Positions 1 to 64,000 are shown, numbered from the stretch's first letter. The stretch is 64,000 nt of DNA from Pseudomonadota bacterium (GCA_021323865.1 JAJPKF010000025.1:128355-192354); one strand, 5' to 3'. Notes: generated by a model not told the origin, from the letters alone. Made by a program: numbers and translations.

Positions 1-1
1 G

Positions 2-328
2 GAGCTTGACCTGGCCAAGGCCGAGATGGCCCAGAAGGGCAAGGAGGCAGGTCTGGGGATCGGCATGTTCGGGGCAGCGGGCATCGTGGCGCTGTTTGCG
101 CTGGGATGCTTCACCGCCTGTCTCATCGCGGCGATCGGGATGGCGGTACAGGTCTGGTTGGCGGCGCTGATCGTGGGCGTCGTTTACCTGGCCATAGCGG
201 GTGTCGTGGCCCTCGTGGGCAAGACCCGGCTCCAGGAAGGCATGCCGCCCAAGCCCGACCAGACCATTCAAACCGTCAAGGAGGATGTGCAATGGGCCAA
301 GACCCAAGCGAAATCCGCGAGAACATAG
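2..328 (+). CDS. Holin-X / phage-holin-family-like small membrane protein (5' end outside window)
   Basis: Frame open from window edge (ELDLAKAEMAQKGKEAG...); two hydrophobic helices (GIGMFGAAGIVALFALGCF, VWLAALIVGVVYLAIAGVVALV) then charged tail; stop TAG 326-328. Confidence 0.7.
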   Translation, partial: ELDLAKAEMAQKGKEAGLGIGMFGAAGIVALFALGCFTACLIAAIGMAVQVWLAALIVGVVYLAIAGVVALVGKTRLQEGMPPKPDQTIQTVKEDVQWAKTQAKSART

Positions 329-855
329 AGGACACCCGGCAGCGTATGGGCGAGACGGTCGAAGCCCTGAGCTACAAGACCGACGTCCGAGCCCGTGTCG
401 GTGATGCCGTGACCAACAAGCGAGACGCACTTCTCGACAGGAAGGACCAATTTGTGAATCGCATCGTCGGAGCGGCGCCCGATCCGAACCAGGTTCAGGC
501 CAACGCTCGTCAAGCCGTCAGCGTCGCCCAGGAGAACCCGTTGGGCCTGGGAATCGGCGCGATTGCGCTGGGTTTCCTGGCCGGTATGCTGGTGCCCACC
601 ACGGCCATGGAGAACGAGAAGATCGGCCCCATGGCCGACCAGGTGAAAGCCCAGGCGGCCGACACGGCCCAGCAGGCGCTGGAGCACGGCAAACAGGTCG
701 CTCAGGATACGCTCCAGGCCGCCTCTCAGACGGCGCAGCAAAGCGCGCAGGAGCATGGCCAGCAGCTCGCCGAATCGGCGAAGCAGGACGCCCAGTCGAC
801 GGCAGGCTCCGTCAAATCGACGGCCTCCTCGACCAGCGGAGGAACTGACTTCTAG
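292..855 (+). CDS. DUF3618 domain-containing protein
   Basis: ATG 292 preceded by AAGGAGGA (278-285); MGQDPSEIRENIEDTRQRMGETVEALSYKTDV is the DUF3618-type N-terminus; one central TM; Q/A-rich tail; overlaps upstream gene by 37 nt. Confidence 0.75.
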   Translation: MGQDPSEIRENIEDTRQRMGETVEALSYKTDVRARVGDAVTNKRDALLDRKDQFVNRIVGAAPDPNQVQANARQAVSVAQENPLGLGIGAIALGFLAGMLVPTTAMENEKIGPMADQVKAQAADTAQQALEHGKQVAQDTLQAASQTAQQSAQEHGQQLAESAKQDAQSTAGSVKSTASSTSGGTDF

Positions 856-960
856 GGCACAGGGGTCACGGGCTCGGGCGTTGGTTCGCCTGGGCCCGTT
901 TTCTCTTTCTGAACCTTGGTCCCAAAGTCAACCGGCAGAAGTCGCCGCCCAAAGTGCAGC

Positions 961-1539
961 ATGGTATACGCCCCTGAGGACGAGGCACTGCGGCCGGGAG
1001 TTGCATTGGAGAGATACGTCGCCCTACTCCGCGGAGTGAACGTGGGCGGGAAGCAGCTCTCCATGCAGTCACTCCGGGCTCTGCTCGAGTCGCTGGGGTA
1101 CCAGCACGTCACCACATACATTCAGAGCGGCAACGCCGTCTTTACGGGTGGCGATTCGGGTCCGCCGAAGCCGGGGCGGGTCGAGGAACGGATTGCCGCC
1201 GAGCTGCAGATGAATATTCGCGTCATCATTCGGTCTCAGGTCGAGCTGGCGGACGTCGTTGACCGGAACCCCTTCCCGGCCACGGGCGAGGACTCCCGCA
1301 CGCTGCACGTCACCTTCCTGGCCGACGAGCCGAGCGCTGAGGCGGTGCACGGGCTGGCCGGCGAGTCGTATGCGCCCGATCAGTTCGCCATTGTGGGGCG
1401 GGAGGTCTATCTCCGCTGTCCGGAGGGATATGGCCGGTCCAAGCTGGGCAACGCGTTCTGGGAGCGCCGCCTCGGCGTCGCCGCCACCACACGCAATTGG
1501 AACACGGTGAATACGCTTCTCCGGATGGCGAGCGCCTAA
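961..1539 (+). CDS. DUF1697 domain-containing protein
   Basis: RYVALLRGVNVGGKQLSMQSLRALLESLGYQHVTTYIQSGNAVF matches DUF1697 N-terminal signature; ATG 961 preferred over TTG 916 (start uncertain). Confidence 0.8.
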   Translation: MVYAPEDEALRPGVALERYVALLRGVNVGGKQLSMQSLRALLESLGYQHVTTYIQSGNAVFTGGDSGPPKPGRVEERIAAELQMNIRVIIRSQVELADVVDRNPFPATGEDSRTLHVTFLADEPSAEAVHGLAGESYAPDQFAIVGREVYLRCPEGYGRSKLGNAFWERRLGVAATTRNWNTVNTLLRMASA

Positions 1540-1580
1540 TCGCGGCGCGACGAGCCGCCGCACGGGACGCCTCCTAGAAA

Positions 1581-1970
1581 GTGCCAATGCCCGATCTTTC
1601 GCGTCGCCGCATCGCATCACAGCTTGTGCCTAACCTGAGGGTTGGCCTCCGCATCTGCGGCCAGGTCCTCGTTTGGGCCTTGATACTCCGCATTGCCTGG
1701 CGATCGTCTACGGATTTGAGACTGCGCGCCATCATCGCTTTCGCGGTGGGAGCAGCTGTCTCGGGTTCCGCTACGCTCCTCATGGATCGATACCTCCCAG
1801 CCGGCGGTAAGACGCGGCTTGTCATCGGCACGCTCGCCGCGTGGATCCTCATTGGAGGCTGGGTTGCAGTGAGCGCTTGGCTCGGACTCGGCCGTTGGGT
1901 TGAGGCACCGGAACTCGGGTTCAGCCCGGCCTCGGGCATACCACTGCTGTCGCGTCCTACGACGCCTTAG
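1581..1970 (+). CDS. hypothetical membrane protein (about 3 TM)
   Basis: 129-aa ORF with three hydrophobic stretches; no recognisable family; competing shadow ORFs on the other strand. Confidence 0.4.
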   Translation: MPMPDLSRRRIASQLVPNLRVGLRICGQVLVWALILRIAWRSSTDLRLRAIIAFAVGAAVSGSATLLMDRYLPAGGKTRLVIGTLAAWILIGGWVAVSAWLGLGRWVEAPELGFSPASGIPLLSRPTTP

Positions 1971-2061
1971 GCAGACCGATTTCGTCGAGCGGCCTGAGCG
2001 CGGTCCCCTGGATTGCCCAGCAGCAAACCGGGCCATGTCCCGCCTTGCGACCGGCCGGTCC

Positions 2062-2490
2062 TCAGTCGGTTGCCGGCACGATCTCGAATTCACTGTGGAT
2101 CGCCACGCTCTTGCTCAACATGGCGTGGACCGAGCAGTAGCGCTCCTCGGACAGCTCGATCGATCGGCGAACCGCCTCGGGCGCAACATTGCGGCCCGTT
2201 ATGACATGCCGCAAGGCAATGTCGGTGAACACGCGCGGATGCTCATCCGCCCGGCGGCCCGCAACCTCGACTCGGTAAGCGGTCACGTCCTGCCGCTTCT
2301 TGCGGAGGATGCTGATCACGTCCATGGCCGTGCAGCCGGCAAGCGCGGCCAGGACCGTTTCCATGGGCGACAGACCGCCCTCGGTGGGTATGGTGTCCAT
2401 GGCGATGGCCGACCCCTCGCCATTGGTGGCGTCAAACCGCAGCTCCTCACGCAGATCCACGGTCACGCGATTTACCGTCTCCGCCGCCAC
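2062..2490 (-). CDS. OsmC family peroxiredoxin-like protein
   Basis: 142 aa; LSPMETVLAALAGCTAMDV and ...EERYCSVHAML carry the two conserved OsmC/Ohr cysteines. Confidence 0.85.
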   Translation of the reverse strand: MAAETVNRVTVDLREELRFDATNGEGSAIAMDTIPTEGGLSPMETVLAALAGCTAMDVISILRKKRQDVTAYRVEVAGRRADEHPRVFTDIALRHVITGRNVAPEAVRRSIELSEERYCSVHAMLSKSVAIHSEFEIVPATD

Positions 2491-2601
2491 TCACTCGTCT
2501 CCGGCTGAGGAATCAGATCGCCCCGCACGGCACCACACGGAGAAGTGGGGTCGCCGGCAGTCGGGCGCGGGGCCGGACATCGTCCGGCACCGCAATACCA
2601 G

Positions 2602-3360
2602 CTACGCGTTCTCGGAGAGCTGAATCACCGCGAACGCGGCGCCCACCGGATCCTGAATCACGGCCATGGGGCCGAGCGGTGTGGGCTGCGGGCCGGCGAG
2701 AATCTGTGCTCCAAGTTCGCGGGCCTTGCTGACCGTGGCATCGGTGTTGTCGACCGCGAAGTACGTGAGCCAGTGCGGTGGCACGGAGTCGGGAAGGAAG
2801 CCCATGTTCATGCCGCCGGCCACGGGGTGGTCACCGAGCTTGAACACCGTGTAAGGCCCCATATCCATCTGCTGCTCGTCGATCGTCCAGCCGAACACGG
2901 TGCTGTAGAACTCCTGCGCCCGGGGCACATCTCGCGTGTACAGCTCGTTCCAGCAGAAGCTTCCGGGCTTGTTCACCAGCTGTGCGCCGCGATGAGCCTG
3001 GGGCTGCCACAGGCAGAAGAAAGCCCCGGTCGGGTCGCTCAGGACGGCCATCTGACCCTGGCCCATGACGTCAAACGGCTCCATGATGACTTGAGCGTCG
3101 GCCTCGGCGGCCTTCCGGGCCGTCTCCTTGGCATCGTCGGTTCCGATGTACGTCGACCACGCCGGGTGTTGCTCGGGGCTCTGAGTTGGCCCGCCTCCGG
3201 CGACCATCTTGCCGTCGACCAGGAAGAGGGTGTACCCGCCACCTCCCTCCGGTACCTCCGCCGTCCATCCGAACAGATCCTGATAGAAGCTGCGCGTCTT
3301 CTCGATGTCCGAGCTGGAAACGTCTACCCAGATCGGGACTCCGGGACCCAAATCGCTCAT
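2602..3360 (-). CDS. VOC (glyoxalase/bleomycin-resistance) family protein, two-domain
   Basis: Two tandem VOC modules (IWVDVSSSDIEKTRSFYQDLFGW... and CWNELYTRDVPRAQEFYSTVFGW...); ATG 3360 preceded by AAGGAGGA. Confidence 0.85.
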   Translation of the reverse strand: MSDLGPGVPIWVDVSSSDIEKTRSFYQDLFGWTAEVPEGGGGYTLFLVDGKMVAGGGPTQSPEQHPAWSTYIGTDDAKETARKAAEADAQVIMEPFDVMGQGQMAVLSDPTGAFFCLWQPQAHRGAQLVNKPGSFCWNELYTRDVPRAQEFYSTVFGWTIDEQQMDMGPYTVFKLGDHPVAGGMNMGFLPDSVPPHWLTYFAVDNTDATVSKARELGAQILAGPQPTPLGPMAVIQDPVGAAFAVIQLSENA

Positions 3361-3471
3361 GCCGTCCTCCTTGAGACTGCGCCGGCCAACAAGGGCCGGC
3401 TCTCGACAACCTGAACCTAGCACGTCGGCGGGGTGCCGTTTGTGCGCCGCCGCACCGCGCGAAACGCTAGC

Positions 3472-4263
3472 TTACCGTGTCTTCTTGCGGGCGATCCAGG
3501 CTTCCTCGGCCGGCCACTGACGTGCCCATTCGCCGTCCACGAACTCATAACCGGTGCGTGCGCCCTCGGGAGGCTGAAGCTCCACCAGGTTCTCGATCTC
3601 GAACCCGTTGGCCCGGAGCAGACGGACCCAATCGCCGTGGTTGATATGAAACTCCACGGCGGTCGTGTCGGGAAACTCGAAACGGTGCATGCCGAAATAG
3701 GGCCGTTTGAGCACGTTGTCGGCGGGGACTTCTTCGTCGAAGACGCAGAGCATAAGGATGGCCGCGTTGCCCAGGAAGATCAGACGGCCACCGGGTCGGA
3801 GCAGTCGGGCCGCCTCCGGTATCCAACGGTAGGGATCGCACCAGATGGCGGCTCCATACTCGCTGATCGCCAGATCAAAGCTGGCATCCGGATAGGGGAC
3901 GGTCTCGGCATTCCCGAAGAGCAGAGGGAAGGCGAGATTGAACTCCCGCTGATAGCGACGGGCGGTCTCCAGCTGGGCCGGAGAGTTGTCGATGCCGACC
4001 GGCCTCGCTCCGCGCCGCGCCAGCCAGGCCGAAACGTAGGCGGTCCCGCAGCCAAGCTCGATGACATCCAACCCCGATACATCGGGCAGAAGACCAACCT
4101 CCTCTTCGGGGAGGCCCCAGATGCCCCACGTGATCCGGTTCTCCGACCAGCGCCGGTGCCCACCTTCGACGTAGTCCTTGGCATACTCGTCCCAGCTGGC
4201 TCGGTTTCGGAGGACGTAGTCCGGCAGATCCGTTGACATGGCACGCCAATCTAGCAGCGTCAT
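3472..4263 (-). CDS. class I SAM-dependent methyltransferase
   Basis: Motif I VIELGCGTAYVSAWLARRGARPVGIDNS; post-I and motif II regions present; alternative start ATG 4239. Confidence 0.85.
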   Translation of the reverse strand: MTLLDWRAMSTDLPDYVLRNRASWDEYAKDYVEGGHRRWSENRITWGIWGLPEEEVGLLPDVSGLDVIELGCGTAYVSAWLARRGARPVGIDNSPAQLETARRYQREFNLAFPLLFGNAETVPYPDASFDLAISEYGAAIWCDPYRWIPEAARLLRPGGRLIFLGNAAILMLCVFDEEVPADNVLKRPYFGMHRFEFPDTTAVEFHINHGDWVRLLRANGFEIENLVELQPPEGARTGYEFVDGEWARQWPAEEAWIARKKTR

Positions 4264-4327
4264 CCCAGTTTGGGCGCCGCATGATGGCGTTCACGCCACG
4301 TATGGCTTCGGATCCCCTTGCCGGGAA

Positions 4328-5203
4328 CTAACGGGTGACGGCAGCCTCGTGTTCCGGAGTGGAAGGCTCCTCGGCTGCAGCCTCCAGGTCTCGAAGCAGA
4401 TCGCCGAACAGCTCCACCGCGTTGTGACGGCGATCGGGCACTGTCGTGGGCAGGTCGAGGTGATAGGTCCCGCTGGGAAGTATGCCGCAGCCTCCATAGC
4501 GCCGGATCAACAGAAACTGGACCACAACCTCTTCGCCCGCGTGCTCAGGGGGAAGTCGCCGCCACCAGGAGAAGCCGCCCACGTCCAGCAGCTTCTCACG
4601 GTCGTAGAGCACGTTGGCCCCGCCGATCCACGCCACCTTGTAGCGGACGGGCACGCCGTTCGTCACCAGCTTCCGCTCCAGGTGCAGCGGATTGGCTGCG
4701 TTGTTGACCCGATGGCGGTCCCACGGCACCCAGTGCTCGTCGAACGGCTCCGGCCGGACCGGTCCGGTCCACAGCTCAATGTTTTGCTCGTGCGGGCGGA
4801 CATCGTGAATGAGGTGCAGACCGGTGGCCGGACAACCCACGAACCCGCAGCCCTCACGCCGTATCACAGCCATCGTCCGCGCCATCGTCTGGGGATCCAG
4901 CAGCACATCGTCGTCCAGATAGTGCACGTACGGCGCGCGACTCTGATCGAGCAGGAACTGCCGCTGCTCGGCGAGACCGCGGGCTGGAAGGTGCGTGAGC
5001 AGCTTGACCTTGTGACCATGCCATTCCAACGCGCGACAGACGGTCTGAATCTCCTTGCTCTGCAGGTACGCCTCGCCCGCCGGCGTCTGATCGGAGACCA
5101 CCACGTCGAAGTCCCGGAAGGTCTGGCCCAGGAGGCTGGTCAGCAGCATGGCGAGCCCCAGCGGGCGGCCGCAGGTGGGGATGAGAACGTCGACGGCCGC
5201 CAT
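4328..5203 (-). CDS. glycosyltransferase family 2
   Basis: MAAVDVLIPTCGRP...FDVVVSDQ...YLDDDV (DxD) GT-A signature; long ORF upstream of ATG 5203 is Arg/Pro-rich shadow. Confidence 0.85.
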   Translation of the reverse strand: MAAVDVLIPTCGRPLGLAMLLTSLLGQTFRDFDVVVSDQTPAGEAYLQSKEIQTVCRALEWHGHKVKLLTHLPARGLAEQRQFLLDQSRAPYVHYLDDDVLLDPQTMARTMAVIRREGCGFVGCPATGLHLIHDVRPHEQNIELWTGPVRPEPFDEHWVPWDRHRVNNAANPLHLERKLVTNGVPVRYKVAWIGGANVLYDREKLLDVGGFSWWRRLPPEHAGEEVVVQFLLIRRYGGCGILPSGTYHLDLPTTVPDRRHNAVELFGDLLRDLEAAAEEPSTPEHEAAVTR

Positions 5204-5252
5204 CAGCGATCCTGCACGCGTCGGAGGGGTCGCCGAAAACCAGTCTGGCCCG

Positions 5253-7394
5253 TCACCGTCCCATCGCGACCATGCTCGGAGCTGCGGCCGGCTCCCGACC
5301 GAGCAGCTCCATCGCCGCATCCACCACGTCCTGCGTGTCGATGGCGTCGATGCGCCACTGACCGGACCGAGCCCGCCGGCGCAGCAGCCGAACTCCCTGC
5401 CGGTCCAACGGCCCCCACCGGGCCGGGTCCTCTGGACCGTACAGGAGCACGGCGGACGTCGCGACGGCCTCGGCAAGATGGCCGGGGCCGCTGTCATTGC
5501 CGATGAACAGGTCGGCGCGCTCCAACAGAGCGGCAAGGCCACCGAGACTCGTACGTCCGGTGAGGTTGAGTGTTCGGCCGAGCATCCGGTCTGCAACGCC
5601 GCGGCTGAGATCCGTTTCGTCGGCCGACCCGGTGAGGACGACCTGCGCGCCAACGGTCTCGATGAGCTGCAGCCCCACCTCGGCGAACCGACCGGTGGGC
5701 CAGCGGCGAGACAGCGATCGTGCCCCCGGGTGCATGACAACCAGGTGACGGCCGCGCTCATACCCCCTGAGCAGCGCTTCCATCTCGGCTCGGTCGTCAG
5801 GCGTCACCGGAAACTCGAGCCGGGCATCGTTCGCGTCCGCCCCCAGCAGCGCCACGAGACTGAGGTTCCTCATGACCTCCGGCTGATCGTGGGGATAGGG
5901 CGCCGACAGATGCAGGCGAGTCTGACCATCCGGCGTATGGAACCCAACGGTCCGAGCAGCGTGCAGCGCAGCCACGAAACCGTTGCTGTGCTGGCCGCTA
6001 CCATGCATCTGAATGGCCAGGTCGTACTGATGAGCCGCCTCCCGAGCCAAGAAGTTCTCGGCAACGACCGGCTGGAACGGGGCCTCGACGATGCCCGGGT
6101 AGCCGGGGAACTCGAGAAAGCGGTCGATGTAGGCATCGAAGCGGTCGGCGAAGGCTCGGCACCAGGGAAGGCCGATCAGCGTGATCTGGGCCCTCGGATA
6201 CCGGCGCCGGAGGGCCCGCAGCGCAGGAACGGCCAGGAGCATGTCGCCCAGATTGAGGGCGCGCAGGACGGCGATCCTGGGGGAACGGTCGGCGTTGATG
6301 GGCACAGCGGCTTCCCGCTGCCGCGGCTCCGCGACGCTCTCGGTCCGTGTGGTGCGCGCGTTCAGCACGTCTTCGACAGCCGTCACCACCTCCTCGGGAT
6401 CGATCTCGAGACATGGTTTGCCGATTGGGCATTCGAACCGGTAACAGGGATGGCAAAAGGTGGCCCGACGCAGCAGCCGGTGGGGCACGCGGCGGGGTCG
6501 CCATTGCGACTCCAAATCAGTGCCCGAATAGAGCGCCACGATCGGGGTGCCCAGCGCATCGGCGAGATGCAGCGGAAGCGAATTGTTGCAGATGACCACG
6601 GAGGCCGCTGCGATCAACGCGGCGTAGTCGACGATGCTCAGATCGATAGGAGCGAGCCGCGCTGCCGGGGCAATGGCCGCCAGCTCCGCCATGGCGGATG
6701 CTTCCCGTGGGACTCCCGTGACGAGCACGGGCATGCACCGCTCCAATAACTGGGCCACGCGGCCGTAGGCCTCGGCGGGGTAGCGCCGGGCCTCGGCCGA
6801 GGCGCCCGGGTGAACCAGCGCAAACGGTTCCCCCGGCTCGACACCATATGCCTGCAGCAGCCGTTTGGACCGCTCAGGCCACTCGGGTACCGACACCTCC
6901 AGATCCGGACGACCTCGGAACCCTGCCGCCTCCACCAGGGCCAGATTGCGATCGACCTGATGCATCTCATCGGGCAATGACCGCAGCTCCAGGGTCAGCA
7001 TGCCGCCGCCGAACTCCCTCGACTCGCCGGCGCGGAGCGGAATCCGGGCCAGGTAACAGAGGGATGCGGCCGGATAGGGCGTCTGACTGAACGAGGTGAA
7101 GATGAACGCGCCGTCAAACCGGCCGGCGCGAAGCCGTTCCACATAGTCCGGCTCCCGTTCGGGATCCAGTGGCATCTTCGCCTTCGTGTCCTGCCAGACG
7201 GCGCGCATGACCATCGCGTCGTCGACCCAGGGCAGAAGCCTGGCCGCCCGGGCGCCGCCAGGACTTGCCAGCACGGTGATCTCGGCGCACGGCGATGTCG
7301 CCTTGATGGCCCGGAGAGCGGGGCCAAGCATGACCATGTCTCCGGCGTTGTCGAGCCGCACCGCGAGGAGACGTCTGGCCTCACGCCAGGCCAT
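5253..7394 (-). CDS. glycosyltransferase family 9 protein with two tandem heptosyltransferase-like modules
   Basis: Two copies of the GT9 N-terminal pattern (LLAVRLDNAGDMVMLGPALRAIK... and IAVLRALNLGDMLLAVPALRALRRRYP...) and two C-terminal NDSGP/NNSLP motifs in one ORF; start ATG 7394 or TTG 7427. Confidence 0.8.
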   Translation of the reverse strand: MAWREARRLLAVRLDNAGDMVMLGPALRAIKATSPCAEITVLASPGGARAARLLPWVDDAMVMRAVWQDTKAKMPLDPEREPDYVERLRAGRFDGAFIFTSFSQTPYPAASLCYLARIPLRAGESREFGGGMLTLELRSLPDEMHQVDRNLALVEAAGFRGRPDLEVSVPEWPERSKRLLQAYGVEPGEPFALVHPGASAEARRYPAEAYGRVAQLLERCMPVLVTGVPREASAMAELAAIAPAARLAPIDLSIVDYAALIAAASVVICNNSLPLHLADALGTPIVALYSGTDLESQWRPRRVPHRLLRRATFCHPCYRFECPIGKPCLEIDPEEVVTAVEDVLNARTTRTESVAEPRQREAAVPINADRSPRIAVLRALNLGDMLLAVPALRALRRRYPRAQITLIGLPWCRAFADRFDAYIDRFLEFPGYPGIVEAPFQPVVAENFLAREAAHQYDLAIQMHGSGQHSNGFVAALHAARTVGFHTPDGQTRLHLSAPYPHDQPEVMRNLSLVALLGADANDARLEFPVTPDDRAEMEALLRGYERGRHLVVMHPGARSLSRRWPTGRFAEVGLQLIETVGAQVVLTGSADETDLSRGVADRMLGRTLNLTGRTSLGGLAALLERADLFIGNDSGPGHLAEAVATSAVLLYGPEDPARWGPLDRQGVRLLRRRARSGQWRIDAIDTQDVVDAAMELLGREPAAAPSMVAMGR

Positions 7395-7493
7395 CGTTGA
7401 GGAAGTCGGCGGCTGAACAAGCTGCAACAGAGATACCGGGATGAGATGCTGTGAGTTTCCGACCGTACGGGAGAGGCTGGGGTACTGAGTGGT

Positions 7494-8741
7494 CTAGTCG
7501 GCCTCCTTGAGAGACCGGAGGGTGAGCGCGACCTTCGCCTGCACCGCTTCCTCGAACCGTCGGGGATCGAGACCCGTCAAGGAGGTGATCTTGTCCAGAC
7601 GGTACGCGAGCGTGTTCCGGTGAATGGAGAGCTTAGCCGCCGTGAGCGAAGCGCTGCAGTCATTGGCAAAGAAGGTGTCAAGCGTGGCCAGCAGCTCCGG
7701 CTCGTGATCCAGAGGGCTCAAGAGATGGGTGGCCAGATCAATCTTGGTGCTCTCGTCGGGCACCCCGATGAAGGCCGCGATCCCCAGTCCGTCGAGGCAG
7801 TGAACCCGATTCTGACCATGAAATCGTCGGCCCAGGCGCAGCGCCGCGCGCGCGTCTCGATAGGAGCTGGCCAGGCCGCGGATGCCCGGATGGTAGCGGC
7901 CGATTCCCACGTTGATGGTGGAACGGGTATCGCACCGTAACCGCTCCAACAGTCCGGCGGACGCGCGTTTGAGAGCCGTCAGGTTCGCCCACGACGCGAC
8001 CCAGTGCTGCTCGCCTTCCTCGGCCTCCGTCCATGCGAAGAGATCCCGAGTGCTGCTGGCCTTCAGCACCACCACCTCCCCCTCACCGAAGTAGGCACAG
8101 ATGGTGTCGTTGGGGAGATCGAAGAAGCGCACCACGCCGGCGATGACCAATTGGGCCCGCCTGGCCACCACATCCTCGGTCGGCTCATCCGGGTCGGACC
8201 GGAGGATGAACTCCTTGGCATCGATCAGAATGACGGCTCTGGGCGCCGAGAAATCCATTCCTAGGACGGCGGCCTCCCGAAGCACCGACGCCTCGTCCCG
8301 CCAGTTCCCCAGCAGCAGATCATGGATGAGCTTGCCCTTGAGAGCGCTCGTATTGGGAAGCCGCTCCACCACGGCGGTCTGGTTGACGATGAGATCCACC
8401 ATCACTCGGGCGAGACCCGGCGAGATCACCTCTCCGTTCCGCGGCTCCGCGATGACGATTTCGGCGTTTCGGTCGTCCAGGCGCAGCGGTACCCGCAGAT
8501 AGCTCGTCTGGGAGGCCGGCAAGGTATCGAAACGGGCCCCGATCAGGCCCGCCTGATCGCTGGCCACCACCACGCCCCGCTCGTCCAGAACCACCGTGTT
8601 GGTGCTCAGAGATTGCGAAGTTCGCTCGGCGAGCGCCTCCGCCACGCGCTCGAATCCGTCGACGACGATGCCCACGCTGGGTTTCCTTGGGTCGCTTTGC
8701 GACCAAGAGGCAAGTGCTATGCCATTGGAGTCGCGTACCAC
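7494..8741 (-). CDS. PucR/CdaR-family transcriptional regulator
   Basis: C-terminal PucR-type HTH (SLTAAKLSIHRNTLAYRLDKITSLTGLDPRRFEE); GGDEF-like middle region; GTG start, N-terminus uncertain. Confidence 0.8.
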   Translation of the reverse strand: MVRDSNGIALASWSQSDPRKPSVGIVVDGFERVAEALAERTSQSLSTNTVVLDERGVVVASDQAGLIGARFDTLPASQTSYLRVPLRLDDRNAEIVIAEPRNGEVISPGLARVMVDLIVNQTAVVERLPNTSALKGKLIHDLLLGNWRDEASVLREAAVLGMDFSAPRAVILIDAKEFILRSDPDEPTEDVVARRAQLVIAGVVRFFDLPNDTICAYFGEGEVVVLKASSTRDLFAWTEAEEGEQHWVASWANLTALKRASAGLLERLRCDTRSTINVGIGRYHPGIRGLASSYRDARAALRLGRRFHGQNRVHCLDGLGIAAFIGVPDESTKIDLATHLLSPLDHEPELLATLDTFFANDCSASLTAAKLSIHRNTLAYRLDKITSLTGLDPRRFEEAVQAKVALTLRSLKEAD

Positions 8742-8747
8742 GCCCGT

Positions 8748-10460
8748 CTACGCCTTGGCGAGATCCTCTTGAAGCGCATCGATCTCTGCCTCGATGGCGT
8801 CGACGGCCGGCCCTAGAACGCTGGCATCGAAGCGGAACGGCGCCCCCACGGCGGCGAACAGCTCGGGCAAGGAGCGCGTCCCCCCCAGCGTCAACGCTTG
8901 CTTGTAGCGCGCCAGCGCCGCATCGCGATCGCTCTTGGCCTGGATCCAGACCTGCACCGCGGCCAGCTGCGCCATGGCGTACTCGATGATGTAAAACGGC
9001 ACCTCGTGAATGTGCGGGACCTGCTGCCAGCCATTGGCCAGCTCTGCCTCCAGTCCCGTCCAGTCCACCTCAGTAATGAAATCTCGATACAGCCGGCTCC
9101 AGGATGCGTCACAGGCGTCCACGTCCATGGCCTCGTCGAGATGGGTGTACACCCAGTGCTGAAATGCGTCGATATACATCAGGCGCACCCACAGTCCGAT
9201 CATGCCTTCCAGGTGATTGATGCGGGCCCGGGCGGCCTCGGCCGGTGTGTAAAAGCCCCCCGCGGCGCGGTCCAAATGGGGAGCGGCGAGCAGCTCCATG
9301 GACATGGAGGCGACCTCGGCAAACTCATGGCCGACGCTGCGCTGCTGCAGATACGGTAGCCCCGCGGTGCGGAAGACGTGGAAGGCATGACCGCTCTCGT
9401 GCATCAGTGTTTGTACGTCGTTATGGACGCCGGCCGCGTTCATAAAGATGAATGGCTCCTTCGCGGCTGAGAAGCTCGTGCAGTAGCCGCCCGGCGCCTT
9501 GTTCTTACGGCTTTCGAGATCCAGCAGCCCGGCAGCGCTCATGCGATCGAAGTCCGAGGCCAGCTCCGGATCCAAGGCGTGAAACATGCGCGATATCCCC
9601 GTCTCTAACTCCGCCGCCTTCTCGAACGGTCGGAGGGGCTGCGAGCCGAGAGGGTCGACACGCAGATCCCAGGGCCGCAGCGTGTCCAGCCGGAGACGTT
9701 CCCGGCGACGCTGCAACGATCGCGAGAGCGCCGGGGCAACAACCTCCTTGACCGCGGCGTGGAAGGCCTGATTGTCTTCGGGCCCGTAGTCGAAGCGAAG
9801 CAGCTGCCGCCAGCGAAACGCGCGGTAGTCGGGAAGGCCCGCGTTGGCTGCGATGGTCCGGCGGTTCTCCAGCTCCCGAACCCAGAGCCGGCCGATGCGC
9901 TCCCGGTCTTCCACACGGCGACCGGCTGCCAGGCGCCACGCCCGTTCCCGGGTGGCGCGCTCGGGGCTCTCGTAAAACGGGTTGAGTCGGGGCAGCGGAA
10001 GCTCCTGGCCGTCCCAGGTGATGGTTTGAGCGCCCACGATCGCGTCCCATTCGGCTCCCTGCTTCTCCTCCACGGCCAGCAGCGGAACGTTCGCCTCGCG
10101 GAAGAGCTCGGCCTGCGCCCGCATGTTGCGCATCGGCACCGAGAATCCCTCAGGCTGAAGCCCGCTGTCGAGCAGCTTCTCCTTCAGTGCCTGTTCCGCC
10201 GATCGCGACGGCGGATAGACCTCTTCCAGGAACCGGTTGAATCGCTGCTCCGCCTGGACATCGGCGGTGTTCACGGTCTTGGCCACGGACAGGCGCTGCT
10301 CCAGCTCGGCCACCAGCTCGGCCACCCGGCTCCAATCGCGGAGGAACGCATCCACCGTGTCTGCCGAGAGCGACCGAGACTGCAGCTCCCGATAATGCGG
10401 CTCGAAGTGGTCCCAGGACCAATCAAGGATGTCGCGGCCGGTAGAGGGAAGAGCGGTCAT
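8748..10460 (-). CDS. M3-family oligoendopeptidase (PepF-like)
   Basis: Zinc motif LMHESGHAFH plus downstream E; length and layout of M3B oligoendopeptidase F; ATG 10460 chosen. Confidence 0.85.
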   Translation of the reverse strand: MTALPSTGRDILDWSWDHFEPHYRELQSRSLSADTVDAFLRDWSRVAELVAELEQRLSVAKTVNTADVQAEQRFNRFLEEVYPPSRSAEQALKEKLLDSGLQPEGFSVPMRNMRAQAELFREANVPLLAVEEKQGAEWDAIVGAQTITWDGQELPLPRLNPFYESPERATRERAWRLAAGRRVEDRERIGRLWVRELENRRTIAANAGLPDYRAFRWRQLLRFDYGPEDNQAFHAAVKEVVAPALSRSLQRRRERLRLDTLRPWDLRVDPLGSQPLRPFEKAAELETGISRMFHALDPELASDFDRMSAAGLLDLESRKNKAPGGYCTSFSAAKEPFIFMNAAGVHNDVQTLMHESGHAFHVFRTAGLPYLQQRSVGHEFAEVASMSMELLAAPHLDRAAGGFYTPAEAARARINHLEGMIGLWVRLMYIDAFQHWVYTHLDEAMDVDACDASWSRLYRDFITEVDWTGLEAELANGWQQVPHIHEVPFYIIEYAMAQLAAVQVWIQAKSDRDAALARYKQALTLGGTRSLPELFAAVGAPFRFDASVLGPAVDAIEAEIDALQEDLAKA

Positions 10461-10708
10461 CCCGGCCGCCGGTTGAGATCGATGAGCGCCACCTCCTCGC
10501 CCGACAAAGTGAGGACGCACACGGCATTCTCGCCGGTCGCGAGCAGCTCCGTGGGCACGAACCAGTTGCCGCCGTCGCGCTCGATCTCCACGTAACCGCG
10601 GCCCACGCGACCCTTCACTCTGCCGACGACCCCACCCGAGCCGTCCAGCACGGGCGCCCCATCCAGGGCCCGGCGTGAGGGGCGGCGTCCATTCGCAGAT
10701 GCAGCCAT
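10457..10708 (-). CDS. small hypothetical protein
   Basis: 83-aa ORF whose stop overlaps the peptidase ATG (ATGA coupling); GRVKGRVGRGYVEIERDGGNWFVP core; family not recognised. Confidence 0.45.
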   Translation of the reverse strand: MAASANGRRPSRRALDGAPVLDGSGGVVGRVKGRVGRGYVEIERDGGNWFVPTELLATGENAVCVLTLSGEEVALIDLNRRPG

Positions 10709-10779
10709 GCCTTCATTTGTACCCCGGTCCCATGGCGACCGGGCTCCCGCCGGTCGCATCTTCGTTAGCGTGAAGCAGC

Positions 10780-11403
10780 ATGGAGTTCTTCCTAAGCGCC
10801 ATCGTCACCGTCTTCATCGTGGTGGACCCCATCGCGCTTGCCCCGATCTTCATCGGGCTGACGACCCGCATGACGGAGGAGCAGCGGCGGCATGTGGCCC
10901 TTCGCTCGGTGATGGTCGCCGCCGGGATCATGATCGTCTTCGCCGCCGTCGGGCGGCCGCTGCTGGCGGCCCTCGGCATCAGCCTCAACGCCTTCTACAT
11001 CGCCGGAGGCGCGCTGCTCTTTCTGATCGCCATCGATATGCTCTTCGCGCGTCCCTCCCGGACGCGGGAGACACCCGAAGAGGCGGCGGAGGGCCGGACC
11101 GCGGCCGACATCAGTGTGTTTCCGCTGGCCATTCCCATCATGAGCGGGCCGGGCTCCATGGCCACCATCGTGCTCTTCATGTCGCAGGCAGGGGATAATG
11201 TCCTGCGCATCGGGTCGGTGGCATTGGCGCTGGCCATCGCCCTCACGGCTTCGTATGTGGTCATGTGCCTGTCCGGACCGCTGATGGCCGTTCTGCGTCG
11301 CACCGGGATCGCCGTCGTGGGCCGGGTGATGGGTGTCATCCTTGCCGCGCTGGCCGCCCAATTTGTCATCAACGGCGTGACGGCAGTGCTGCACCTCCGG
11401 TAG
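10780..11403 (+). CDS. MarC-family integral membrane protein
   Basis: MEFFLSAIVTVFIVVDPIALAPIF... and multiple TM helices typical of MarC/UPF0056. Confidence 0.85.
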   Translation: MEFFLSAIVTVFIVVDPIALAPIFIGLTTRMTEEQRRHVALRSVMVAAGIMIVFAAVGRPLLAALGISLNAFYIAGGALLFLIAIDMLFARPSRTRETPEEAAEGRTAADISVFPLAIPIMSGPGSMATIVLFMSQAGDNVLRIGSVALALAIALTASYVVMCLSGPLMAVLRRTGIAVVGRVMGVILAALAAQFVINGVTAVLHLR

Positions 11404-11419
11404 TGTGGTATCTGGAGTC

Positions 11420-11944
11420 ATGATCCTCGAGCTCGACGGCTATGTGCCTGAGCTGCATCCGACCGTGTTCGTGGCCCCGACCGCGGCCGTGGTGGGTAAC
11501 GTTCGCATCGGCCAGGAATCCAGCGTGTGGTTCTCGGCCGCCCTCCGAGCCGACAACGGCGATCACGCCATCTCGATTGGCGAGCGAACCAGCGTTCAGG
11601 ACGGCTGTGTCATTCACGTCAGCACCAAACGCGGCACCGACGTGGGGTCCGACGTTACGGTCGGCCATGGCGCGATTCTCGAGGGCTGCACCATCGAGAA
11701 CGGAGCGGTGATCGGCATGAACGCGGTGGTCCTCGAGGACGCCGTGGTGGGCCAGGGGTCACTGATCGCCGCCGGCAGCGTGGTGACTGCGGGTTTGGTG
11801 ATTCCCGCCGGCGTGGTGGCGGCAGGTGTGCCGGCGGTGATCAAGAAGGCCATCTCCGGCGAGTCGGCGTGGTGGATCGCACACAGCGCTGCCCACTACG
11901 TGGAGCTGGCGCGGCGCTATCGGGAGCAGCTGACCGAGCGCTAG
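11420..11944 (+). CDS. gamma-carbonic-anhydrase-like (left-handed beta-helix, YrdA/PaaY-type) protein
   Basis: Hexapeptide repeats; VFVAPTAAVVGNVRIGQESSVWFSAALRAD...IGERTSVQDGCVIH; ATG 11420 after GGAG. Confidence 0.85.
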   Translation: MILELDGYVPELHPTVFVAPTAAVVGNVRIGQESSVWFSAALRADNGDHAISIGERTSVQDGCVIHVSTKRGTDVGSDVTVGHGAILEGCTIENGAVIGMNAVVLEDAVVGQGSLIAAGSVVTAGLVIPAGVVAAGVPAVIKKAISGESAWWIAHSAAHYVELARRYREQLTER

Positions 11945-12032
11945 GCTTGGCACCCGCCCGACCAGCTCATTCGGGCCAATGCGCACTGCGGCGGAGCCCG
12001 AACGGCAGCTGGGATTCGGCCTTTCGGACCCC

Positions 12033-12060
12033 TTGACAGCGTCTCAATCGCTGCTATGTT
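12033..12060 (+). promoter_or_regulatory. sigma-70-like promoter (TTGACA-16 nt-TATGTT)
   Basis: TTGACA 12033-12038 and TATGTT 12055-12060, 76 nt upstream of ATG 12136. Confidence 0.45.
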
Positions 12061-12072
12061 GGCGTGAATTGA

Positions 12073-12088
12073 TAGAACGTTCGTTCTA
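12073..12088. promoter_or_regulatory. LexA-type SOS box (TAGAAC-N4-GTTCTA)
   Basis: Perfect 6-bp inverted arms with 4-nt spacer, matching the GAAC-N4-GTTC Cheo-box core; sits 12 nt downstream of the -10 hexamer. Confidence 0.6.
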
Positions 12089-12135
12089 TTTCACGCATCC
12101 CGGTTTGTGCGGGATGGCTTCGGAGAGAGCCCGCC

Positions 12136-12663
12136 ATGACCTGGGATTCAGACGGCTTTGGCGACGAGTACGATGAGCTTGCCGCCTTGCTCGGCGTGGA
12201 GGAGGCGCCCGCCTTCCACGTCGAGTTCTACGGCCTGACCTCGCCCTTCTGGGATGATCCCATTCGGGGAGACGGCACCCGGTTTCCCTGCCTTGGGCCC
12301 GACAACGTATACCGGGGATGCCTCGGCGCGGCCTGTCAGGCGGAAACCTGTTGGGCCGGACGGCTGGTCCCGAGCGCCGTCCACGCCAAGCTGCCCGCCG
12401 AGCGTTTCCCCCATGAGGAGCGCAAGGGCTCGACCTGCCACACCTGCGCCAATGTCATCGACGGGCCCGATGGCCTGGTGGACTGCGCCCGCGGCCACTT
12501 CAACCGGCCCATCACGCCTGCCTGCCTGGCGCGCAAGCGAGTCCCCGACTCGGTGCCCGTCCCGTGCGACGACTGGACTCGTGCGTCGCAGCTGCGGCCG
12601 GAGGTCTTGGAAATCCGGCTGCGCAAGCGGCGGGAGTCGCAACGGCGTCGAAGCGGAGTCTAG
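12136..12663 (+). CDS. Cys-rich hypothetical protein (10 Cys), putatively SOS-regulated
   Basis: 175-aa ORF with GGAGAGAG SD; acidic N-terminus, Cys clusters (CLGPDNVYRGCLGAACQAETC, CHTCANVIDGPDGLVDC), basic tail; no family recognised. Confidence 0.65.
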   Translation: MTWDSDGFGDEYDELAALLGVEEAPAFHVEFYGLTSPFWDDPIRGDGTRFPCLGPDNVYRGCLGAACQAETCWAGRLVPSAVHAKLPAERFPHEERKGSTCHTCANVIDGPDGLVDCARGHFNRPITPACLARKRVPDSVPVPCDDWTRASQLRPEVLEIRLRKRRESQRRRSGV

Positions 12664-12803
12664 AGGCCGATGACTCCAACCAGCCAGCCCTGGCTCACGG
12701 AGCTACGGGCTCGGCTGCTGCAGGTTGCCGCCGGCTACCGGCAGGGATTCGTCGCCCATCCGATAGCCGCGCATCTGCCGACGTCCGCCGCCGGCGGCCC
12801 GGC

Positions 12804-14240
12804 TCAGTAGGCCTTGGCCACCAGCGCCCGCGTCTTACCATCCTTCCCGCAAACCGTGCAAGCCCCGCCGGCTCCGGCTGCCGACTCATCCATGGGAAGC
12901 GCCCGAATGCTCGCCTTCAGCTCCATCAGCCGATCCTCACAGACGGGGTCGCCACACCAGTTGATCCAGTAGAAGCCGGGCGACGCCTCCAGGCCGGCGG
13001 CAAGCTCTGCGAATCCGGACACCGACTGGGTGTGTGTGTCCGCAAACTCCCGCGCCCTGGCCGCCATCGTGCTCTGCACGTCCTCGAGCAGGCTGTGCAG
13101 CTCTGCCGCCAGGCCAGCAAGGCCGATGGCCTGCTTCTCCCGGGTATCGCGGCGCGCGGCCGTTACTTGATTCGCCGCCACGTCGCGCGGCCCAATCTCC
13201 AGCCGTACCGGCACACCCCGCAGCTCCCAGTCGTTGAACTTGAATCCGGGCGTGACCGTATCCCGGCGGTCGATCTCCAGCCGAAGGCCGGCCGCCTGCA
13301 GCTCCGCCTCGACCTGGGACACGAATGCCTCGACGGTCGCCCGCTCCTCATCCTTGCGCCAGATGGGCACGATGACGACCTGGAAGGGGGCGATCCGGGG
13401 CGGCAGGATCAGCCCCTTATCGTCACCGTGAACCAGCACCAACGCGCCGATCAGCCGCGTGCTGACCGCCCAGCTCGTGGACCAGGGGAACTTCTGCTCA
13501 CCGTCTCGATCCAGGAAGCGCACGTCGAACGCGCGGCCGAAGTTCTGGCCCAGGTTGTGGGAGGTTCCCATCTGCAGGGCACGCCCGTCGCGCATCATGC
13601 TCTCCATCGTGTACGTGATCTCGGCGCCGGCGAACTTCTCTCGCTCCGACTTCCGTCCGGGCACCACCGGTATGGCCAGCACCTCCTGAATGAACCGCAC
13701 GTAGATGTCCAGGATCAGCCGCGCCTCCGCATCGGCCTCCGCAAACGTCTCGTGCGCCGTGTGCCCCTCCTGCCAGAGGAACTCCATGCCGCGGAGAAAC
13801 GGGCGGGTGCGCATCTCCCAGCGCACCGCGTTGCCCCACTGATTGATGAGGACGGGGAGATCGCGGTAGGACTTGATCCACTTGCGGTAGCAGTCGTAGA
13901 TGATGGTTTCCGAGGTGGGCCGGACAACCAGCTCTTCGGCCAGCTTCTGGCCGCCCCCGTGCGTCACCACCGCCAGCTCGGGCGCAAAGCCTTCCACGTG
14001 CTCCGCCTCCCGACGCATGAAGGACATGGGGATGAAGAGCGGGAAGGAAGCATTCTTGTGGCCGGTTGCTTTCAGCTCCCGATCGACGTCCGCCTGGATG
14101 TTCTCCCAGATGGCATACCCGTAGGGGCGGATCGCGATGGAGCCGCGAACCGGCGTATAGTCGGCCAGCTCCGCGCTCAGAACGGTTCTAATGTACCAGT
14201 CGCTTCGGTCCTCGATCTGCTCGTCGACGCTCTCGTCCAT
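12804..14240 (-). CDS. proS: proline--tRNA ligase (archaeal/eukaryote-like class II type)
   Basis: 478 aa; RPYGYAIWENIQ...FPLFIP...EGFAPELAVVTH..., class II motifs, C-terminal Zn-like CxxC...CxxC; ATG 14240 after GGGAGG. Confidence 0.93.
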   Translation of the reverse strand: MDESVDEQIEDRSDWYIRTVLSAELADYTPVRGSIAIRPYGYAIWENIQADVDRELKATGHKNASFPLFIPMSFMRREAEHVEGFAPELAVVTHGGGQKLAEELVVRPTSETIIYDCYRKWIKSYRDLPVLINQWGNAVRWEMRTRPFLRGMEFLWQEGHTAHETFAEADAEARLILDIYVRFIQEVLAIPVVPGRKSEREKFAGAEITYTMESMMRDGRALQMGTSHNLGQNFGRAFDVRFLDRDGEQKFPWSTSWAVSTRLIGALVLVHGDDKGLILPPRIAPFQVVIVPIWRKDEERATVEAFVSQVEAELQAAGLRLEIDRRDTVTPGFKFNDWELRGVPVRLEIGPRDVAANQVTAARRDTREKQAIGLAGLAAELHSLLEDVQSTMAARAREFADTHTQSVSGFAELAAGLEASPGFYWINWCGDPVCEDRLMELKASIRALPMDESAAGAGGACTVCGKDGKTRALVAKAY

Positions 14241-14535
14241 GTCGCCTCCCGGCCGGCGGATTTGAGAATGAAAAGGCCCCGTCCCTGCAGGGACGGGGCC
14301 TTTAGGCTCCGTGGTACCACCGTGCTTGGTCACGGCCTTGGTCGTGACCCACTCATCCGGCATGCGCCGGAAGCCCCATAACGGCGGCCAAGCCGTCCAC
14401 CTTCATCAGGTGGCCGTCTCCGAGGTTCGGTTCGCGCCCCGCGTCCCGCCGGCTTCCATCGCACCCGGCTCTCTTAGGGGACCGCCGCGGGCCTACTGCT
14501 CCTCGGTCGTTTCTCCATCGTAGCCCAGGCGACGA
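14241..14535 (-). promoter_or_regulatory. T-box leader (riboswitch), proline specifier CCG
   Basis: Minus-strand leader: AGAGAG + GGTGCGA distal-loop elements, GAA-CCG-A specifier (CCG at 14428-14430), T-box core CGGTGGTACCACGG (14309-14322), terminator hairpin 14271-14303 followed by UUUU, then SD and proS ATG. Confidence 0.8.
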
Positions 14536-14548
14536 GCGCGCGCCCACC

Positions 14549-14974
14549 TCAGGGGGCCCGTTCCTGCCAGAACCGCTCGATGTTGTCGTAGACCTCGTGC
14601 GGGAACTGCAGCTGGCTATAGACATTGCACGAGCTGGGATCATCCGGATCGGGACAGATGGGAAACTCCTGCTCCTGCTGCCACCGGAGGATCTGATCGC
14701 GCTTGGGCGGGTTGTAGCCGTGGGCCCGGACTTCCGCAACCAGTGCCTTCGCCTCGCCGTCCTCGACATCCGAGTCTTTGGAGAGCAGCCGGATCAATTC
14801 CTCGTCATCCAGGAAATACTGGGCCACCATGGCAAAGGTCAGCCGGCCGTAGTGCCCGATGTCCTCGCCTCGCTCGAGCGCGTCCATGAGATGCGCCATC
14901 ATCGGCGATGCCCGGAGATCCCCAGTCCGGTCGCCGCTATCGCGGCCCCCTTCGCGAGATTGTGTCTGTGTCAT
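14549..14974 (-). CDS. hypothetical protein
   Basis: 141 aa from ATG 14974 (GGAAAGGAA SD); high GC3; HYGRLTFAMVAQYFLDDEELIRLL core; family not recognised. Confidence 0.6.
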   Translation of the reverse strand: MTQTQSREGGRDSGDRTGDLRASPMMAHLMDALERGEDIGHYGRLTFAMVAQYFLDDEELIRLLSKDSDVEDGEAKALVAEVRAHGYNPPKRDQILRWQQEQEFPICPDPDDPSSCNVYSQLQFPHEVYDNIERFWQERAP

Positions 14975-15197
14975 GCCTCTCATTCCTTTCCAGATTGTTC
15001 TAGGACATCTGTTCGCAAGTCCCGTGCCTACCAGCGGCCGGTTCCGGATCGAGCATGGCACGGTTTCCGCTGCATCTGGCCGAGCGCGGTTACGGGGTGC
15101 TCGACGCGCGCCGGCCGACCGGCAGCGACCGCCCGTTACCCGCTATAAACGATTGCCGCATCCCGGCGTGTCCCATCTTTCACTCCTGGAGAACCCC

Positions 15198-16685
15198 ATG
15201 AAGCGTCTCTACGGCGTATCCCTGGCACTTGCCATCGCCATCGGCGGCATTTCAGCCGCGTCGGTCGCCGCGGCGCAGCCGCCCGGCCCGCCGGCGCGGC
15301 TCGCTCAGCGGACCGCCGGAGGCGCGGTCATCCCGTTTGGTGGCTGGTCTCGCACCTCCGAGGTGCGGTTCTCCATGAAGGCGTCGGGCGATGGCGGCTG
15401 GCTCCGTCCCCAGGTGGAGGTGGCTGGTGCCGGACAGGCCTTCGCCGGCAAGCCGACCGCGACGGGGCGCGCGATGCGCGTCGCCTCGGGCACCTCCGCG
15501 CGTCTTTCCGCGACCGTGACCGGGCTGCACGAGGGCGGCTACGACTGGCAGGCGCGACTGATCGACTCGCATAACCAGACGAGCCCCTGGGTCACGGCCG
15601 GTACAGCCGGGCAGACGGACGCCTTCGCCGTGGACACCTCGGCGCCCTCGCGGCCCTTCATCCGGTCCAGCACCAATCCCAAGTGGGGCGGCTGGTATCG
15701 CACCACCGTCGAGACCTTCTCCTGGAGCTCCAAGGACTCGGGCTCCGGCATCGCCGGCTACAGCTGGGCGCTGGGCCATCACCTGCATTCAGCGCGGCCG
15801 GCCTTGGGCCACTCGACCAGCGTCACCTTCAAGCACGTCGGCGACGGCCGCTGGGTCCTGCACGTGTGGTCTCGCGACGCGGCCGGCAACTGGAGCCGGT
15901 TGGGCTACTTCCGCTTCAACATCGAGCGCCGCGCGCCCTACCTCTGGTATCGCTCGGTCTCGACCAGTCACTTCAATCCCTACAGCGGCCCCGAGCGCTG
16001 GACCTTCAAGCTGAACCGCGGCGCCTACGTGCGCGCGGAGGTCTTCCGGTCCGGACAGAAGTCGCCGGTCGTGGTGCGCAAGCTGGGCTGGCTGAAGCGC
16101 GGCCGCAATCACTTCGTGTGGCATGGGCGTGACGGCCACCGCAAGATGGTCAAGCACGGCTGGTACTGGATCCGGCTGTACACGCTGGACAAGATCGGCA
16201 ATCGCGGCGACTTCCCCTCTGCCGGCATCTGGGTCTGGCCGTTCAAGCCCAAGCTGCCCTTCGTGCCCGAGCCGGGCCACCATATCGTGGTCTCCCTTTC
16301 CCGCCAGGCGCTCTACGCGTACAACGGCTCCAAGCTGGTCTGGCAGAGCCTGGTGACCACCGGCAACCCGGCCCTGCCCACGCCGACCGGCCATTTCACC
16401 ATCTTCGCCAAGTTCCATCCCTTTGAGTTCGTGTCACCCTGGCCGCCCAGCTCGCCCTACTACTACCCGCCCTCCTGGGTGAGCTACGCCATGGAGTTCC
16501 AGAATCAGGGCTACTTTATCCACGACGCTCCCTGGCGCACCCATTTCGGACCCGGCAGCAACGGCCCCGGGAAGCCGGGAACCAACTACGGCGGCACCCA
16601 CGGCTGCGTCAATACGCCCCTCAAGACGGCACACTTCCTGTTCAGCTGGGCCCCGATCGGGACCCCGGTCGACATCGTGAAGTAG
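15198..16685 (+). CDS. secreted L,D-transpeptidase family protein with Ig-like (FlgD-Ig-type) middle domain
   Basis: Signal peptide MKRLYGVSLALAIAIGGISAASVAAA; C-terminal YkuD domain (VSLSRQALYAY...TGHFTI...IHDAPW...THGCVN). Confidence 0.85.
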   Translation: MKRLYGVSLALAIAIGGISAASVAAAQPPGPPARLAQRTAGGAVIPFGGWSRTSEVRFSMKASGDGGWLRPQVEVAGAGQAFAGKPTATGRAMRVASGTSARLSATVTGLHEGGYDWQARLIDSHNQTSPWVTAGTAGQTDAFAVDTSAPSRPFIRSSTNPKWGGWYRTTVETFSWSSKDSGSGIAGYSWALGHHLHSARPALGHSTSVTFKHVGDGRWVLHVWSRDAAGNWSRLGYFRFNIERRAPYLWYRSVSTSHFNPYSGPERWTFKLNRGAYVRAEVFRSGQKSPVVVRKLGWLKRGRNHFVWHGRDGHRKMVKHGWYWIRLYTLDKIGNRGDFPSAGIWVWPFKPKLPFVPEPGHHIVVSLSRQALYAYNGSKLVWQSLVTTGNPALPTPTGHFTIFAKFHPFEFVSPWPPSSPYYYPPSWVSYAMEFQNQGYFIHDAPWRTHFGPGSNGPGKPGTNYGGTHGCVNTPLKTAHFLFSWAPIGTPVDIVK

Positions 16686-16715
16686 CCCTCGGCAGGCGAA
16701 AAGGAGATGGTCGAG

Positions 16716-16937
16716 ATGACGGAAGAGATTCGCGTGGGCGACAGCGTCCTCGCCCGACACGACGGGAATGAGGTGCCGGGTGTGGTGACCGAGATCGACG
16801 GCGATCACATCCTTGTTTCCCTGGCCACGCCCTACGTGCGCGAGCACGGGGAGCAGGACACAGAGGTCCGCTGCCCTCGTTCGGACGTCACCCGCATCGC
16901 CGACGACGCGGACTCGACGCCGCAGCTGGGAGGCTGA
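16716..16937 (+). CDS. small hypothetical protein
   Basis: 73 aa; AAGGAG 6 nt upstream of ATG 16716; acidic; no family recognised. Confidence 0.5.
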   Translation: MTEEIRVGDSVLARHDGNEVPGVVTEIDGDHILVSLATPYVREHGEQDTEVRCPRSDVTRIADDADSTPQLGG

Positions 16938-17228
16938 CGCCGCCCGGCTGCGGACCAAGGGCGGAAAGCCTCGACAGCGGTCTATCGGGGTTGCCCATGT
17001 CGCGCGGGCGGAGCGATTGGAGCCGAATCCGGGGAGCCGGTGGCCATGGCCGACTTTGGTGGCCTAGTTGCCTGCGTCGCCCGGTCCCGCAATCTCCTGC
17101 CTGACCGGCTGTTCGGAGGTGCCTCGCCGGTGGATCGAACTGGGCCTTGGCTGGAGAAGCGCCGCAGGCTACAAATGCTCCAGGCCATTGCGGTAGCCTA
17201 ACGGAGACCAATCCCAGAGGAGACGAGG

Positions 17229-17642
17229 ATGAACGGCGAGGACGACTTCCCGCAGTTTTTGGGACCGATCGTGCAGTGGCCCCGCTATGGGGCCGCCTAC
17301 GCGGGAGAGCAGTTCACCATCTCCCCCGTCCCCACCGACGACGGTCGCTGGCTGCTGACCATCAACGACTGGAGTGACTCGCAGACCTTCTATCCCACTG
17401 TGGTCAACGCCATCGACGCCGCACTGGCCATCATCAAGGACTCGGTCGACGCCCGCCGGGCCGGCGTTGCTCCCGAGTCCGTGCAGCCGGCCGGAGGCGA
17501 GGCGCCGGCGGCCAATCGGCGCCAGAGCCGTGGTCGCGCATCTTCCACGAACACGAAGCGCGGCACCAACGCCAAGCCCGGCTCGACCGCCAAGCCCCGA
17601 AAGACCGACTCGAAGCCGGCCCGACGGCGCGCCACCAATTGA
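17229..17642 (+). CDS. hypothetical protein with basic disordered tail
   Basis: 137 aa; SD AGAGGAG; folded-looking N-terminal 75 aa then K/R/S/T/P-rich C-terminus. Confidence 0.55.
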   Translation: MNGEDDFPQFLGPIVQWPRYGAAYAGEQFTISPVPTDDGRWLLTINDWSDSQTFYPTVVNAIDAALAIIKDSVDARRAGVAPESVQPAGGEAPAANRRQSRGRASSTNTKRGTNAKPGSTAKPRKTDSKPARRRATN

Positions 17643-17757
17643 CCACGCTGCCGGACGGACCTGGCTCTCCTGCTAGCCCTCGCAGTCGGACCGAGGAAAC
17701 CGGCAAACGCAGGAACGGACAAACTCGGAGCGCCTCCGGCCCGGTGACGCCGCCGGC

Positions 17758-18642
17758 GTGACCGACCGCCGCACCATCCGGCTGGCCACCCGGCCCAGTC
17801 CGCTCGCCCGCCGGCAGGCCGACCTCGCCGCCTCGGCCCTTCGCCGGGCCGATCTCGAGCTCACTGTCGAGATCGTAGCCATTCGCTCCGAGGCCGACGT
17901 CCGCGCAGCCGTCCCGCTCCGTCAGTTCGGCGATCGCGCCGCCTTCGTCGCCCGCGTCGAGCAGGCGGTCCTCGCCGGTGAGGCCGACGTGGCCGTGCAC
18001 AGCCTGAAGGACGTGCCCATCGACCCCTCGCCAGGCCTGCGACTGGCGGCATTTCTGCCTCGGGAAGACCCGCGCGACGTGCTGGTTTCGGGCGGTCCGG
18101 GCCTGCACGAGCTGCCCCACGAAGCCCGCGTCGCCACCGGCAGCCCGCGGCGCGTCGCCCAGCTGCGCCATGCTCGTCCCGATCTGACGTTCACCGGCAT
18201 TCGCGGCAATGTCGACACCCGGCTGGCCAAGCTCGAGTCAGGTGCGGTCGACGCCCTGGTCCTGGCGGCCGCGGGCCTCAACCGCCTCGAGCGTGCCGAC
18301 GTGATCACCGAGTACCTGGACCCGCACATGTGCACGCCCGCGCCGGGTCAGGGGATCGTAGTGCTCCAGTGCCGGCAGGACGACGCGCTGGAAGGCCTGA
18401 TCGATAAGGCAAGTGACGGCGACGCTTCGCGCGCGGCCGCCGTGGAACGCGGTCTGGGTCAGGCCGTCGGCGCCGGCTGCAGCACGCCGTTCGGCGCCCT
18501 GGCGACGATCTCCGGCGACGATCTGACCCTCGTTGCCGCCCTGGAGCGGCCCGACGGCAGCCTACGCCGCTGCGTCGAGATCGGAGAAACCGCTCGTTGG
18601 GAAGAGGTGGTTGCCCGAGCGGCACGAAGCCTTACGGACTAA
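17758..18642 (+). CDS. hemC: hydroxymethylbilane synthase (porphobilinogen deaminase)
   Basis: IRLATRPSPLARRQA..., HSLKDVP, GSPRR.AQL, GNVDTRL.KL, conserved cofactor Cys (GAGCSTPFGA). Confidence 0.9.
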   Translation: MTDRRTIRLATRPSPLARRQADLAASALRRADLELTVEIVAIRSEADVRAAVPLRQFGDRAAFVARVEQAVLAGEADVAVHSLKDVPIDPSPGLRLAAFLPREDPRDVLVSGGPGLHELPHEARVATGSPRRVAQLRHARPDLTFTGIRGNVDTRLAKLESGAVDALVLAAAGLNRLERADVITEYLDPHMCTPAPGQGIVVLQCRQDDALEGLIDKASDGDASRAAAVERGLGQAVGAGCSTPFGALATISGDDLTLVAALERPDGSLRRCVEIGETARWEEVVARAARSLTD

Positions 18643-18716
18643 CCCGGCACACCGATGCCGGGCAGAATAGCCACGAATGCGAGGCGTCCGGCTACCGAAA
18701 AGGCGCAGCCCGCCGC

Positions 18717-18890
18717 CTACTGCTGCTCGGGAAGGTGCTCCAGCACGTAGCCGGCATACCAGTCCGGCCAATCCGCGTCCGCGTGGCCCAGCGCTTTCTC
18801 GTACTCGGCGTGCGCCTTCTCGGCCTCCCGCAGCAGCCGCGACAATGTTGCCCGCATGTCGCCGTCATCGGTCATCTCCGGCAGCTCCAT
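18717..18890 (-). CDS. small hypothetical protein (57 aa)
   Basis: Below the ORF-track cutoff; ATG 18890 after GAGGGAGGG; MELPEMTDDGDMRATLSRLLREAEKAHAEYEKALGHADADWPDWYAGYVLEHLPEQQ. Confidence 0.45.
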   Translation of the reverse strand: MELPEMTDDGDMRATLSRLLREAEKAHAEYEKALGHADADWPDWYAGYVLEHLPEQQ

Positions 18891-18953
18891 GCCGTTCCCT
18901 CCCTCAGACCGTGTTCGACCTGACCCATCATGCCAAATGCGACTCCCGCCGGG

Positions 18954-20960
18954 CTACGGCGCCTCCACGGACGCCGTGACCTCGAAGATGCCCGCTCCGA
19001 GATCCACCTGCCAGCACAGGTTCCGGATGCGCAGCGTCTGGGTCACGCCCCCATCCGCCACCGCGATCACGTCGAGCGGCTGGTGCGCCGGATTGAGGGG
19101 TAGACGCACCTCACCCTCGACCGCCGAGCGCTGCGCCCACCGCAGCTCCAGCCCGGAGCGGATTGCGCACTGACCGCTGCTCGTCAGCAGACGGTCGACG
19201 ACGTGTCGGTGCACGACCGCTCCCTCGCTCTGCACGGCATCCGCATCGAGCGCCTCCGCGAACGACGGACCGCCACCGCTGCTCCCCGAGCCCACCACCC
19301 GCACCGAGTTGGGCCGCTTCCGTGAGGCCACCCGGCGTTCGATGGGCGGCACGCCGGCCCCGTACGTGAAGGACACCGGATCGCCCGCCTGCGGCTCCAT
19401 CAGCGTCAGGTTCTCCTGCTCGTCCAGGAACCAGAGGAAGCCATACAGATCGCCGAGCCGGCGCAGATGCTCCTCCCAGGCGGCGCCGCCTCGAATGGCG
19501 AAGCTGTCCACCGTCTGACCGAACTGCGGCGTGGCCGGTATGGCCGGCGTCAGGGGAAGACCCGCGCCGACGGCCACCTCGGCGGCCAGAAACCCCACCG
19601 TGGCGCCCAGGTAGTGGCGCTCCACAGGAACCGTGCGCTGCAGCAGCCGCAGCCGGTTGGATACCCGCAGCACCACGACCGAAACAGGCTTCCCGTGGCC
19701 GACGTCGCCCGCCACCACCTCCATCGCGTCGACGTAAAGCGTATGCGTCGGCACCGGCGACGCGCCGTAGCCGAGCGAGAGCTGCAGTATCGCCCCCACG
19801 CGCAGGGCGGAGACCGGCGGCTCCCGCGGTGTGTTCTGGCCGGTCTCGTTGGCGAGTGTGACCACGCCGGCCGTCACTCCGCTCGCCGGCTCATGCAGCG
19901 TCACAGCGAGCACCGAATCGGAGAGATCGAGCGAGGGCACGCCCGTCCCCGCCGCAGCGGTCGAGAGCACTACCCGACCGGCGTCGACCAGCAGCCATCC
20001 GCCCCTCCCGGCCGGACCGGCCGCCACGGACGCGCCGTTGACGAACGGCCCGGCGACAATCTGCTCCAACGCCCAATGCACGAAGTCCGGCGACGTCCAC
20101 AGCTCGCAGCGGTTCCGGGCCGTCCCCGTGTCCGAGCCCGAATCGTAGAGGACGGCCGCCATCCGGTAGCGTCCGCCGGCGATGGTGACCGAGGGGTAGG
20201 GGATCGAATGGCCGGTGAGCGGATCGTCGAGGGGATGAATGGCCGTCATGGTCCCGAAGGCGCCGGCCGCGTAGGTCAGCGTGGCCAGACAGAGCGCGCC
20301 GCCCGGCCGCGTCACGGCCCCGGCGGCCAGATGAAAGGCGCCCGCCGAGGCCACGCACCCCAGCCCGGCGATCTGCATGTACGGCCCGCCCGAGACCCCC
20401 GTCAGCGCCCAAAGGCCGCCCGAGAGACGGTAGTACTGCACCAGCTGGGCGCCGTCGTTGCCGGCAGCGCTGTCGATGGCGGCGAAGAGGTCGTTGGAGC
20501 CGGCCGATGCCAGCCCCCAGCAGCGGTCCGTGGTGGCGGCGACCACCGCTTCGGCGGACCAGCCGGTCCCATCCACGGAGGTCTGACAGCACAGATGGTT
20601 GTCGGAACCCCGCTGGTAGAAGAGGAAGATGGTGCCGCCCATCTGCGCCAAAGCGACACCGGCCTGGCCGGCCGCGCCCGCCGTTCGCAGACCGTAGGCG
20701 CTCCACTGGGCGGCGCTGGCCAGGTCGGCAACCACCTGTGAGTACACCTGCGCGTCGGCCCCCTGCCCCGGCTGGTTCACGTAGGCGCGTAGGTAGCTGC
20801 CCGAATCGAGCCGGAGGAGCGCCGAACGGCCCGCGTTTGCCGAAGAGATGGCGGCGGGCGATGGCCGGTCGAAGGCATCGGTGCACGTGAGCTGTAGGGC
20901 GGGCGCCTGGATCGGCGAGGCCAGGGCGTCGGAGATGGCCGGCGGCACGGCACGGACCAT
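18954..20960 (-). CDS. phage-like structural protein (sialidase/BNR-like N-terminal part plus tail/baseplate-like C-terminal part; function unverified)
   Basis: 668-aa uninterrupted ORF, SD GGAGTGAGGTG; N-terminal propeller-like pattern (TSVDGTGWS, LWTSPDFVHW); C-terminal 300 aa resembles phage tail-associated proteins by eye only. Confidence 0.65.
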   Translation of the reverse strand: MVRAVPPAISDALASPIQAPALQLTCTDAFDRPSPAAISSANAGRSALLRLDSGSYLRAYVNQPGQGADAQVYSQVVADLASAAQWSAYGLRTAGAAGQAGVALAQMGGTIFLFYQRGSDNHLCCQTSVDGTGWSAEAVVAATTDRCWGLASAGSNDLFAAIDSAAGNDGAQLVQYYRLSGGLWALTGVSGGPYMQIAGLGCVASAGAFHLAAGAVTRPGGALCLATLTYAAGAFGTMTAIHPLDDPLTGHSIPYPSVTIAGGRYRMAAVLYDSGSDTGTARNRCELWTSPDFVHWALEQIVAGPFVNGASVAAGPAGRGGWLLVDAGRVVLSTAAAGTGVPSLDLSDSVLAVTLHEPASGVTAGVVTLANETGQNTPREPPVSALRVGAILQLSLGYGASPVPTHTLYVDAMEVVAGDVGHGKPVSVVVLRVSNRLRLLQRTVPVERHYLGATVGFLAAEVAVGAGLPLTPAIPATPQFGQTVDSFAIRGGAAWEEHLRRLGDLYGFLWFLDEQENLTLMEPQAGDPVSFTYGAGVPPIERRVASRKRPNSVRVVGSGSSGGGPSFAEALDADAVQSEGAVVHRHVVDRLLTSSGQCAIRSGLELRWAQRSAVEGEVRLPLNPAHQPLDVIAVADGGVTQTLRIRNLCWQVDLGAGIFEVTASVEAP

Positions 20961-21023
20961 GAATCACCTCACTCCAAGCGGCCGCCCATTTCGGCTACCG
21001 GATCGAGACAGCGGCGGATGCCC

Positions 21024-22115
21024 CTAGAGCCGGTCCCATCGCTCGGGCTTGTCGCCCCAGGAGCCGACCGCGGCCACACCCGAGTTCTCTTCGTTCTTGA
21101 CCAGGGCGATTCGTTCGTTGAACCGCGTCTCGAGGTCCCGGCCGGTGGCCGCCCAAGCCGCCGGCACCTTGGTGTCGTCCACCTGGTCCCGAAACTGACC
21201 GTCGACATAGTGGAAGTTGTCGGCCGTGGGTACCAGATAGGCCCAGATGGCAAACATCGCCGCGCCCAGGCAGAGGACGTCCCAGTGGCGCTCGGGCATG
21301 GTGGTGCCGTTGGCGTCCAGCTCGTGCTTGGCGGCGTACCGCAGCCCGATCCAGCCGTAGTTGGGGTCCTGGCCGCCGGCATCGCCCGCGTTGGGCAGCT
21401 TTGAGTCGGATATCTGCAGCTCGAAGAGAGGAATGCCCTGGGTGGTGTTGGCGATGGGTGGCGCGGCGGCCGCGGCGATGGCGGCATCCGCAGCGCCGTC
21501 CACAAAGATGGTGGTGAGGTTGTCGCCCACCGACCCGGCGAGTGTCGGCTGTGTTCCGCCCGCGGCCGTTCGATAGATGCGCCGGTCCACGACGCCGTAT
21601 GGGCCGAGCGGCAGACCACCCAGCAGGGCGCGCTGACCGGCAGTCGCCGTCCCCGAGGCGAGGGGCGTGGGCATCGTCTCCCCGCCGCCCGGGACCAGGT
21701 GGGTGATCTGCCAGGAGTAGGCGCCCGAGGAGAGCGCCCCGCCGGCTCCCAGGGATATGGTCGCCGGCGGGGCGGAAGCAGGAGGAGGAACCAGCGCCGA
21801 GAGGCGCTCCTCGAAGGGCTGGCTCCAGTGGGGAAAGAGGCCATAGGGGTACTCGACGGCATCCGCGAACCAGGCGTCCGGCGGGAGGGCATACAGCCGC
21901 GAGAACGGCCAGGTGGGGATGAGCGTCTGTTTCAGCAGCGGCGCGGCGGACGTATAGACGTCGGTGGCGCGATCCAGGGCCCGAGCCAGATCCATGTCCG
22001 TCCAGCGCGGCTGGTCCCCGGCCCGCTGACCGGCATCGAACAGGTCAAGGCGCAGCCGGGCGATGAAATCGCTGAGCGTCGGCGTGAGGCCGGTGACGAC
22101 CACGATGGGGCTCAT
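21024..22115 (-). CDS. phage-like structural protein (function unverified)
   Basis: 363 aa, SD GGGAAGGA; directly upstream of the 668-aa ORF; N-terminal LSDFIARLRLDLFD...RWTDMDLARALDRA pattern resembles phage virion proteins. Confidence 0.6.
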   Translation of the reverse strand: MSPIVVVTGLTPTLSDFIARLRLDLFDAGQRAGDQPRWTDMDLARALDRATDVYTSAAPLLKQTLIPTWPFSRLYALPPDAWFADAVEYPYGLFPHWSQPFEERLSALVPPPASAPPATISLGAGGALSSGAYSWQITHLVPGGGETMPTPLASGTATAGQRALLGGLPLGPYGVVDRRIYRTAAGGTQPTLAGSVGDNLTTIFVDGAADAAIAAAAAPPIANTTQGIPLFELQISDSKLPNAGDAGGQDPNYGWIGLRYAAKHELDANGTTMPERHWDVLCLGAAMFAIWAYLVPTADNFHYVDGQFRDQVDDTKVPAAWAATGRDLETRFNERIALVKNEENSGVAAVGSWGDKPERWDRL

Positions 22116-22437
22116 TCCGGTCCTTCCCTGTCTCTGAACCGGTTGAGCATAGAGGGGAATCGGCGGCCGTCAAGGGGAAGAGCCGGGGTCGCCGGCAGGT
22201 CTGCTCTGATGATGCCGCGCCGGTGACGGCAGGGCACCACCGCGAGCGCCCGCTGGTCGGGACTCTGGCTCCGGCTCAGGCGTTGGTTCCTTCAATTGGT
22301 GCGGGCTCCGCCTCCGGGAGCGCACTGCCCACTGAGCGGTCGCCCGGGGAAAGTGGCATTTCGCGGCCCACAGGTGTAGGCTGGGGCACTTCGGGCCATC
22401 CCACCGCACCGTTCGATTTCCCTTGACGGAGAACCTG

Positions 22438-25425
22438 ATGAACCGCCTGGGCCTCCTTGCCGCCATGACCGGCCTGCTCCTCATTGCGCCCGTCGCAAAT
22501 GCCGCCGGACCTGTGCCATCCACAACGGCACTTGCCGTGCGGCATGCCCGGCCCGCGTCATTGCCCCGGCCGGCGCTCTATGCTCCACGCGCGTCGCGTG
22601 CCCGGTTGCTCGGTCTCCAGGCCGCCGGCCCGGCCGGGCCGCTGGGCGCCAACGGCGCGAAGACTCTCGGAGCCGGCGTGTCCGCACGTCCCTCCTTCCC
22701 CACTCCCGTGGGCATGTACCAACCCGCCCGCGGCGGCCGGTTCATGACCGGCGCGCCTCGTGCCTCGCTTCCTCCATGGGCAAACACGGCCTCCGTGATT
22801 CATCGCGATGGGGGCGTGTCGCCATCGCTGCCCGACGCCCCGGGCTGGACGGCGAGCAGTGCCCGCCGCCCCACCCTTGCTCCCGATCCTCAATCGACCG
22901 TCGGCGCCATCAGCTGTGTCTCGGCGACCAACTGCTGGGCCACGGCCAACTATTCCCTCACCGACGCCCACTATCGTGCCGCGCTCTTTCATCTGAAAAA
23001 CGGTCACTGGTCCTCCCGCGTCGCCCCGGCCCCCTCGGGTGTCACGCTGGGCGCGGGACTCAACCTCAGCTCGCTCTCCTGCCTGCCGTCCGGACGCTGC
23101 GTGGCCGCCGGCGAGTACAGCGCCAAGACCAAGACCAAGGCAGGCTTCAAGACGGAGCCCCTGATCGAGTCCGAGCAGCACGGAAAGTGGACGGCCATGA
23201 CCGCACTGCTCCCGGGGAACGCCGATCAAGATCCGCTCGCCATCCTGCGCTCGGTATCGTGCGCGACCATTACCTCCTGCGTGGCCACCGGCACCTACAA
23301 CAGCAAGAACCGGGTGCTCCCGCTCGTGGATGAAGCGAGCGCCTCGGGCTGGCACGCGCAGGTCCAGTCCCTGCCCAAAAATGCCGCGTCTCCCGCGTAC
23401 GTGACGACGGTGCAGGTGGTCTGCCCTTCCGCCGGTAACTGCACCATCGCCGGCGGCTACGATGCCCCCGGCGGCGCTCGCGGTCTGATCCTTCAGGAGA
23501 CCAGGGGCGCCTGGAAGACCATTCCGGTCAGCACTCCGAACGCCGGGCTCACGCTGCAGGCCCTCGACTGTCCCGCCGCCGGCGCCTGCGTGGCCGTTGG
23601 GCTGCGGTTCGCCAGCCGCGAAACGCCACTGGCCGCCGTCGAGAACAAGGGGACCTGGACGGCCGCCCAGCTTCCCCTGCCTGCCGGCGCCAAGAGCCCA
23701 TCCACCTACGCCAACATGTCGGGCATCGCCTGCTCGGCGATCCAGCACTGCGTCGCCGTCGGCGGCTTCGCGCGAGGGCAGAAGATGGAGCGACCGCTGG
23801 CCATCGTCGAGTCCCCCGCCGGTTGGAAAGCCCCGGCTGTACGGAGCCCAGACGGCAAGGTGGTCACCGGAGGCGTCCTCTTCGGTGTGGCTTGTTCCGG
23901 CCACTGCGTCGCGGTAGGCACCTACCAGCGGGGCATCACCCCGCGCCCGCTTGTCCTGACCGGCAGCGGGCTTTCCGCGACGTCCCCGTCACCACCCGGT
24001 GCGAACGGTCTGGCCGTCTTGCAGACGGTGACCTGTCCCGACGGCAGCCTGTGCCTCGCCGGGGGCAATTACCTTGATGCCCACCAGAACACGCAGCCCT
24101 GGTTCACGCTCGGCTCGGGCGCCGCCTGGATGTCGGCTGCTCCCGGGCTCCCCTCGGGCGCCGGCCGGCCCATAGACTTCTGGCTGGCCCGCGTGTCCTG
24201 TGCCGCGGGCGGAAGCTGTGAAGCGCTGGGCACCGACGCCGAGCGCAGCCTGTTCGCCGAGGCGCTCAGCCACTCGGGGTCGTCGCCGCCGGCGCGAATC
24301 CCCTCACCTGCGGACGCCGGCTGGAACACCCGGTTTTTCATCACCGGCCTCACCTGTCCCGCGGGCGGTGTCTGCACCGGCACGGCCGCCTACATCAACC
24401 GCTCGGGCGACCTGAAGTCCGAGATCGTCGGCCTGCACAAGGGGAAGTGGACCGTCGCGCCCGCGCCGCTGCCCGGCGGCCCCAGCGCCAAGGCCTCGGT
24501 CGACCTCTCGTCCGTGTCCTGCCGGTCCACCGCATACTGTGAGGTCGCCGGGGCCTACATCGACGCCCATGGCGGCCAGCACGGCCTTCTCATCACCGGC
24601 TCCGGCCACAGCTGGAAATCCTTCGACGCGCCGCTGCCATCAGACGCGGTTGCCAAGGCCCAGCCCTTCCTCGATTCCGTGAGCTGCTCGACGGGCGGCT
24701 GCGTCGCCGCCGGCGACTACCGCGCCGGCGGTAACCACATCGCCCCGGTTCTGGTGACCGGTGGGCCATCCGGCTGGAAGGCCATCAATCTGCCGCTGCT
24801 GCGGTTTCATGGTCAGAAGCCCGACCAGGCCGCGCTCCTGGACGTCAGCTGCGGCGTGGCCGGCTGTGCGGCGGCTGGCATCATGGTCGACCAGGCATCC
24901 GACGAGGCCGGGTTTGAGGCGGTCCATGGAGGATCGGGCTGGTTCTCGGTGCCCACTCCCGTTCCCAGTGGCGCCATCGGATCGGACCTCGCGGCGGTCT
25001 CCTGCCGTTCCAAGCCGTCGTGCGTGGCTGTCGGTGCCTACCTGAACAGCCAGTCCAGCGAGTATCCGCTGGTGGTCAGCGGATCGGGGTCGACATGGAA
25101 ATTCCAACACCTGTCCTGGCCCGGCCAGGCGCGCCCCGAGAGCAACCTCTCGCTGATCGACTGCGCGTCCCCCGGCTCCTGCGTCGCGGCCGGCGGCTAT
25201 CTGGGGCCCGGCTATGGGGAAGAGGTGCTCACCGTCTTCCAGAGTGGCTCGAAGTGGAAGCCGCGACGCGGGCCGCTGCCCTCGGACGCGTTCCAGTCGC
25301 CAGCCGGCGGCCACGAGGCGGCCGTCTTCGGTCTCTCCTGCGCGCCGCCGACGTTCTGTGTGGAGGCAGGCGAGTACATCGACCACAATCTGATCGGCCA
25401 GGGGCTGATCGACCGACGGTCGTGA
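22438..25425 (+). CDS. secreted ~995-aa Cys-pair repeat protein (paralogue 1)
   Basis: Signal peptide MNRLGLLAAMTGLLLIAPVANA; ~16 repeats, each ending in C-x(3-6)-C-[VA]-A-x-G-x-[YF] (VSCATITSCVATGTY, LDCPAAGACVAVG, VSCRSKPSCVAVGAY...). Confidence 0.85.
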   Translation: MNRLGLLAAMTGLLLIAPVANAAGPVPSTTALAVRHARPASLPRPALYAPRASRARLLGLQAAGPAGPLGANGAKTLGAGVSARPSFPTPVGMYQPARGGRFMTGAPRASLPPWANTASVIHRDGGVSPSLPDAPGWTASSARRPTLAPDPQSTVGAISCVSATNCWATANYSLTDAHYRAALFHLKNGHWSSRVAPAPSGVTLGAGLNLSSLSCLPSGRCVAAGEYSAKTKTKAGFKTEPLIESEQHGKWTAMTALLPGNADQDPLAILRSVSCATITSCVATGTYNSKNRVLPLVDEASASGWHAQVQSLPKNAASPAYVTTVQVVCPSAGNCTIAGGYDAPGGARGLILQETRGAWKTIPVSTPNAGLTLQALDCPAAGACVAVGLRFASRETPLAAVENKGTWTAAQLPLPAGAKSPSTYANMSGIACSAIQHCVAVGGFARGQKMERPLAIVESPAGWKAPAVRSPDGKVVTGGVLFGVACSGHCVAVGTYQRGITPRPLVLTGSGLSATSPSPPGANGLAVLQTVTCPDGSLCLAGGNYLDAHQNTQPWFTLGSGAAWMSAAPGLPSGAGRPIDFWLARVSCAAGGSCEALGTDAERSLFAEALSHSGSSPPARIPSPADAGWNTRFFITGLTCPAGGVCTGTAAYINRSGDLKSEIVGLHKGKWTVAPAPLPGGPSAKASVDLSSVSCRSTAYCEVAGAYIDAHGGQHGLLITGSGHSWKSFDAPLPSDAVAKAQPFLDSVSCSTGGCVAAGDYRAGGNHIAPVLVTGGPSGWKAINLPLLRFHGQKPDQAALLDVSCGVAGCAAAGIMVDQASDEAGFEAVHGGSGWFSVPTPVPSGAIGSDLAAVSCRSKPSCVAVGAYLNSQSSEYPLVVSGSGSTWKFQHLSWPGQARPESNLSLIDCASPGSCVAAGGYLGPGYGEEVLTVFQSGSKWKPRRGPLPSDAFQSPAGGHEAAVFGLSCAPPTFCVEAGEYIDHNLIGQGLIDRRS

Positions 25426-25759
25426 GCCGCGTCCGATTCATTTCCTCTAGCCGGCTTTGCCTGGACCTGCAGCAGAAGACGGAGACCGGCTGAACTCCCT
25501 CGCTCTGAGGGCTCCTCCGTTCCCATCCAGTCCGCATCCATAGCCGCCCGGCAGCAACCAGACGCGTGCCTCGACGAGTTCATGGCAAGACTCCTACCGC
25601 GACTAGGGCTTGCCATGGGGTTCCGGTCTCCGTCCCCTGCCTACGCTCGAGAGATAGACGGCCGCCAAAACGATAGCTTCCAACCCGCCCCGCCCCTTTC
25701 CGGCTCTCTCCAAGCCCTATGCCCGGGTCATGTCTCTCGCGTCAAGCCAATCCCGCCGC

Positions 25760-26485
25760 CTACGAGCGCGGCTTGATCTTGACCGGGATCAGGTAGCTGG
25801 GCAGCTCGCATCCGGGGCGGCAGCTCGGGTTCATGGTGATGGCCGTCGTCCCCACCCTCACGCCCACCCACTCCCAGAAGGCGCCCGCGGCACACTCCAC
25901 CTCGGGGCAGGCGCGCGGCGGCGTTCGACCTCTCGCCATCAGCGCCAGATAAGCAGACGGCGCCGAGGGCACATACAGCGGCTTGCGTGTGCCCTGCTCC
26001 CACACGTACACGGCGTCTCCCAGCCGCAGGGTCACCGGCTTGTGCGCCATGCCGTCGACGTGGGTCACGGCCGGCGGGGCCGGCCGGCCATGCAGCAGCG
26101 TGAGCTGCGGTATGGGCGGCTTTCGGGCCGGTGGACAGCCGAGACCCGGCCCGCTCAGCACCACGCGATGGCCGTGCAGGTCCCGGGCGACCATGGTCTC
26201 GCCGTTGCAGAGATCGATGTGCTTGACGCCCACCGAGAAACGGCCCCGGGGCGTGGTCCACAGCTCGAGGCCCACAACCACGGGCTTTTGTCGCAGCGCG
26301 AAGACCACCCGCTGCTTGGCCGGCCAGCCGGTGCCCCGTATCGCCAGGGAGTAGCCGGAAACGGAGATCAGTTTGAGGGCCGGCCCGCCGGCCGCCGCGG
26401 GACGCGCGAGCGCGGGAGCGGCCAGGACCGAGAACATCAGCGGCGCCGCGACGATGGTGGTCAACAGCAGGCGGCGAACGATCAT
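25760..26485 (-). CDS. secreted hypothetical protein (241 aa)
   Basis: ATG 26485 after GGAGGTGG; signal peptide MIVRRLLLTTIVAAPLMFSVLAAPALA; 8 Cys; lies between the two giant paralogues. Confidence 0.7.
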   Translation of the reverse strand: MIVRRLLLTTIVAAPLMFSVLAAPALARPAAAGGPALKLISVSGYSLAIRGTGWPAKQRVVFALRQKPVVVGLELWTTPRGRFSVGVKHIDLCNGETMVARDLHGHRVVLSGPGLGCPPARKPPIPQLTLLHGRPAPPAVTHVDGMAHKPVTLRLGDAVYVWEQGTRKPLYVPSAPSAYLALMARGRTPPRACPEVECAAGAFWEWVGVRVGTTAITMNPSCRPGCELPSYLIPVKIKPRS

Positions 26486-26640
26486 GACACTTCCACCTCC
26501 GGGAACGTGCAGATGCCGGTTCGGTACCGTGGCGGATCGCGGAGGCGTCCGCCCTGCCTCAGGGTACGCCCGAAATGAACGTCGGGGATTGTTTACATGT
26601 GAGCCGGCGCAGAATTGGTTTCCCCGTGTCTGGACCATCA

Positions 26641-26760
26641 GGTTCCTCCGTTCCTTGGTTCCCCCGTGCCCTAGCCGGCGCGGTCCTCTGTTCCTTGCTT
26701 TCGCCGGCTCCCTGGTCAGGGCGTTCCTGGGTTCCTTGGCCCCAGCTCGACCCAGGCTGA
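26641..26760. repeat. three tandem ~40-bp units with GGTTCCT-N-GTTCCTTG core in a divergent promoter region
   Basis: Units start at 26641, 26681, 26721 (ggttcctccgttccttgg / ggtcctctgttccttgc / cgttcctgggttccttgg); related copies at 27026-27039 and 22283-22294. Confidence 0.5.
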
Positions 26761-27071
26761 CGCCGGATCGGCTTCTACGACTTCATCGCCGCCGCCGCAC
26801 GGCCTTTGCAGCCGGCCCCAACGGCGAAGCCGGCGCGTCGCGCGTTGTCCCTTCGGGGCCTACTGACAAACCAGGAGTACGCCCGGCGTCCGGTCTACTG
26901 TCAAGGTGCTCGAATGCCCATCCAGACGCGGCCTCCGGACACTTGGATTTTCCGCCTGAATGATGTAGCCTGGGGAGCTTTCGGCATAGTTCACGGAGCG
27001 ACGTACCGCCGGACGGCAGCAAGCCGTTCCTGGTTCTCCCGAGGCCAACACGTAGGAGAGGAAAGAGAAGC

Positions 27072-29972
27072 ATGAATCGCCTCAGCCGCTGTCTCGTGGT
27101 TCTGGGCCTGGCGGCCCTCTACCCCGCGAGCATCTCCGTCGCCACTGCCTCGGCTCGCTCCGCCGCCCCGGCCCATCAGCGGGCCCTCGCCGCCCGCACC
27201 ATGATGCATGCGCTGCGCGCCCCCGCGCCACTGCAGCATCTCGCTCCGAACGCGTTCCGAGGCCGACCGGCTCTGCCCGCCCGGTTCCTGCGCATGCACA
27301 GCGCCACCGAGCAGCTCCACCGCACCTCCCTGTTCTCGGGCGCTCCGGCCAAGGCCGCCCTGCCCATCGCCGCGGGCTGGAAGGGAAGCCAGGCCCCACG
27401 GCCCGGATTTGCCCCTGACCCACAGGCATTTATGGAGGATCTGAGCTGCATCAGCGCCGGCAACTGCTGGGCGGCGGGCAACTACGCCGCCCCCGACGGC
27501 CTGGCGCCCAGCGTCTTCTATCACCTCTCGGGAGGCAAGTGGACCGACACCACGGCGCCGGTGCCCACGGGCGCCGTCATCAAGGGCCCGGTGGAAATTT
27601 ACAACCTGACCTGCACCAAACACGGCCGCTGCGTGGCCGTCGGGGATTACTACGATCGGCTCGCCAGCGACAGCAGCGACGGCGACAGCCAGGCCCTGAT
27701 CGAGACGGAGCAGAACGGCGTCTGGAAGGCGATCACCGCGCCGCTGCCCGGCAATGCCGACAAGCACCCGCAGGCCGCTCTCTTCAGCGTCTCCTGCCCC
27801 AAGATCAGCGCCTGTGTCGCCGTCGGCACCTATGGCTCCCACGGCAACCAGGTGCCCATGATCGAGGAGCGTTCCGGCAGCGGCTGGAAGGTCTTCGAGG
27901 CTCCCCTCCCCAACGGCGCGCTGGCAGGCAACGATTCCTTCTTGGACAGCATCGCCTGCACCTCGCCGGGCGTCTGCACGGCCGCCGGCGACTATGCCGG
28001 CCCCTCAAATCTCGGCGGCCTGATCGTCCAGGACAACCACGGCGTCTGGACCGCCACCGGCGTCACCGTCAACGGCGACCTGAACTTCGACGCCGTCGCC
28101 TGCCCGGCCGCCTCCCACTGCCTCACGGTGGGCGAAGAGTACAAGAACAGCGGCGCCACCGTGCCTTTCGCGGCCGTGCAATCCGGCACCAAATGGACGC
28201 AGGTGGTGCTGCCGCTGCCCACCGGGGTCAAGCCCAATAACTTCACCGACATGCTCTTCGCCGGCCTGAGCTGCTCCAGCGCTCATCAGTGCGTAGCTGC
28301 CGGCAACTATCTGAACAACAACGGCAACCCGTTCCCACTCATCGTGCTCGACACCTCCGGCATCTGGACCGATCCGGCGGTCACCGCGCCCAACGGCGCC
28401 GCCCTCAAGACCGGCTACCTGAGTGCCGTCTCCTGCGTCGACCAGTGTCTGGCCGTGGGCGAGTACCAGAGCCAGACCACGCCGCACGCCCTGCTCGTGA
28501 AGGTCTCCGGGGGCCACATCAGCGTTCTGCATCAGCCCACGCCTCCCGGTAACCGGGGGCCGACAACGCTGGACGCCGTGAGCTGCGTGGCGCACTTCAG
28601 CTGCGTTGCCGGTGGCTCCTATACCGACGCCAGCGACAACCTCCAGCTGTGGTTTGCCCAGAACAACGGTTCCACCTGGTCGGCGAGCGACGCCGCACTG
28701 CCCAAGGGCGCCGGAGCGCCCCAGGACCTCTGGCTCGTCAAGGTCGCCTGTCCCAAGACAGGCGCGTGCTACGCGCTGGGCACCAATCAGCAGCGATCGG
28801 TCTACGCCGAGGTCCTGCACAAGGGCAAGTGGTCGGCCCACTCAATTCCCATGCCTGCCAATGCCGGCTGGAACGCGCAGTTCAACATCACCGGCCTGGC
28901 CTGTCCGGCCGTGGGCACCTGCGTCGGAACCGCCATCTACATCAACGTCGGTAACACCGTCAAGTCCGAGATCATCTCGCTGAGCAAGGGCAAGTGGACC
29001 GCGACCACCTCACCGCTGCCCTCGGGCGTGGCCAAGACTGCAAGCATCGATCTGAGCAGCGTCGCCTGCCGCTCTGCCACCGCCTGTGTCGCCGCGGGCG
29101 CCTACGTTAGCCAGAAGCGGGAGCTGACGATGCTGGTCTCCGGGTCGGGCACCAGCTGGAAGGCCACCACGGCGCCGCTGCCGGCCAAGAGCCAATCGGC
29201 CATCGCCGGCTTCCTGCAGGCCATCGCCTGCTCGGCTACCGCCTGCCTGGCGGTGGGCGACTTCGAGGACAGTGGTAAGAACCTCGACCCGCTGCTGATC
29301 TCCGGATCCGGCACCCATTGGACGGCCAGCCAGCCGCCCATTCCCGCCGGCGGCGTGGGCAACTTCCGGCAGTTCTCCGCCCTCTTCGGCGTGGACTGCG
29401 GCGCCGGTGGCTGCGCGGCCACCGGTCTGTACATCGACGCCTACTCCAACCAGCTCGGCTTCCTGCTGGGCCAGGTTCACGGCAAGTGGGTCGCCACCCA
29501 GGCGCCCCTGCCCGGACGTTCTGCCGGGGGCGGCGTGATCTTCAACGCCATCTCCTGCCAGGCCTCCAACGGCTGCGCCGCCGTGGGCAGCTATCAGGAC
29601 GCCAACTTCAGCCTGCGATCGCTCATCGTCACCGGCTCGGGCAAGACCTGGAAGAATGCCGTTCCCACCTGGCCGGTCAAGCACGCGCCCCAGTCGATCC
29701 TCTACGCGGTGGCCTGTCCGGCCGCCGGGGCCTGTGTCGCCAGCGGCAACCACGAGGGCCCCAACGGATCGGCCCTGCCCCTAACCGTGACCCAGTCCGG
29801 ATCGAAGTGGAACGCGGCCGGCGGCGCCCTGCCTGCCGACGCCAGCACCTCCGGGAATCAGGACGCCGGTACGGTGTCCATCGCCTGCCCCTCGAAGACC
29901 ACCTGCGTGGCCGCCGGCCAGTACGTCGACAGCCACTTGGTGCTCCAGGGGCTCATCGAAACCAAGGGCTAA
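27072..29972 (+). CDS. secreted 966-aa Cys-pair repeat protein (paralogue 2)
   Basis: Signal peptide MNRLSRCLVVLGLAALYPASISVATASA; colinear with 22438-25425 (30/66 identities in a hand-aligned segment); same C-x(n)-C-[VA]-A-x-G-x-Y repeats. Confidence 0.85.
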   Translation: MNRLSRCLVVLGLAALYPASISVATASARSAAPAHQRALAARTMMHALRAPAPLQHLAPNAFRGRPALPARFLRMHSATEQLHRTSLFSGAPAKAALPIAAGWKGSQAPRPGFAPDPQAFMEDLSCISAGNCWAAGNYAAPDGLAPSVFYHLSGGKWTDTTAPVPTGAVIKGPVEIYNLTCTKHGRCVAVGDYYDRLASDSSDGDSQALIETEQNGVWKAITAPLPGNADKHPQAALFSVSCPKISACVAVGTYGSHGNQVPMIEERSGSGWKVFEAPLPNGALAGNDSFLDSIACTSPGVCTAAGDYAGPSNLGGLIVQDNHGVWTATGVTVNGDLNFDAVACPAASHCLTVGEEYKNSGATVPFAAVQSGTKWTQVVLPLPTGVKPNNFTDMLFAGLSCSSAHQCVAAGNYLNNNGNPFPLIVLDTSGIWTDPAVTAPNGAALKTGYLSAVSCVDQCLAVGEYQSQTTPHALLVKVSGGHISVLHQPTPPGNRGPTTLDAVSCVAHFSCVAGGSYTDASDNLQLWFAQNNGSTWSASDAALPKGAGAPQDLWLVKVACPKTGACYALGTNQQRSVYAEVLHKGKWSAHSIPMPANAGWNAQFNITGLACPAVGTCVGTAIYINVGNTVKSEIISLSKGKWTATTSPLPSGVAKTASIDLSSVACRSATACVAAGAYVSQKRELTMLVSGSGTSWKATTAPLPAKSQSAIAGFLQAIACSATACLAVGDFEDSGKNLDPLLISGSGTHWTASQPPIPAGGVGNFRQFSALFGVDCGAGGCAATGLYIDAYSNQLGFLLGQVHGKWVATQAPLPGRSAGGGVIFNAISCQASNGCAAVGSYQDANFSLRSLIVTGSGKTWKNAVPTWPVKHAPQSILYAVACPAAGACVASGNHEGPNGSALPLTVTQSGSKWNAAGGALPADASTSGNQDAGTVSIACPSKTTCVAAGQYVDSHLVLQGLIETKG

Positions 29973-29981
29973 GCGCAACGG

Positions 29982-30014
29982 ACGGGCAGGGGACATTACG
30001 TCCTCTGCCCGTCT
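29982..30014 (+). terminator. GC-rich hairpin downstream of paralogue 2
   Basis: GACGGGCAGGGGAC-attac-GTCCTCTGCCCGTC, 14-bp stem (one G-U), 10 nt after the stop; weak T tail. Confidence 0.55.
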
Positions 30015-30032
30015 GTTCGCCTGCGGCAGTTT

Positions 30033-30141
30033 GGCGGGGGCAGGGGGGATTCGAACCCCCTTGAACTCATTCGTTGGACTGGATGAAATGACTCTTGTCT
30101 CTGGGTTTCCCCAGCGGAGGAGCCGCTGACCGTTGCCCCCA
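30033..30141 (-). other. tRNA-like element (T-arm + acceptor + GCCA 3' end) that does not fold as a canonical tRNA
   Basis: Minus strand ends ...GGGGG-TTCGAAT-CCCCC-C-TGCCCCC-G-CCA; complementary GGGGGCA lies 109 nt upstream; interior has 6-bp hairpin CAGCGG/CCGCTG and GGGAAACCC but no D-arm or anticodon arm. Confidence 0.3.
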
Positions 30142-30260
30142 GGCAGAAAATCTATCCGGTTCCGCGCAGCTTTGGTACATCAGGTATAACGATACCCTCG
30201 CGTGCCTACGGGTGCCGCACCGCCAGATGTTCCGACAGTACCCGGCTAGAGGCCTCTCCG

Positions 30261-30947
30261 TCAATCGGCGCCGCATGAGCATGCGGCCCGACCGGCGCCT
30301 GCATTCTCGAATGCCTCGCGTGTCTCCGGAACAAGCCAGATGAGGAACAACAGCGCCGCCCCGGAGTCGGCCCACCACCAGCCGAACAGACTGCGCGCGC
30401 CGAGCCCGCTCAGCAAAACCGCCGCCAGGTAGGCGCAGGTCATGGAGCAGGCGGCATCCGCCCGGAGGGCGCCGCTGTTGATGCGGGCCGCGAGGCTCCG
30501 CTTCCGCCAGGCCAGCAGCGGCATCACGACCAGCGCCGCCGCCGCCAGCCCAATGCCCACCAGGGAAGGCGAGGGAGTGGAACGAAGCACCAGCGTTGCC
30601 GGCGCGGATGCCGCGATGTAGAGACACAGGAGCGCGAGGGCAACGGCCGTGATCCATGACGCGCGCCGTTCCCCCCGTTGCACCTGCGCGGTCTCTGTCC
30701 CACTGGCCTCGAGGCGAAGACGCCACAGCAGGGCGCCGCCGGAAACCAGCTCGACGACGCTGTCCAGACCAAACGCCGAAAGGATGACGCTGTGCGCGGC
30801 AATACCCGCTCCGATTGCGATGAGCGCCTCGACCACCATCCACACCACGGTGATGGTTTCGACGCGCACCCCCGCACGTACGTCTGCGGGATTGACCGCT
30901 GAGGGATTGACCGTGGTCTGGCCGGTGGCTTCAGCGGCCGCTTGCAT
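30261..30947 (-). CDS. cation-transporter-like membrane protein (CDF-type transmembrane domain only)
   Basis: 5-6 TM helices; VETITVVWMVVEALIAIGAGIAAHSVILSAFGLDSVVELVS resembles CDF TM1-2; start uncertain (30947/30983/31088). Confidence 0.7.
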   Translation of the reverse strand: MQAAAEATGQTTVNPSAVNPADVRAGVRVETITVVWMVVEALIAIGAGIAAHSVILSAFGLDSVVELVSGGALLWRLRLEASGTETAQVQRGERRASWITAVALALLCLYIAASAPATLVLRSTPSPSLVGIGLAAAALVVMPLLAWRKRSLAARINSGALRADAACSMTCAYLAAVLLSGLGARSLFGWWWADSGAALLFLIWLVPETREAFENAGAGRAACSCGAD

Positions 30948-31121
30948 ACTCCAGGCTACCGAGCGGCTTTCCCGCCGGAGCATCACCCGCCCTGCGGCGT
31001 CGAAGCGCGAATGGCCGGCAGTCGAGCCTTCGATCGGCGCTTCTGAGAGGAACCGGTACGCTCGGCCGCGGACCGAGCCGGCGGCCACGCGCTAGCAGGA
31101 TACACAGCCTCTGGGGGCTGC

Positions 31122-31580
31122 TCAGCCGTCCGCCGGCGGCTCCCACAGCTCGATCCGGTTGCCGTCGGGGTCCCGGATCCAGGCGAACCGGCCGTACTCG
31201 TGGTTCTCGCGATGCTCGTCCACCCACACCCCCTCGGCGCGGAGCCTCTCCAGCAGCCCGTCCAGGTCCTCCACGCGATAGTTGATCATGAACGGCGCGT
31301 CGCCGGGCGAGAAGTACGGCGTGTCTCGCGGAAATGCCGCCCACACGGTGGTGCCGATCCGTTCCGGGTCGTCGGCGTCCCGCCAGCGAAACATGGCCGT
31401 GCACTCGCTGGCGCCGCCCTCGCCCGACGGGTCCTCCAGCTCCACGCCCAGATGGTCCCGATACCAGCGGCCAATCGCCTGGGGATCCGACGCCTTGAAG
31501 AACACTCCGCCGATCCCTGTGGCCCCTGCCCGCCGTGTCCCGTCGGCGCCCTGGTCATCACTCACGGCCATCTCCTCCAC
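31122..31580 (-). CDS. VOC (glyoxalase) family protein
   Basis: IGGVFFKASDPQAIGRWYRDHLGV...GRFAWIRDPDGNRIELWEP single VOC domain. Confidence 0.85.
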   Translation of the reverse strand: MEEMAVSDDQGADGTRRAGATGIGGVFFKASDPQAIGRWYRDHLGVELEDPSGEGGASECTAMFRWRDADDPERIGTTVWAAFPRDTPYFSPGDAPFMINYRVEDLDGLLERLRAEGVWVDEHRENHEYGRFAWIRDPDGNRIELWEPPADG

Positions 31581-31596
31581 TCCTTCTCATGCCTGA

Positions 31597-32304
31597 TCAT
31601 CGCAGAGCCCGGATGGGGATGGCGATGACCGCCGCCAGCGTGAACCCGAGGCCCGAGTACAGCGTGAAGGGCAGGAACCGCGGCCGGGCGCGCGCCGTCA
31701 GCAGCAGGCCGCCGAACACCAGCGCGAAGACCACGGTGGACACCAGGCCCACCAGCACCCGGTCGAAGGCGTCGTAGGCCACGAAGGTCAGCGCCAGCAC
31801 CGCCGCGTTGGCCACCGTCACCCACACGTCGCCCCGCGTCATCGAGCCGTCGGGCCGCCGCCGCTCGACCAGCACCACCGCCAGGTTCGACAGCCCCAGC
31901 CCCACGAAGTAGGTGACGTTGCCGAAAAAGTAATCGTTCACGTACTCGCTTCCGCACGCGCCGGGGCGCACGTGATGGACGTCGCAAAAGCGGTTGAAGA
32001 GGAAGCTGGCCACCTCGTGCGCGGCGTTGCCGGAGGCGGCAAAGTAGGTGCCCAGGATGAAGAGGCAGCCCAGCGCCGCGCCACCACCGGCCGCCAGGAG
32101 CCGGAACCCATCCGACACCTCGCGAAGAATGAGGAAGGAGATGACCGTGCCCGCCGCCGTGATCAGGCCGATCTGCAGCGCCTCGTGCAGGTGCAGGAAG
32201 CCGTAGGGCTGCAGCAGGATGCGGGTGGTGGGCGAGACGCGCTCCACGGTGATGACGACCGTGATGAGCGATAGCAGCGTGATCAAGCGGTTGACCGGCT
32301 TCAT
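31597..32304 (-). CDS. hypothetical integral membrane protein (~7 TM)
   Basis: 235-aa ORF, hydrophobic throughout; family not recognised. Confidence 0.65.
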   Translation of the reverse strand: MKPVNRLITLLSLITVVITVERVSPTTRILLQPYGFLHLHEALQIGLITAAGTVISFLILREVSDGFRLLAAGGGAALGCLFILGTYFAASGNAAHEVASFLFNRFCDVHHVRPGACGSEYVNDYFFGNVTYFVGLGLSNLAVVLVERRRPDGSMTRGDVWVTVANAAVLALTFVAYDAFDRVLVGLVSTVVFALVFGGLLLTARARPRFLPFTLYSGLGFTLAAVIAIPIRALR

Positions 32305-32423
32305 CGCTGAACGCCTCCCCCGTTTCCCTGCATCATAGCCAGAAGGGCGGCCGGCCGGACACGCGAGCTCTGAAACAGGTTACGCTCCGGCCGCGTTTCC
32401 CAACCGACCGGCTTCTATAATTC

Positions 32424-32476
32424 CGGGAACGGCGATGGGGCTCGCCACAAGCGCCACACGGCTGATGGCTCCTGCG
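32424..32476 (+). ncRNA. fluoride riboswitch (crcB motif)
   Basis: GGAACGGCGATGGGGCTCGCCACAAGCGCC-ACAC-GGCTGATGGCTCCTGC matches the crcB-motif consensus (GGCGAUGG..CGCC..AA..GCC....GGCUGAUG.CUCCU); 14 nt upstream of crcB ATG. Confidence 0.85.
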
Positions 32477-32489
32477 GGAGGGGGTCGTC

Positions 32490-32864
32490 ATGCGCATGCT
32501 CGTCGGAGTGATGGTGGCCGGGGCTCTGGGCGCGGCTGTGCGCTACGGGCTCGACGGCGTGGTGAGCCGCAGGCTGCCCGGCGCCTTCCCCTGGGGCACG
32601 CTGGCGGTCAACCTCAGCGGCTGCCTGCTGGTGGGCCTGCTCTACACCCTGCTGGTGGACCGCTTTCGCGTCGATCCTGCACTGCGCACGGCCGTGATCG
32701 TCGGCTTCATCGGCTCGTACACCACCTTCTCGACGCTGATGCTGGAGAGCACGCGGCTCCTGCAGGACCGCTCCTATGCCCTGGCGCTGGCCAATGCCGC
32801 CGGCAGCGTCGTCCTGGGCCTGCTGGCCGTCTCCGCGGGCATCCTCCTGGCGAGGGCGCTCTGA
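32490..32864 (+). CDS. crcB: fluoride efflux channel CrcB/FluC
   Basis: 124 aa, 4 TM; GALGAAVRY..., FPWGTLAVNLSGCLLVG, GFIGSYTTFST. Confidence 0.9.
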   Translation: MRMLVGVMVAGALGAAVRYGLDGVVSRRLPGAFPWGTLAVNLSGCLLVGLLYTLLVDRFRVDPALRTAVIVGFIGSYTTFSTLMLESTRLLQDRSYALALANAAGSVVLGLLAVSAGILLARAL

Positions 32865-33060
32865 TGGCCGCCGGTTGGCCCTCTATGGAAGCGCGGCCCT
32901 GTTCGGACGCCCAACGCCGCCCGACAAGCCAGGTCATCCATGCCGTTATTCGCCCGCGGCACCAGCCGGGGCCCACGCCGCCGTGCCCTGAAGAGCGCGG
33001 CCCGTGCCGGGATATCTTCCCCTCGACGGGCGCTCCGGAACCGGACATGGGGCCCGGCTG

Positions 33061-33402
33061 ATGCGGTTCGAGGGTCCTGGCACCCTGCTGCGCATCTTCA
33101 TCGGCGAAAGCGATCGCTGGGCCGGCAAGCCCCTCTACGAGGCCATCGTCCAGGTCGTGCGCGCCGAGGGCCTCGCGGGCGCCACCGTCATCCGCGGCAT
33201 CGAGGGCTTCGGCGCCGATTCCCGCATCCATACCGCCCGCATCCTGCGCCTCAGCGAGGACCTCCCGGTCGTGGTCGAGATCGTCGACACGCCCGAGAAC
33301 ATCGAGCGCATCCTGCCCCGTCTCGACGAGATGATCGGCGAGGGCCTGGTCACCATCGAGCGCGTTCACGTGGTGTTCTATCGGAGCAGCCGGCCGGAGT
33401 AG
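33061..33402 (+). CDS. DUF190 domain-containing protein
   Basis: LLRIFIGESDRWAGKPLYEAIVQVVRAEGLAGATVIRGIEGFG...; family commonly linked to crcB. Confidence 0.85.
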   Translation: MRFEGPGTLLRIFIGESDRWAGKPLYEAIVQVVRAEGLAGATVIRGIEGFGADSRIHTARILRLSEDLPVVVEIVDTPENIERILPRLDEMIGEGLVTIERVHVVFYRSSRPE

Positions 33403-33686
33403 GCGCGCCCGGCGACTCGCAACCTCGCCAGTGGTGGCGTTGGTGTTCGCCGTTGCGAGTTCGCCGTGCCCGCCACCTGGATCAACTTGCGGCGCATCGC
33501 GACCCGACCCTGCCCGGCTCCGCGCCGAGGATGGTTTCCGAGCCGCGGTTCTCCGCTGCAGCGGCCGTAGGATGGATTTGCCGGCGGGCCTGGGCCCGGC
33601 TCGGTAAGCACCAGTTCTGCTGGCATGCGTCCCACCCTTGGCGGCCCGGTCGGTCCGGTTAGCCCGAGATCGCGTCCGAAAGCGGC

Positions 33687-34040
33687 CTAGCTCGGTTCGG
33701 CCACCACCTTCAGATCCGGAACTACCTCGAAGTGCCGCCGGTTGCGCGTGCAGAGCGGCAGACCGTTGCTGGTCGCGGTCGCCGCGATAACCGCGTCGGC
33801 GATCGCGATTCGTCGAGCGCGACGCAGCCTACCCGCCGCCTCTGCCACCACACGACCGATGGCCAGCTCGCGAAACGGAGCAAGCAGGGCGCGGATGATC
33901 TGCTCATCGCCCCCCGCGCCCGCGAACAGCTCGCAGCGGGTCAGGGTCGAGTAGAAGAGGCGGTTGTCCCTCGGCTCCAACCGGCGCGCACCTCGCAGGT
34001 GATCTACGAAGATGTCGGTGTCGACGAGCAGGTCAGCCAT
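33687..34040 (-). CDS. vapC: type II toxin, PIN-domain ribonuclease VapC
   Basis: MADLLVDTDIFVDHL...TLTRCELF...AIADAVIAATA...LCTRNRRHF, PIN acidic residues. Confidence 0.85.
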   Translation of the reverse strand: MADLLVDTDIFVDHLRGARRLEPRDNRLFYSTLTRCELFAGAGGDEQIIRALLAPFRELAIGRVVAEAAGRLRRARRIAIADAVIAATATSNGLPLCTRNRRHFEVVPDLKVVAEPS

Positions 34041-34254
34041 CGCGCTCCCACTCCTCACGCGCGGGCAGCTGCAGGCCGGGCATCGCTCCGAAAGTCGCCT
34101 CGAGGGCGGGCTCAACGCCGTCGCCGTTCGTCAGGTAGACGTCGACCGCTTCGCGAATGAGCTGTGCGAGTGTCCTGCCCGAGCGTTCGGACAAGGCATC
34201 CAGCTCCGCGCGCTGTTTCTGGGTGAGATAGATCTGCGTGCGTGTCGCTGCCAT
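34033..34254 (-). CDS. vapB: type II antitoxin, ribbon-helix-helix (VapB/CopG-like)
   Basis: MAATRTQIYLTQKQRAELDALSERSGRTLAQLIREAVDVYL; 8-nt overlap with vapC start; rest of the 399-aa track ORF is shadow. Confidence 0.75.
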   Translation of the reverse strand: MAATRTQIYLTQKQRAELDALSERSGRTLAQLIREAVDVYLTNGDGVEPALEATFGAMPGLQLPAREEWERDG

Positions 34255-34479
34255 ATACATCGCAGTATACAGCACATCGGCTCTTGGGCCCGCGGCGGCC
34301 GGAACGACTGAGATCCTGTGCTGAATCGTTCGCCGCCCGCCTGTCCCGATCGTTCGTCGGCAAGGTGGCCGATCGGGCTCCATGATTCGGCTGAGCCCAC
34401 GCATTCCTGTGGCGGTCCCGGACGACACTTCAGTCCCGGCACAATGCCACGGAAAGGACCAGCAGTGGGAGCATGACCC

Positions 34480-34932
34480 ATGGAGCGGACGCGCAAGGTG
34501 CTCGCCTATGTGACCCATGGGCGACGACTCCTCCTCTTCACCCACGCGAAGCAGCCGAGCGCCGGTATTCAGGTCCCCGCCGGCACCCTCCTCCCAGGGG
34601 AGGCCCCGGAGTACGGGGTGCTGCGCGAAGCCTGGGAGGAAACCGGCCTGGAGAGTCTCGCCCTCGGTGCCTACCTGGGTCGCCGGGATCGACCGGCAGA
34701 TGGCGAAACGGGGGGCCGCCAAGCCCTTCAGGAACGCCACTTCTTTCATCTCCTGTGTACGAACGAGCCGCCGGAGTCGTGGCGACATGTCGAGCGCCAT
34801 CCATCGGATGGCGGTCCGGCCATCCCCTTCGACTTCTTCTGGGCGCCCCTTCCTCGTGGCGTCCCGCCGCTGGCCGGCGATCACGATGCGCTGCTGCCCC
34901 GGCTGCTCTCGATCCTGAAGCTTCGAGGGTGA
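34480..34932 (+). CDS. NUDIX hydrolase
   Basis: Nudix box GTLLPGEAPEYGVLREAWEETGL. Confidence 0.85.
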   Translation: MERTRKVLAYVTHGRRLLLFTHAKQPSAGIQVPAGTLLPGEAPEYGVLREAWEETGLESLALGAYLGRRDRPADGETGGRQALQERHFFHLLCTNEPPESWRHVERHPSDGGPAIPFDFFWAPLPRGVPPLAGDHDALLPRLLSILKLRG

Positions 34933-34989
34933 GAGCCCAGGGAATCCGCTATATTCCGGGTGAAATGCGCCGCGCGAGCGCCTAGCCTC

Positions 34990-35658
34990 ATGACTCAATC
35001 CAGCCTTCCGCCGGCTTCCCGCGCCGGTCCCATCACCAGCCTGCAGGACGTCGAGGCGGCGGCCGCCCTGCGCGCCGGCATTGAGCCGGAGCTGCTCGCC
35101 AACGAACGGATCCTGTGGCTTGGCCGGCCCCAGGGCTCGATCTTCCGTCGCGACGACGCATGGCTGATTCCGTTCTCGCTGATATGGCTCGCGGTCGGCT
35201 GCGGAGGCTTGATCGCCGGCCTCAGCTCTCACGACCCCGGCGACCTAATCGCGGTCCCGTTTCTCGTCGTCGCCCTCTACCTCCTCGTCGGTCGGTTCGT
35301 CGTCAAGGCGATCCAGCGGCGGACGACCATCTATGCCGTCACCGACCACCGGGTTATCGAAAAGCACGGCAAGGCCTCCATGAGAACGCTCTCTTTGGCC
35401 CACGTGCCGTTGCTCGAAGTCAGCGACCGGCGGTGCCGCGGCGATGTGATCTTCGGTCGGGTGGACCGGGGCCGCCGGTCAAATCTGAACCTGGGCCTCG
35501 ATCTTCGCGCGGATATCGAGAACCCTATCGCCTTCTACGATGTGCCCGATCCCCGGGCTGTGGCCCAGCTGGTGGATGACGCCGCCCAGGCCCTCCGCGA
35601 GGCGCCCGCCCCGGATGAGCCCCGCTTCGGCGCCGGCTTCAGCCGTTCCCAACCCTAG
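34990..35658 (+). CDS. membrane protein with bacterial PH (YdbS/YdbT-like) domain
   Basis: ERILWLGRP...two TM helices...TIYAVTDHRVIEKHGK pattern. Confidence 0.7.
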   Translation: MTQSSLPPASRAGPITSLQDVEAAAALRAGIEPELLANERILWLGRPQGSIFRRDDAWLIPFSLIWLAVGCGGLIAGLSSHDPGDLIAVPFLVVALYLLVGRFVVKAIQRRTTIYAVTDHRVIEKHGKASMRTLSLAHVPLLEVSDRRCRGDVIFGRVDRGRRSNLNLGLDLRADIENPIAFYDVPDPRAVAQLVDDAAQALREAPAPDEPRFGAGFSRSQP

Positions 35659-35787
35659 TCGCGCTTACCCTCCCTCGAGGACTGCCGCAAAAGCTCACCG
35701 GCAGCGATAGCGGTGACTCCGCGGTCGTCCGCCGAACGCGCGCTACAGGTGCCGCCGCTGGTCTGCCCTCGGCCGTCCACCTCCGCG

Positions 35788-36336
35788 TCACCGCGGCCGG
35801 CCTCCCAGCCGGCGAACCCGCTCGATCCCAACCAACAGCCCCTTCGACCACGCCCAGTGCTCGTCGATGGTCTCCACGCGCCGTGATCCCGTCCACGGGT
35901 CGGCCGTGTAGACGTGCCGGCGATCCTGGCCGATGACGCAGCGGAAGTGGCCGTCGGCCGACCCCGGCGCCGAGAAGGAGAACAGGCCGATGAGCGGCCG
36001 GCCCCGGCGCAGGTAGCGCCACTCGTGCCACGCCTGATCGCGTGCCGACGTGCACAGAATCGTCTCGGCCGCCGTCTCGCAGCGCTGCTCCAGGAACCGC
36101 TCGAGGTCGGGCACGTTCGTGTAGCCGGCATAGCCCTGGCCGTATAGCGTGTCCTTGATGGTGTCGGCGGCCAGCTCGACGCCCGTCAGGTAGCGCAGGC
36201 ACATGGCCACGCACTCGGGGCCGCAGTTGTTCAGGCGGTTCTCGTCGGGACCGCCGTCGGCCGTCCAGTCGGCGAGCTGCGACCAGAACGGCCAGGGGCG
36301 CAGCTCGAGATGCCAGAAGGGGCGAAGATGCTTCAT
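35788..36336 (-). CDS. C39-like (papain-fold) cysteine peptidase, candidate lysin, last gene of phage-like operon
   Basis: NNCGPECVAMCLRYLTG (catalytic Cys context of Peptidase_C39_2-like proteins) and downstream DGHF; ATG overlaps upstream stop (ATGA). Confidence 0.7.
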   Translation of the reverse strand: MKHLRPFWHLELRPWPFWSQLADWTADGGPDENRLNNCGPECVAMCLRYLTGVELAADTIKDTLYGQGYAGYTNVPDLERFLEQRCETAAETILCTSARDQAWHEWRYLRRGRPLIGLFSFSAPGSADGHFRCVIGQDRRHVYTADPWTGSRRVETIDEHWAWSKGLLVGIERVRRLGGRPR

Positions 36337-36566
36337 GCGGAATCCTCCGGGGAGATCGGTCGCTGCGGCTTGGCGGCTTTGTCGCTGCGCTCCCGCTCGA
36401 TGCGCCGGCGGCGAATGGTTCGATAGGCCCCCTCGGCCCGCTGATAGGCGTCGGCCGCGCGCTCGCGCGACTGCCGGGAGGCCGTCTGGTCGGCCAGCAG
36501 ACCGGCCAGCGCCCGGCGCGTTTCGTTCAAGGCCGTGAGCGCCGCCTGCTCGGCGGCCGCCGTCAC
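36333..36566 (-). CDS. small coiled-coil/basic protein (77 aa)
   Basis: GTG 36566 overlaps upstream stop (GTGA); AAEQAALTALNETRRALAGLLADQTASRQSRERAADAYQRAEGAYRTIRRRRIERER. Confidence 0.55.
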   Translation of the reverse strand: MTAAAEQAALTALNETRRALAGLLADQTASRQSRERAADAYQRAEGAYRTIRRRRIERERSDKAAKPQRPISPEDSA

Positions 36567-36790
36567 GGCGTCACCTCGGTCAGCCGGCGCATCAGGTAGA
36601 TGTTCTCGTGGTACAGGTCGCTCCAGCGGCGCTGGCAGTCGGCCACGTCCTTCTCCAGCCGATCGATGCGCTCCTGCAGGCTGCGCACGTGCTCCAGGGT
36701 GGCCGAGCGCGCCGCCCAAACCTGCGAGCTGACGTAGGTGAGGACGCTCACGCCGATGGCGGTGATGGCGATGAGAACGGTCAGGCTCAT
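36563..36790 (-). CDS. small N-terminal-TM + coiled-coil protein (holin/spanin-like)
   Basis: MSLTVLIAITAIGVSVLTYVSSQVW TM then heptad-like LEHVRSLQERIDRLEKDVADCQRRW. Confidence 0.65.
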   Translation of the reverse strand: MSLTVLIAITAIGVSVLTYVSSQVWAARSATLEHVRSLQERIDRLEKDVADCQRRWSDLYHENIYLMRRLTEVTP

Positions 36791-36877
36791 GGGCGGTCGG
36801 GCCTCCGGCCCGGCGATGGTGAGCGGCGTGGGGCGGGCGCGACCGGTGCATGGCGGCAGGGGATCGAATGGCGGCCT

Positions 36878-37276
36878 TCAGACCTTCCGCAGCATCACGT
36901 ATGCCCGGTCGGGCGGCATGACCATGCCCTTGGGCTGCACCGCCAGGACGATGTACCGGGAGGCCGCGCCATACTGCTCCAGCGGCTCCTGGGCCGAGAG
37001 ACACACGGCGATGGCCGCCTGCAGCTCGCCGAGCGTGGTGGGCGCGGCGCCCAGATCGACCTCGAAGGCCGCGTCCACGGTGGCGGCCTGGGGGTTCGCG
37101 GGCGGCTTGGCGGGCGTCTGCGCCTCCGCGTCCGAGAGATCCTGCTGCCGCCAGATGGCCGGGATGGTCTTGGTGGTCCCGTCCTGGAAGTACAGCGTCA
37201 CGGCCGACTCCCGTCCCCGAAAGATGGCCCGGTAGGCGCGGCGGAGGTGGTTGACGGCATTGGGCGTGAGAGGCAT
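36878..37276 (-). CDS. hypothetical phage-like protein (132 aa)
   Basis: ATG 37276 MPLTPNAVNHLRRAYRAIF...; high GC3; no family recognised. Confidence 0.6.
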   Translation of the reverse strand: MPLTPNAVNHLRRAYRAIFRGRESAVTLYFQDGTTKTIPAIWRQQDLSDAEAQTPAKPPANPQAATVDAAFEVDLGAAPTTLGELQAAIAVCLSAQEPLEQYGAASRYIVLAVQPKGMVMPPDRAYVMLRKV

Positions 37277-37336
37277 GAACACCTGACTTTCGGAGCCGGC
37301 GGGACAGAGCAAGGATGGCAGGGTGCTTCGGCGATA

Positions 37337-37507
37337 TCAGCGCCGGTCTTCGCATCGGGTCTCCGGAATGACGGTGGCGTCGCGCGGTGGGATCGGGCGC
37401 CCCGCGGCTTCGGCGCACCGGGCGCGTGGCGCCTGGCTTCCGGCCCGGTTTCGGACCCCTGGCGAACGGCCGGCGCCAGGGGCAACGGCGTTAGGGGTGA
37501 GGGGCAT
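37337..37507 (-). pseudogene. 56-codon ORF, possible degenerate duplicate of the 5' end of the next gene
   Basis: ATG 37507 overlaps stop of the 722-aa gene (ATGA); first 8 codons MPLTPNAV match gene 36878-37276 with 5 synonymous differences; remainder R/P/A/G-rich. Confidence 0.3.
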
Positions 37508-39675
37508 CAGGCGGTGAGCGTCGCGATGTTGATGGAGGTGGTGACGTTGGCGCCGCCGTCGGGCAGGGCCACGTTGAGGGCAGTGTTGGTGGAGCCCTTG
37601 ATGCCGCCCTGTGGGAGCGGGATGGTGAACCCGCCGCCGGCGACCAGGTCGAAGGAGAAGATCAGCGTCGTGCCGTCCTTGACGGTGAGGGTCATGGGGG
37701 CCGCTGCGGTGGGCATGGTGCCGCTGCCCGAGACGGATCCGGACAGGTGGGTGAGGCGGTTCTTTTGGGAGGCGACGGCCGCCGCGGTGACGGTGTTGAC
37801 CGCGTGGGTGGCCTGGCCGGTGGCGGGCGTGGAGCTGGGCTGGGTGACGAGCTGGACGCCGATGCCGTCGCCGGCGGCGCCGAGTGAGCGGCCGCGGTCC
37901 CAGGAGGTCCCGTTGAAGACGCCGGCCATGGCGAAGGTCCAGAGGGCGGCGCTGGTGCCGGTCATGGTGTTGGCGTCGGCGGAGAGGCTGTTGATGTTGG
38001 CGATGGCCGCGGTGTTGGAGCTGAAGAGCTGGGCGAGTGCCGTCTCGGTGGTGGCTCCGGAGTAGGGGGTGATGGTTACGGCGATGGTTCCGGAGGCCCC
38101 GAAGGCCGATGCGCGCACTCGGAATTGGGAGCAGCCGGCGATGTAGGCCGCGTAGGTCGCCGAGGCACTGGCGTTGGGCGCCACCTGGCTGCCGCCCGCG
38201 AGCGTGTCCATCCTGCGGGCCTGGACGGCCTGCCAGGAGGTCCCCGCGTCGTTGGAGGCCTCGAAGACCAGCGTGGCGCCGGTGGCATAGGTGCCGGAGT
38301 AGGTGATGGTGACGCCGTCGAACCCTCCCAGGCCCGTGGCGGTGATGGGCTGAGCGGCCGCGGTGAGGTTGCCCGTGGTCTGCGGGCCTGGAGATCCGAC
38401 CGTGTAGGCGGCGCCGTTGGTGCCCTTGAGGCGGTCGAAGGTGGACCCGTTGTACACGCCGAGGGACTCCATGGCCAGGTTCTGGCCGGATGCCGCGTCC
38501 TGGGTGGCGGCCCGTTCCAGGTAGAACAGGTGGGACACGGGGTCCCAGATCGCCTCCTCCTCGACGCCGATGCCGAAGGGCGTGAAACCGCTGGTCTGTG
38601 GCCCCTGGGCGGCGAAGGTGTCGAAGACCAGGTTGGCCTGGTTGGTGTAGGTGGCGTTGGCGGTGAGCGTGACCACCTGGCCGGCCACGGAGAGGACCGT
38701 GCCGGCCTCGGGGGCCGTGCCGCCGGTGAGCAGCACCTTGGCGCCGACCGGGGGGGTTGCCTGGGCGTTGTTCAGGGTGACGGCCGCGCCCGCGATGGAC
38801 GCGATGGTGGACGTCGTGACGCCCTTGGCGTTGACGTTGCGGGCACGATCGTAGTTGCCTCCGCCGGGATCGCCGGCGTTGTACTCGTATTCCGCGGCCA
38901 CCGCGGTGCCCGTACCGGAGGCGCCGTCGAGCTCACCGGCCGCGGACCGCTCGAACTCCACTCCACCGGATCCGGAATTGAGCCCAGAGTTCCAGAGATA
39001 TGCGGCTGAGGCGGAAATGCCCGCGGGACTGGAGCCGTCGGCGATCGCCGCGTCTCGGGCCTGGTTGTACACGAAACCGGTCATGGACCAGGTGGCGGTA
39101 TGGGCCTTGGCGAACACGGCCGTGAAGGTGGTGGCGGTGACCGAGACGACGGTGACCACCTCGTTGTTGGCGCCGGTGTCGACGGAGAGCTGAGAGCCCA
39201 TCTGGATGGACCAGGCGGCTCCTCGGGTGGTGCCCGACATGGCGACCGGTGTGATCGCCCTGGTGCCGGCGGCGATGGTGGAGGGGCAGGTGGTGGCGAA
39301 GGGCATGGCCATCTGCTGTGCGCCCGTGACGATGCCCTGGGCGGGTTGCCCGTCGACGGACGTCTCCCGCTGGCGGTCGAGGTTGCCGGCGGCATTGACG
39401 AGCTGGGCCACGCCACCGGTGAGGAGGCCGTAGGCGGAGCCGCCGGGGGCCTGGTTATCGGCGTTGTGGAACTGCTGGACGGCCGCCTTGTTGTTGTGGT
39501 TGGTGGCGTCCTCGATGGTGACGGAGCCGAGGTCGACGTTGAGGGTTGCCCCACCCACGTCGACGTTGGCGCGGCCGGTTGAGTCGTAGAGGCCGGAGCT
39601 GAGGGCTCGCCAGATCGCGGCGATGAGCACCCAGGGAGCGAGGCGGCGCAGGATGGTGTTCATGTGTCTGTGCAT
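37507..39675 (-). CDS. fibre-like G/T/A-rich beta protein with N-terminal hydrophobic segment (722 aa)
   Basis: MHRHMNTILRRLAPWVLIAAIWRAL anchor; four spaced [LYFW]-D-R-x-[RK] motifs (NLDRQR, NYDRAR, TFDRLK, SWDRGR); tail-fibre-like composition. Confidence 0.7.
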   Translation of the reverse strand: MHRHMNTILRRLAPWVLIAAIWRALSSGLYDSTGRANVDVGGATLNVDLGSVTIEDATNHNNKAAVQQFHNADNQAPGGSAYGLLTGGVAQLVNAAGNLDRQRETSVDGQPAQGIVTGAQQMAMPFATTCPSTIAAGTRAITPVAMSGTTRGAAWSIQMGSQLSVDTGANNEVVTVVSVTATTFTAVFAKAHTATWSMTGFVYNQARDAAIADGSSPAGISASAAYLWNSGLNSGSGGVEFERSAAGELDGASGTGTAVAAEYEYNAGDPGGGNYDRARNVNAKGVTTSTIASIAGAAVTLNNAQATPPVGAKVLLTGGTAPEAGTVLSVAGQVVTLTANATYTNQANLVFDTFAAQGPQTSGFTPFGIGVEEEAIWDPVSHLFYLERAATQDAASGQNLAMESLGVYNGSTFDRLKGTNGAAYTVGSPGPQTTGNLTAAAQPITATGLGGFDGVTITYSGTYATGATLVFEASNDAGTSWQAVQARRMDTLAGGSQVAPNASASATYAAYIAGCSQFRVRASAFGASGTIAVTITPYSGATTETALAQLFSSNTAAIANINSLSADANTMTGTSAALWTFAMAGVFNGTSWDRGRSLGAAGDGIGVQLVTQPSSTPATGQATHAVNTVTAAAVASQKNRLTHLSGSVSGSGTMPTAAAPMTLTVKDGTTLIFSFDLVAGGGFTIPLPQGGIKGSTNTALNVALPDGGANVTTSINIATLTA

Positions 39676-39677
39676 GT

Positions 39678-40022
39678 TCAGGCGGCCGGCCCCATGGGCT
39701 TGCTGGGGAGAGTGATCGGCTGACCGGCCTGACGGCCGGGCGCGGGCCGCCCGTAGGGGTTGGCGCGTCCGGCGAGCCGGCGTCCGATGGCGCCGGCTCC
39801 CGAGTGGAGACCGGAAGCGGCGAGCCCCCAGGCGAGTCCGAGGGCGATGCCGGCGGCCCAATCGGGCGGCGGCGTCTGCCACGCGGAGAGGGCGCCGGCG
39901 GCCGCGCCCAGAAAGAGGGCCAGGATGGGCGCCAGGTGGTTGGGCAGTCCGGCAGTCCGTGCCGCCTGCACCGTCCCGGCGATGAGGGGAATGGCGGCGG
40001 CTCCGAGGAGTGCGGGTGTCAT
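39678..40022 (-). CDS. holin-like multi-TM small membrane protein (114 aa)
   Basis: MTPALLGAAAIPLIAGTVQAA..., 3 hydrophobic helices, basic tail; ATG overlaps upstream stop (ATGA); N-terminal 320 aa of the 434-aa track ORF is shadow. Confidence 0.65.
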   Translation of the reverse strand: MTPALLGAAAIPLIAGTVQAARTAGLPNHLAPILALFLGAAAGALSAWQTPPPDWAAGIALGLAWGLAASGLHSGAGAIGRRLAGRANPYGRPAPGRQAGQPITLPSKPMGPAA

Positions 40023-40978
40023 CAGGGTGTGCCTTTCCAGTCGGGATCGCCCGGCTCCGGCCTGTGCGGCAGCCCGGAGGGGCCGACGGCGGACGGTTGC
40101 GTCATGATGGGAGCGGCTTCTGCCGGCCGTTCTGCCGGCACGCCGTTCTTCGGAGACGCCGGCATGACGTTGTCCGGAGACGTCGCCGCGGGCGGTTGAA
40201 TCGCGGCAAACGACCCTTGCGGTTCGCGGGTCACCGGTGAAGCGGATGGGACAGGCTCGCCGGTCGGCAGTTCTAGCGGCGGTGCCTTGAATGCCGCGGT
40301 TTCCGCTGGGGACGGCTCGAGAGCCCTCGGCGGCTGGAGGGGACGGGCCCCCGCCACCTGCTCCCGTGACGCCTCCGTGGCCGGCGGCGGCTGGAGGGAC
40401 GTAGCCGCCGGCGTCTGCTCTTGCGGCGCCTGGACCGGCACTGTCTCCAGGCGTGAGAGACTGCCCGCCGGTATCTCGGCCGGCGCTACGCCGTTCGGGG
40501 ATACGTCGGCGGTCAGCGGCGCTTCCGCGACCCGCTCGACCGGCTGCGCCGGCCGCAGTGGCGCCGGCGCGGCCCCGATGGCAGCGTGGGTCGCGACCGA
40601 GTCGCTGACTTCGCTGGGCTGCTCCAGGAGATGGGTGAGCCCGCCGGCCGGCGCCTGGGTGGCTTCCGGCGGCCAGGCCGGTATGGCCGCAGCCGGCGCC
40701 GTCCCGGGCGCGGAGCCGGTGTTCGGAGGCGACCCGGCGCTCTCGAGGCGGCGCCATTGGCCCGGCTCGGGTCCCTCGGTACGCGCCGCCAGCCAGCAAA
40801 GCGGGCCGCCGTAATCGTCGTTGATGTGATCCGTGAAGACGACCAGGTTGACGGCGGCTGCGGCCGCGCCCCAAACGCGGACCACCAGCGCCGGGCGCAG
40901 GTCGCCGGTGTTGGGGCCACGATCGAGACGGAACAGCACCAGATCGCCGATTCGGGGTGGTGGGGAGGAAGCGGTCAT
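40022..40978 (-). CDS. protein with small SH3-like N-terminal domain and ~240-aa Pro/Ala-rich region
   Basis: AAGGAG SD; GDLVLFRLDRGPNTGDLRPALVVRVWG...VNLVVFTDHINDDYGGPLCWLAARTEGPEPGQW resembles a small domain common in phage genomes. Confidence 0.7.
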   Translation of the reverse strand: MTASSPPPRIGDLVLFRLDRGPNTGDLRPALVVRVWGAAAAAVNLVVFTDHINDDYGGPLCWLAARTEGPEPGQWRRLESAGSPPNTGSAPGTAPAAAIPAWPPEATQAPAGGLTHLLEQPSEVSDSVATHAAIGAAPAPLRPAQPVERVAEAPLTADVSPNGVAPAEIPAGSLSRLETVPVQAPQEQTPAATSLQPPPATEASREQVAGARPLQPPRALEPSPAETAAFKAPPLELPTGEPVPSASPVTREPQGSFAAIQPPAATSPDNVMPASPKNGVPAERPAEAAPIMTQPSAVGPSGLPHRPEPGDPDWKGTP

Positions 40979-41000
40979 GCAAATCTCCTTGTGTGGGGCG

Positions 41001-41489
41001 TCACACGGCCTCCGTCAGGACCACGCCGATGACGTAGTCGATGCCCAGGAGCTGGGTGCGGAGGTCGGCGACGCGCTCGGTAAGGTCGGTGAAGGCCACG
41101 CGATAGGCGTAGCCGTTGGGGTCCAGGAAGTCGAGGAGGGTGGCCACCTGCTCGTAGGAGTGGTGAAGGGCATCGCGGAGCTGCTGGCCGATCGGCCCCA
41201 TAGCGGTGCCGTCGGCGCGTTTGAGGGTGTTGAGGCAAAGCAGGTTCATGGTCCAGATGCGTTGGTTGGGGCCGCGGTCGAGGATGCGAACCGGCACGCC
41301 TCCCGTCTTGGCCGGCTCCGTGGGCAGCGAGGGCGCAACGGGTCGGCTGGGCGGCGGCAGGTTGGGCGGCGTGCCCCGAACCACCACCGGAATCGCCTGC
41401 TTGGGCCGCTTCATCTGATACGACCCCGGCTCGACGAAGTAGCCGGTGCCGTCCAGAACGACCTGGCAGTCATAGCCGAGTGTCGGCAT
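41001..41489 (-). CDS. hypothetical phage-like protein, first gene of operon
   Basis: 162-aa ORF, high GC3; no family recognised. Confidence 0.65.
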   Translation of the reverse strand: MPTLGYDCQVVLDGTGYFVEPGSYQMKRPKQAIPVVVRGTPPNLPPPSRPVAPSLPTEPAKTGGVPVRILDRGPNQRIWTMNLLCLNTLKRADGTAMGPIGQQLRDALHHSYEQVATLLDFLDPNGYAYRVAFTDLTERVADLRTQLLGIDYVIGVVLTEAV

Positions 41490-41685
41490 GGGCTCGGATG
41501 GTAACGAGATGGGTCATGGAAAGAGATCGTGCTCCTGGCTGCCGGTGTCTCTTACTCGAAGCGGTCGACGCAAGCTAGGAGAGTGCAGGCACTATGGGGA
41601 ATCGACGCCGTGCGGGGCCCGGGCTCGACTGAAGACCGGTGGTGAGAGCCCTCGCCGACAGAGCGGACCAGCGTGCTACGGCGTG

Positions 41686-41703
41686 CTGTTTCACGTGAAA
41701 CAG
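41686..41703. promoter_or_regulatory. perfect 18-bp palindrome CTGTTTCACGTGAAACAG
   Basis: Seen directly; ~200 nt upstream of the operon start at 41489, inside a 540-nt ORF-poor region. Confidence 0.4.
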
Positions 41704-42026
41704 ATGAGCACCACGTCGGGCCGTCTGATCCAGATTCACGCTCCGGGCCGGCCTGCCAAGGCATTGGACACATCGGCAGGCGGGTTCGCCTGATGGCGGT
41801 CGTCAAGCCAAGCATGTTTTGCCCACCGTTCCCAGGGCCGGCTGGCCCGAACACGCCGAACATGTTGAGGGGACTGCGCGCTTGGGATGCGGACGTGCTT
41901 TTGCCGGGCGCCGTGCCCCGTCGGACGAATCTCCGCTTGGCCTGGCCAATGCCGGGCTGCCGAGTGCCGGTCCATCGCGGCGGTTCAGGGTCTCAACGCC
42001 CTGCTGGACCCGTTCCGCGCACACGC

Positions 42027-42344
42027 TCACTCGCCCAGCCGGTCGTAGGTCTGGGGCTCGTCCGGAAGGTCATAGCCGTGGATTCCGCGATCGATCATGG
42101 GGCCGACCGGGCGGCCGCCCGCGTTGGGCGCTCGCCGGTCCAGACCCACCGGCACCTCGGCATCCGCTCCCTGCGACGGTCGGGCCCGGTAATCCAGCGC
42201 GCCCAGATCATCTCCGCCGCTCGGCGTGGGTGCCGGCCGGGGACCTGCCGGCTCCGGAAACGTGGGGTGCTCCCCAACCATGGCGTTGGGGCCGGGTAAG
42301 TGAGCAGGCCGTATGACCGTTCGGTGGCCGACGTCTGCCGCCAC
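42027..42344 (-). CDS. small G/P/D-rich hypothetical protein
   Basis: GTG 42344 lies 2 nt after upstream stop; alternative ATG (MVGEHP...); moderate GC3. Confidence 0.4.
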   Translation of the reverse strand: MAADVGHRTVIRPAHLPGPNAMVGEHPTFPEPAGPRPAPTPSGGDDLGALDYRARPSQGADAEVPVGLDRRAPNAGGRPVGPMIDRGIHGYDLPDEPQTYDRLGE

Positions 42345-42346
42345 GC

Positions 42347-42628
42347 CTAGATTCCCACCCGGTGGCCATACTGATAGCCGGCCGACTGCTCGTCGAGGCC
42401 GGGCTCCTGAGGATTGGCCGAGCCGCCCAGACCGCGCTCGCGGTCGCCCGCGGTGAATGTCGCGGGGTCGCCCCGGCGGTCGTCCGCAGGGCCTCCCGCC
42501 AGCGTGTCGATGACGAACATGTCCTGCCGTGGCCCGGCCGCCGAAACCTCGCCGCCGTAGCGGGGCGACGGCTCTTCGGCGTTGGGCATCAGCACCGCGA
42601 GCGTGACTGCGTAGGGGTCGCTATTCAT
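42347..42628 (-). CDS. small hypothetical protein (93 aa)
   Basis: Strong SD AAGGAG upstream of ATG 42628; high GC3. Confidence 0.6.
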   Translation of the reverse strand: MNSDPYAVTLAVLMPNAEEPSPRYGGEVSAAGPRQDMFVIDTLAGGPADDRRGDPATFTAGDRERGLGGSANPQEPGLDEQSAGYQYGHRVGI

Positions 42629-42847
42629 GATGAATCTCCTTTACTGGAATCGGCCGCAGGTTCGGTCCCGATTCGCGGTCATCAGGGGAGCATAGGAGCA
42701 GATGTCGCATGGATCAAGGGGCGAAAGAGAGCACATGCGTGCTTACTACGCTCGACCTGCGAGCGTCCGATGCACGGCCGCGGACTCCAGAGAGAAGCCC
42801 ATCCCGATGTCATCAAACTCAATTGAGAGATCGGCGGGACGGGTTAT

Positions 42848-42889
42848 ATCAGTCACTGTCACCGCCGAATCAGTCACTGTCACGGCCGA
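42848..42889. repeat. tandem 21-bp direct repeat (ATCAGTCACTGTCAC[C/G]GCCGA x2)
   Basis: Copies at 42848-42868 and 42869-42889 differ at one base; ~80 nt upstream of the MazG-like gene; TACAAT follows near 42917. Confidence 0.6.
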
Positions 42890-42967
42890 TCAGCAGAGGG
42901 CCGCGAATGGCAGCAGTTACGTTTTTACAATTACGTGATTGCACAGGGAGGGCGCGGCGCGAAGGGA

Positions 42968-43399
42968 ATGGTCAGACAATCCGAGCCCCAACGACCTGGC
43001 ATCAGCATTGACGACAATTCCGCCACCATCGCCCATATCAAGCGACTGGTGTCCGACTTTGTCGAGGTTCGGAACTGGCAAGACTTCCACAACCCCAAGG
43101 ACCTTGCCGCCGCGATTGCCGTGGAGGCGGCGGAGCTGCAGGAGCTACTGCTGTGGAAGTCCCCTGCCGAGGTCGTGGCCTACCTCAGCAAGTCGGAAGG
43201 CTTGGATGAGGTGCGGGCAGAGCTTGCCGACATTTTGATCCTTTGCTGCAGCCTAGCTAACCGCCTAGCGATCGACATCTCAGCCGCGTTGGTCCGGAAG
43301 CTCGCCGAGAACGAAGCTAAGTATCCGGTCGAGTGGGCCAGCGGACGGGCGGACAAGTACACTGCGCTCGGGGCCACAGCGCGGGACAGATGCACATGA
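42968..43399 (+). CDS. MazG-like nucleotide pyrophosphohydrolase (DCTPP1/YpjD-like single domain)
   Basis: FHNPKDLAAAIAVEAAELQELLLWK...EVRAELADILILCCSLANRLAIDISAALVRKLAENEAKYP; start ATG 42968 or GTG 42935. Confidence 0.85.
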   Translation: MVRQSEPQRPGISIDDNSATIAHIKRLVSDFVEVRNWQDFHNPKDLAAAIAVEAAELQELLLWKSPAEVVAYLSKSEGLDEVRAELADILILCCSLANRLAIDISAALVRKLAENEAKYPVEWASGRADKYTALGATARDRCT

Positions 43400-44334
43400 A
43401 GCTCTTCGTGGGCAATACCGACCGATCGTGGTATGCATTCCTTAGGGACAACGGCCTAAGGGCTGAGGCCAATTTTTGGCGGCCGCGGGCTCAAGACAGG
43501 AACGTGAATGTAATCGAGCCGGGCGAGCTGTTCTTTTTCAGGCTCAAGCGACCCGTGTCTGCAATCGCAGGATTCGGTGTCTTTCGACACCACACTGTAG
43601 TGCCGCTATCGTTTGCCTGGGAAGCCTTCGGCATCGAGAACGGCTGCGCGTCCTTCGACGAACTGGTGAAAATGATAGCGGTTCACCACCCCGGCGAAGA
43701 CGTCACGACCGGTGGCGACTGGCATATCGGTTGCACGGTAATCACTGACCTCGTCTTCTACCCCGAGAACGCTTGGCTAGATATGCCGATGGCGCCGGGT
43801 ATCGTCAGGGGCAAGTCCTTCGATGTGCTTGACGAAGAGGGCAGCCGCATCTGGAACCATATGATCCAAACCACGGGCGCGCTTCCGGGGATGGCTGCCG
43901 CCCCCGATCCCTTCGAACTAGTCGTGCCGAGTCAAAGACCAACGGAGCTACGACCGGTACGGCTCCGAGAACAGCAGGGCCTGTTTCGAACCATGGTCGT
44001 CGATGCCTATGGCCGCCGATGTTGCGTGACGGGGGAACGAACGCTGCCCGTTATTGACGCTGCCCACATACAGCCCTACGTCAATCGCAACAGTAATGAT
44101 GTGAAGAACGGGCTTGCCCTGCGGAAGGATATCCACAGCCTATTCGACCACGGATATGTGGCGGTCGATGACAGTTACCGGTTTCTAGTCAGTAACCGGA
44201 TCGACCAACAGTGGCACAACGGGCGGATCTATTACGACCTGCAGGGCAAGCCGATACGTCTACCGGATCGGCCCGACCGCCTACCGAGTCTCGAAGCCCT
44301 GAGGTGGCATCGTCAGCACATCTTTCACGGATAA
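43396..44334 (+). CDS. HNH endonuclease (HNH_2 type) with ~190-aa N-terminal domain of unknown, possibly PUA/EVE-like, fold
   Basis: C-terminal CCVTGERTLPVIDAAHIQPY...NGLALRKDIHSLFDHGY; ATG overlaps MazG-like stop (ATGA). Confidence 0.85.
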   Translation: MKLFVGNTDRSWYAFLRDNGLRAEANFWRPRAQDRNVNVIEPGELFFFRLKRPVSAIAGFGVFRHHTVVPLSFAWEAFGIENGCASFDELVKMIAVHHPGEDVTTGGDWHIGCTVITDLVFYPENAWLDMPMAPGIVRGKSFDVLDEEGSRIWNHMIQTTGALPGMAAAPDPFELVVPSQRPTELRPVRLREQQGLFRTMVVDAYGRRCCVTGERTLPVIDAAHIQPYVNRNSNDVKNGLALRKDIHSLFDHGYVAVDDSYRFLVSNRIDQQWHNGRIYYDLQGKPIRLPDRPDRLPSLEALRWHRQHIFHG

Positions 44335-44346
44335 CGTGACACACCC

Positions 44347-45069
44347 TCAGAGCAAGCCGTGACTGCGGAAGCTGAAAACCTCGTCGGCACCCACCACCAG
44401 ATGATCGTGCAACTGCAGGTCGACAGTGGAGGCGACCAGTGACACAGATCGGGTGAGTATGCGATCTAGGTCAGACGGTTCAGCCATGCCCGACGGATGG
44501 TTGTGGGCAAGCACAACGTACGTGGCGCGATTCTTCAGTGCACCATTTACGATCTCTCGCGCACAAACCTCGACTCGATTGAAGCTTCCTCTTCCGATCT
44601 GCTCCTCGTAGATCATGTGTGCCCCCGCGTCCATGTAGAACGCCCACATTTCTTCAGCTGACCGAGGCGCAAGGCATGCACGCACGTAAGCGTGGAGGGC
44701 AGACGGGTCAGCGAAGCTGTCGGCTGCCGACGCTCTCTGCCGCAAGTAGTGCTCGCCCGCGAGTCGCAGAAGCGACAGATCTCTCGCCGTCTTGGGTCCG
44801 ATTCCACGAACAGCCGCCAGTTCCTCGGGCGCTGCATCCATAACCTCACGGTATGAACCGAACCTCGTAACTAGCTCTTTGGCCAGCTCCTTCAGATCTC
44901 GCCGAGGTATGCAAAAGGCGAGGAGCAGCTCCACGACCTCATAGTCGTGAGCTCCATCGAAACCGCGCACCAAGAACTCTTCCCGCAGTCTTTCGCGGTG
45001 ACCTTTCCAATGTGGCGCCTTCGAACGAGCTCTACCCATGGCCTTCAAGGCAACTGTACCAAGAGCCAT
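44347..45069 (-). CDS. radC: RadC-family JAB/MPN-domain protein
   Basis: HhH region (ELAAVRGIGPKTARDL) and JAB motif VLAHNHPSGMAEPSDLD; alternative start 45039. Confidence 0.88.
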   Translation of the reverse strand: MALGTVALKAMGRARSKAPHWKGHRERLREEFLVRGFDGAHDYEVVELLLAFCIPRRDLKELAKELVTRFGSYREVMDAAPEELAAVRGIGPKTARDLSLLRLAGEHYLRQRASAADSFADPSALHAYVRACLAPRSAEEMWAFYMDAGAHMIYEEQIGRGSFNRVEVCAREIVNGALKNRATYVVLAHNHPSGMAEPSDLDRILTRSVSLVASTVDLQLHDHLVVGADEVFSFRSHGLL

Positions 45070-45071
45070 CG

Positions 45072-45356
45072 CTAGTCGACGCTCTGACCCCTTTGTGCAT
45101 TCCGACGATTGGAGTGTTCCGAGGCCCCCGGCTCGATGGCCGCCATGGGCTCCGCCGGCCGGTAGCCGGCCGTCGAGTCGATCACGAACCCCAGCTCTTG
45201 CCGCTCCGACCGCCGCTTGCGGCGGCTGATGCCCGGCTCGGTGAGCACCTGCGCCGGAGCTTCGGCCGGCGTCTCGAACGCGGCCTCGCCTCGTGCGAGC
45301 GCGCTGCTGCCGTCGCCCCAGCCGTAGGCCGGGTCACGTGGATCGTTCGTCGTCAT
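45072..45356 (-). CDS. small hypothetical protein upstream of radC
   Basis: GGAGGA SD before ATG 45356; stop abuts radC start. Confidence 0.6.
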   Translation of the reverse strand: MTTNDPRDPAYGWGDGSSALARGEAAFETPAEAPAQVLTEPGISRRKRRSERQELGFVIDSTAGYRPAEPMAAIEPGASEHSNRRNAQRGQSVD

Positions 45357-45605
45357 GATTCCTCCAGAAGCGAGGGTGAATCGGTTGGTGTGTCGGCCAA
45401 ATCCAGCTTCCGGCCTTCAGCCGGTCCGCGGTCCCTTTGCTGTGGATGGCCATGAGCCGCTGGGGGCTCGCATTGGTGACGGCGCGGATCTGCGGGCGGC
45501 CTGCCGTTCCGTGTGGTTCTCTGCGGTGGGGCTGGAGACCGGCCGGTTCGCCGGGTACCCCTGACCCCGGCAGAAGAGTGGGGATAGGATGGCGCATGCT
45601 GATTC

Positions 45606-45713
45606 ATGCCCCAGAGCCGAACTCCTCATTGCTCCATCCTGCTGATCGGATTTGTCGCCCCCTGCGCCTACATCGTCGTCCGGGCCTTCCGGGCCGGCAG
45701 CCGCGCCGGATAG
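45606..45713 (+). CDS. 35-aa hydrophobic peptide (paralogue A)
   Basis: MPQSRTPHCSILLIGFVAPCAYIVVRAFRAGSRAG; below ORF-track cutoff; differences to the copy at 45784 include 3 synonymous and several conservative changes in this frame. Confidence 0.4.
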   Translation: MPQSRTPHCSILLIGFVAPCAYIVVRAFRAGSRAG

Positions 45714-45783
45714 CACCGATCTCCTTTGCGACGGCCATAGCGCGTCGATCGATTCCAGCCGTGCCCGTGAGTGGGAATCCGTA

Positions 45784-45903
45784 GTGGGGTTTTCCTGGCT
45801 GGTTCTGCCCATTGCCCTCGTCGTGCTGGTCGGATTTGTCACCCTCTGCGCCTACGTCGTAGGCCGGGCGTTCCGGGCGGGCAGCCGCTCCCGAAACGAT
45901 TGA
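45784..45903 (+). CDS. 39-aa hydrophobic peptide (paralogue B)
   Basis: (GTG)GFSWLVLPIALVVLVGFVTLCAYVVGRAFRAGSRSRND; start uncertain. Confidence 0.4.
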   Translation: MGFSWLVLPIALVVLVGFVTLCAYVVGRAFRAGSRSRND

Positions 45904-46103
45904 CCCTTCTAGCCCCCCGATGAGCCGCATGGCGAGGCCAATCGGCATATAGTTCACGGCGGATCCGGCTCGGGTCGCGGTCGCGGGACCATGGCTGAGC
46001 GTTGGCGGACGGGTCATTGGTTGTCTCCATGGTCCGGGTCCTGGTTGATGGTCGATGCCCCGTGCGGATAATGAGTGCCGAGGACACGGCCGGGAGCTTG
46101 AAC

Positions 46104-46304
46104 ATGGACCGACTCAGAAGGATTCCTCGATGGCTGATTCCGGTGATGATCGTCGAGGCGACGCTCAAGCTCATCGCCGCCATTCAGGCGGCCCGGAACC
46201 GTCAGTACACGTGGTGCGTCGCGTTGATCCTCGTCAATTCGGCCGGCGTTCTGCCGGTGCTCTATCTCTGGCGATTTCAGAAGCGAGCTTCCGCTCTGAG
46301 CTGA
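46104..46304 (+). CDS. small two-TM membrane protein (DUF5652-like)
   Basis: GGGAG SD; MDRLRRIPRWLIPVMIVEATLKLIAAIQAARNRQYTWCVALILVNSAGVLPVLYLW. Confidence 0.6.
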   Translation: MDRLRRIPRWLIPVMIVEATLKLIAAIQAARNRQYTWCVALILVNSAGVLPVLYLWRFQKRASALS

Positions 46305-46415
46305 GGTGCCCCAGGCCGGCCTCGCCGACTGAGCCGGTGGGCGTTCCCCGGCCGCCGCTCGGATAAGAACAGCGCAGTCGTCGCCGGCTGACTCTCGCCC
46401 CACTGCAGCGCCTCC

Positions 46416-49250
46416 TCAGTTGTTGATCAGGTAGAAGCCGCGGTAGTCGACCACCGCGCCGCCGTACTCGTGGCGCACCTTGTACGAGATGACGTCCTGC
46501 GTGAAGTTGATGCCGTACAGCGGCTGGTCCTGGATGAACAGGACGGGATTGACCTGACCGCCCACGAAGCCGATCTCCACTGTGTCGATCACGCGCGGAT
46601 CGGCGACCGCGGCGGCGAAGGTGGTGGTGGCGCCCAGGTTCGTGAAGCTGTTGAGCTGCGGCGCGACGATCGGCTCGGCGTAGCCCATCATCGGGTTGAT
46701 GTCGTTGTTGGCGCCGCCCGGTAGGCCCGCCGACTTCAGGATCACCATGGCCGTGAACTCCAGGTCCGGTGGGACCAGAACGAACCGCGGCTTGAGACCG
46801 ATCGGCTTGGATGCCGCATTCTGCTGCTTGCGCATGGCCACCACGGCCGTCTGCAGGGCCGCCGAGCTGAAGGCGGTGCCCGAGTTGGCGGTGCCGATGT
46901 TGCCCGAGGAGATCGCGGTGTTCGCGTGGTTGGTGGCGTCGAAAAGCTTGTGGGCGTCGTAGATGTTGCCGCCCGCGGGGTCCAGCAGCTGGTAGACGAA
47001 CTCCGCCAGGGTGAAGGCCGCCGAGACGGCCAGCTTCTGGGGAATCTGCTTGATGGCGTAGAGGTCGTCGTTGATGATGGTCTCACGCGAGATCTGCACC
47101 AGGTTGCCCCGCTTGGTGGGCGTGTAGGTGGCATGCGTGTCGGCCAGCGTCAGCGTGGTGTAGGCGGCGTCCTCGTTGACCGTGGAGAGTGAGCCGAAGG
47201 CGCCCAGACGGATGCGGTCCTGCTGCTTGAAGTCCTTGATGGCCACCAGGTTGCTGAACTTCTGCCACTCCGACGGCCAGGCCTGATAGTCCTTGAGCAG
47301 CCGCTTGTTCATGGAGGTGCCCAGCAGGTAGGAGAAGGTGGAGGTGGTGACGTCGGCCTCTCGAAGCAGGTATTCCGCCTCGGTGAGCCGGCCCGCGGCC
47401 ATTCGCGCCTGGACGTAGCCGCGCAGGCCGCTGGCATACACCTCCTGCAGAGGCCGGTCGACGCCGCCGATGCCGGAGATGTCCACGCCCGTCGCGGTGC
47501 GGAAGGCCTGCCTTATGCCGCCCAGGGCCGGAACCGCCCGCGCCTCCTCCGATTCGCACACGTCGAACAGCTTGTCGAACGCCGCCTGGAGCTGCTCGTA
47601 CTCCGAGAGCCCCATGCGCCCGTCAAACGGCTTCTCGAACCCGTTGCCCGAGACGCGACCCGAGGCCGAGAGGCCGGCGAGGACCTCGCGCTCGTCGCCG
47701 ATGTCCTCCTGGAGCTGCGCCTCTCCGAAGACCCGGCCGCCGTAGCGGCGGCGCAGACGCGCCTGGATGGGCTCGGGGAGGCCCGACGCGCGCAGACCAT
47801 TTTCCAGCAGCCGCTGCGACTTCTCGAGGTCGCGTTCGCGTTTGATCTGCTCGAGCAGCTGGACGGCGCTGGCGCCGGGGTCGGACGGCGTGGCCGGCGA
47901 GGGAGACAGCGCCTCCTTGACGTGACTCAGCTCTCGGGCGGCGGCGTCACGCTCGGCCAGCACGCGCTGAAGCTGTTCGGCGATGTCCGCGGGCGGCTCG
48001 TCCTCGCGCAGATGGGTGGCGCCGGCGGGAACGGGAGTGTCCGCCGCGCCGGCTGATGGTGTGGTGCTCATATCGCTTCCTTCCATGGATTGCTGCCGGC
48101 TGCTCGCGGTGTGCCCGCCGGTCCGGCCCAGAACCCGCTCGGCCTGACGCCGGACCGACGCTTTCTCCTCGGGTGAGAGGTCGGATTGGTCGAGGCGCGC
48201 CAGGGCGGCGACCGCGTGGCCGTGCGCGCCCCGATGACCGGCCGGCGGGATGGGAAACCGGTAGTCGGTGGTGCCGTCGGGATGATGGCGGATGACGGTG
48301 GCGAAGCGGCGCCGCTCGTCGGCCGTGAGGCGGATACCGTCGGGCGGATGGGGCTCATCGTCGGCCATGCCGGTAGCGCCGGCTTCCGCGACCTCCGCCT
48401 GCTCGACCAGTCCCGAGCCGGGCGAAACGGCGATGACGTCGTTCCTCGCCCAAGCCCGCACGGCGTCAGGACCCTGTTCTTGACTCGACTGATGGTCTTT
48501 CGTATTCGTATGATGAGTTTTCGGACTGTTGCTATCGGAACATAGGTCGCCGGCGGGTGGTACGGCGCGATCCAAAGCGCCTGCCTCCTCCATGGCTCCG
48601 TTCGGCAAAGGGCTCCCGACGGCGTGAGCTCCCGTCGCGATGCGCTCCTCGGAGCCCGCCGCGCCTGATACCTCATCGCTCTCTAGGGCGCCGTCGCCCG
48701 CTGCTTCCCCGGCGACGATCCGGTCCAGCGAGCCGCCGGCCGCGGGACGGGTCACCACGTCGATTGAGTTGACCTTGCGGATCGCCTGAACCAGGCGCAC
48801 CTTCCGGCCGGCGACCTCGGCATTGGTGGCCTCGCCGAGGGCGTCGATCGAGAGGCCGCAGATGGCCGGCTGCCGCTGCGACTCGCGGATGATGCCCCAG
48901 AGCCAGTCGTGCCCGGGCAGCAGATGGAAGTCGGCGCGAAGCCGTCCACCGCCCGGGCCGGGATCGAACCGTGGCCGTCGGTAATAGCCCACCAGGTCGC
49001 GCACCGACCGCTCCCGCCGGTCCACCGGTCCGGTGTGGTCGGCAAAGGCGCGGGCGCCGTCGAACAGCGGCGCGGCGTCCCGCAGCAGCTCGGCGGCGTA
49101 ATGGTTGCCGTTGCTGGAGGTGCCGGCCCGAATCACCGTCACCTCGACCACGTGGCCGCCCGCGCCCTCGGCGCCGTCCGCGGGCCGCGCGTCGAAATCC
49201 TCGACGATCTCCCGCAGCGTCTCGAGCCCCGTGCTCCCGTTTGCCGGCAT
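46416..49250 (-). CDS. fused prohead-protease-like / scaffold / HK97-fold major capsid protein (Mu gpI-gpZ-gpT-like in one ORF)
   Basis: 944 aa from ATG 49250 (GGGAG SD). N-terminal VIRAGTSSNGNHYAAELLRDAAPLFDGARAFADH...SIDVVTRPAAGG (Mu-like protease I pattern); central coiled coil (AEQLQRVLAERDAAARELSHVKE); C-terminal ~330 aa capsid-like (ISRETIINDDLYAIKQIP...KPRFVLVPPDLEF). Confidence 0.8.
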   Translation of the reverse strand: MPANGSTGLETLREIVEDFDARPADGAEGAGGHVVEVTVIRAGTSSNGNHYAAELLRDAAPLFDGARAFADHTGPVDRRERSVRDLVGYYRRPRFDPGPGGGRLRADFHLLPGHDWLWGIIRESQRQPAICGLSIDALGEATNAEVAGRKVRLVQAIRKVNSIDVVTRPAAGGSLDRIVAGEAAGDGALESDEVSGAAGSEERIATGAHAVGSPLPNGAMEEAGALDRAVPPAGDLCSDSNSPKTHHTNTKDHQSSQEQGPDAVRAWARNDVIAVSPGSGLVEQAEVAEAGATGMADDEPHPPDGIRLTADERRRFATVIRHHPDGTTDYRFPIPPAGHRGAHGHAVAALARLDQSDLSPEEKASVRRQAERVLGRTGGHTASSRQQSMEGSDMSTTPSAGAADTPVPAGATHLREDEPPADIAEQLQRVLAERDAAARELSHVKEALSPSPATPSDPGASAVQLLEQIKRERDLEKSQRLLENGLRASGLPEPIQARLRRRYGGRVFGEAQLQEDIGDEREVLAGLSASGRVSGNGFEKPFDGRMGLSEYEQLQAAFDKLFDVCESEEARAVPALGGIRQAFRTATGVDISGIGGVDRPLQEVYASGLRGYVQARMAAGRLTEAEYLLREADVTTSTFSYLLGTSMNKRLLKDYQAWPSEWQKFSNLVAIKDFKQQDRIRLGAFGSLSTVNEDAAYTTLTLADTHATYTPTKRGNLVQISRETIINDDLYAIKQIPQKLAVSAAFTLAEFVYQLLDPAGGNIYDAHKLFDATNHANTAISSGNIGTANSGTAFSSAALQTAVVAMRKQQNAASKPIGLKPRFVLVPPDLEFTAMVILKSAGLPGGANNDINPMMGYAEPIVAPQLNSFTNLGATTTFAAAVADPRVIDTVEIGFVGGQVNPVLFIQDQPLYGINFTQDVISYKVRHEYGGAVVDYRGFYLINN

Positions 49251-49667
49251 GGCATCTCCCTTCGGCGCCGCTCCTGGCCGTCGCGCCGTTCGCTGGATCA
49301 CAGCATGCTAGGGAGCAGCCGCGGCTCGGTCAAGGGGCCGGCAGAAGGGCTGCATTTCCGGCCAAGCGAGCGGTGCTGCGCCGGTCTGAAAAAGGCCCGA
49401 CGTAGTCGAAGCGCGTGTCGCCGGAAAAGAAGGCCGAACGGGCCCCCGCCTCTGACCACTCATCGAAAGGGGAGGCTCCTGATCTGGGAATGTGGCCCAG
49501 GCTCGGTACGCCACTGACAGCGGACAGTCCACAAGGCGTACGCCGAAGCAGACACCGTGTACTATGAAGCCAGCATAAGCTGCCGTCGTCAGCTTTTGAC
49601 GCAGGCTCGGCCGTCGGTGGTGGGATAGCTGTTCGTCGAGATACAGAGTTTGAGGGAGGGCTGGTAC

Positions 49668-52514
49668 ATGCAATCGACTATTTCGCGCTGTCTTTTCGTG
49701 GTCGTCGCCATCTCCGCATCACTCCTCACATGGATGGGGACCTCGGGAGGCGTGGCGCTTGCGCGAGACCCGGCGGTCACGGCGACAACGTCCATCGCTC
49801 CGTACTCGCCGGACATTCCCAATAGTGGCCGGATCAGCGCCCTGGCGGTCAGACCGAGTGACGACCGCCAGATTCTCGCCGCGTCGGAAACCGGCGGCCT
49901 CTTTGCCAGTGACGACGGCGGGACCAGCTGGTATCACAGGAATGATCTTGCCAGCACCTCGGTCCAAGACGTCAAGTTCGTCGGATCGCATGACCTGGTT
50001 GTCGCCTCAACCGCCCCCGACTTCGAGAGCGGCAGAGGCGGCGGCGGCATCTATACGGCGACCGGGCGCGATACCTTCGCTCGAGCCGACAACGTGTTTC
50101 CGGCCGCGGGCTCTTCCTGTCCCGAAAGACCGGCTGCGCACGGCATCGCGATCGAGCCCGGCACTCACGAGATCTACGTGGGGACCGACTGCGGCTACGC
50201 CTCCGCTGACGCGACGGTGACCTTTCACCATCACACCATTCCGGGGGCGTCGGATCAGGACATCGAAGACATGGCGGCGCTCGGGGGCGGGCACCTCATC
50301 GCCGGTGGCCCTTCCATGGGTGTGTGGTACTCGTCCGATAACGGCGCTCATTGGAACCAAGAGACCACGGGCATCGGAGACATTTCCGACATTCACGCTC
50401 TTGCCGCCGATCCCCGCGACAATGAGCATGCATTTGCCGTCAACAATGCCACGGATCTCTACCAAACCGCCGATGGCGGCAGGACCTGGCAGCAAATCAC
50501 CGCCCCTGAGGGCGCGGCCTACTGCGGCGGTATTGCGAACGTCCATGCGGTTATGGAGTCCGGCGTCGAGAAGCTCTACTTCGGCAACCACTGCGACACC
50601 ATGGTCGCCACCCTACAGCAGGACGGTACCTGGTCCTCATGGACCGCGCTGGAGGAGCTGCATCGCGACACCCGCGATTTGTCCTTCCACGTGGGGACCA
50701 ACGCGCCCTATCTTCTGAGCTCGGACGGCGGAGTTCTGCGGGCGACCGACGACACCCACTTTAGCTGGGTCGGCGGACCGGCCCACGGGCTCGACGCCCT
50801 TCAGGTGACGGAAGTGTCCGGCCAGTATGTGCCTGGTCAGGTCGACCCCACGCTCTACTTCGCAACGCAGGACAACAGCGTCTGGGCAATGAACGGCAGC
50901 AGCACGACAACGGCCAACAGCGTGTGCTGCGAGGGCTTCTTCTTTGGGATGCCGAGAGTGGTGACCCCCTCGACGCACAATCGCATCAATTACACCGTCT
51001 GTTCGTATACGTGCCAGAACCAAATCTCCGATCCGGGACTCGCCTCGCCCAGCGCGTGGAACGACGCCGAGGCAGGTGTCGGCTCGCCCAGGTTCCTCTC
51101 TCCGTATCAATACGTCGAGGCAGTGAACAATGCGGGAGGATTCACTCAGGGTCTCCAATACACGTCCGACGAAGGGGCGCACTGGACACAAATCGCAAAC
51201 ATCCCCGAGCCGCTGTTTGGCCTGCCGCAGGTTTCGGGTGGGGCCGGCAATCCAACGCTCACGCAGCCGGTCTATATCGGCACCCGTGCCTCGGACGGTA
51301 CCGCCATCGTTCAGCTCGCACGTGTCACCGATTTCAGCTCGGGGGGCACCGGCACGCTTCGGTACACGGCGCACTCCGGGTTTGGCAGCCTGGGCGTAAC
51401 GCCGACGATGTTCGCCTGGTACGAGGTCTTCGCCGTCGATCCCACCGACTCAGCCCGAATCATCGCCGCCGACGTCTTTCATGGCGATGTGCGGGAGACC
51501 ACGGACGGAGGGGACAGCTGGAGTGTCATCCCGGGAGCGACGGACCTGATTGGCCATTCCGGGACCTACGCCTTCAGTGAGCGAGTGAACAACAGATTGG
51601 TACCCAATGCCTCCGTCATCAGCTATTGCCCGGACAACACCAGCCGCGTGCTCATGGGTACTCATCGGGGCGGCGCCTATTTCTCGTATGACGGCGGCCA
51701 AACGTGGGTACCGGTCAGCCACTCCGATGCGCTCACGTACGGGACATCCGTCTTCTGGTTGAGTAACTGCGGCGCGGCCTACATGTCCACGTATGGTCGC
51801 GGTATCTTCCGGATCAATATGGCGCTTCATACCTCCACAATTCCGACGAGCGGCAACTGCGCGCCCGTCATCTGCCGGCTGCGCGAGATACTGCTCCAAT
51901 ACCATGCTCCCCCGCGGCCCGGATGTTTCATCACCGACGGCTACATCTCTCGTGTGGTGAGGCGGAGTGGCGGCAACGTGATCCACGTAACCCCGGGCAG
52001 CGTGGTGTCGTTCTATCGAAAGCGGCCTTCGAATCTGAAGGTGGTGGTCGACAAGGGGCTTGTGCAGCCGGAGAAGAACTACGAGTTTGCCGTCTTCTTC
52101 CGTCACCACAAGGTGGTCCGGACGCTGTCGGCCGGATCTCCGATACCTCTGTACCCCCAGGCGCAGGGGACCCTCGGCAAGGGGCTTGACCATCCCCGTC
52201 GGACACCGAAGGGCTCTATCCAGATCAGCTCGCCCGCCGTTGCCGACGGCACGGAGTTCCCGCTCATTCAGCCGGGCGGTGACCTCTCCATCAAGGCCTT
52301 CATTGCCCAGCCCTCGAACTATCCGGTCGTGTTGAGCATCGACGGCCTGGGAGTCGCCAAGGGTGAGCCGGGCGCCAAGGAGGTTGACTTCTTCCAGAAG
52401 CCTCAGACATGGCCCCAGGGCGCCCACGCGGTGGAGATCTACGCGGAAGCGCCCAAGGGCCGGCAGTACATTGCCGGTTCCCAGTTCTACGTGACGCACG
52501 GAGACAAGGACTAA
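49668..52514 (+). CDS. secreted BNR/Asp-box repeat (sialidase-fold-like) protein
   Basis: Signal peptide; six S/T-x-D-x-G-x-[TS/H]-W boxes (SDDGGTSW, SSDNGAHW, TADGGRTW, TSDEGAHW, TTDGGDSW, SYDGGQTW). Confidence 0.85.
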   Translation: MQSTISRCLFVVVAISASLLTWMGTSGGVALARDPAVTATTSIAPYSPDIPNSGRISALAVRPSDDRQILAASETGGLFASDDGGTSWYHRNDLASTSVQDVKFVGSHDLVVASTAPDFESGRGGGGIYTATGRDTFARADNVFPAAGSSCPERPAAHGIAIEPGTHEIYVGTDCGYASADATVTFHHHTIPGASDQDIEDMAALGGGHLIAGGPSMGVWYSSDNGAHWNQETTGIGDISDIHALAADPRDNEHAFAVNNATDLYQTADGGRTWQQITAPEGAAYCGGIANVHAVMESGVEKLYFGNHCDTMVATLQQDGTWSSWTALEELHRDTRDLSFHVGTNAPYLLSSDGGVLRATDDTHFSWVGGPAHGLDALQVTEVSGQYVPGQVDPTLYFATQDNSVWAMNGSSTTTANSVCCEGFFFGMPRVVTPSTHNRINYTVCSYTCQNQISDPGLASPSAWNDAEAGVGSPRFLSPYQYVEAVNNAGGFTQGLQYTSDEGAHWTQIANIPEPLFGLPQVSGGAGNPTLTQPVYIGTRASDGTAIVQLARVTDFSSGGTGTLRYTAHSGFGSLGVTPTMFAWYEVFAVDPTDSARIIAADVFHGDVRETTDGGDSWSVIPGATDLIGHSGTYAFSERVNNRLVPNASVISYCPDNTSRVLMGTHRGGAYFSYDGGQTWVPVSHSDALTYGTSVFWLSNCGAAYMSTYGRGIFRINMALHTSTIPTSGNCAPVICRLREILLQYHAPPRPGCFITDGYISRVVRRSGGNVIHVTPGSVVSFYRKRPSNLKVVVDKGLVQPEKNYEFAVFFRHHKVVRTLSAGSPIPLYPQAQGTLGKGLDHPRRTPKGSIQISSPAVADGTEFPLIQPGGDLSIKAFIAQPSNYPVVLSIDGLGVAKGEPGAKEVDFFQKPQTWPQGAHAVEIYAEAPKGRQYIAGSQFYVTHGDKD

Positions 52515-52545
52515 GGTGGCTGCGGCGATCAGCCGCTGATGAGAT

Positions 52546-52576
52546 GCGGCGGCCGGCCCAAGTAGCCGGCCGCCGC
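52546..52576 (+). terminator. GC-rich hairpin after BNR gene
   Basis: GCGGCGGCCGG-9 nt-CCGGCCGCCGC; no T tract; a second imperfect hairpin follows at ~52594-52630. Confidence 0.4.
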
Positions 52577-52832
52577 CACTCGCCTGCGGTACCGGCTCTC
52601 GTGGCTCTGAGCGACAGCCACCGAGAGCCGTTTCAATGTGAATCGATTGGCCGGTTAGGGTTCTCGCTCCCGGCACCCGAGGCCTTCCGTTATCAACTCC
52701 AACGGAGAGGGCGGGCGAAAGCGACACGCGTTCAGGCCCGGCCGCCCGCTCAGGCGCAGCGCTGCGTCTGCTCAGTGCGCCCGCCCCGCATGCATAATGT
52801 TCCCATCGACAACGCTCAGGAGGACAAAGGAC

Positions 52833-53918
52833 ATGCGATCAGTCATCCGCGCCCTGGCTCTCGGCTCTCTCATCGCCTGCTGCTTCGCCATCGCCGCGCC
52901 GTCCGCCGCGGGGGCGGCGCCCACCTACAGCATCAAGGCCATCATCCCTCCCGGCGGGCTCAGCTCGAACGCCGCCGACATCAACCCCGAGGGGAACGTC
53001 GCCGGTTCTGAAACGACGAGCAAGGGAAACCTCGGCTTCCTGTACTACGCCAAAACCGGCGCATACCGCGTGCTTCAGCCACCCAGCGGCGACAGCTCCG
53101 ACAATGTCAACGGGCTCAACAAGGGCAACCACATGGCCGCAACCGGGTCGAGCGACGTCTCCGTCGCCCAGCCGTTCGAGGCGCATGTGCTGAAGAACAA
53201 AGCGGCGTGGGTCCCCGTCCCCACTCCCGGCTCAACCACGCCGCCGTTCTCCACGGCGCAGGACATCAACCCCCACGACAGCCTGGCCGTGAACATCTTG
53301 CAGCCCCAGTTCCTGAACCGCGCGGCCATCGCCACGCACCGCCTCCACAAGAAGTACGTCACCCATCTGGAGAACCTGGGTTCCGGCTTCAACATCTCCC
53401 ACGCCAACGCCATCGACGAAGACGGCCGGGTGGCCGGCTGGCAGGGGACCCAAACGGACCCAACCGCGACCGTCTGGACACCCCAGGGGAAGCCCATTCT
53501 GCTCGACGGCTCGTCGGCGAACGACATCGCCGAGGGCAAGCAGGCCGGCGGAAGCGAGTCGGGCGGCACCGAGTGGGTGACCGTGGTCGGGGCCCAGGGC
53601 TCCGAGGTCGAGACACCCTGCGCGTGGCACGGCCGCTACGTCGCCGGCAAGCTGACCTTCGACCCCTGCAGCCCGCTCCCCGCGACATTCGGCAGGGCCT
53701 TGGGCATCAGCCCCGACGGCAAGCTCATCGTCGGGCAAACCCCTGCGAACGGCGCAACCCTGTGGATCGGCAGCAACGCCTACGACCTGAACTCGCTCAT
53801 ACCTTCGGGATCCGGCTGGCGCCTGATCAGCGCCGTCGCCGTCAATAGCCACGGCGATATCGTGGGCAACGGCCTCCTGAATGGCGTTTCCACCGGCTTT
53901 CTCCTGACACCCGGCTAG
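52833..53918 (+). CDS. secreted HAF-family-like extracellular repeat protein
   Basis: SD CAGGAGGA; signal peptide; repeated A-x-[DG]-I-N-x-x-G-x-[VI]-[AV]-G units (AADINPEGNVAG, ANAIDEDGRVAG, ALGISPDGKLIVG, AVAVNSHGDIVG). Confidence 0.8.
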   Translation: MRSVIRALALGSLIACCFAIAAPSAAGAAPTYSIKAIIPPGGLSSNAADINPEGNVAGSETTSKGNLGFLYYAKTGAYRVLQPPSGDSSDNVNGLNKGNHMAATGSSDVSVAQPFEAHVLKNKAAWVPVPTPGSTTPPFSTAQDINPHDSLAVNILQPQFLNRAAIATHRLHKKYVTHLENLGSGFNISHANAIDEDGRVAGWQGTQTDPTATVWTPQGKPILLDGSSANDIAEGKQAGGSESGGTEWVTVVGAQGSEVETPCAWHGRYVAGKLTFDPCSPLPATFGRALGISPDGKLIVGQTPANGATLWIGSNAYDLNSLIPSGSGWRLISAVAVNSHGDIVGNGLLNGVSTGFLLTPG

Positions 53919-53941
53919 GGCTTGGAGCCGCTCTGTCCGTC

Positions 53942-54080
53942 TGGATCACTCACAGGCACGGAATCACCCGAAGGTTGACCGAACGAGGCGAGGGGCCGGG
54001 AGCTTTCCTCCCGGCCCTTTGCGGAAACCCGAGGCGTTATCCGCGAGAAGTGTGTCTTACGCCCCAGCCACGACGTCCAG
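53942..54080 (+). repeat. ~139-bp direct repeat, copy A (contains terminator hairpin 53993-54017 + TTT)
   Basis: gggccgggag-ctttc-ctcccggccc-ttt gcggaaacccgaggcgttatccgcgagaagtgtgtcttacgcc aligns to 55621-55759. Confidence 0.7.
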
Positions 54081-54163
54081 GGGCTCTAGCCCCGGCTTCC
54101 GATGCAAATGACGCTGGAAGATAAAGATTAGATGAAGTCGGCCGCTCTAGCCGGAGGCCGCCG

Positions 54164-55459
54164 TCACCCCTGCGGCGGGACAGCAGTCCAGCGCGCGAAG
54201 ACCGACGCGGGAACGCGCTTCACGGACGCTGAGTGTCTTGTGACCACGTCCACATCCTCCATAAAGGTCACACCCTTGGACTGATCGCGCCCGACAACCA
54301 CAGCGAAGTGCTCCCCACCCGGCTCAAAGACTCCGGCGATTGGCGCCCCTGTCACGTGGACCGAACGAAGGTGACTCGTCTGGTCCAGGATTCGTACGAT
54401 GTGAGGCATAGTCGCCGGACCCGGGAGCAGTGTCGCCACGAGTCCATGGCCGGCGACAAAAGGCGGCGGCACTGACCCAACGTCCTTGGGAAGCCACGAG
54501 GCGAGGACCGCCAGGGTCCGGGCAGGGCCGCGCGGCAGGCGCCACTCGGTAAGCGCCCATCGGTTCACTTGATCGTGGTTACTGGCCCCTCTCCAACGCC
54601 AGTAAAGGACCGCGTGCCCTCCGTAGGTCCATGTGAATCCCCCGTCGCTTCGAACATCGGGCGGTCGGCCGGGCCGAATAAGGTCTCCTCGGCGACCTGG
54701 TGGATGGATGACGGTGACCGCGCCGGGACGGTCGGCCGATGCGAAGCCTACCCAGAGAGGCCCGGCAGGATTCGGGCGCTTCTGGTGGGCACCTCCCTTA
54801 AGGAGATTGATTTGCCAAAGAAGGCGATGACCATGGGTCGACCAGGCATAGTCACTGTAGAGGTATCCGGTCGCTCCGGTACCAACCGTCTTCCTAACTC
54901 TCGTCCCCAGGCTGTAGACGCGCAGAAAGCCCTGGACGCCTGGGGTCCCGACTGGGTACTCCTCAGCCACTAGGTAGGCCAGATATTTCCCGTCGGCAGA
55001 AAACATCGGGCGGAACCCCTTTTCGATCACCATGCTTCTGCCTGTACTGAGGTTCACGAGGTGAATCCGGAAGTCGGGGTCATCGTAGGCAAGCCACCGC
55101 CGATCCGAGGACACGTCTAGACAGGTGCCGGCCCCCGGCGAAAAATAGGCCCGAAGAGGCCTCCAGAGTCGGGTAACAGTACCGTTCGTGCGGTGAAGCA
55201 GGAGTTTGATGCTTACCGAACGGCCGTGGGTGTCGACCCGGCCCAAAGCCGCGGCCGTCACAAGCCGACTACTCGGCGAGTGACTCCTGAGACCCGCGCG
55301 TTCCCATGCGGCGGACCCGAGAAGCAGGCAGCATGACAGAGTCAACCACCCTAACCGCAGGCAAGCTGCTTTCCGCCCATCACAGTCGGCCCTCGGCCGG
55401 TGAACTGCTTGACCAGCGTCCGTTAGTACGGAGCTTGCCGCGGTAGGCCGAATGTCCAT
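54164..55459 (-). CDS. TolB/PD40-like beta-propeller protein with N-terminal anchor
   Basis: 431 aa; VSSDRRWLAY, FSADGKYLAYL PD40-like strands; sample line 55% GC. Confidence 0.7.
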   Translation of the reverse strand: MDIRPTAASSVLTDAGQAVHRPRADCDGRKAACLRLGWLTLSCCLLLGSAAWERAGLRSHSPSSRLVTAAALGRVDTHGRSVSIKLLLHRTNGTVTRLWRPLRAYFSPGAGTCLDVSSDRRWLAYDDPDFRIHLVNLSTGRSMVIEKGFRPMFSADGKYLAYLVAEEYPVGTPGVQGFLRVYSLGTRVRKTVGTGATGYLYSDYAWSTHGHRLLWQINLLKGGAHQKRPNPAGPLWVGFASADRPGAVTVIHPPGRRGDLIRPGRPPDVRSDGGFTWTYGGHAVLYWRWRGASNHDQVNRWALTEWRLPRGPARTLAVLASWLPKDVGSVPPPFVAGHGLVATLLPGPATMPHIVRILDQTSHLRSVHVTGAPIAGVFEPGGEHFAVVVGRDQSKGVTFMEDVDVVTRHSASVKRVPASVFARWTAVPPQG

Positions 55460-55620
55460 GGGATGATCTCCTCGCGCGATGCGTTAGGTTCACGACACAT
55501 AGGTCACAAAACTCCAGGGTGGCAATGCCCCAGGTCGGATCGAGAGACCACGCCCTTCGGTTCATTAAGTATATGCCTCCTCTAGCCGGCACCGCCGAGG
55601 TTAATCCAAACACGCCGGTG

Positions 55621-55759
55621 TGGATCAACCGCCGGCAGCTGAGCCACCGAACAATTGGACGGAACCAGACGAGGGCCGGGAGCTTTTGCTCCCGGCCCTT
55701 TGCGAAAAGCCCAGGCGCTATCCGCGAGAAGCGTGTCTTCCGCCGCAAGCACGACATCC
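55621..55759 (+). repeat. ~139-bp direct repeat, copy B (hairpin 55673-55698 + TTT)
   Basis: gggccgggag-cttttg-ctcccggccc-ttt gcgaaaagcccaggcgctatccgcgagaagcgtgtcttccgcc; same orientation as copy A. Confidence 0.7.
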
Positions 55760-55788
55760 AAAAACAATATGGCATCATAGGCGCAGGA

Positions 55789-56069
55789 TGACGGCGGACG
55801 GGCAGGGCTACGACGAGGCTGCGGACGTGACGCCGGATACCGTGCCGCCCTCCTCGGATCAGCCACAGCCCGGGAACGGCGGCGAGGCGGGCACGCCGAA
55901 CGAGCCGGGCGAGATCGCCAATCCCGCCCGCCAGGCGGAGAGCGCAACGCCGCCTGCCGGCCAGGAGCCGGAGACTGCCGAGCCCCGCAACCGGGCCGAG
56001 CGCCGGCAGCGCCGCTTCCATCAGGGCAACCGCCCCCCGTGGGATGAGACCCGTCACCGCAAACACTGA
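55789..56069 (+). CDS. small disordered acidic/Pro-rich protein with basic tail (93 aa)
   Basis: Very high GC3 in this frame; weak SD; no family recognised. Confidence 0.45.
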
Positions 56070-56360
56070 TCTCACGGCATGCCCCACCGGAACAGGCGAT
56101 ACCGAGCGCCCGGCGACTCTCGCCCACACGCGTCTCCCCAACCGGCTCGCGAACCTCGCCGGCGCCGATCCTTCCACAGCCTCGCCGCGTCGCATCTCTG
56201 CGCGTACAGGCAGGCGTCGAGGATTCGGCCGTCCGGCGCCTCGCCGACCCCTCGACCCGGTCGCGGTTGAGCATGTCCCCGGCGTCTCGCACCTGTCACC
56301 GCCACCGTCGCCGCCACAGCGTCTTGACGCTCCCATGATCCCGCTGACCTCGAACACGAC

Positions 56361-58124
56361 GTGGTGATCGCCGCGCCGCCGCGTCCCCGCGAGCTACGCG
56401 GCCGCCGGGCCGTCTGGCGCATCGCCGAGCCACTCGACCCGGCCGTGGTCCAGAACGTCCCCAGCGTCTCCCGCATGGTCGGCCATCTGCTCTTCCAGCG
56501 CGGCATCGCCGATCCCCAGGAGATGGCCACCTTTCTGAGTGGTCCGCCGCCCGAGCACGATCCCCGCCTGCTCCCGGACATCGAGGCCGCCGCCGAACGC
56601 ATTCGCCGGGCCGCCCAAGAGCGCGAGCGCGTGGCCATCTGGGGCGACTTCGACTGCGACGGCCTCACCGCCTCCGCCATCCTGCAGGAGGCCTTCCGCA
56701 TCCTGCACATCGAGCCCGTGGTGATCATCCCCACGCGTGACGACGGCCATGGCCCCTCCGGCGACCGCCTGCGCGAGCTGGCCGCTGGCGGCGTCACCCT
56801 GCTGGTCACGGCCGACTGCGGCATCGCCGACCTCGCGGCGCTCGCGGCCGGACAAGACGCCGGCCTCGATCTGATCGTCACCGACCACCACCAGCCGCAT
56901 GCCGACGGTACCCTGCCGCCCGGCCTGGTGGTAAGCCCCACCCGCCGGGACGCCGCCTATCCCTTTCAGGGCCTGTCCGGCGCCGGCGTCGCCTACAAGC
57001 TGGCCCAGGTGCTCCTGGAATCACCCGATCGCTACCTCCAGCTCCTCGACCTGGCCGCCTTCGGCACCATCGCCGACGTCGTGCCCCTGCAGGATGAGAA
57101 CCGGGCGCTGGTCATGGCCGGCCTGGAGGGCCTGCGCAGCACCCGGCGCTGCGGCCTGCGCGCGCTCTTCTCGGTCGCGGGCATCGAGCCCTCCCGGATC
57201 GACGCCGGCTCGGTGGGCTGGTATCTGGGCCCCCGCATCAACGCCGCGAACCGGATCGCCGACCCGGCCATCGCCTTCGAGCTGATCACCACCCTCGATG
57301 CCGTCCGGGCCCAGCGGCTGGCCGAGCAGCTCGACGCCCACAATGACCTGCGCCAGACGCAGGTCGCCGCCGCCGTCGAGGAGGCGGTGGAGATCATGGG
57401 CGCGCCGGCCGAGGCCACCGTCGACATCCGCGAGGGCCGCCGGCCGCCCATCGCCTGCGTCTCCGGCTCGTGGGGCCCCGGCATCTCCGGCCTGGTCGCC
57501 TCCAGCCTGGTGGAGCGCTACGGCGTGCCCGCGCTGGCCGCCTCGCCCCGCAAGGACGGCCGCATCTCCGCCAGTGGCCGCTCCATTCGGGGCGTCAACA
57601 TCCTGGAGATCCTGGAGGCAGCCTCGGCGGACCGGCCCGAGGCGTTCCTGGGCTTCGGCGGTCACTCCATGGCCTGCGGCTTCATCACCACTCGCGAGCG
57701 GCTCCCGGAGGCATTCGCCGCCGTCGAGGCCGTGGCGCGATCAAGGGTGCCCGTCGACGACCTGGGCATCACCATGTCCATCGACGCGCAGGTGCGGCTG
57801 CACCAGCTCGACCTGCGGGCGGTGGAGCAGATCGAATCGCTGGCTCCCTACGGACAGGCGTTCCCCGAGCCTCGGTTCCTCGCCTGCGGCATCTATCTGC
57901 GGGGCCGGCGCCCCTTCGGCGCCGATGGACGACACCTCAAGATGACCGCCTGCTCCGGCGACCAGCGGGTCTCCGCCATCTGCTTCAGCTGCAGCCGCGA
58001 GCTGCGCGACTTTCCCGAGGACCAGCCGCTCGACCTGGCCATCGCTCTCGTGCGGGACGAGCGCAACGGCGCCAGCCGGCCGCAAATTCGCATCGAGGAC
58101 TGGCGGCCGCACCAGGAGGACTGA
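56361..58124 (+). CDS. recJ: single-stranded-DNA-specific exonuclease RecJ
   Basis: DHH motifs IWGDFDCDGLTASAIL, VTADCGI, VTDHHQP; DHHA1 GFGGHSMACG. Confidence 0.9.
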   Translation: MVIAAPPRPRELRGRRAVWRIAEPLDPAVVQNVPSVSRMVGHLLFQRGIADPQEMATFLSGPPPEHDPRLLPDIEAAAERIRRAAQERERVAIWGDFDCDGLTASAILQEAFRILHIEPVVIIPTRDDGHGPSGDRLRELAAGGVTLLVTADCGIADLAALAAGQDAGLDLIVTDHHQPHADGTLPPGLVVSPTRRDAAYPFQGLSGAGVAYKLAQVLLESPDRYLQLLDLAAFGTIADVVPLQDENRALVMAGLEGLRSTRRCGLRALFSVAGIEPSRIDAGSVGWYLGPRINAANRIADPAIAFELITTLDAVRAQRLAEQLDAHNDLRQTQVAAAVEEAVEIMGAPAEATVDIREGRRPPIACVSGSWGPGISGLVASSLVERYGVPALAASPRKDGRISASGRSIRGVNILEILEAASADRPEAFLGFGGHSMACGFITTRERLPEAFAAVEAVARSRVPVDDLGITMSIDAQVRLHQLDLRAVEQIESLAPYGQAFPEPRFLACGIYLRGRRPFGADGRHLKMTACSGDQRVSAICFSCSRELRDFPEDQPLDLAIALVRDERNGASRPQIRIEDWRPHQED

Positions 58125-58130
58125 CCGCCG

Positions 58131-59594
58131 CTACCAGCCGCCGTCGTCGACGGTGGGCCCGGAGCGGATGATGCCGCCAAAGGCCGGTGGCCCCATGGCC
58201 CCCGCGGCCCGAACCGTGAGCGCCAGCGACATGACGAAGTCGTCATGCCCCGTGGCGGCCGGCGAGGAGAACTCCATCTCCTCCGAACCGCGCAGGCGGT
58301 AGCGAACCGAGCGCAGCTGCGCCCAGCATTCCCCGAGATCGGCATCACCCGGCGCTAGATAGAGCGATAGCCGGCCGGTCTCCACCGACGACAGCAGGCC
58401 GAAGCCCAGGTCGCTCTTGCTCTTTCCGGTGAAGACCACCGGGTCGAGCCGCGAGGGCAGCGACCGGTGAAGGAAGGAGGCCAGGCCGGCGCCCACACCG
58501 GTGGCGTCGACGCAGACGCGCGTCACCTGCCAGACGCTCTGGAGCAGCTCCATCATGCGGTGATACTGCTCCACGTGCGTCAGATCGCGCCACCGATAGT
58601 GCCGCACCACGCGGATGGCCGGCAGCCGCGAACCGGTCGCGGGATCGGACGGCCCCGTGTCGGCGATGGTTATCACCGTCTCGTCATGCTCGTTGAGTGC
58701 TCGGCCCACACGGCCCGCAGGCACCACCACCTGACCCGCGACATCCACGCCCGCCACGTATTGCCGGCCCAGCAGCGGGCCATCCAGCCGCGGGTGCCGA
58801 CCCTGCATCCGCTCCAGGAGATGGGCCGGGAAGAGGCGGCCCACGGAGGAGATCGGCTCCAGCAGGTACTGAGTCTTGACGGTCGGGTGCTCGTGGCCCA
58901 GGCGCTCGATCTCGGCCTCCACGAACGCGCGGTAGGGCGGCGAGATGGACCCCAGGATCGGCCATGGCGCCTCGAAGTTCAGGCGCCGGTTGAGGCGGCC
59001 CTCCTGCTCCCGGTTATGGCGGCGCTGCTGCTCCAGGATGTTGTCCTCGTCCCAGGCCGTTCCGTACAGCACCGTGGTGGCGCGGGTGGTGGCCGCCATG
59101 GGCCGGAACTTCCGCCAGTACACGTCCTCGTCCACATCCTGCGCCTCGTCGACGGCCAGCAGGATGGACGCGGTCGAGCCCACCACGTTGGCGCTGGGAT
59201 CGGCGGAGAGAAAGAGGATGCGGGCGTTGTCCATCTCGATGGCATGCCCATGGCGGCCCGTCCACCGGCCCTCGGAGAAGGGCGTGGCCAGCACCTCGCG
59301 CAGCCGGAGCATGGAGGTGAGGAGCTGGGGATGGAAGGTGGGCGCGGCCTTGACGATCTGGCCCCCGGACCCCGCGAAGCGATGTAGCAGGTAGGCCTCG
59401 AGCTGGGCGGCCAGCTCGTTCTTGCCCGACTGGCGGGCCATGAGGATGGTGAAGGTCCGGCCCTCGCCCCGCCGCACCGAATCCCATACCGCCTCCCCCG
59501 CCTCCAGCTGGTAGGGCCGGAGCATGCGCGGCGCGGCCAGACGCGAGAAGCCGGCCAGTGATGCCAGGGCGGGGTCGCCCTCGGGAGTGTCCAT
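58131..59594 (-). CDS. phage terminase large subunit-like protein (orphan)
   Basis: Walker A-like FTILMARQSGKN, Walker B LLAVDEAQDV, C-terminal nuclease-like VAGVDVAG...CVDATGVGAGL; no adjacent small terminase or portal. Confidence 0.85.
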   Translation of the reverse strand: MDTPEGDPALASLAGFSRLAAPRMLRPYQLEAGEAVWDSVRRGEGRTFTILMARQSGKNELAAQLEAYLLHRFAGSGGQIVKAAPTFHPQLLTSMLRLREVLATPFSEGRWTGRHGHAIEMDNARILFLSADPSANVVGSTASILLAVDEAQDVDEDVYWRKFRPMAATTRATTVLYGTAWDEDNILEQQRRHNREQEGRLNRRLNFEAPWPILGSISPPYRAFVEAEIERLGHEHPTVKTQYLLEPISSVGRLFPAHLLERMQGRHPRLDGPLLGRQYVAGVDVAGQVVVPAGRVGRALNEHDETVITIADTGPSDPATGSRLPAIRVVRHYRWRDLTHVEQYHRMMELLQSVWQVTRVCVDATGVGAGLASFLHRSLPSRLDPVVFTGKSKSDLGFGLLSSVETGRLSLYLAPGDADLGECWAQLRSVRYRLRGSEEMEFSSPAATGHDDFVMSLALTVRAAGAMGPPAFGGIIRSGPTVDDGGW

Positions 59595-59603
59595 GGTCGT
59601 GCC

Positions 59604-59631
59604 ACGATACCGGCACGGCCCCGGCCGTCAA
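59604..59631 (-). promoter_or_regulatory. promoter-like TTGACG-16 nt-TATCGT immediately upstream of terminase ATG
   Basis: -10 ends 9 nt before ATG 59594 and no SD is present, suggesting a leaderless or very short-leader transcript. Confidence 0.35.
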
Positions 59632-59641
59632 GGGACTGCCG

Positions 59642-60199
59642 CTACGCCCAGCGCGCCGCCATCAGGCGCTGCCACTGCACCAGCGCCAGGATGAAGGTGA
59701 TCAGCACCAGGACGTGCACGCCCGAGCACCATTCACAGTAGTGGTGTAGGCGCAGGGCCTCCACCGACAGCAGATACAGCACGAAGAGCAGGCCAAGAAC
59801 CGCCCAGATGAGGTGCGCACCGGCGATGCGCAGCTGCGAGTAACGCAGCCGGCCGGAGGCGGCCAGCAGTGAGGCCGCTGCCAGGGCGCCCGACACCACG
59901 AACCAGCCGATGCCCGGAACGGTGATGGGAATGGACGTCGTGCCCACCACCGAGTAGGGGCTGCTGGTGACCAGGGCACAGTTGACGATGCCGTTGGTGG
60001 GGCAGGCCAGGGGCAGCTTGGCGTAATGGACCACGGTCAGGTAGGCCGAGATGCCGATGCCGACCACCGAGATGACCATGATGAGCCAGGGCAGCCAGAC
60101 GGGCACCACCGGTCCCGCTGCGGCGGGCGGCTCGGCTGGTTCGGAGGCCGCCCGCGCCGGTTTCCGCTCCGGCGCGCGAACGGCGCTGCGGTTGGCCAT
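59642..60199 (-). CDS. vitamin K epoxide reductase (VKOR) family protein
   Basis: 4-5 TM; loop cysteines (ACPTNGIVNC) and CEWC active site. Confidence 0.88.
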   Translation of the reverse strand: MANRSAVRAPERKPARAASEPAEPPAAAGPVVPVWLPWLIMVISVVGIGISAYLTVVHYAKLPLACPTNGIVNCALVTSSPYSVVGTTSIPITVPGIGWFVVSGALAAASLLAASGRLRYSQLRIAGAHLIWAVLGLLFVLYLLSVEALRLHHYCEWCSGVHVLVLITFILALVQWQRLMAARWA

Positions 60200-61129
60200 C
60201 TAGAACTTCAGCTTGGCTTCGAGGGCCGGGATGGGCTTCGCGGAGCAGACCGACGCGGGCTTGTTGCCGTCGACCCGGCAGATACCGGCCGTGATCCAGT
60301 TGGCGTTCCCGAAGACCGCCCGGGCCTGGGGTGAGCCGGCATTCACCAGGCCGCCGGCAATCTGGGACCACGACAGCGCCGACGAGTAGGGGTCCGTGGT
60401 GTTGGCGTGGAGCGCCCCGTCGATGGCGATGCTGGGCAGATTACCCACCGCCTTGCCGTCCAGATAGAGAAAGGGGAAGCCCAGCGCCTGCGTGGAGTAG
60501 GGCTTCTTGTCGTAGCGGTTGATCACCGTCTGCTCCCGAGCCGTGGGCGTCTGGAGCGCGCGGCCGTTGCGGTCCTCAACCTCTCGGGCCGAGAACGCCA
60601 GGTAGGGGCTGGTGTAGCTCGCATGCCTGAAGGTGAAGGTGTTGGTGGAGGGAAAGACGTCGTTGGCCGTCGACTTCATCAGTCCCAGGCCCTTGAAGGT
60701 GCCGAAGCGGGAGAGCGCGGCGATCATGCCCCAGCGCTCCGCGGCGCAGTAGGGGCAGAACTCGGCGCCGTAGTAGAGCAGCTCCGGCTTGCCGCCCAGT
60801 GTGAAGGGCGTCTGCCGGCCCTTGATCTTGGTCCATGGGTTGGGGACGCCGCCGGATCCCACGGTCGCCAGCTCGCTCTGGCCGGGTGACGTCACGGCGG
60901 TCAGGATCGACTTGGGCACCGGCTTGTTGTCGAAGCTGCCGCCCGCGTTTGAGCTGCCGTTGTTGGAGACCACGATCGCCACGACCACCACGGCGATGAC
61001 CAGCACGGCCGCTCCCAGGCCCCAGGGGCCGAGATACCAGGGGGTCGCCGGACGGCCTCGCTGGCTGGGTCTGCCGCCACGCCGCTGTCCGGCGCGCTGC
61101 TGCTGCCGCCGGGCCTGTCGAGTTGCCAT
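60200..61129 (-). CDS. DUF929 thioredoxin-like (CPYC) membrane-anchored protein
   Basis: AAGGAGAGGA SD; basic N-terminus, one TM, YYGAEFCPYCAAERW; stop abuts VKOR start. Confidence 0.85.
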   Translation of the reverse strand: MATRQARRQQQRAGQRRGGRPSQRGRPATPWYLGPWGLGAAVLVIAVVVVAIVVSNNGSSNAGGSFDNKPVPKSILTAVTSPGQSELATVGSGGVPNPWTKIKGRQTPFTLGGKPELLYYGAEFCPYCAAERWGMIAALSRFGTFKGLGLMKSTANDVFPSTNTFTFRHASYTSPYLAFSAREVEDRNGRALQTPTAREQTVINRYDKKPYSTQALGFPFLYLDGKAVGNLPSIAIDGALHANTTDPYSSALSWSQIAGGLVNAGSPQARAVFGNANWITAGICRVDGNKPASVCSAKPIPALEAKLKF

Positions 61130-61335
61130 GCTGTTGTTCCTCTCCTTCGGGCCGGATAGGCCGGCCGCGCCTGGGCCGCTTGTCACATCTATTCTCACCC
61201 CTCAACCTGAGAAGGAGATTAAGCTTCGTCCGGCGCGCTGACCAAGGGTCGATCTGCGCCGGCCGCCGGTTCGCGCCTCGCGACCGTCAGCCGTCCGTCC
61301 TCCTTGCCCCCCAGGCTCATGCGCTAGGCTGACCC

Positions 61336-61845
61336 GTGATCGGCTCCTCCATGCTCACCTTTACCCGCGGCCGGAGCCGCTTCGTGGCCCGCGTGGCCGG
61401 CATCGCCGTTCACGACGGCCAGGTCCTCCTGCATCGCGAGGAGGGCTGGGACTTCTGGGTCCCGCCAGGTGGCCGCGTGGAGTTTTTCGAGACCAGCGGC
61501 GCCGCGCTGGAGCGGGAGATGCGGGAAGAGCTGGGCGTCGAGACCCGTGCCGGCCGGCTGATCTGGCTGGCGGAAAGCATGTTCACGTTCGGGGACACGG
61601 AGTTTCACGAGATCGGCATCTATCTGGAGCTGATCCTCCCGACCGAGCTGGCTCCGGAGCGCCGTCCGGCCTTCGACGGGCGTGAGGGCGACCGCGTCCT
61701 GCGCTTCCGCTGGTTCGCCTGCGACGAGCTGGACGACCTGGCCCTCTTCCCCACCTTCCTGCGTGCGGGGTTGAAGCGGCTGCCCGCCGTCCCTGAGCAT
61801 GTATTGGACATCGACCGGCAGGGAGGCGGGCCACCCGCCCGGTGA
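61336..61845 (+). CDS. NUDIX hydrolase
   Basis: Nudix box GGRVEFFETSGAALEREMREELGV. Confidence 0.8.
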   Translation: MIGSSMLTFTRGRSRFVARVAGIAVHDGQVLLHREEGWDFWVPPGGRVEFFETSGAALEREMREELGVETRAGRLIWLAESMFTFGDTEFHEIGIYLELILPTELAPERRPAFDGREGDRVLRFRWFACDELDDLALFPTFLRAGLKRLPAVPEHVLDIDRQGGGPPAR

Positions 61846-61851
61846 GGCGGG

Positions 61852-64000
61852 ATGAGCCAGGGCATGGACGAAACCGGGACCTCTGAGGTCCTCACCTTTC
61901 TCATCGCGGATCTGCGCGGCTACACCGCGTTCACCCAGCAACATGGGGACGAGCGGGCGGCGGCGCTGACCGAGGCCTTCGCGCGCATCGCCACGGAGGC
62001 CGTCGAGGCCCAGTCGGGCCGGCTGAAGGAGCTGCGCGGCGACGAGGCCATGGCCACCTTCACCTCCGCCCGCAAAGCCCTCCGGGCCGCCGTCGACCTG
62101 CAGGAACGGCTGGCGGCCGCGGCCGGCGAGGATCTGCCCCTGCGTGCCGGCATCGGCCTGGATGTTGGCGAGGCCATACCCGTTCGGGGCGGCTACCGGA
62201 CCGGCGCCCTGAACCTGGCGGCCCGGCTCTGCAGCCTTGCCGGGCCGGGTGAGGTCCTGAGCAGCCAGGGAGTCGTCCATCTCGCCCGCCGGGTGGACGG
62301 CATCGAGTACCACGACCACGGCAGCGCGCCGCTGAAGGGGTTCGACAATCCCGTTCCCGTGATTCGGGTGACGCGCGCCGGCGCCGAGCCTGAGGCGCCC
62401 GCCTCCGGAGAGGAAGCCTCCGGACCGGCCCCTGAACGCCTGCCCATCGGCGGCTTCCTGGGCGCCCTGCCCGCCGCTGGCCTGGTCGCCCGCACCGCCG
62501 AGCTGCAGGAGATGACCGCCGCGCTCGTAGAGGCCGCCGCGGGCGCCGGCCGGCTGGTCTTCCTATCCGGCGAGGCCGGCGTGGGCAAGACCCGGCTGGC
62601 CCAGGAGGTGACGCTGGAGGCCCGCAACCGCGGCTTCCTGGTGGCCACCGGCCGCTCCTACGAGGCCCGCGAGACGGTCGCCTACTATCCCTTCCTGGAG
62701 GCCCTGAGCCGCCTGTACGTGGCCGCGCCGGCCGCCGTCCGCCAGACCATCCCCACGCGCTGGCCCTATCTGGCCCGTCTGCTGCCCGAAACCAGCCTGC
62801 CCGTTCCCGCGCGCTCCGACCAGCCCGAGGAGGACCAGGAGCGGCTCTTCTGGGCCGTCCATGGCTTCCTCCAGACCATTGCGGCCGAAACGCCGCTGGC
62901 CCTCTTCCTCGACGACCTCCACTGGGCCGACGGCTCCACGCTGCTGCTGCTCTCCCATCTGGCCCGGCAGATGCGCACGGCCCGTCTCTTCCTGCTGGCC
63001 ACCTATCGCGACACCGATCTGCCCCGCCGGCACCTGCTGGCCTCCCTGGTCAACGATCTGGCTCGGGAACGGGTCGCCACGCGCATTGCCCTCCGGGGCC
63101 TCTCCGGGGACGAGACCGGCCGGCTGGTGGCGGCCAGCATCGGCGAGCCCGAGGTGTCGAGCGAGCTGGCCGATCTCCTGCACCGCCGCACCGAGGGCAA
63201 CCCCTTCTTCATCGAGGAGGTGGTGCGCGCCCTCGTGGAGCACGGCGACGTCTACCGCACCGAGGGCGGCTGGGAGCGGCGGGATCTGGACCAGATCGAG
63301 ATCCCCGAGACCATCCGTGCCGTGATCGAGCGCCGCGTGGCGCGTCTCGGAGAGGCCACGCAGGAGGTCCTGAGCGTGGCCGGCGTGCTGGGTCAGGAGT
63401 TCCGGTTTGAGGCCCTGGTGAGCATGCTCGACCCCGCACTGGACGCGGAGACGGCCATCGACGAGGCGTGTCAGGCGGACCTGATCCGGGAGTCGGGCGT
63501 GGACGTCTACGCCTTCAACCACGCGCTCACCCAGGCGGCCCTCTATGCCGGCCTGCCCGCGCGGCGCCAGCGCCGGCTGCATCTTGCCGCGGGCGAGACC
63601 CTCATTGCCCTCGCGGGCGAGGGTCGGTCGCAGGCCGCCGCCGAGATCGCCTGGCACTTCCTCCAGGGCGGCGACACAGCTCGCGCGCTGGAGTACTCAC
63701 TCCTGGCCGGCGACGCCTCTCTGGAGATGCTGGCCTACGGCGAGGCCGACCGCCACTTCGAGACGGCTGCGCGGCTGGCCCGGGAGGCCGGCGGGGCGGC
63801 GGAACGCTCGCGTGCGTTGGAGGGCCGCGCCCAGGCGCTGCACATGCTCTCCCGCTACGAGGAGGCCATCAGGCTCTGGCGTGAGGTGCTGGCGCTGCCC
63901 GGGGGCGATCGGGAGACGCGCCTGCGGGCGACCGCGTCCCTGGCCCGCGACCTCCGGCTCCAGGGCGACGCCCAGGCGGGCATCGACGCCGTCCGTCCGG
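61852..64000 (+). CDS. adenylate/guanylate cyclase domain + AAA (P-loop) + TPR-like regulator, 3' end outside window
   Basis: FLIADLRGYT...GDEAMATF...GLDVGEA cyclase motifs; Walker A LSGEAGVGKT; frame open to window end (not in ORF track because no stop). Confidence 0.85.
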   Translation, partial: MSQGMDETGTSEVLTFLIADLRGYTAFTQQHGDERAAALTEAFARIATEAVEAQSGRLKELRGDEAMATFTSARKALRAAVDLQERLAAAAGEDLPLRAGIGLDVGEAIPVRGGYRTGALNLAARLCSLAGPGEVLSSQGVVHLARRVDGIEYHDHGSAPLKGFDNPVPVIRVTRAGAEPEAPASGEEASGPAPERLPIGGFLGALPAAGLVARTAELQEMTAALVEAAAGAGRLVFLSGEAGVGKTRLAQEVTLEARNRGFLVATGRSYEARETVAYYPFLEALSRLYVAAPAAVRQTIPTRWPYLARLLPETSLPVPARSDQPEEDQERLFWAVHGFLQTIAAETPLALFLDDLHWADGSTLLLLSHLARQMRTARLFLLATYRDTDLPRRHLLASLVNDLARERVATRIALRGLSGDETGRLVAASIGEPEVSSELADLLHRRTEGNPFFIEEVVRALVEHGDVYRTEGGWERRDLDQIEIPETIRAVIERRVARLGEATQEVLSVAGVLGQEFRFEALVSMLDPALDAETAIDEACQADLIRESGVDVYAFNHALTQAALYAGLPARRQRRLHLAAGETLIALAGEGRSQAAAEIAWHFLQGGDTARALEYSLLAGDASLEMLAYGEADRHFETAARLAREAGGAAERSRALEGRAQALHMLSRYEEAIRLWREVLALPGGDRETRLRATASLARDLRLQGDAQAGIDAVRP

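Follow-up and report, generated by a model that had tools for sequence, protein, structure and literature searches.

The window analysed here, a 64-kb stretch of a soil Chloroflexota chromosome represented by a metagenome contig, contains four blocks of phage-like genes, all on the minus strand and spread over 40.6 kb among cell genes, and comparison of gene order with related loci shows that the four belong together and have a common origin in one element. The gene classes that have been kept are those for packaging, head, neck, tail hub and lysis, and all of the ORFs are uninterrupted, as the sequence-only reading had stated and frame analysis bears out. We would give an even chance to these genes being a host-resident, selectively maintained and possibly GTA-like set with its portal elsewhere; that relatives have the same scattering suggests a set kept by the host rather than one in decay.

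The evidence for a single element comes from related contigs and loci fetched for comparison (L-numbers below). In more than 20 related contigs, homologues of the genes of blocks 3 and 4 adjoin the capsid gene and keep their order, and those of 45072-45356, 42027-42628, 41001-41489, 40022-40978, 36878-37312, 35788-36336, 21024-22115 and 18954-20960 all lie beside the capsid fusion in L003-L005 and L008-L024. The order in compact relatives is terminase, portal, protease-scaffold-capsid fusion, adaptor, small proteins and tail hub, with compact TerL-portal-capsid-F1-F4-F8-F16 clusters (F-numbers are gene families) in L100, L105, L033, L038 and L155. In closer relatives it is portal, capsid fusion, F8, F9, fibre slot, F4, lysis, adaptor, hub and terminase, and the order in the window is a rotation of this, with the terminase first and not last. 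The blocks are collinear with compact related clusters and so derive from a single phage-like element, which insertions and replacements have broken up. The "canonical phage order" previously noted holds in that it matches the order of related elements, although it is not the textbook order.

The spread comes from three stretches: 13 kb of cell genes, a low-GC patch of 2.4 kb, and a further 8.5 kb of cell genes that stand where the portal lies in compact relatives. The first of these, between the lysis genes and the adaptor (22423..35658; Pfam, Rfam and repeat families D1-D6), holds two paralogous Cys-rich repeat proteins of ~1000 aa, cation-efflux, VOC, DUF190 and PIN proteins, a fluoride riboswitch (Rfam 48.5 bits) followed by crcB, and further ORFs; in L004 the adaptor gene directly follows and abuts the C39 peptidase gene, without this interruption. 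The stretch between TerL and the capsid gene (49650..58124; Pfam, negative portal HMM searches and gene calls in L193) encodes a BNR/sortilin protein, ORF products of 373 and 431 aa, and RecJ. The intervening genes had been taken to be cellular, and this was confirmed for recJ, VKOR, DUF929, NUDIX, BNR/sortilin, riboswitch-crcB, DUF190, VOC, cation efflux and the repeat proteins, as well as for the gene read as vapC, which is a PIN protein by Pfam. The last block is directly flanked on its left by hemC and proS, and composition is uniform across the block junctions.

Packaging is represented by a solitary gene for the large terminase subunit (TerL, 487 aa; 58131..59594, minus strand), an earlier assignment that Pfam and PHROG support (Terminase_6C 1e-8, phrog_2 1e-15). 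The TerL family profile matches solved TerL nuclease domains, the catalytic motifs are invariant across the family, and in the window protein the Walker A, Walker B and nuclease motifs are all intact; the ATPase and the RNaseH-like nuclease domain are both present. Only 6 bp separate the gene from the convergent recJ, and 47 bp from VKOR, which lies upstream on the same strand; with VKOR and DUF929 it forms a tight same-strand array. It clusters with the TerLs of L109, L027, L025, L001 and L029, all of them solitary, and the neighbours of this clade's solitary TerLs are cell genes, among them rpsT, holA, recQ, metE and ABC transporters. The solitary state is common to the clade at 54-63% identity, TerL is never truncated in it, and in some of the genomes no capsid module is seen within 10 kb; IMG/VR held no TerL closer than 46% identity. 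In L109, the sole syntenic relative, TerL (63% identical) again adjoins recJ (55% identical) in convergent orientation, and TerL is the more conserved of the two (dN 0.33 against 0.43 for recJ, with similar dS). The dN/dS of ~0.3 comes from this one syntenic relative at a dS near saturation, so that both this ratio and the argument that the two genes are of the same age are weak.

A portal was not found in the six-frame translation of the window with HMMs of portal families F7, G23 and G1, in keeping with the sequence-only reading; the 5.6 kb to the right of the window yielded neither portal nor integrase, and no small terminase (TerS) was found in the window or in that 5.6 kb. Solitary portals, with or without F2 or F4 and with non-phage flanks, are present in long related soil contigs (L111-L114, L116-L118 and L144).

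The head gene (46416..49250, minus strand) encodes a 944-aa fusion of prohead protease, scaffold-like linker and HK97-type capsid, just as had been read from the sequence, with matches to Phage_capsid_4 (2e-42) and phrog_4523 (1e-58, labelled 'major head and protease protein'), to protease phrog_15531 over aa 45-196, and to Mu-like_gpT and phrog_133; the HK97-fold capsid and its maturation protease are therefore carried in one ORF, whose 944-aa product is already on record. Homologues of the fusion are present in 56 related loci. The nearest are 60-67% identical, and L007, L009 and L012 among them keep a portal beside the capsid gene, hence the scattering of the capsid module may be recent or lineage-specific. 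After the capsid gene comes a small conserved protein of 94 aa (45072..45356, minus strand), found at the same position in L003 and L108, and further on are two small conserved module proteins identified by family HMM, F12 (93 aa; 42347-42628, minus strand; 3e-41) and F19 (105 aa; 42027-42344, minus strand; 6e-14), with homologues beside the capsid gene in L003-L005, L007-L010 and L108. Block 3 as first delimited needs to be extended by 42027-42628 and 45072-45356, both of which are conserved module genes. The low-GC patch that splits the module (42935..45069; Pfam and PHROG) consists of a MazG-like gene (42935-43399, plus strand), an HNH_2 endonuclease gene (43333-44334, plus strand) and RadC (44347-45069, minus strand); its GC3 is 0.62-0.75, its codon usage is unlike that of the host (r=0.85), and homologues of MazG and HNH are found upstream of the portal in L147 and L148.

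Profile searches gave almost no direct database matches for blocks 3 and 4. Block 3 (all minus strand) includes F8 (162 aa; 41001..41489), a conserved virion-module protein with homologues in 11 loci, for which there was no match among solved structures and a single-sequence model was unusable (pLDDT 40), and F9 (318 aa; 40022..40978; family HMM 1e-61), whose N-terminal domain is conserved and whose tail is rich in Pro and Ala; L003-L005, L008 and L010 have F9 at this same place. A putative holin of 114 aa follows (39678..40022), a membrane protein with three hydrophobic segments by sequence reading and hydropathy; its ATG and the stop codon of the gene before it overlap, and 105-aa homologues are present in L003 and L005. 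The next protein, of 722 aa (37507..39675), is Gly/Ala/Thr-rich with a hydrophobic N-terminus and has no Pfam or PHROG match and no homologue in any fetched locus; from its position and composition it is a candidate fibre or receptor-binding protein. It fills the slot that in L005 is taken by the GDSL-lipase tail protein F3 (phrog_15881, 'tail protein'), which in most other relatives lies just after the capsid gene. The earlier terms "fibre-like" and "holin-like" for these proteins reach no further than composition, hydrophobic segments and gene position. F4 (~132-144 aa; 36878..37312; family HMM 2e-11), a conserved small virion-module protein, had no match among solved structures; in the compact clusters L100 and L105 its neighbours are the adaptor and F8. 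Two small ORFs (36333..36790), described by frame analysis and hydropathy only, encode possible lysis accessory proteins, one (36563-36790; 75 aa) combining an N-terminal transmembrane helix with a coiled coil, and a second, ending at 36333, that is an Arg-rich coiled coil. The module closes with a Peptidase_C39_2-type cysteine peptidase (182 aa; 35788..36336; Pfam 3e-9), the C39-like peptidase of the initial reading and a candidate cell-wall peptidase or lysin; L003, L004 and L005 have homologues in the corresponding place, with 55-64% identity.

The sequence-only reading had recognised no tail genes and had suggested that profile searches might reveal a cryptic portal, adaptor or tail gene; they revealed no portal, but block 4 does encode an adaptor-like protein and a tail hub. 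The first of these, F1 (363 aa; 21024..22115, minus strand), models as a head-to-tail adaptor-like protein with an inserted beta domain (AlphaFold2, pLDDT 83.7). Foldseek relates the model to podovirus adaptor/connector chains at low TM-scores (TMq <=0.44, TMt up to 0.64), with PDB E-values of 0.002 or weaker and 61 viral models at E<=1e-3, and the family profile matches 8jov_A at 1e-7. The likeness to podovirus adaptors (T7 gp11 and those of cyanophage A4, Pa223, KHP30, SU10 and GP4) is thus a remote one. The hub, F16 (668 aa; 18954..20960, minus strand), has a BNR/sialidase-like propeller as its N-terminal half and a Mu gp44/P2 gpD-like hub as its C-terminal half, the gp44-type match being remote and by profile; the family profile finds 1wru (Mu gp44) at 3e-8, sialidases at 3e-6, and also the pyocin R2 hub and VgrG, whilst 27 of the 38 family members match phrog_1887 ('tail protein') and nine match phrog_177 ('baseplate hub'). 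Sheath, tube and tape measure families were not detected with Pfam and PHROG. To our knowledge no described tail type combines an adaptor with a gp44-like hub bearing a sialidase-like propeller while lacking tube, sheath and tape measure. A tailocin or contractile injection system was rejected, as sheath and tube families were not detected and a capsid gene is present, and so was an encapsulin nanocompartment, as the capsid ORF also includes a prohead protease and scaffold, and terminase, adaptor and hub accompany it.

The conserved module genes are all open (at least 12 ORFs, with ~3,300 codons for the eleven with homologues), and codon usage of the phage-like set correlates with that of neighbouring host genes at r=0.975, with GC3 of 0.76-0.92. 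The blocks are the remainder of one short-tailed HK97-type element of a Chloroflexota-specific lineage; the set would no longer be a virus and would consist of domesticated chromosomal genes that selection has kept, possibly for a GTA-like particle system. In such a system the head would be built and matured by the capsid fusion and filled by the terminase, by way of a portal whose gene would lie at another place in the genome. The short tail would be made up of the adaptor, the hub and perhaps the 722-aa fibre candidate, and release of the particles would fall to the holin-like proteins and C39 peptidase. Selection for joint function, the distant portal and particle production are what we infer. 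Of the two alternatives first put forward, an old fragmented prophage and a domesticated GTA-like set, the framing is supported and several observations lean to host maintenance, because codon usage is host-like, the terminase belongs to a solitary clade and is linked to recJ in a relative as well, and because there are solitary portals elsewhere and minimal chromosomal clusters without lysogeny genes. Against host maintenance, the set can neither package DNA nor attach a tail without a portal, repeated integration beside recJ could mimic the synteny seen in the single relative L109, the low-GC patch with its phage-linked MazG and HNH genes looks like ordinary prophage debris, and phages often match the codon usage of their hosts anyway.

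A defective, cryptic prophage in decay, which has lost its portal, TerS, integrase and replication genes and was then broken up, is the main rival, a possible but on the whole unlikely account. That portal, TerS, integrase and att sites were not found agrees with it, as do the compositionally foreign patch inside the module and the partial or rearranged layouts of relatives (inverted in L119, without a portal in L017, hub and TerL only in L030), which are the variety expected from decay. It would have to explain the intact ORFs by too little time having passed or by incidental benefits of single genes; yet the conserved ORFs are all uninterrupted, their catalytic motifs are preserved and their codon usage is fully host-like, a solitary TerL that is never truncated and is more conserved than the adjoining recJ is common to a whole clade, and random decay should not spare the same genes repeatedly. 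Typical cryptic remnants, such as those of E. coli K-12, resemble the window in being incomplete chromosomal phage sets without genes for an autonomous cycle, but they are contiguous, compositionally distinct, strain-variable and contain pseudogenes, whereas here the genes are scattered and, despite gene loss, no ORF is disrupted and only the MazG/HNH/RadC patch is foreign.

It is improbable that the genes were exapted separately and no longer work together, for instance TerL in a cellular or defence role, the capsid as portal-less shells, and hub, fibre and peptidase as a secreted or cell-wall-active complex. Many genomes have a solitary TerL, some of them with no capsid module nearby, the array of the window's TerL with DUF929 and VKOR is in keeping with such a role, and HK97-fold proteins can form portal-less shells (HK97 gp5, encapsulins). 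However, no role is known for the adaptor and hub in the absence of a head with a portal, and both are nonetheless intact and conserved; all classes of the element except portal and TerS are kept on one strand in ancestral order, and the capsid retains its maturation protease and scaffold, like a DNA-packaging prohead.

An intact inducible prophage with modules separated by large cargo ('moron') islands would fit the single strand, the phage-like order, the intact ORFs and the lysis genes, but is very improbable. The window has no portal, the large ORFs scanned with Pfam include no integrase, repressor or replication gene, and there is no att-like repeat, flanking direct repeat or tRNA, as had also been noted for integrase and att; recJ and riboswitch-controlled crcB lie in between and hemC and proS directly beside the last block, and the span, which is not a contiguous packageable genome, likely exceeds the capacity of this gene set's head. 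That the contig is a chimera of phage and host fragments, a possibility raised at the outset, the source being a metagenome contig, is scarcely credible, since five contigs, including independent Logan contigs (run SRR5579884), repeat the neighbourhoods NUDIX-DUF929-VKOR-TerL-recJ-...-BNR-capsid and repeat protein-adaptor-hub-hemC, and composition does not change at the junctions.

Among known systems the set is most readily compared with the RcGTA of Rhodobacter capsulatus, in which chromosomal head, tail and lysis genes of phage origin are likewise host-like in composition and unaccompanied by genes for integrase, replication or lysogeny; it appears to be inherited with its host, as the window set may be. 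RcGTA has a main cluster and separate fibre, head-spike and lysis loci, so in both systems the genes occupy more than one locus. The window capsid differs in being placed by Pfam in the Phage_capsid_4/Mu gpT type, fused to a protease, which we take not to be the capsid family of RcGTA, and in this clade even the core genes (terminase, portal and capsid) are separated, which we know of in no GTA. Further differences from GTAs are that no portal was found in the window and that the tail would be short, with adaptor and hub and no tape measure; a literature search returned no GTA described in Chloroflexota. The head-gene architecture is shared with the ClpP-gpT head proteins of Fels-1 and Stx-phage type and with Microcystis phage Mae-JY22 (phrog_4523 and phrog_133 matches), but these are complete phage genomes of unrelated hosts with adjacent terminase and portal, and identity is low (30-33%, tblastn). 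Capsid-forming PICIs and other phage satellites also have small head and packaging sets without a full phage genome; they are, however, contiguous islands with integrase, primase/replicase and att sites that depend on helper tails, whereas the window has a tail hub and no integrase or primase among the ORFs scanned.

Finally, there may be a new, phylum-wide Chloroflexota family of resident phage-derived particle genes, independent of alphaproteobacterial GTAs, although this is a speculative proposal that we consider rather doubtful. If true, its dispersed form would be the first bacterial domesticated virus with scattered core virion genes, like the polydnavirus genes in wasps. One form of the family may be the minimal five-gene cluster (terminase, portal, fusion, adaptor and hub) at one site in some Anaerolineae; in L155, L038 and L033 it occupies the same chromosomal site, with an MttB-family gene on one side and a [NiFe]-hydrogenase operon on the other, and the flanking ORFs that were checked against solved structures include no recombinase or replication gene. 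A second may be a cluster whose site is conserved among Dehalococcoidales species and in which an interruption separates terminase from portal, and the third may be the dispersed form of the soil clade, with terminase, portal and capsid-tail-lysis genes intact at separate loci.

The gene at 58131-59594 on the minus strand encodes a terminase large subunit (Terminase_6C, 1e-8; phrog_2, 1e-15), the profile of its family matches solved terminase nuclease domains, and in an alignment of 21 members, the window copy included, the Walker A (ARQxGKNE), Walker B (DEAQD) and coupling (YGT) motifs and the three nuclease aspartate motifs are all invariant. The product of 46416-49250, also on the minus strand, is a 944-aa fusion in which an N-terminal prohead protease (aa 45-196, phrog_15531) is joined by a long, low-complexity linker to a C-terminal HK97-type capsid domain (Phage_capsid_4, 2e-42; phrog_4523 'major head and protease protein', 1e-58). 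Both genes had been recognised in the sequence-only reading, the second as a protease-scaffold-capsid fusion, and the profiles and catalytic motifs bear this out. Judged by sequence identity the nearest isolated phages are remote relatives, the terminase sharing 32% identity with that of a Bacillus phage and the capsid 33% with Microcystis phage Mae-JY22 and ~30% with Fels-1-type ClpP-gpT heads.

Pfam and PHROG scans of the two remaining minus-strand blocks (35788-41489 and 18954-22115) gave no match beyond Peptidase_C39_2 at 35788-36336, and they were identified instead by synteny, by profile comparison and, in one case, by a structure model. Three Chloroflexota contigs reached through the capsid protein (L003-L005) carry, within 6-8 kb after the capsid gene and on the same strand, homologues of the window genes 45072-45356, 42347-42628, 42027-42344, 41001-41489, 40022-40978, 39678-40022 (a small membrane protein), 36878-37312 and the C39 peptidase. 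A homologue of 21024-22115 directly follows the peptidase gene in L004, and 19 IMG/VR contigs add the gene 18954-20960, two of them (L019 and L021) also the terminase, with one strand used throughout. The order in the group nearest to the window (L010 and L004) is capsid, 41001-41489, 40022-40978, fibre slot, 36878-37312, lysis, adaptor (21024-22115) and hub (18954-20960); this is also the order in the window, which is therefore collinear with one ancestral element, and on gene order and homology the common origin of the four blocks is secure. Profiles of 36878-37312 and 41001-41489 found no solved relatives and a single-sequence structure model of the latter was unusable (pLDDT 40). A programmed frameshift of the tail-chaperone type, joining 40022-40978 to the overlapping frame 39678-40982, was considered and rejected because only the final ~114 codons of that frame are coding, and these make up the separate membrane protein.

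That cellular genes part the blocks, as first noticed by eye, is confirmed by recJ, crcB, PIN, VOC and cation-efflux genes among those that interrupt them. Terminase and capsid are separated by 8.5 kb containing a BNR protein, two unknowns and recJ, a low-GC patch at 42.9-45.07 kb holds MazG-like, HNH and RadC genes, and 22.4-35.7 kb holds two repeat proteins, cation-efflux and VOC genes, a fluoride riboswitch with crcB, DUF190, PIN and several unknowns. The PIN gene is 33687-34115, and 42027-42628, which might be taken for the vapBC pair, are conserved genes of the module. The riboswitch-crcB pair was called correctly, the riboswitch (32422-32481, plus strand; Rfam RF01734, 48.5 bits) lying directly upstream of crcB (32490-32864), with DUF190 at 33004-33402 downstream. 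The two plus-strand repeat proteins (22423-25425 and 27072-29972) are paralogues of ~1000 aa that match no Pfam family and are made up of a Cys-containing unit repeated many times, with motifs such as C..C.A.G.Y and GKWT encoded by the DNA repeats; they may represent an undescribed secreted repeat family.

Tail proteins had been thought absent, which does not hold, as both an adaptor-like protein (21024-22115) and a tail hub (18954-20960) are present. An AlphaFold2 model of the former built on 20 homologues (pLDDT 83.7) repeatedly but weakly matched PDB chains that serve short-tailed phages as head-to-tail adaptors or connectors (TMq 0.20-0.36, best E-value 1.6e-3), among them cyanophage A4 (9k09_d, TM 0.57 on the target), Pa223, KHP30, SU10, GP4, DEV and the P1 connector. 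Against predicted viral structures it gave 61 matches at E<=1e-3, mostly unnamed, the few named ones including 'head to tail adaptor' and 'tail connector' as well as 'major tail protein', tail spike and lipase, and in a sequence-profile search the beta domain inserted in it hit a virion protein of GP4 at 1e-7. A hub profile built from 38 relatives of 18954-20960 matches the Mu gp44 baseplate hub (3e-8 over residues ~400-604), sialidase propellers (3e-6 over ~118-318), the R2 pyocin hub and a VgrG; 27 of the 38 relatives match phrog_1887 'tail protein' and nine phrog_177 'baseplate hub'. The Gly/Ala/Thr-rich 722-aa protein 37507-39675 has no relative in any related locus fetched, it stands in the slot held in L005 by a GDSL-lipase 'tail protein' (phrog_15881) and is a candidate fibre. 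A putative lysis cassette would plausibly comprise the holin-like 39678-40022, 36563-36790 (a transmembrane segment and coiled coil) and the C39 peptidase; of the fibre and lysis functions proposed earlier the peptidase is supported by Pfam, and the fibre and holin roles are those suggested by position and protein features.

A portal is present in related loci (families F7 and G23; phrog_10963, 3e-39). Neither three portal-family HMMs nor those of F2 and some other families of the relatives matched the six-frame translation of the window; a search for cryptic portal, adaptor and tail proteins among the hypotheticals yielded the last two and not the first. The 431-aa ORF 54164-55459, which has the position and size expected of a portal, was rejected: searches with portal, Pfam and PHROG profiles gave no signal, the composition is unusual and by eye the sequence looks propeller-like. 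It lies (GC3 0.68, no family match) in a 1.6-kb lower-GC segment bracketed by a 103-nt direct repeat (53977-54079 and 55658-55760, 81% identical), and this segment may be a small insertion or duplication. A 437-aa gene beside the terminase of L109 is unrelated to this ORF or to any module family, and the 620-aa product encoded ahead of the L012 portal proved not to be a terminase. No integrase, repressor or replication gene was found among the ORFs scanned, nor any tRNA or att-like repeat in the window, in agreement with the sequence-only reading as to portal, integrase and att. Thirty-one related loci likewise contain no tRNA, and the 5.6 kb past the right end holds only cell genes (STAND NTPase, AlkZ-like, YjbQ and metallo-beta-lactamase).

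The size and position of a 121-aa protein of L027 (6430-6795), 1 kb upstream of a solitary terminase and 59% identical to the gene after the adaptor in L004 (19314-19682), suggest a small terminase candidate; a homologue was undetectable in the window.

Whether the window holds a maintained, possibly GTA-like gene set is, on the genes alone, an evenly balanced question. With reading frames chosen by third-position GC (the window is ~68% G+C), eleven phage-like genes tested have a GC3 of 0.76-0.92 and their RSCU correlates with that of 21 neighbouring cell genes at r=0.975, the MazG/HNH/RadC patch being an outlier (GC3 0.62-0.75). Among GTDB species, each represented by one genome, at least 388 relatives of the terminase were found, all but a few in Chloroflexota, and the nearest protein relatives bear the name 'Chloroflexota bacterium'; IMG/VR holds 270, none above 46% identity to the window terminase. 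In a neighbour-joining tree the window terminase groups with those of L109, L027, L025, L001 and L029, in all of which it stands alone among cell genes (rpsT and holA in L027; recQ, metE and recJ in L109); in the next group (L002, L035, L030, L032) it is solitary or accompanied by the hub only, and compact clusters form more distant branches. In L109 the terminase (63% identical) and recJ (55% identical) are 2.4 kb apart and, like the window pair, convergent, thus the linkage is kept, in this one relative. Between window and L109 Nei-Gojobori estimates (terminase dN 0.33, dS 1.10; recJ dN 0.43, dS 1.02) are only indicative because dS is near saturation. Portals behave similarly, a portal-profile scan of metagenome contigs returning canonical terminase-portal-capsid clusters and also portals alone or with only F2 or 36878-37312 homologues (L111-L114, L116-L118, L144), with 9-10 kb non-phage flanks that include acyl-CoA synthetases, GH44, TIG, malectin and PIN proteins. 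JGI sample 3300055049, where the capsid module L003 and the solitary terminase L025 come from different long contigs, is likely a second case of the two being separated.

Slow decay of phage-derived genes would also produce such varied partial layouts, but the host-like composition, the clade of solitary terminases and the conserved recJ neighbourhood point to maintenance, as do the Chloroflexota-centred distribution of the terminase, its lack of near relatives in IMG/VR, the portals that stand alone and the likely second case, and decay would seem a possible though rather doubtful explanation. That the genes were exapted separately appears improbable, and little weight is given to an active prophage or to an assembly artefact, a chimera being excluded because five contigs, some of them assembled independently by Logan from run SRR5579884, show identical gene neighbourhoods; Ga0070739_10000084 (200,853 bp, JGI soil metagenome 3300005532) matches the window over its ~8.5-72.5 kb. 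Domestication is better supported than the other readings, yet unproven, because the portal is unaccounted for, synteny rests on one relative, dS is saturated, some close capsid relatives (L007, L009, L012) keep the portal adjacent, and host-like composition is frequent in phage genes.

The compact relatives, from their gene neighbourhoods, look chromosomal rather than viral. In L155 (4574-12825) five genes in 8.3 kb encode terminase, portal, capsid fusion, a 207-aa adaptor and a 687-aa hub. One flank of this cluster carries genes for an oligopeptide ABC ATPase, an MttB-family methyltransferase and a 411-aa protein, the other a [NiFe]-hydrogenase operon. L154 and L038 are ~99% identical to L155, and L033 (9803-18168) has the cluster at the same site with flanks 89-96% and cluster genes 79-92% identical; the examined flanks showed no integrase or replication gene. 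The hosts of these four are related Anaerolineae. A 24-kb IMG/VR contig (L020, L195) runs from portal to hub, then a small Zn-finger protein, the terminase and opposite-strand Tat-signal genes, and has no terminal repeat. Two genes upstream of a compact cluster on a complete chromosome (L105 7003-8570, minus strand), divergent from it, resemble by eye a sigma factor and a LexA/CI-type S24 repressor.

Furthermore, many species of Dehalococcoidales share a terminase site (L048, L053, L063, L070, L073, L078, L081, L091, L097, L098 and others) with three upstream genes, a small protein, the terminase and usually two ~600-aa opposite-strand genes, followed further on by a DNA-binding protein, a portal (phrog_64) and a major head protein (phrog_212). 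The site resembles an old locus of phage origin that was interrupted and that has another head module; the ~600-aa pair could not be called cellular, as it has no solved relative.

With chromosomal head, tail and lysis genes and none for an autonomous cycle, the gene set would work most like a GTA and is a candidate for one. To our knowledge domesticated phage particles (GTAs and tailocins) are known from few bacterial groups only and have clustered core genes, whereas here these are scattered, for which there is no GTA precedent, and in the literature searched no description of a GTA or similar element turned up for Chloroflexota (Chloroflexi) or Dehalococcoidia. If a widespread soil and subsurface phylum does keep terminase, portal, capsid, adaptor, hub and lysis genes intact at separate chromosomal loci, this would point to a particle system that is new and arose independently, and to a possible means of genetic exchange among hard-to-culture organisms, and would be a case of virion genes dispersed yet maintained; should the genes be debris in decay, the finding is ordinary. 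Such loci would be labelled inconsistently by pipelines for virus detection, some relatives being in IMG/VR as 'viruses' and the window absent there, and a lone terminase in a Chloroflexota genome should not be read as a prophage marker.

Finally, there are the neighbours of the solitary genes. DUF929 and VKOR genes (59642-61198, minus strand) and the window terminase share a strand and are separated by 0 and 47 bp, therefore the terminase may be co-transcribed with this disulfide-bond-formation pair. An AAA_16/TPR STAND NTPase (61846-64000, plus strand, running past the window; 1099 aa in L193) is encoded 2.2 kb away from the terminase, and it has homologues (~30% identity) at a distance of 5-8 kb from the solitary portals of L112, L113 and L116 and, in L005, close to the capsid module; this proximity could be chance, the genomes being rich in such regulators. 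An AAA_25 ATPase adjoins the solitary terminases of L001 (8562-9851) and L029 (7972-9129) and is homologous to genes that precede the portal in L019 and L148, two loci of viral type, thus some 'solitary' terminases keep one element-linked neighbour. Immediately upstream of the solitary portal of L112 is a retropepsin-like aspartyl protease (8950-9861; Asp_protease_2, 5e-12).
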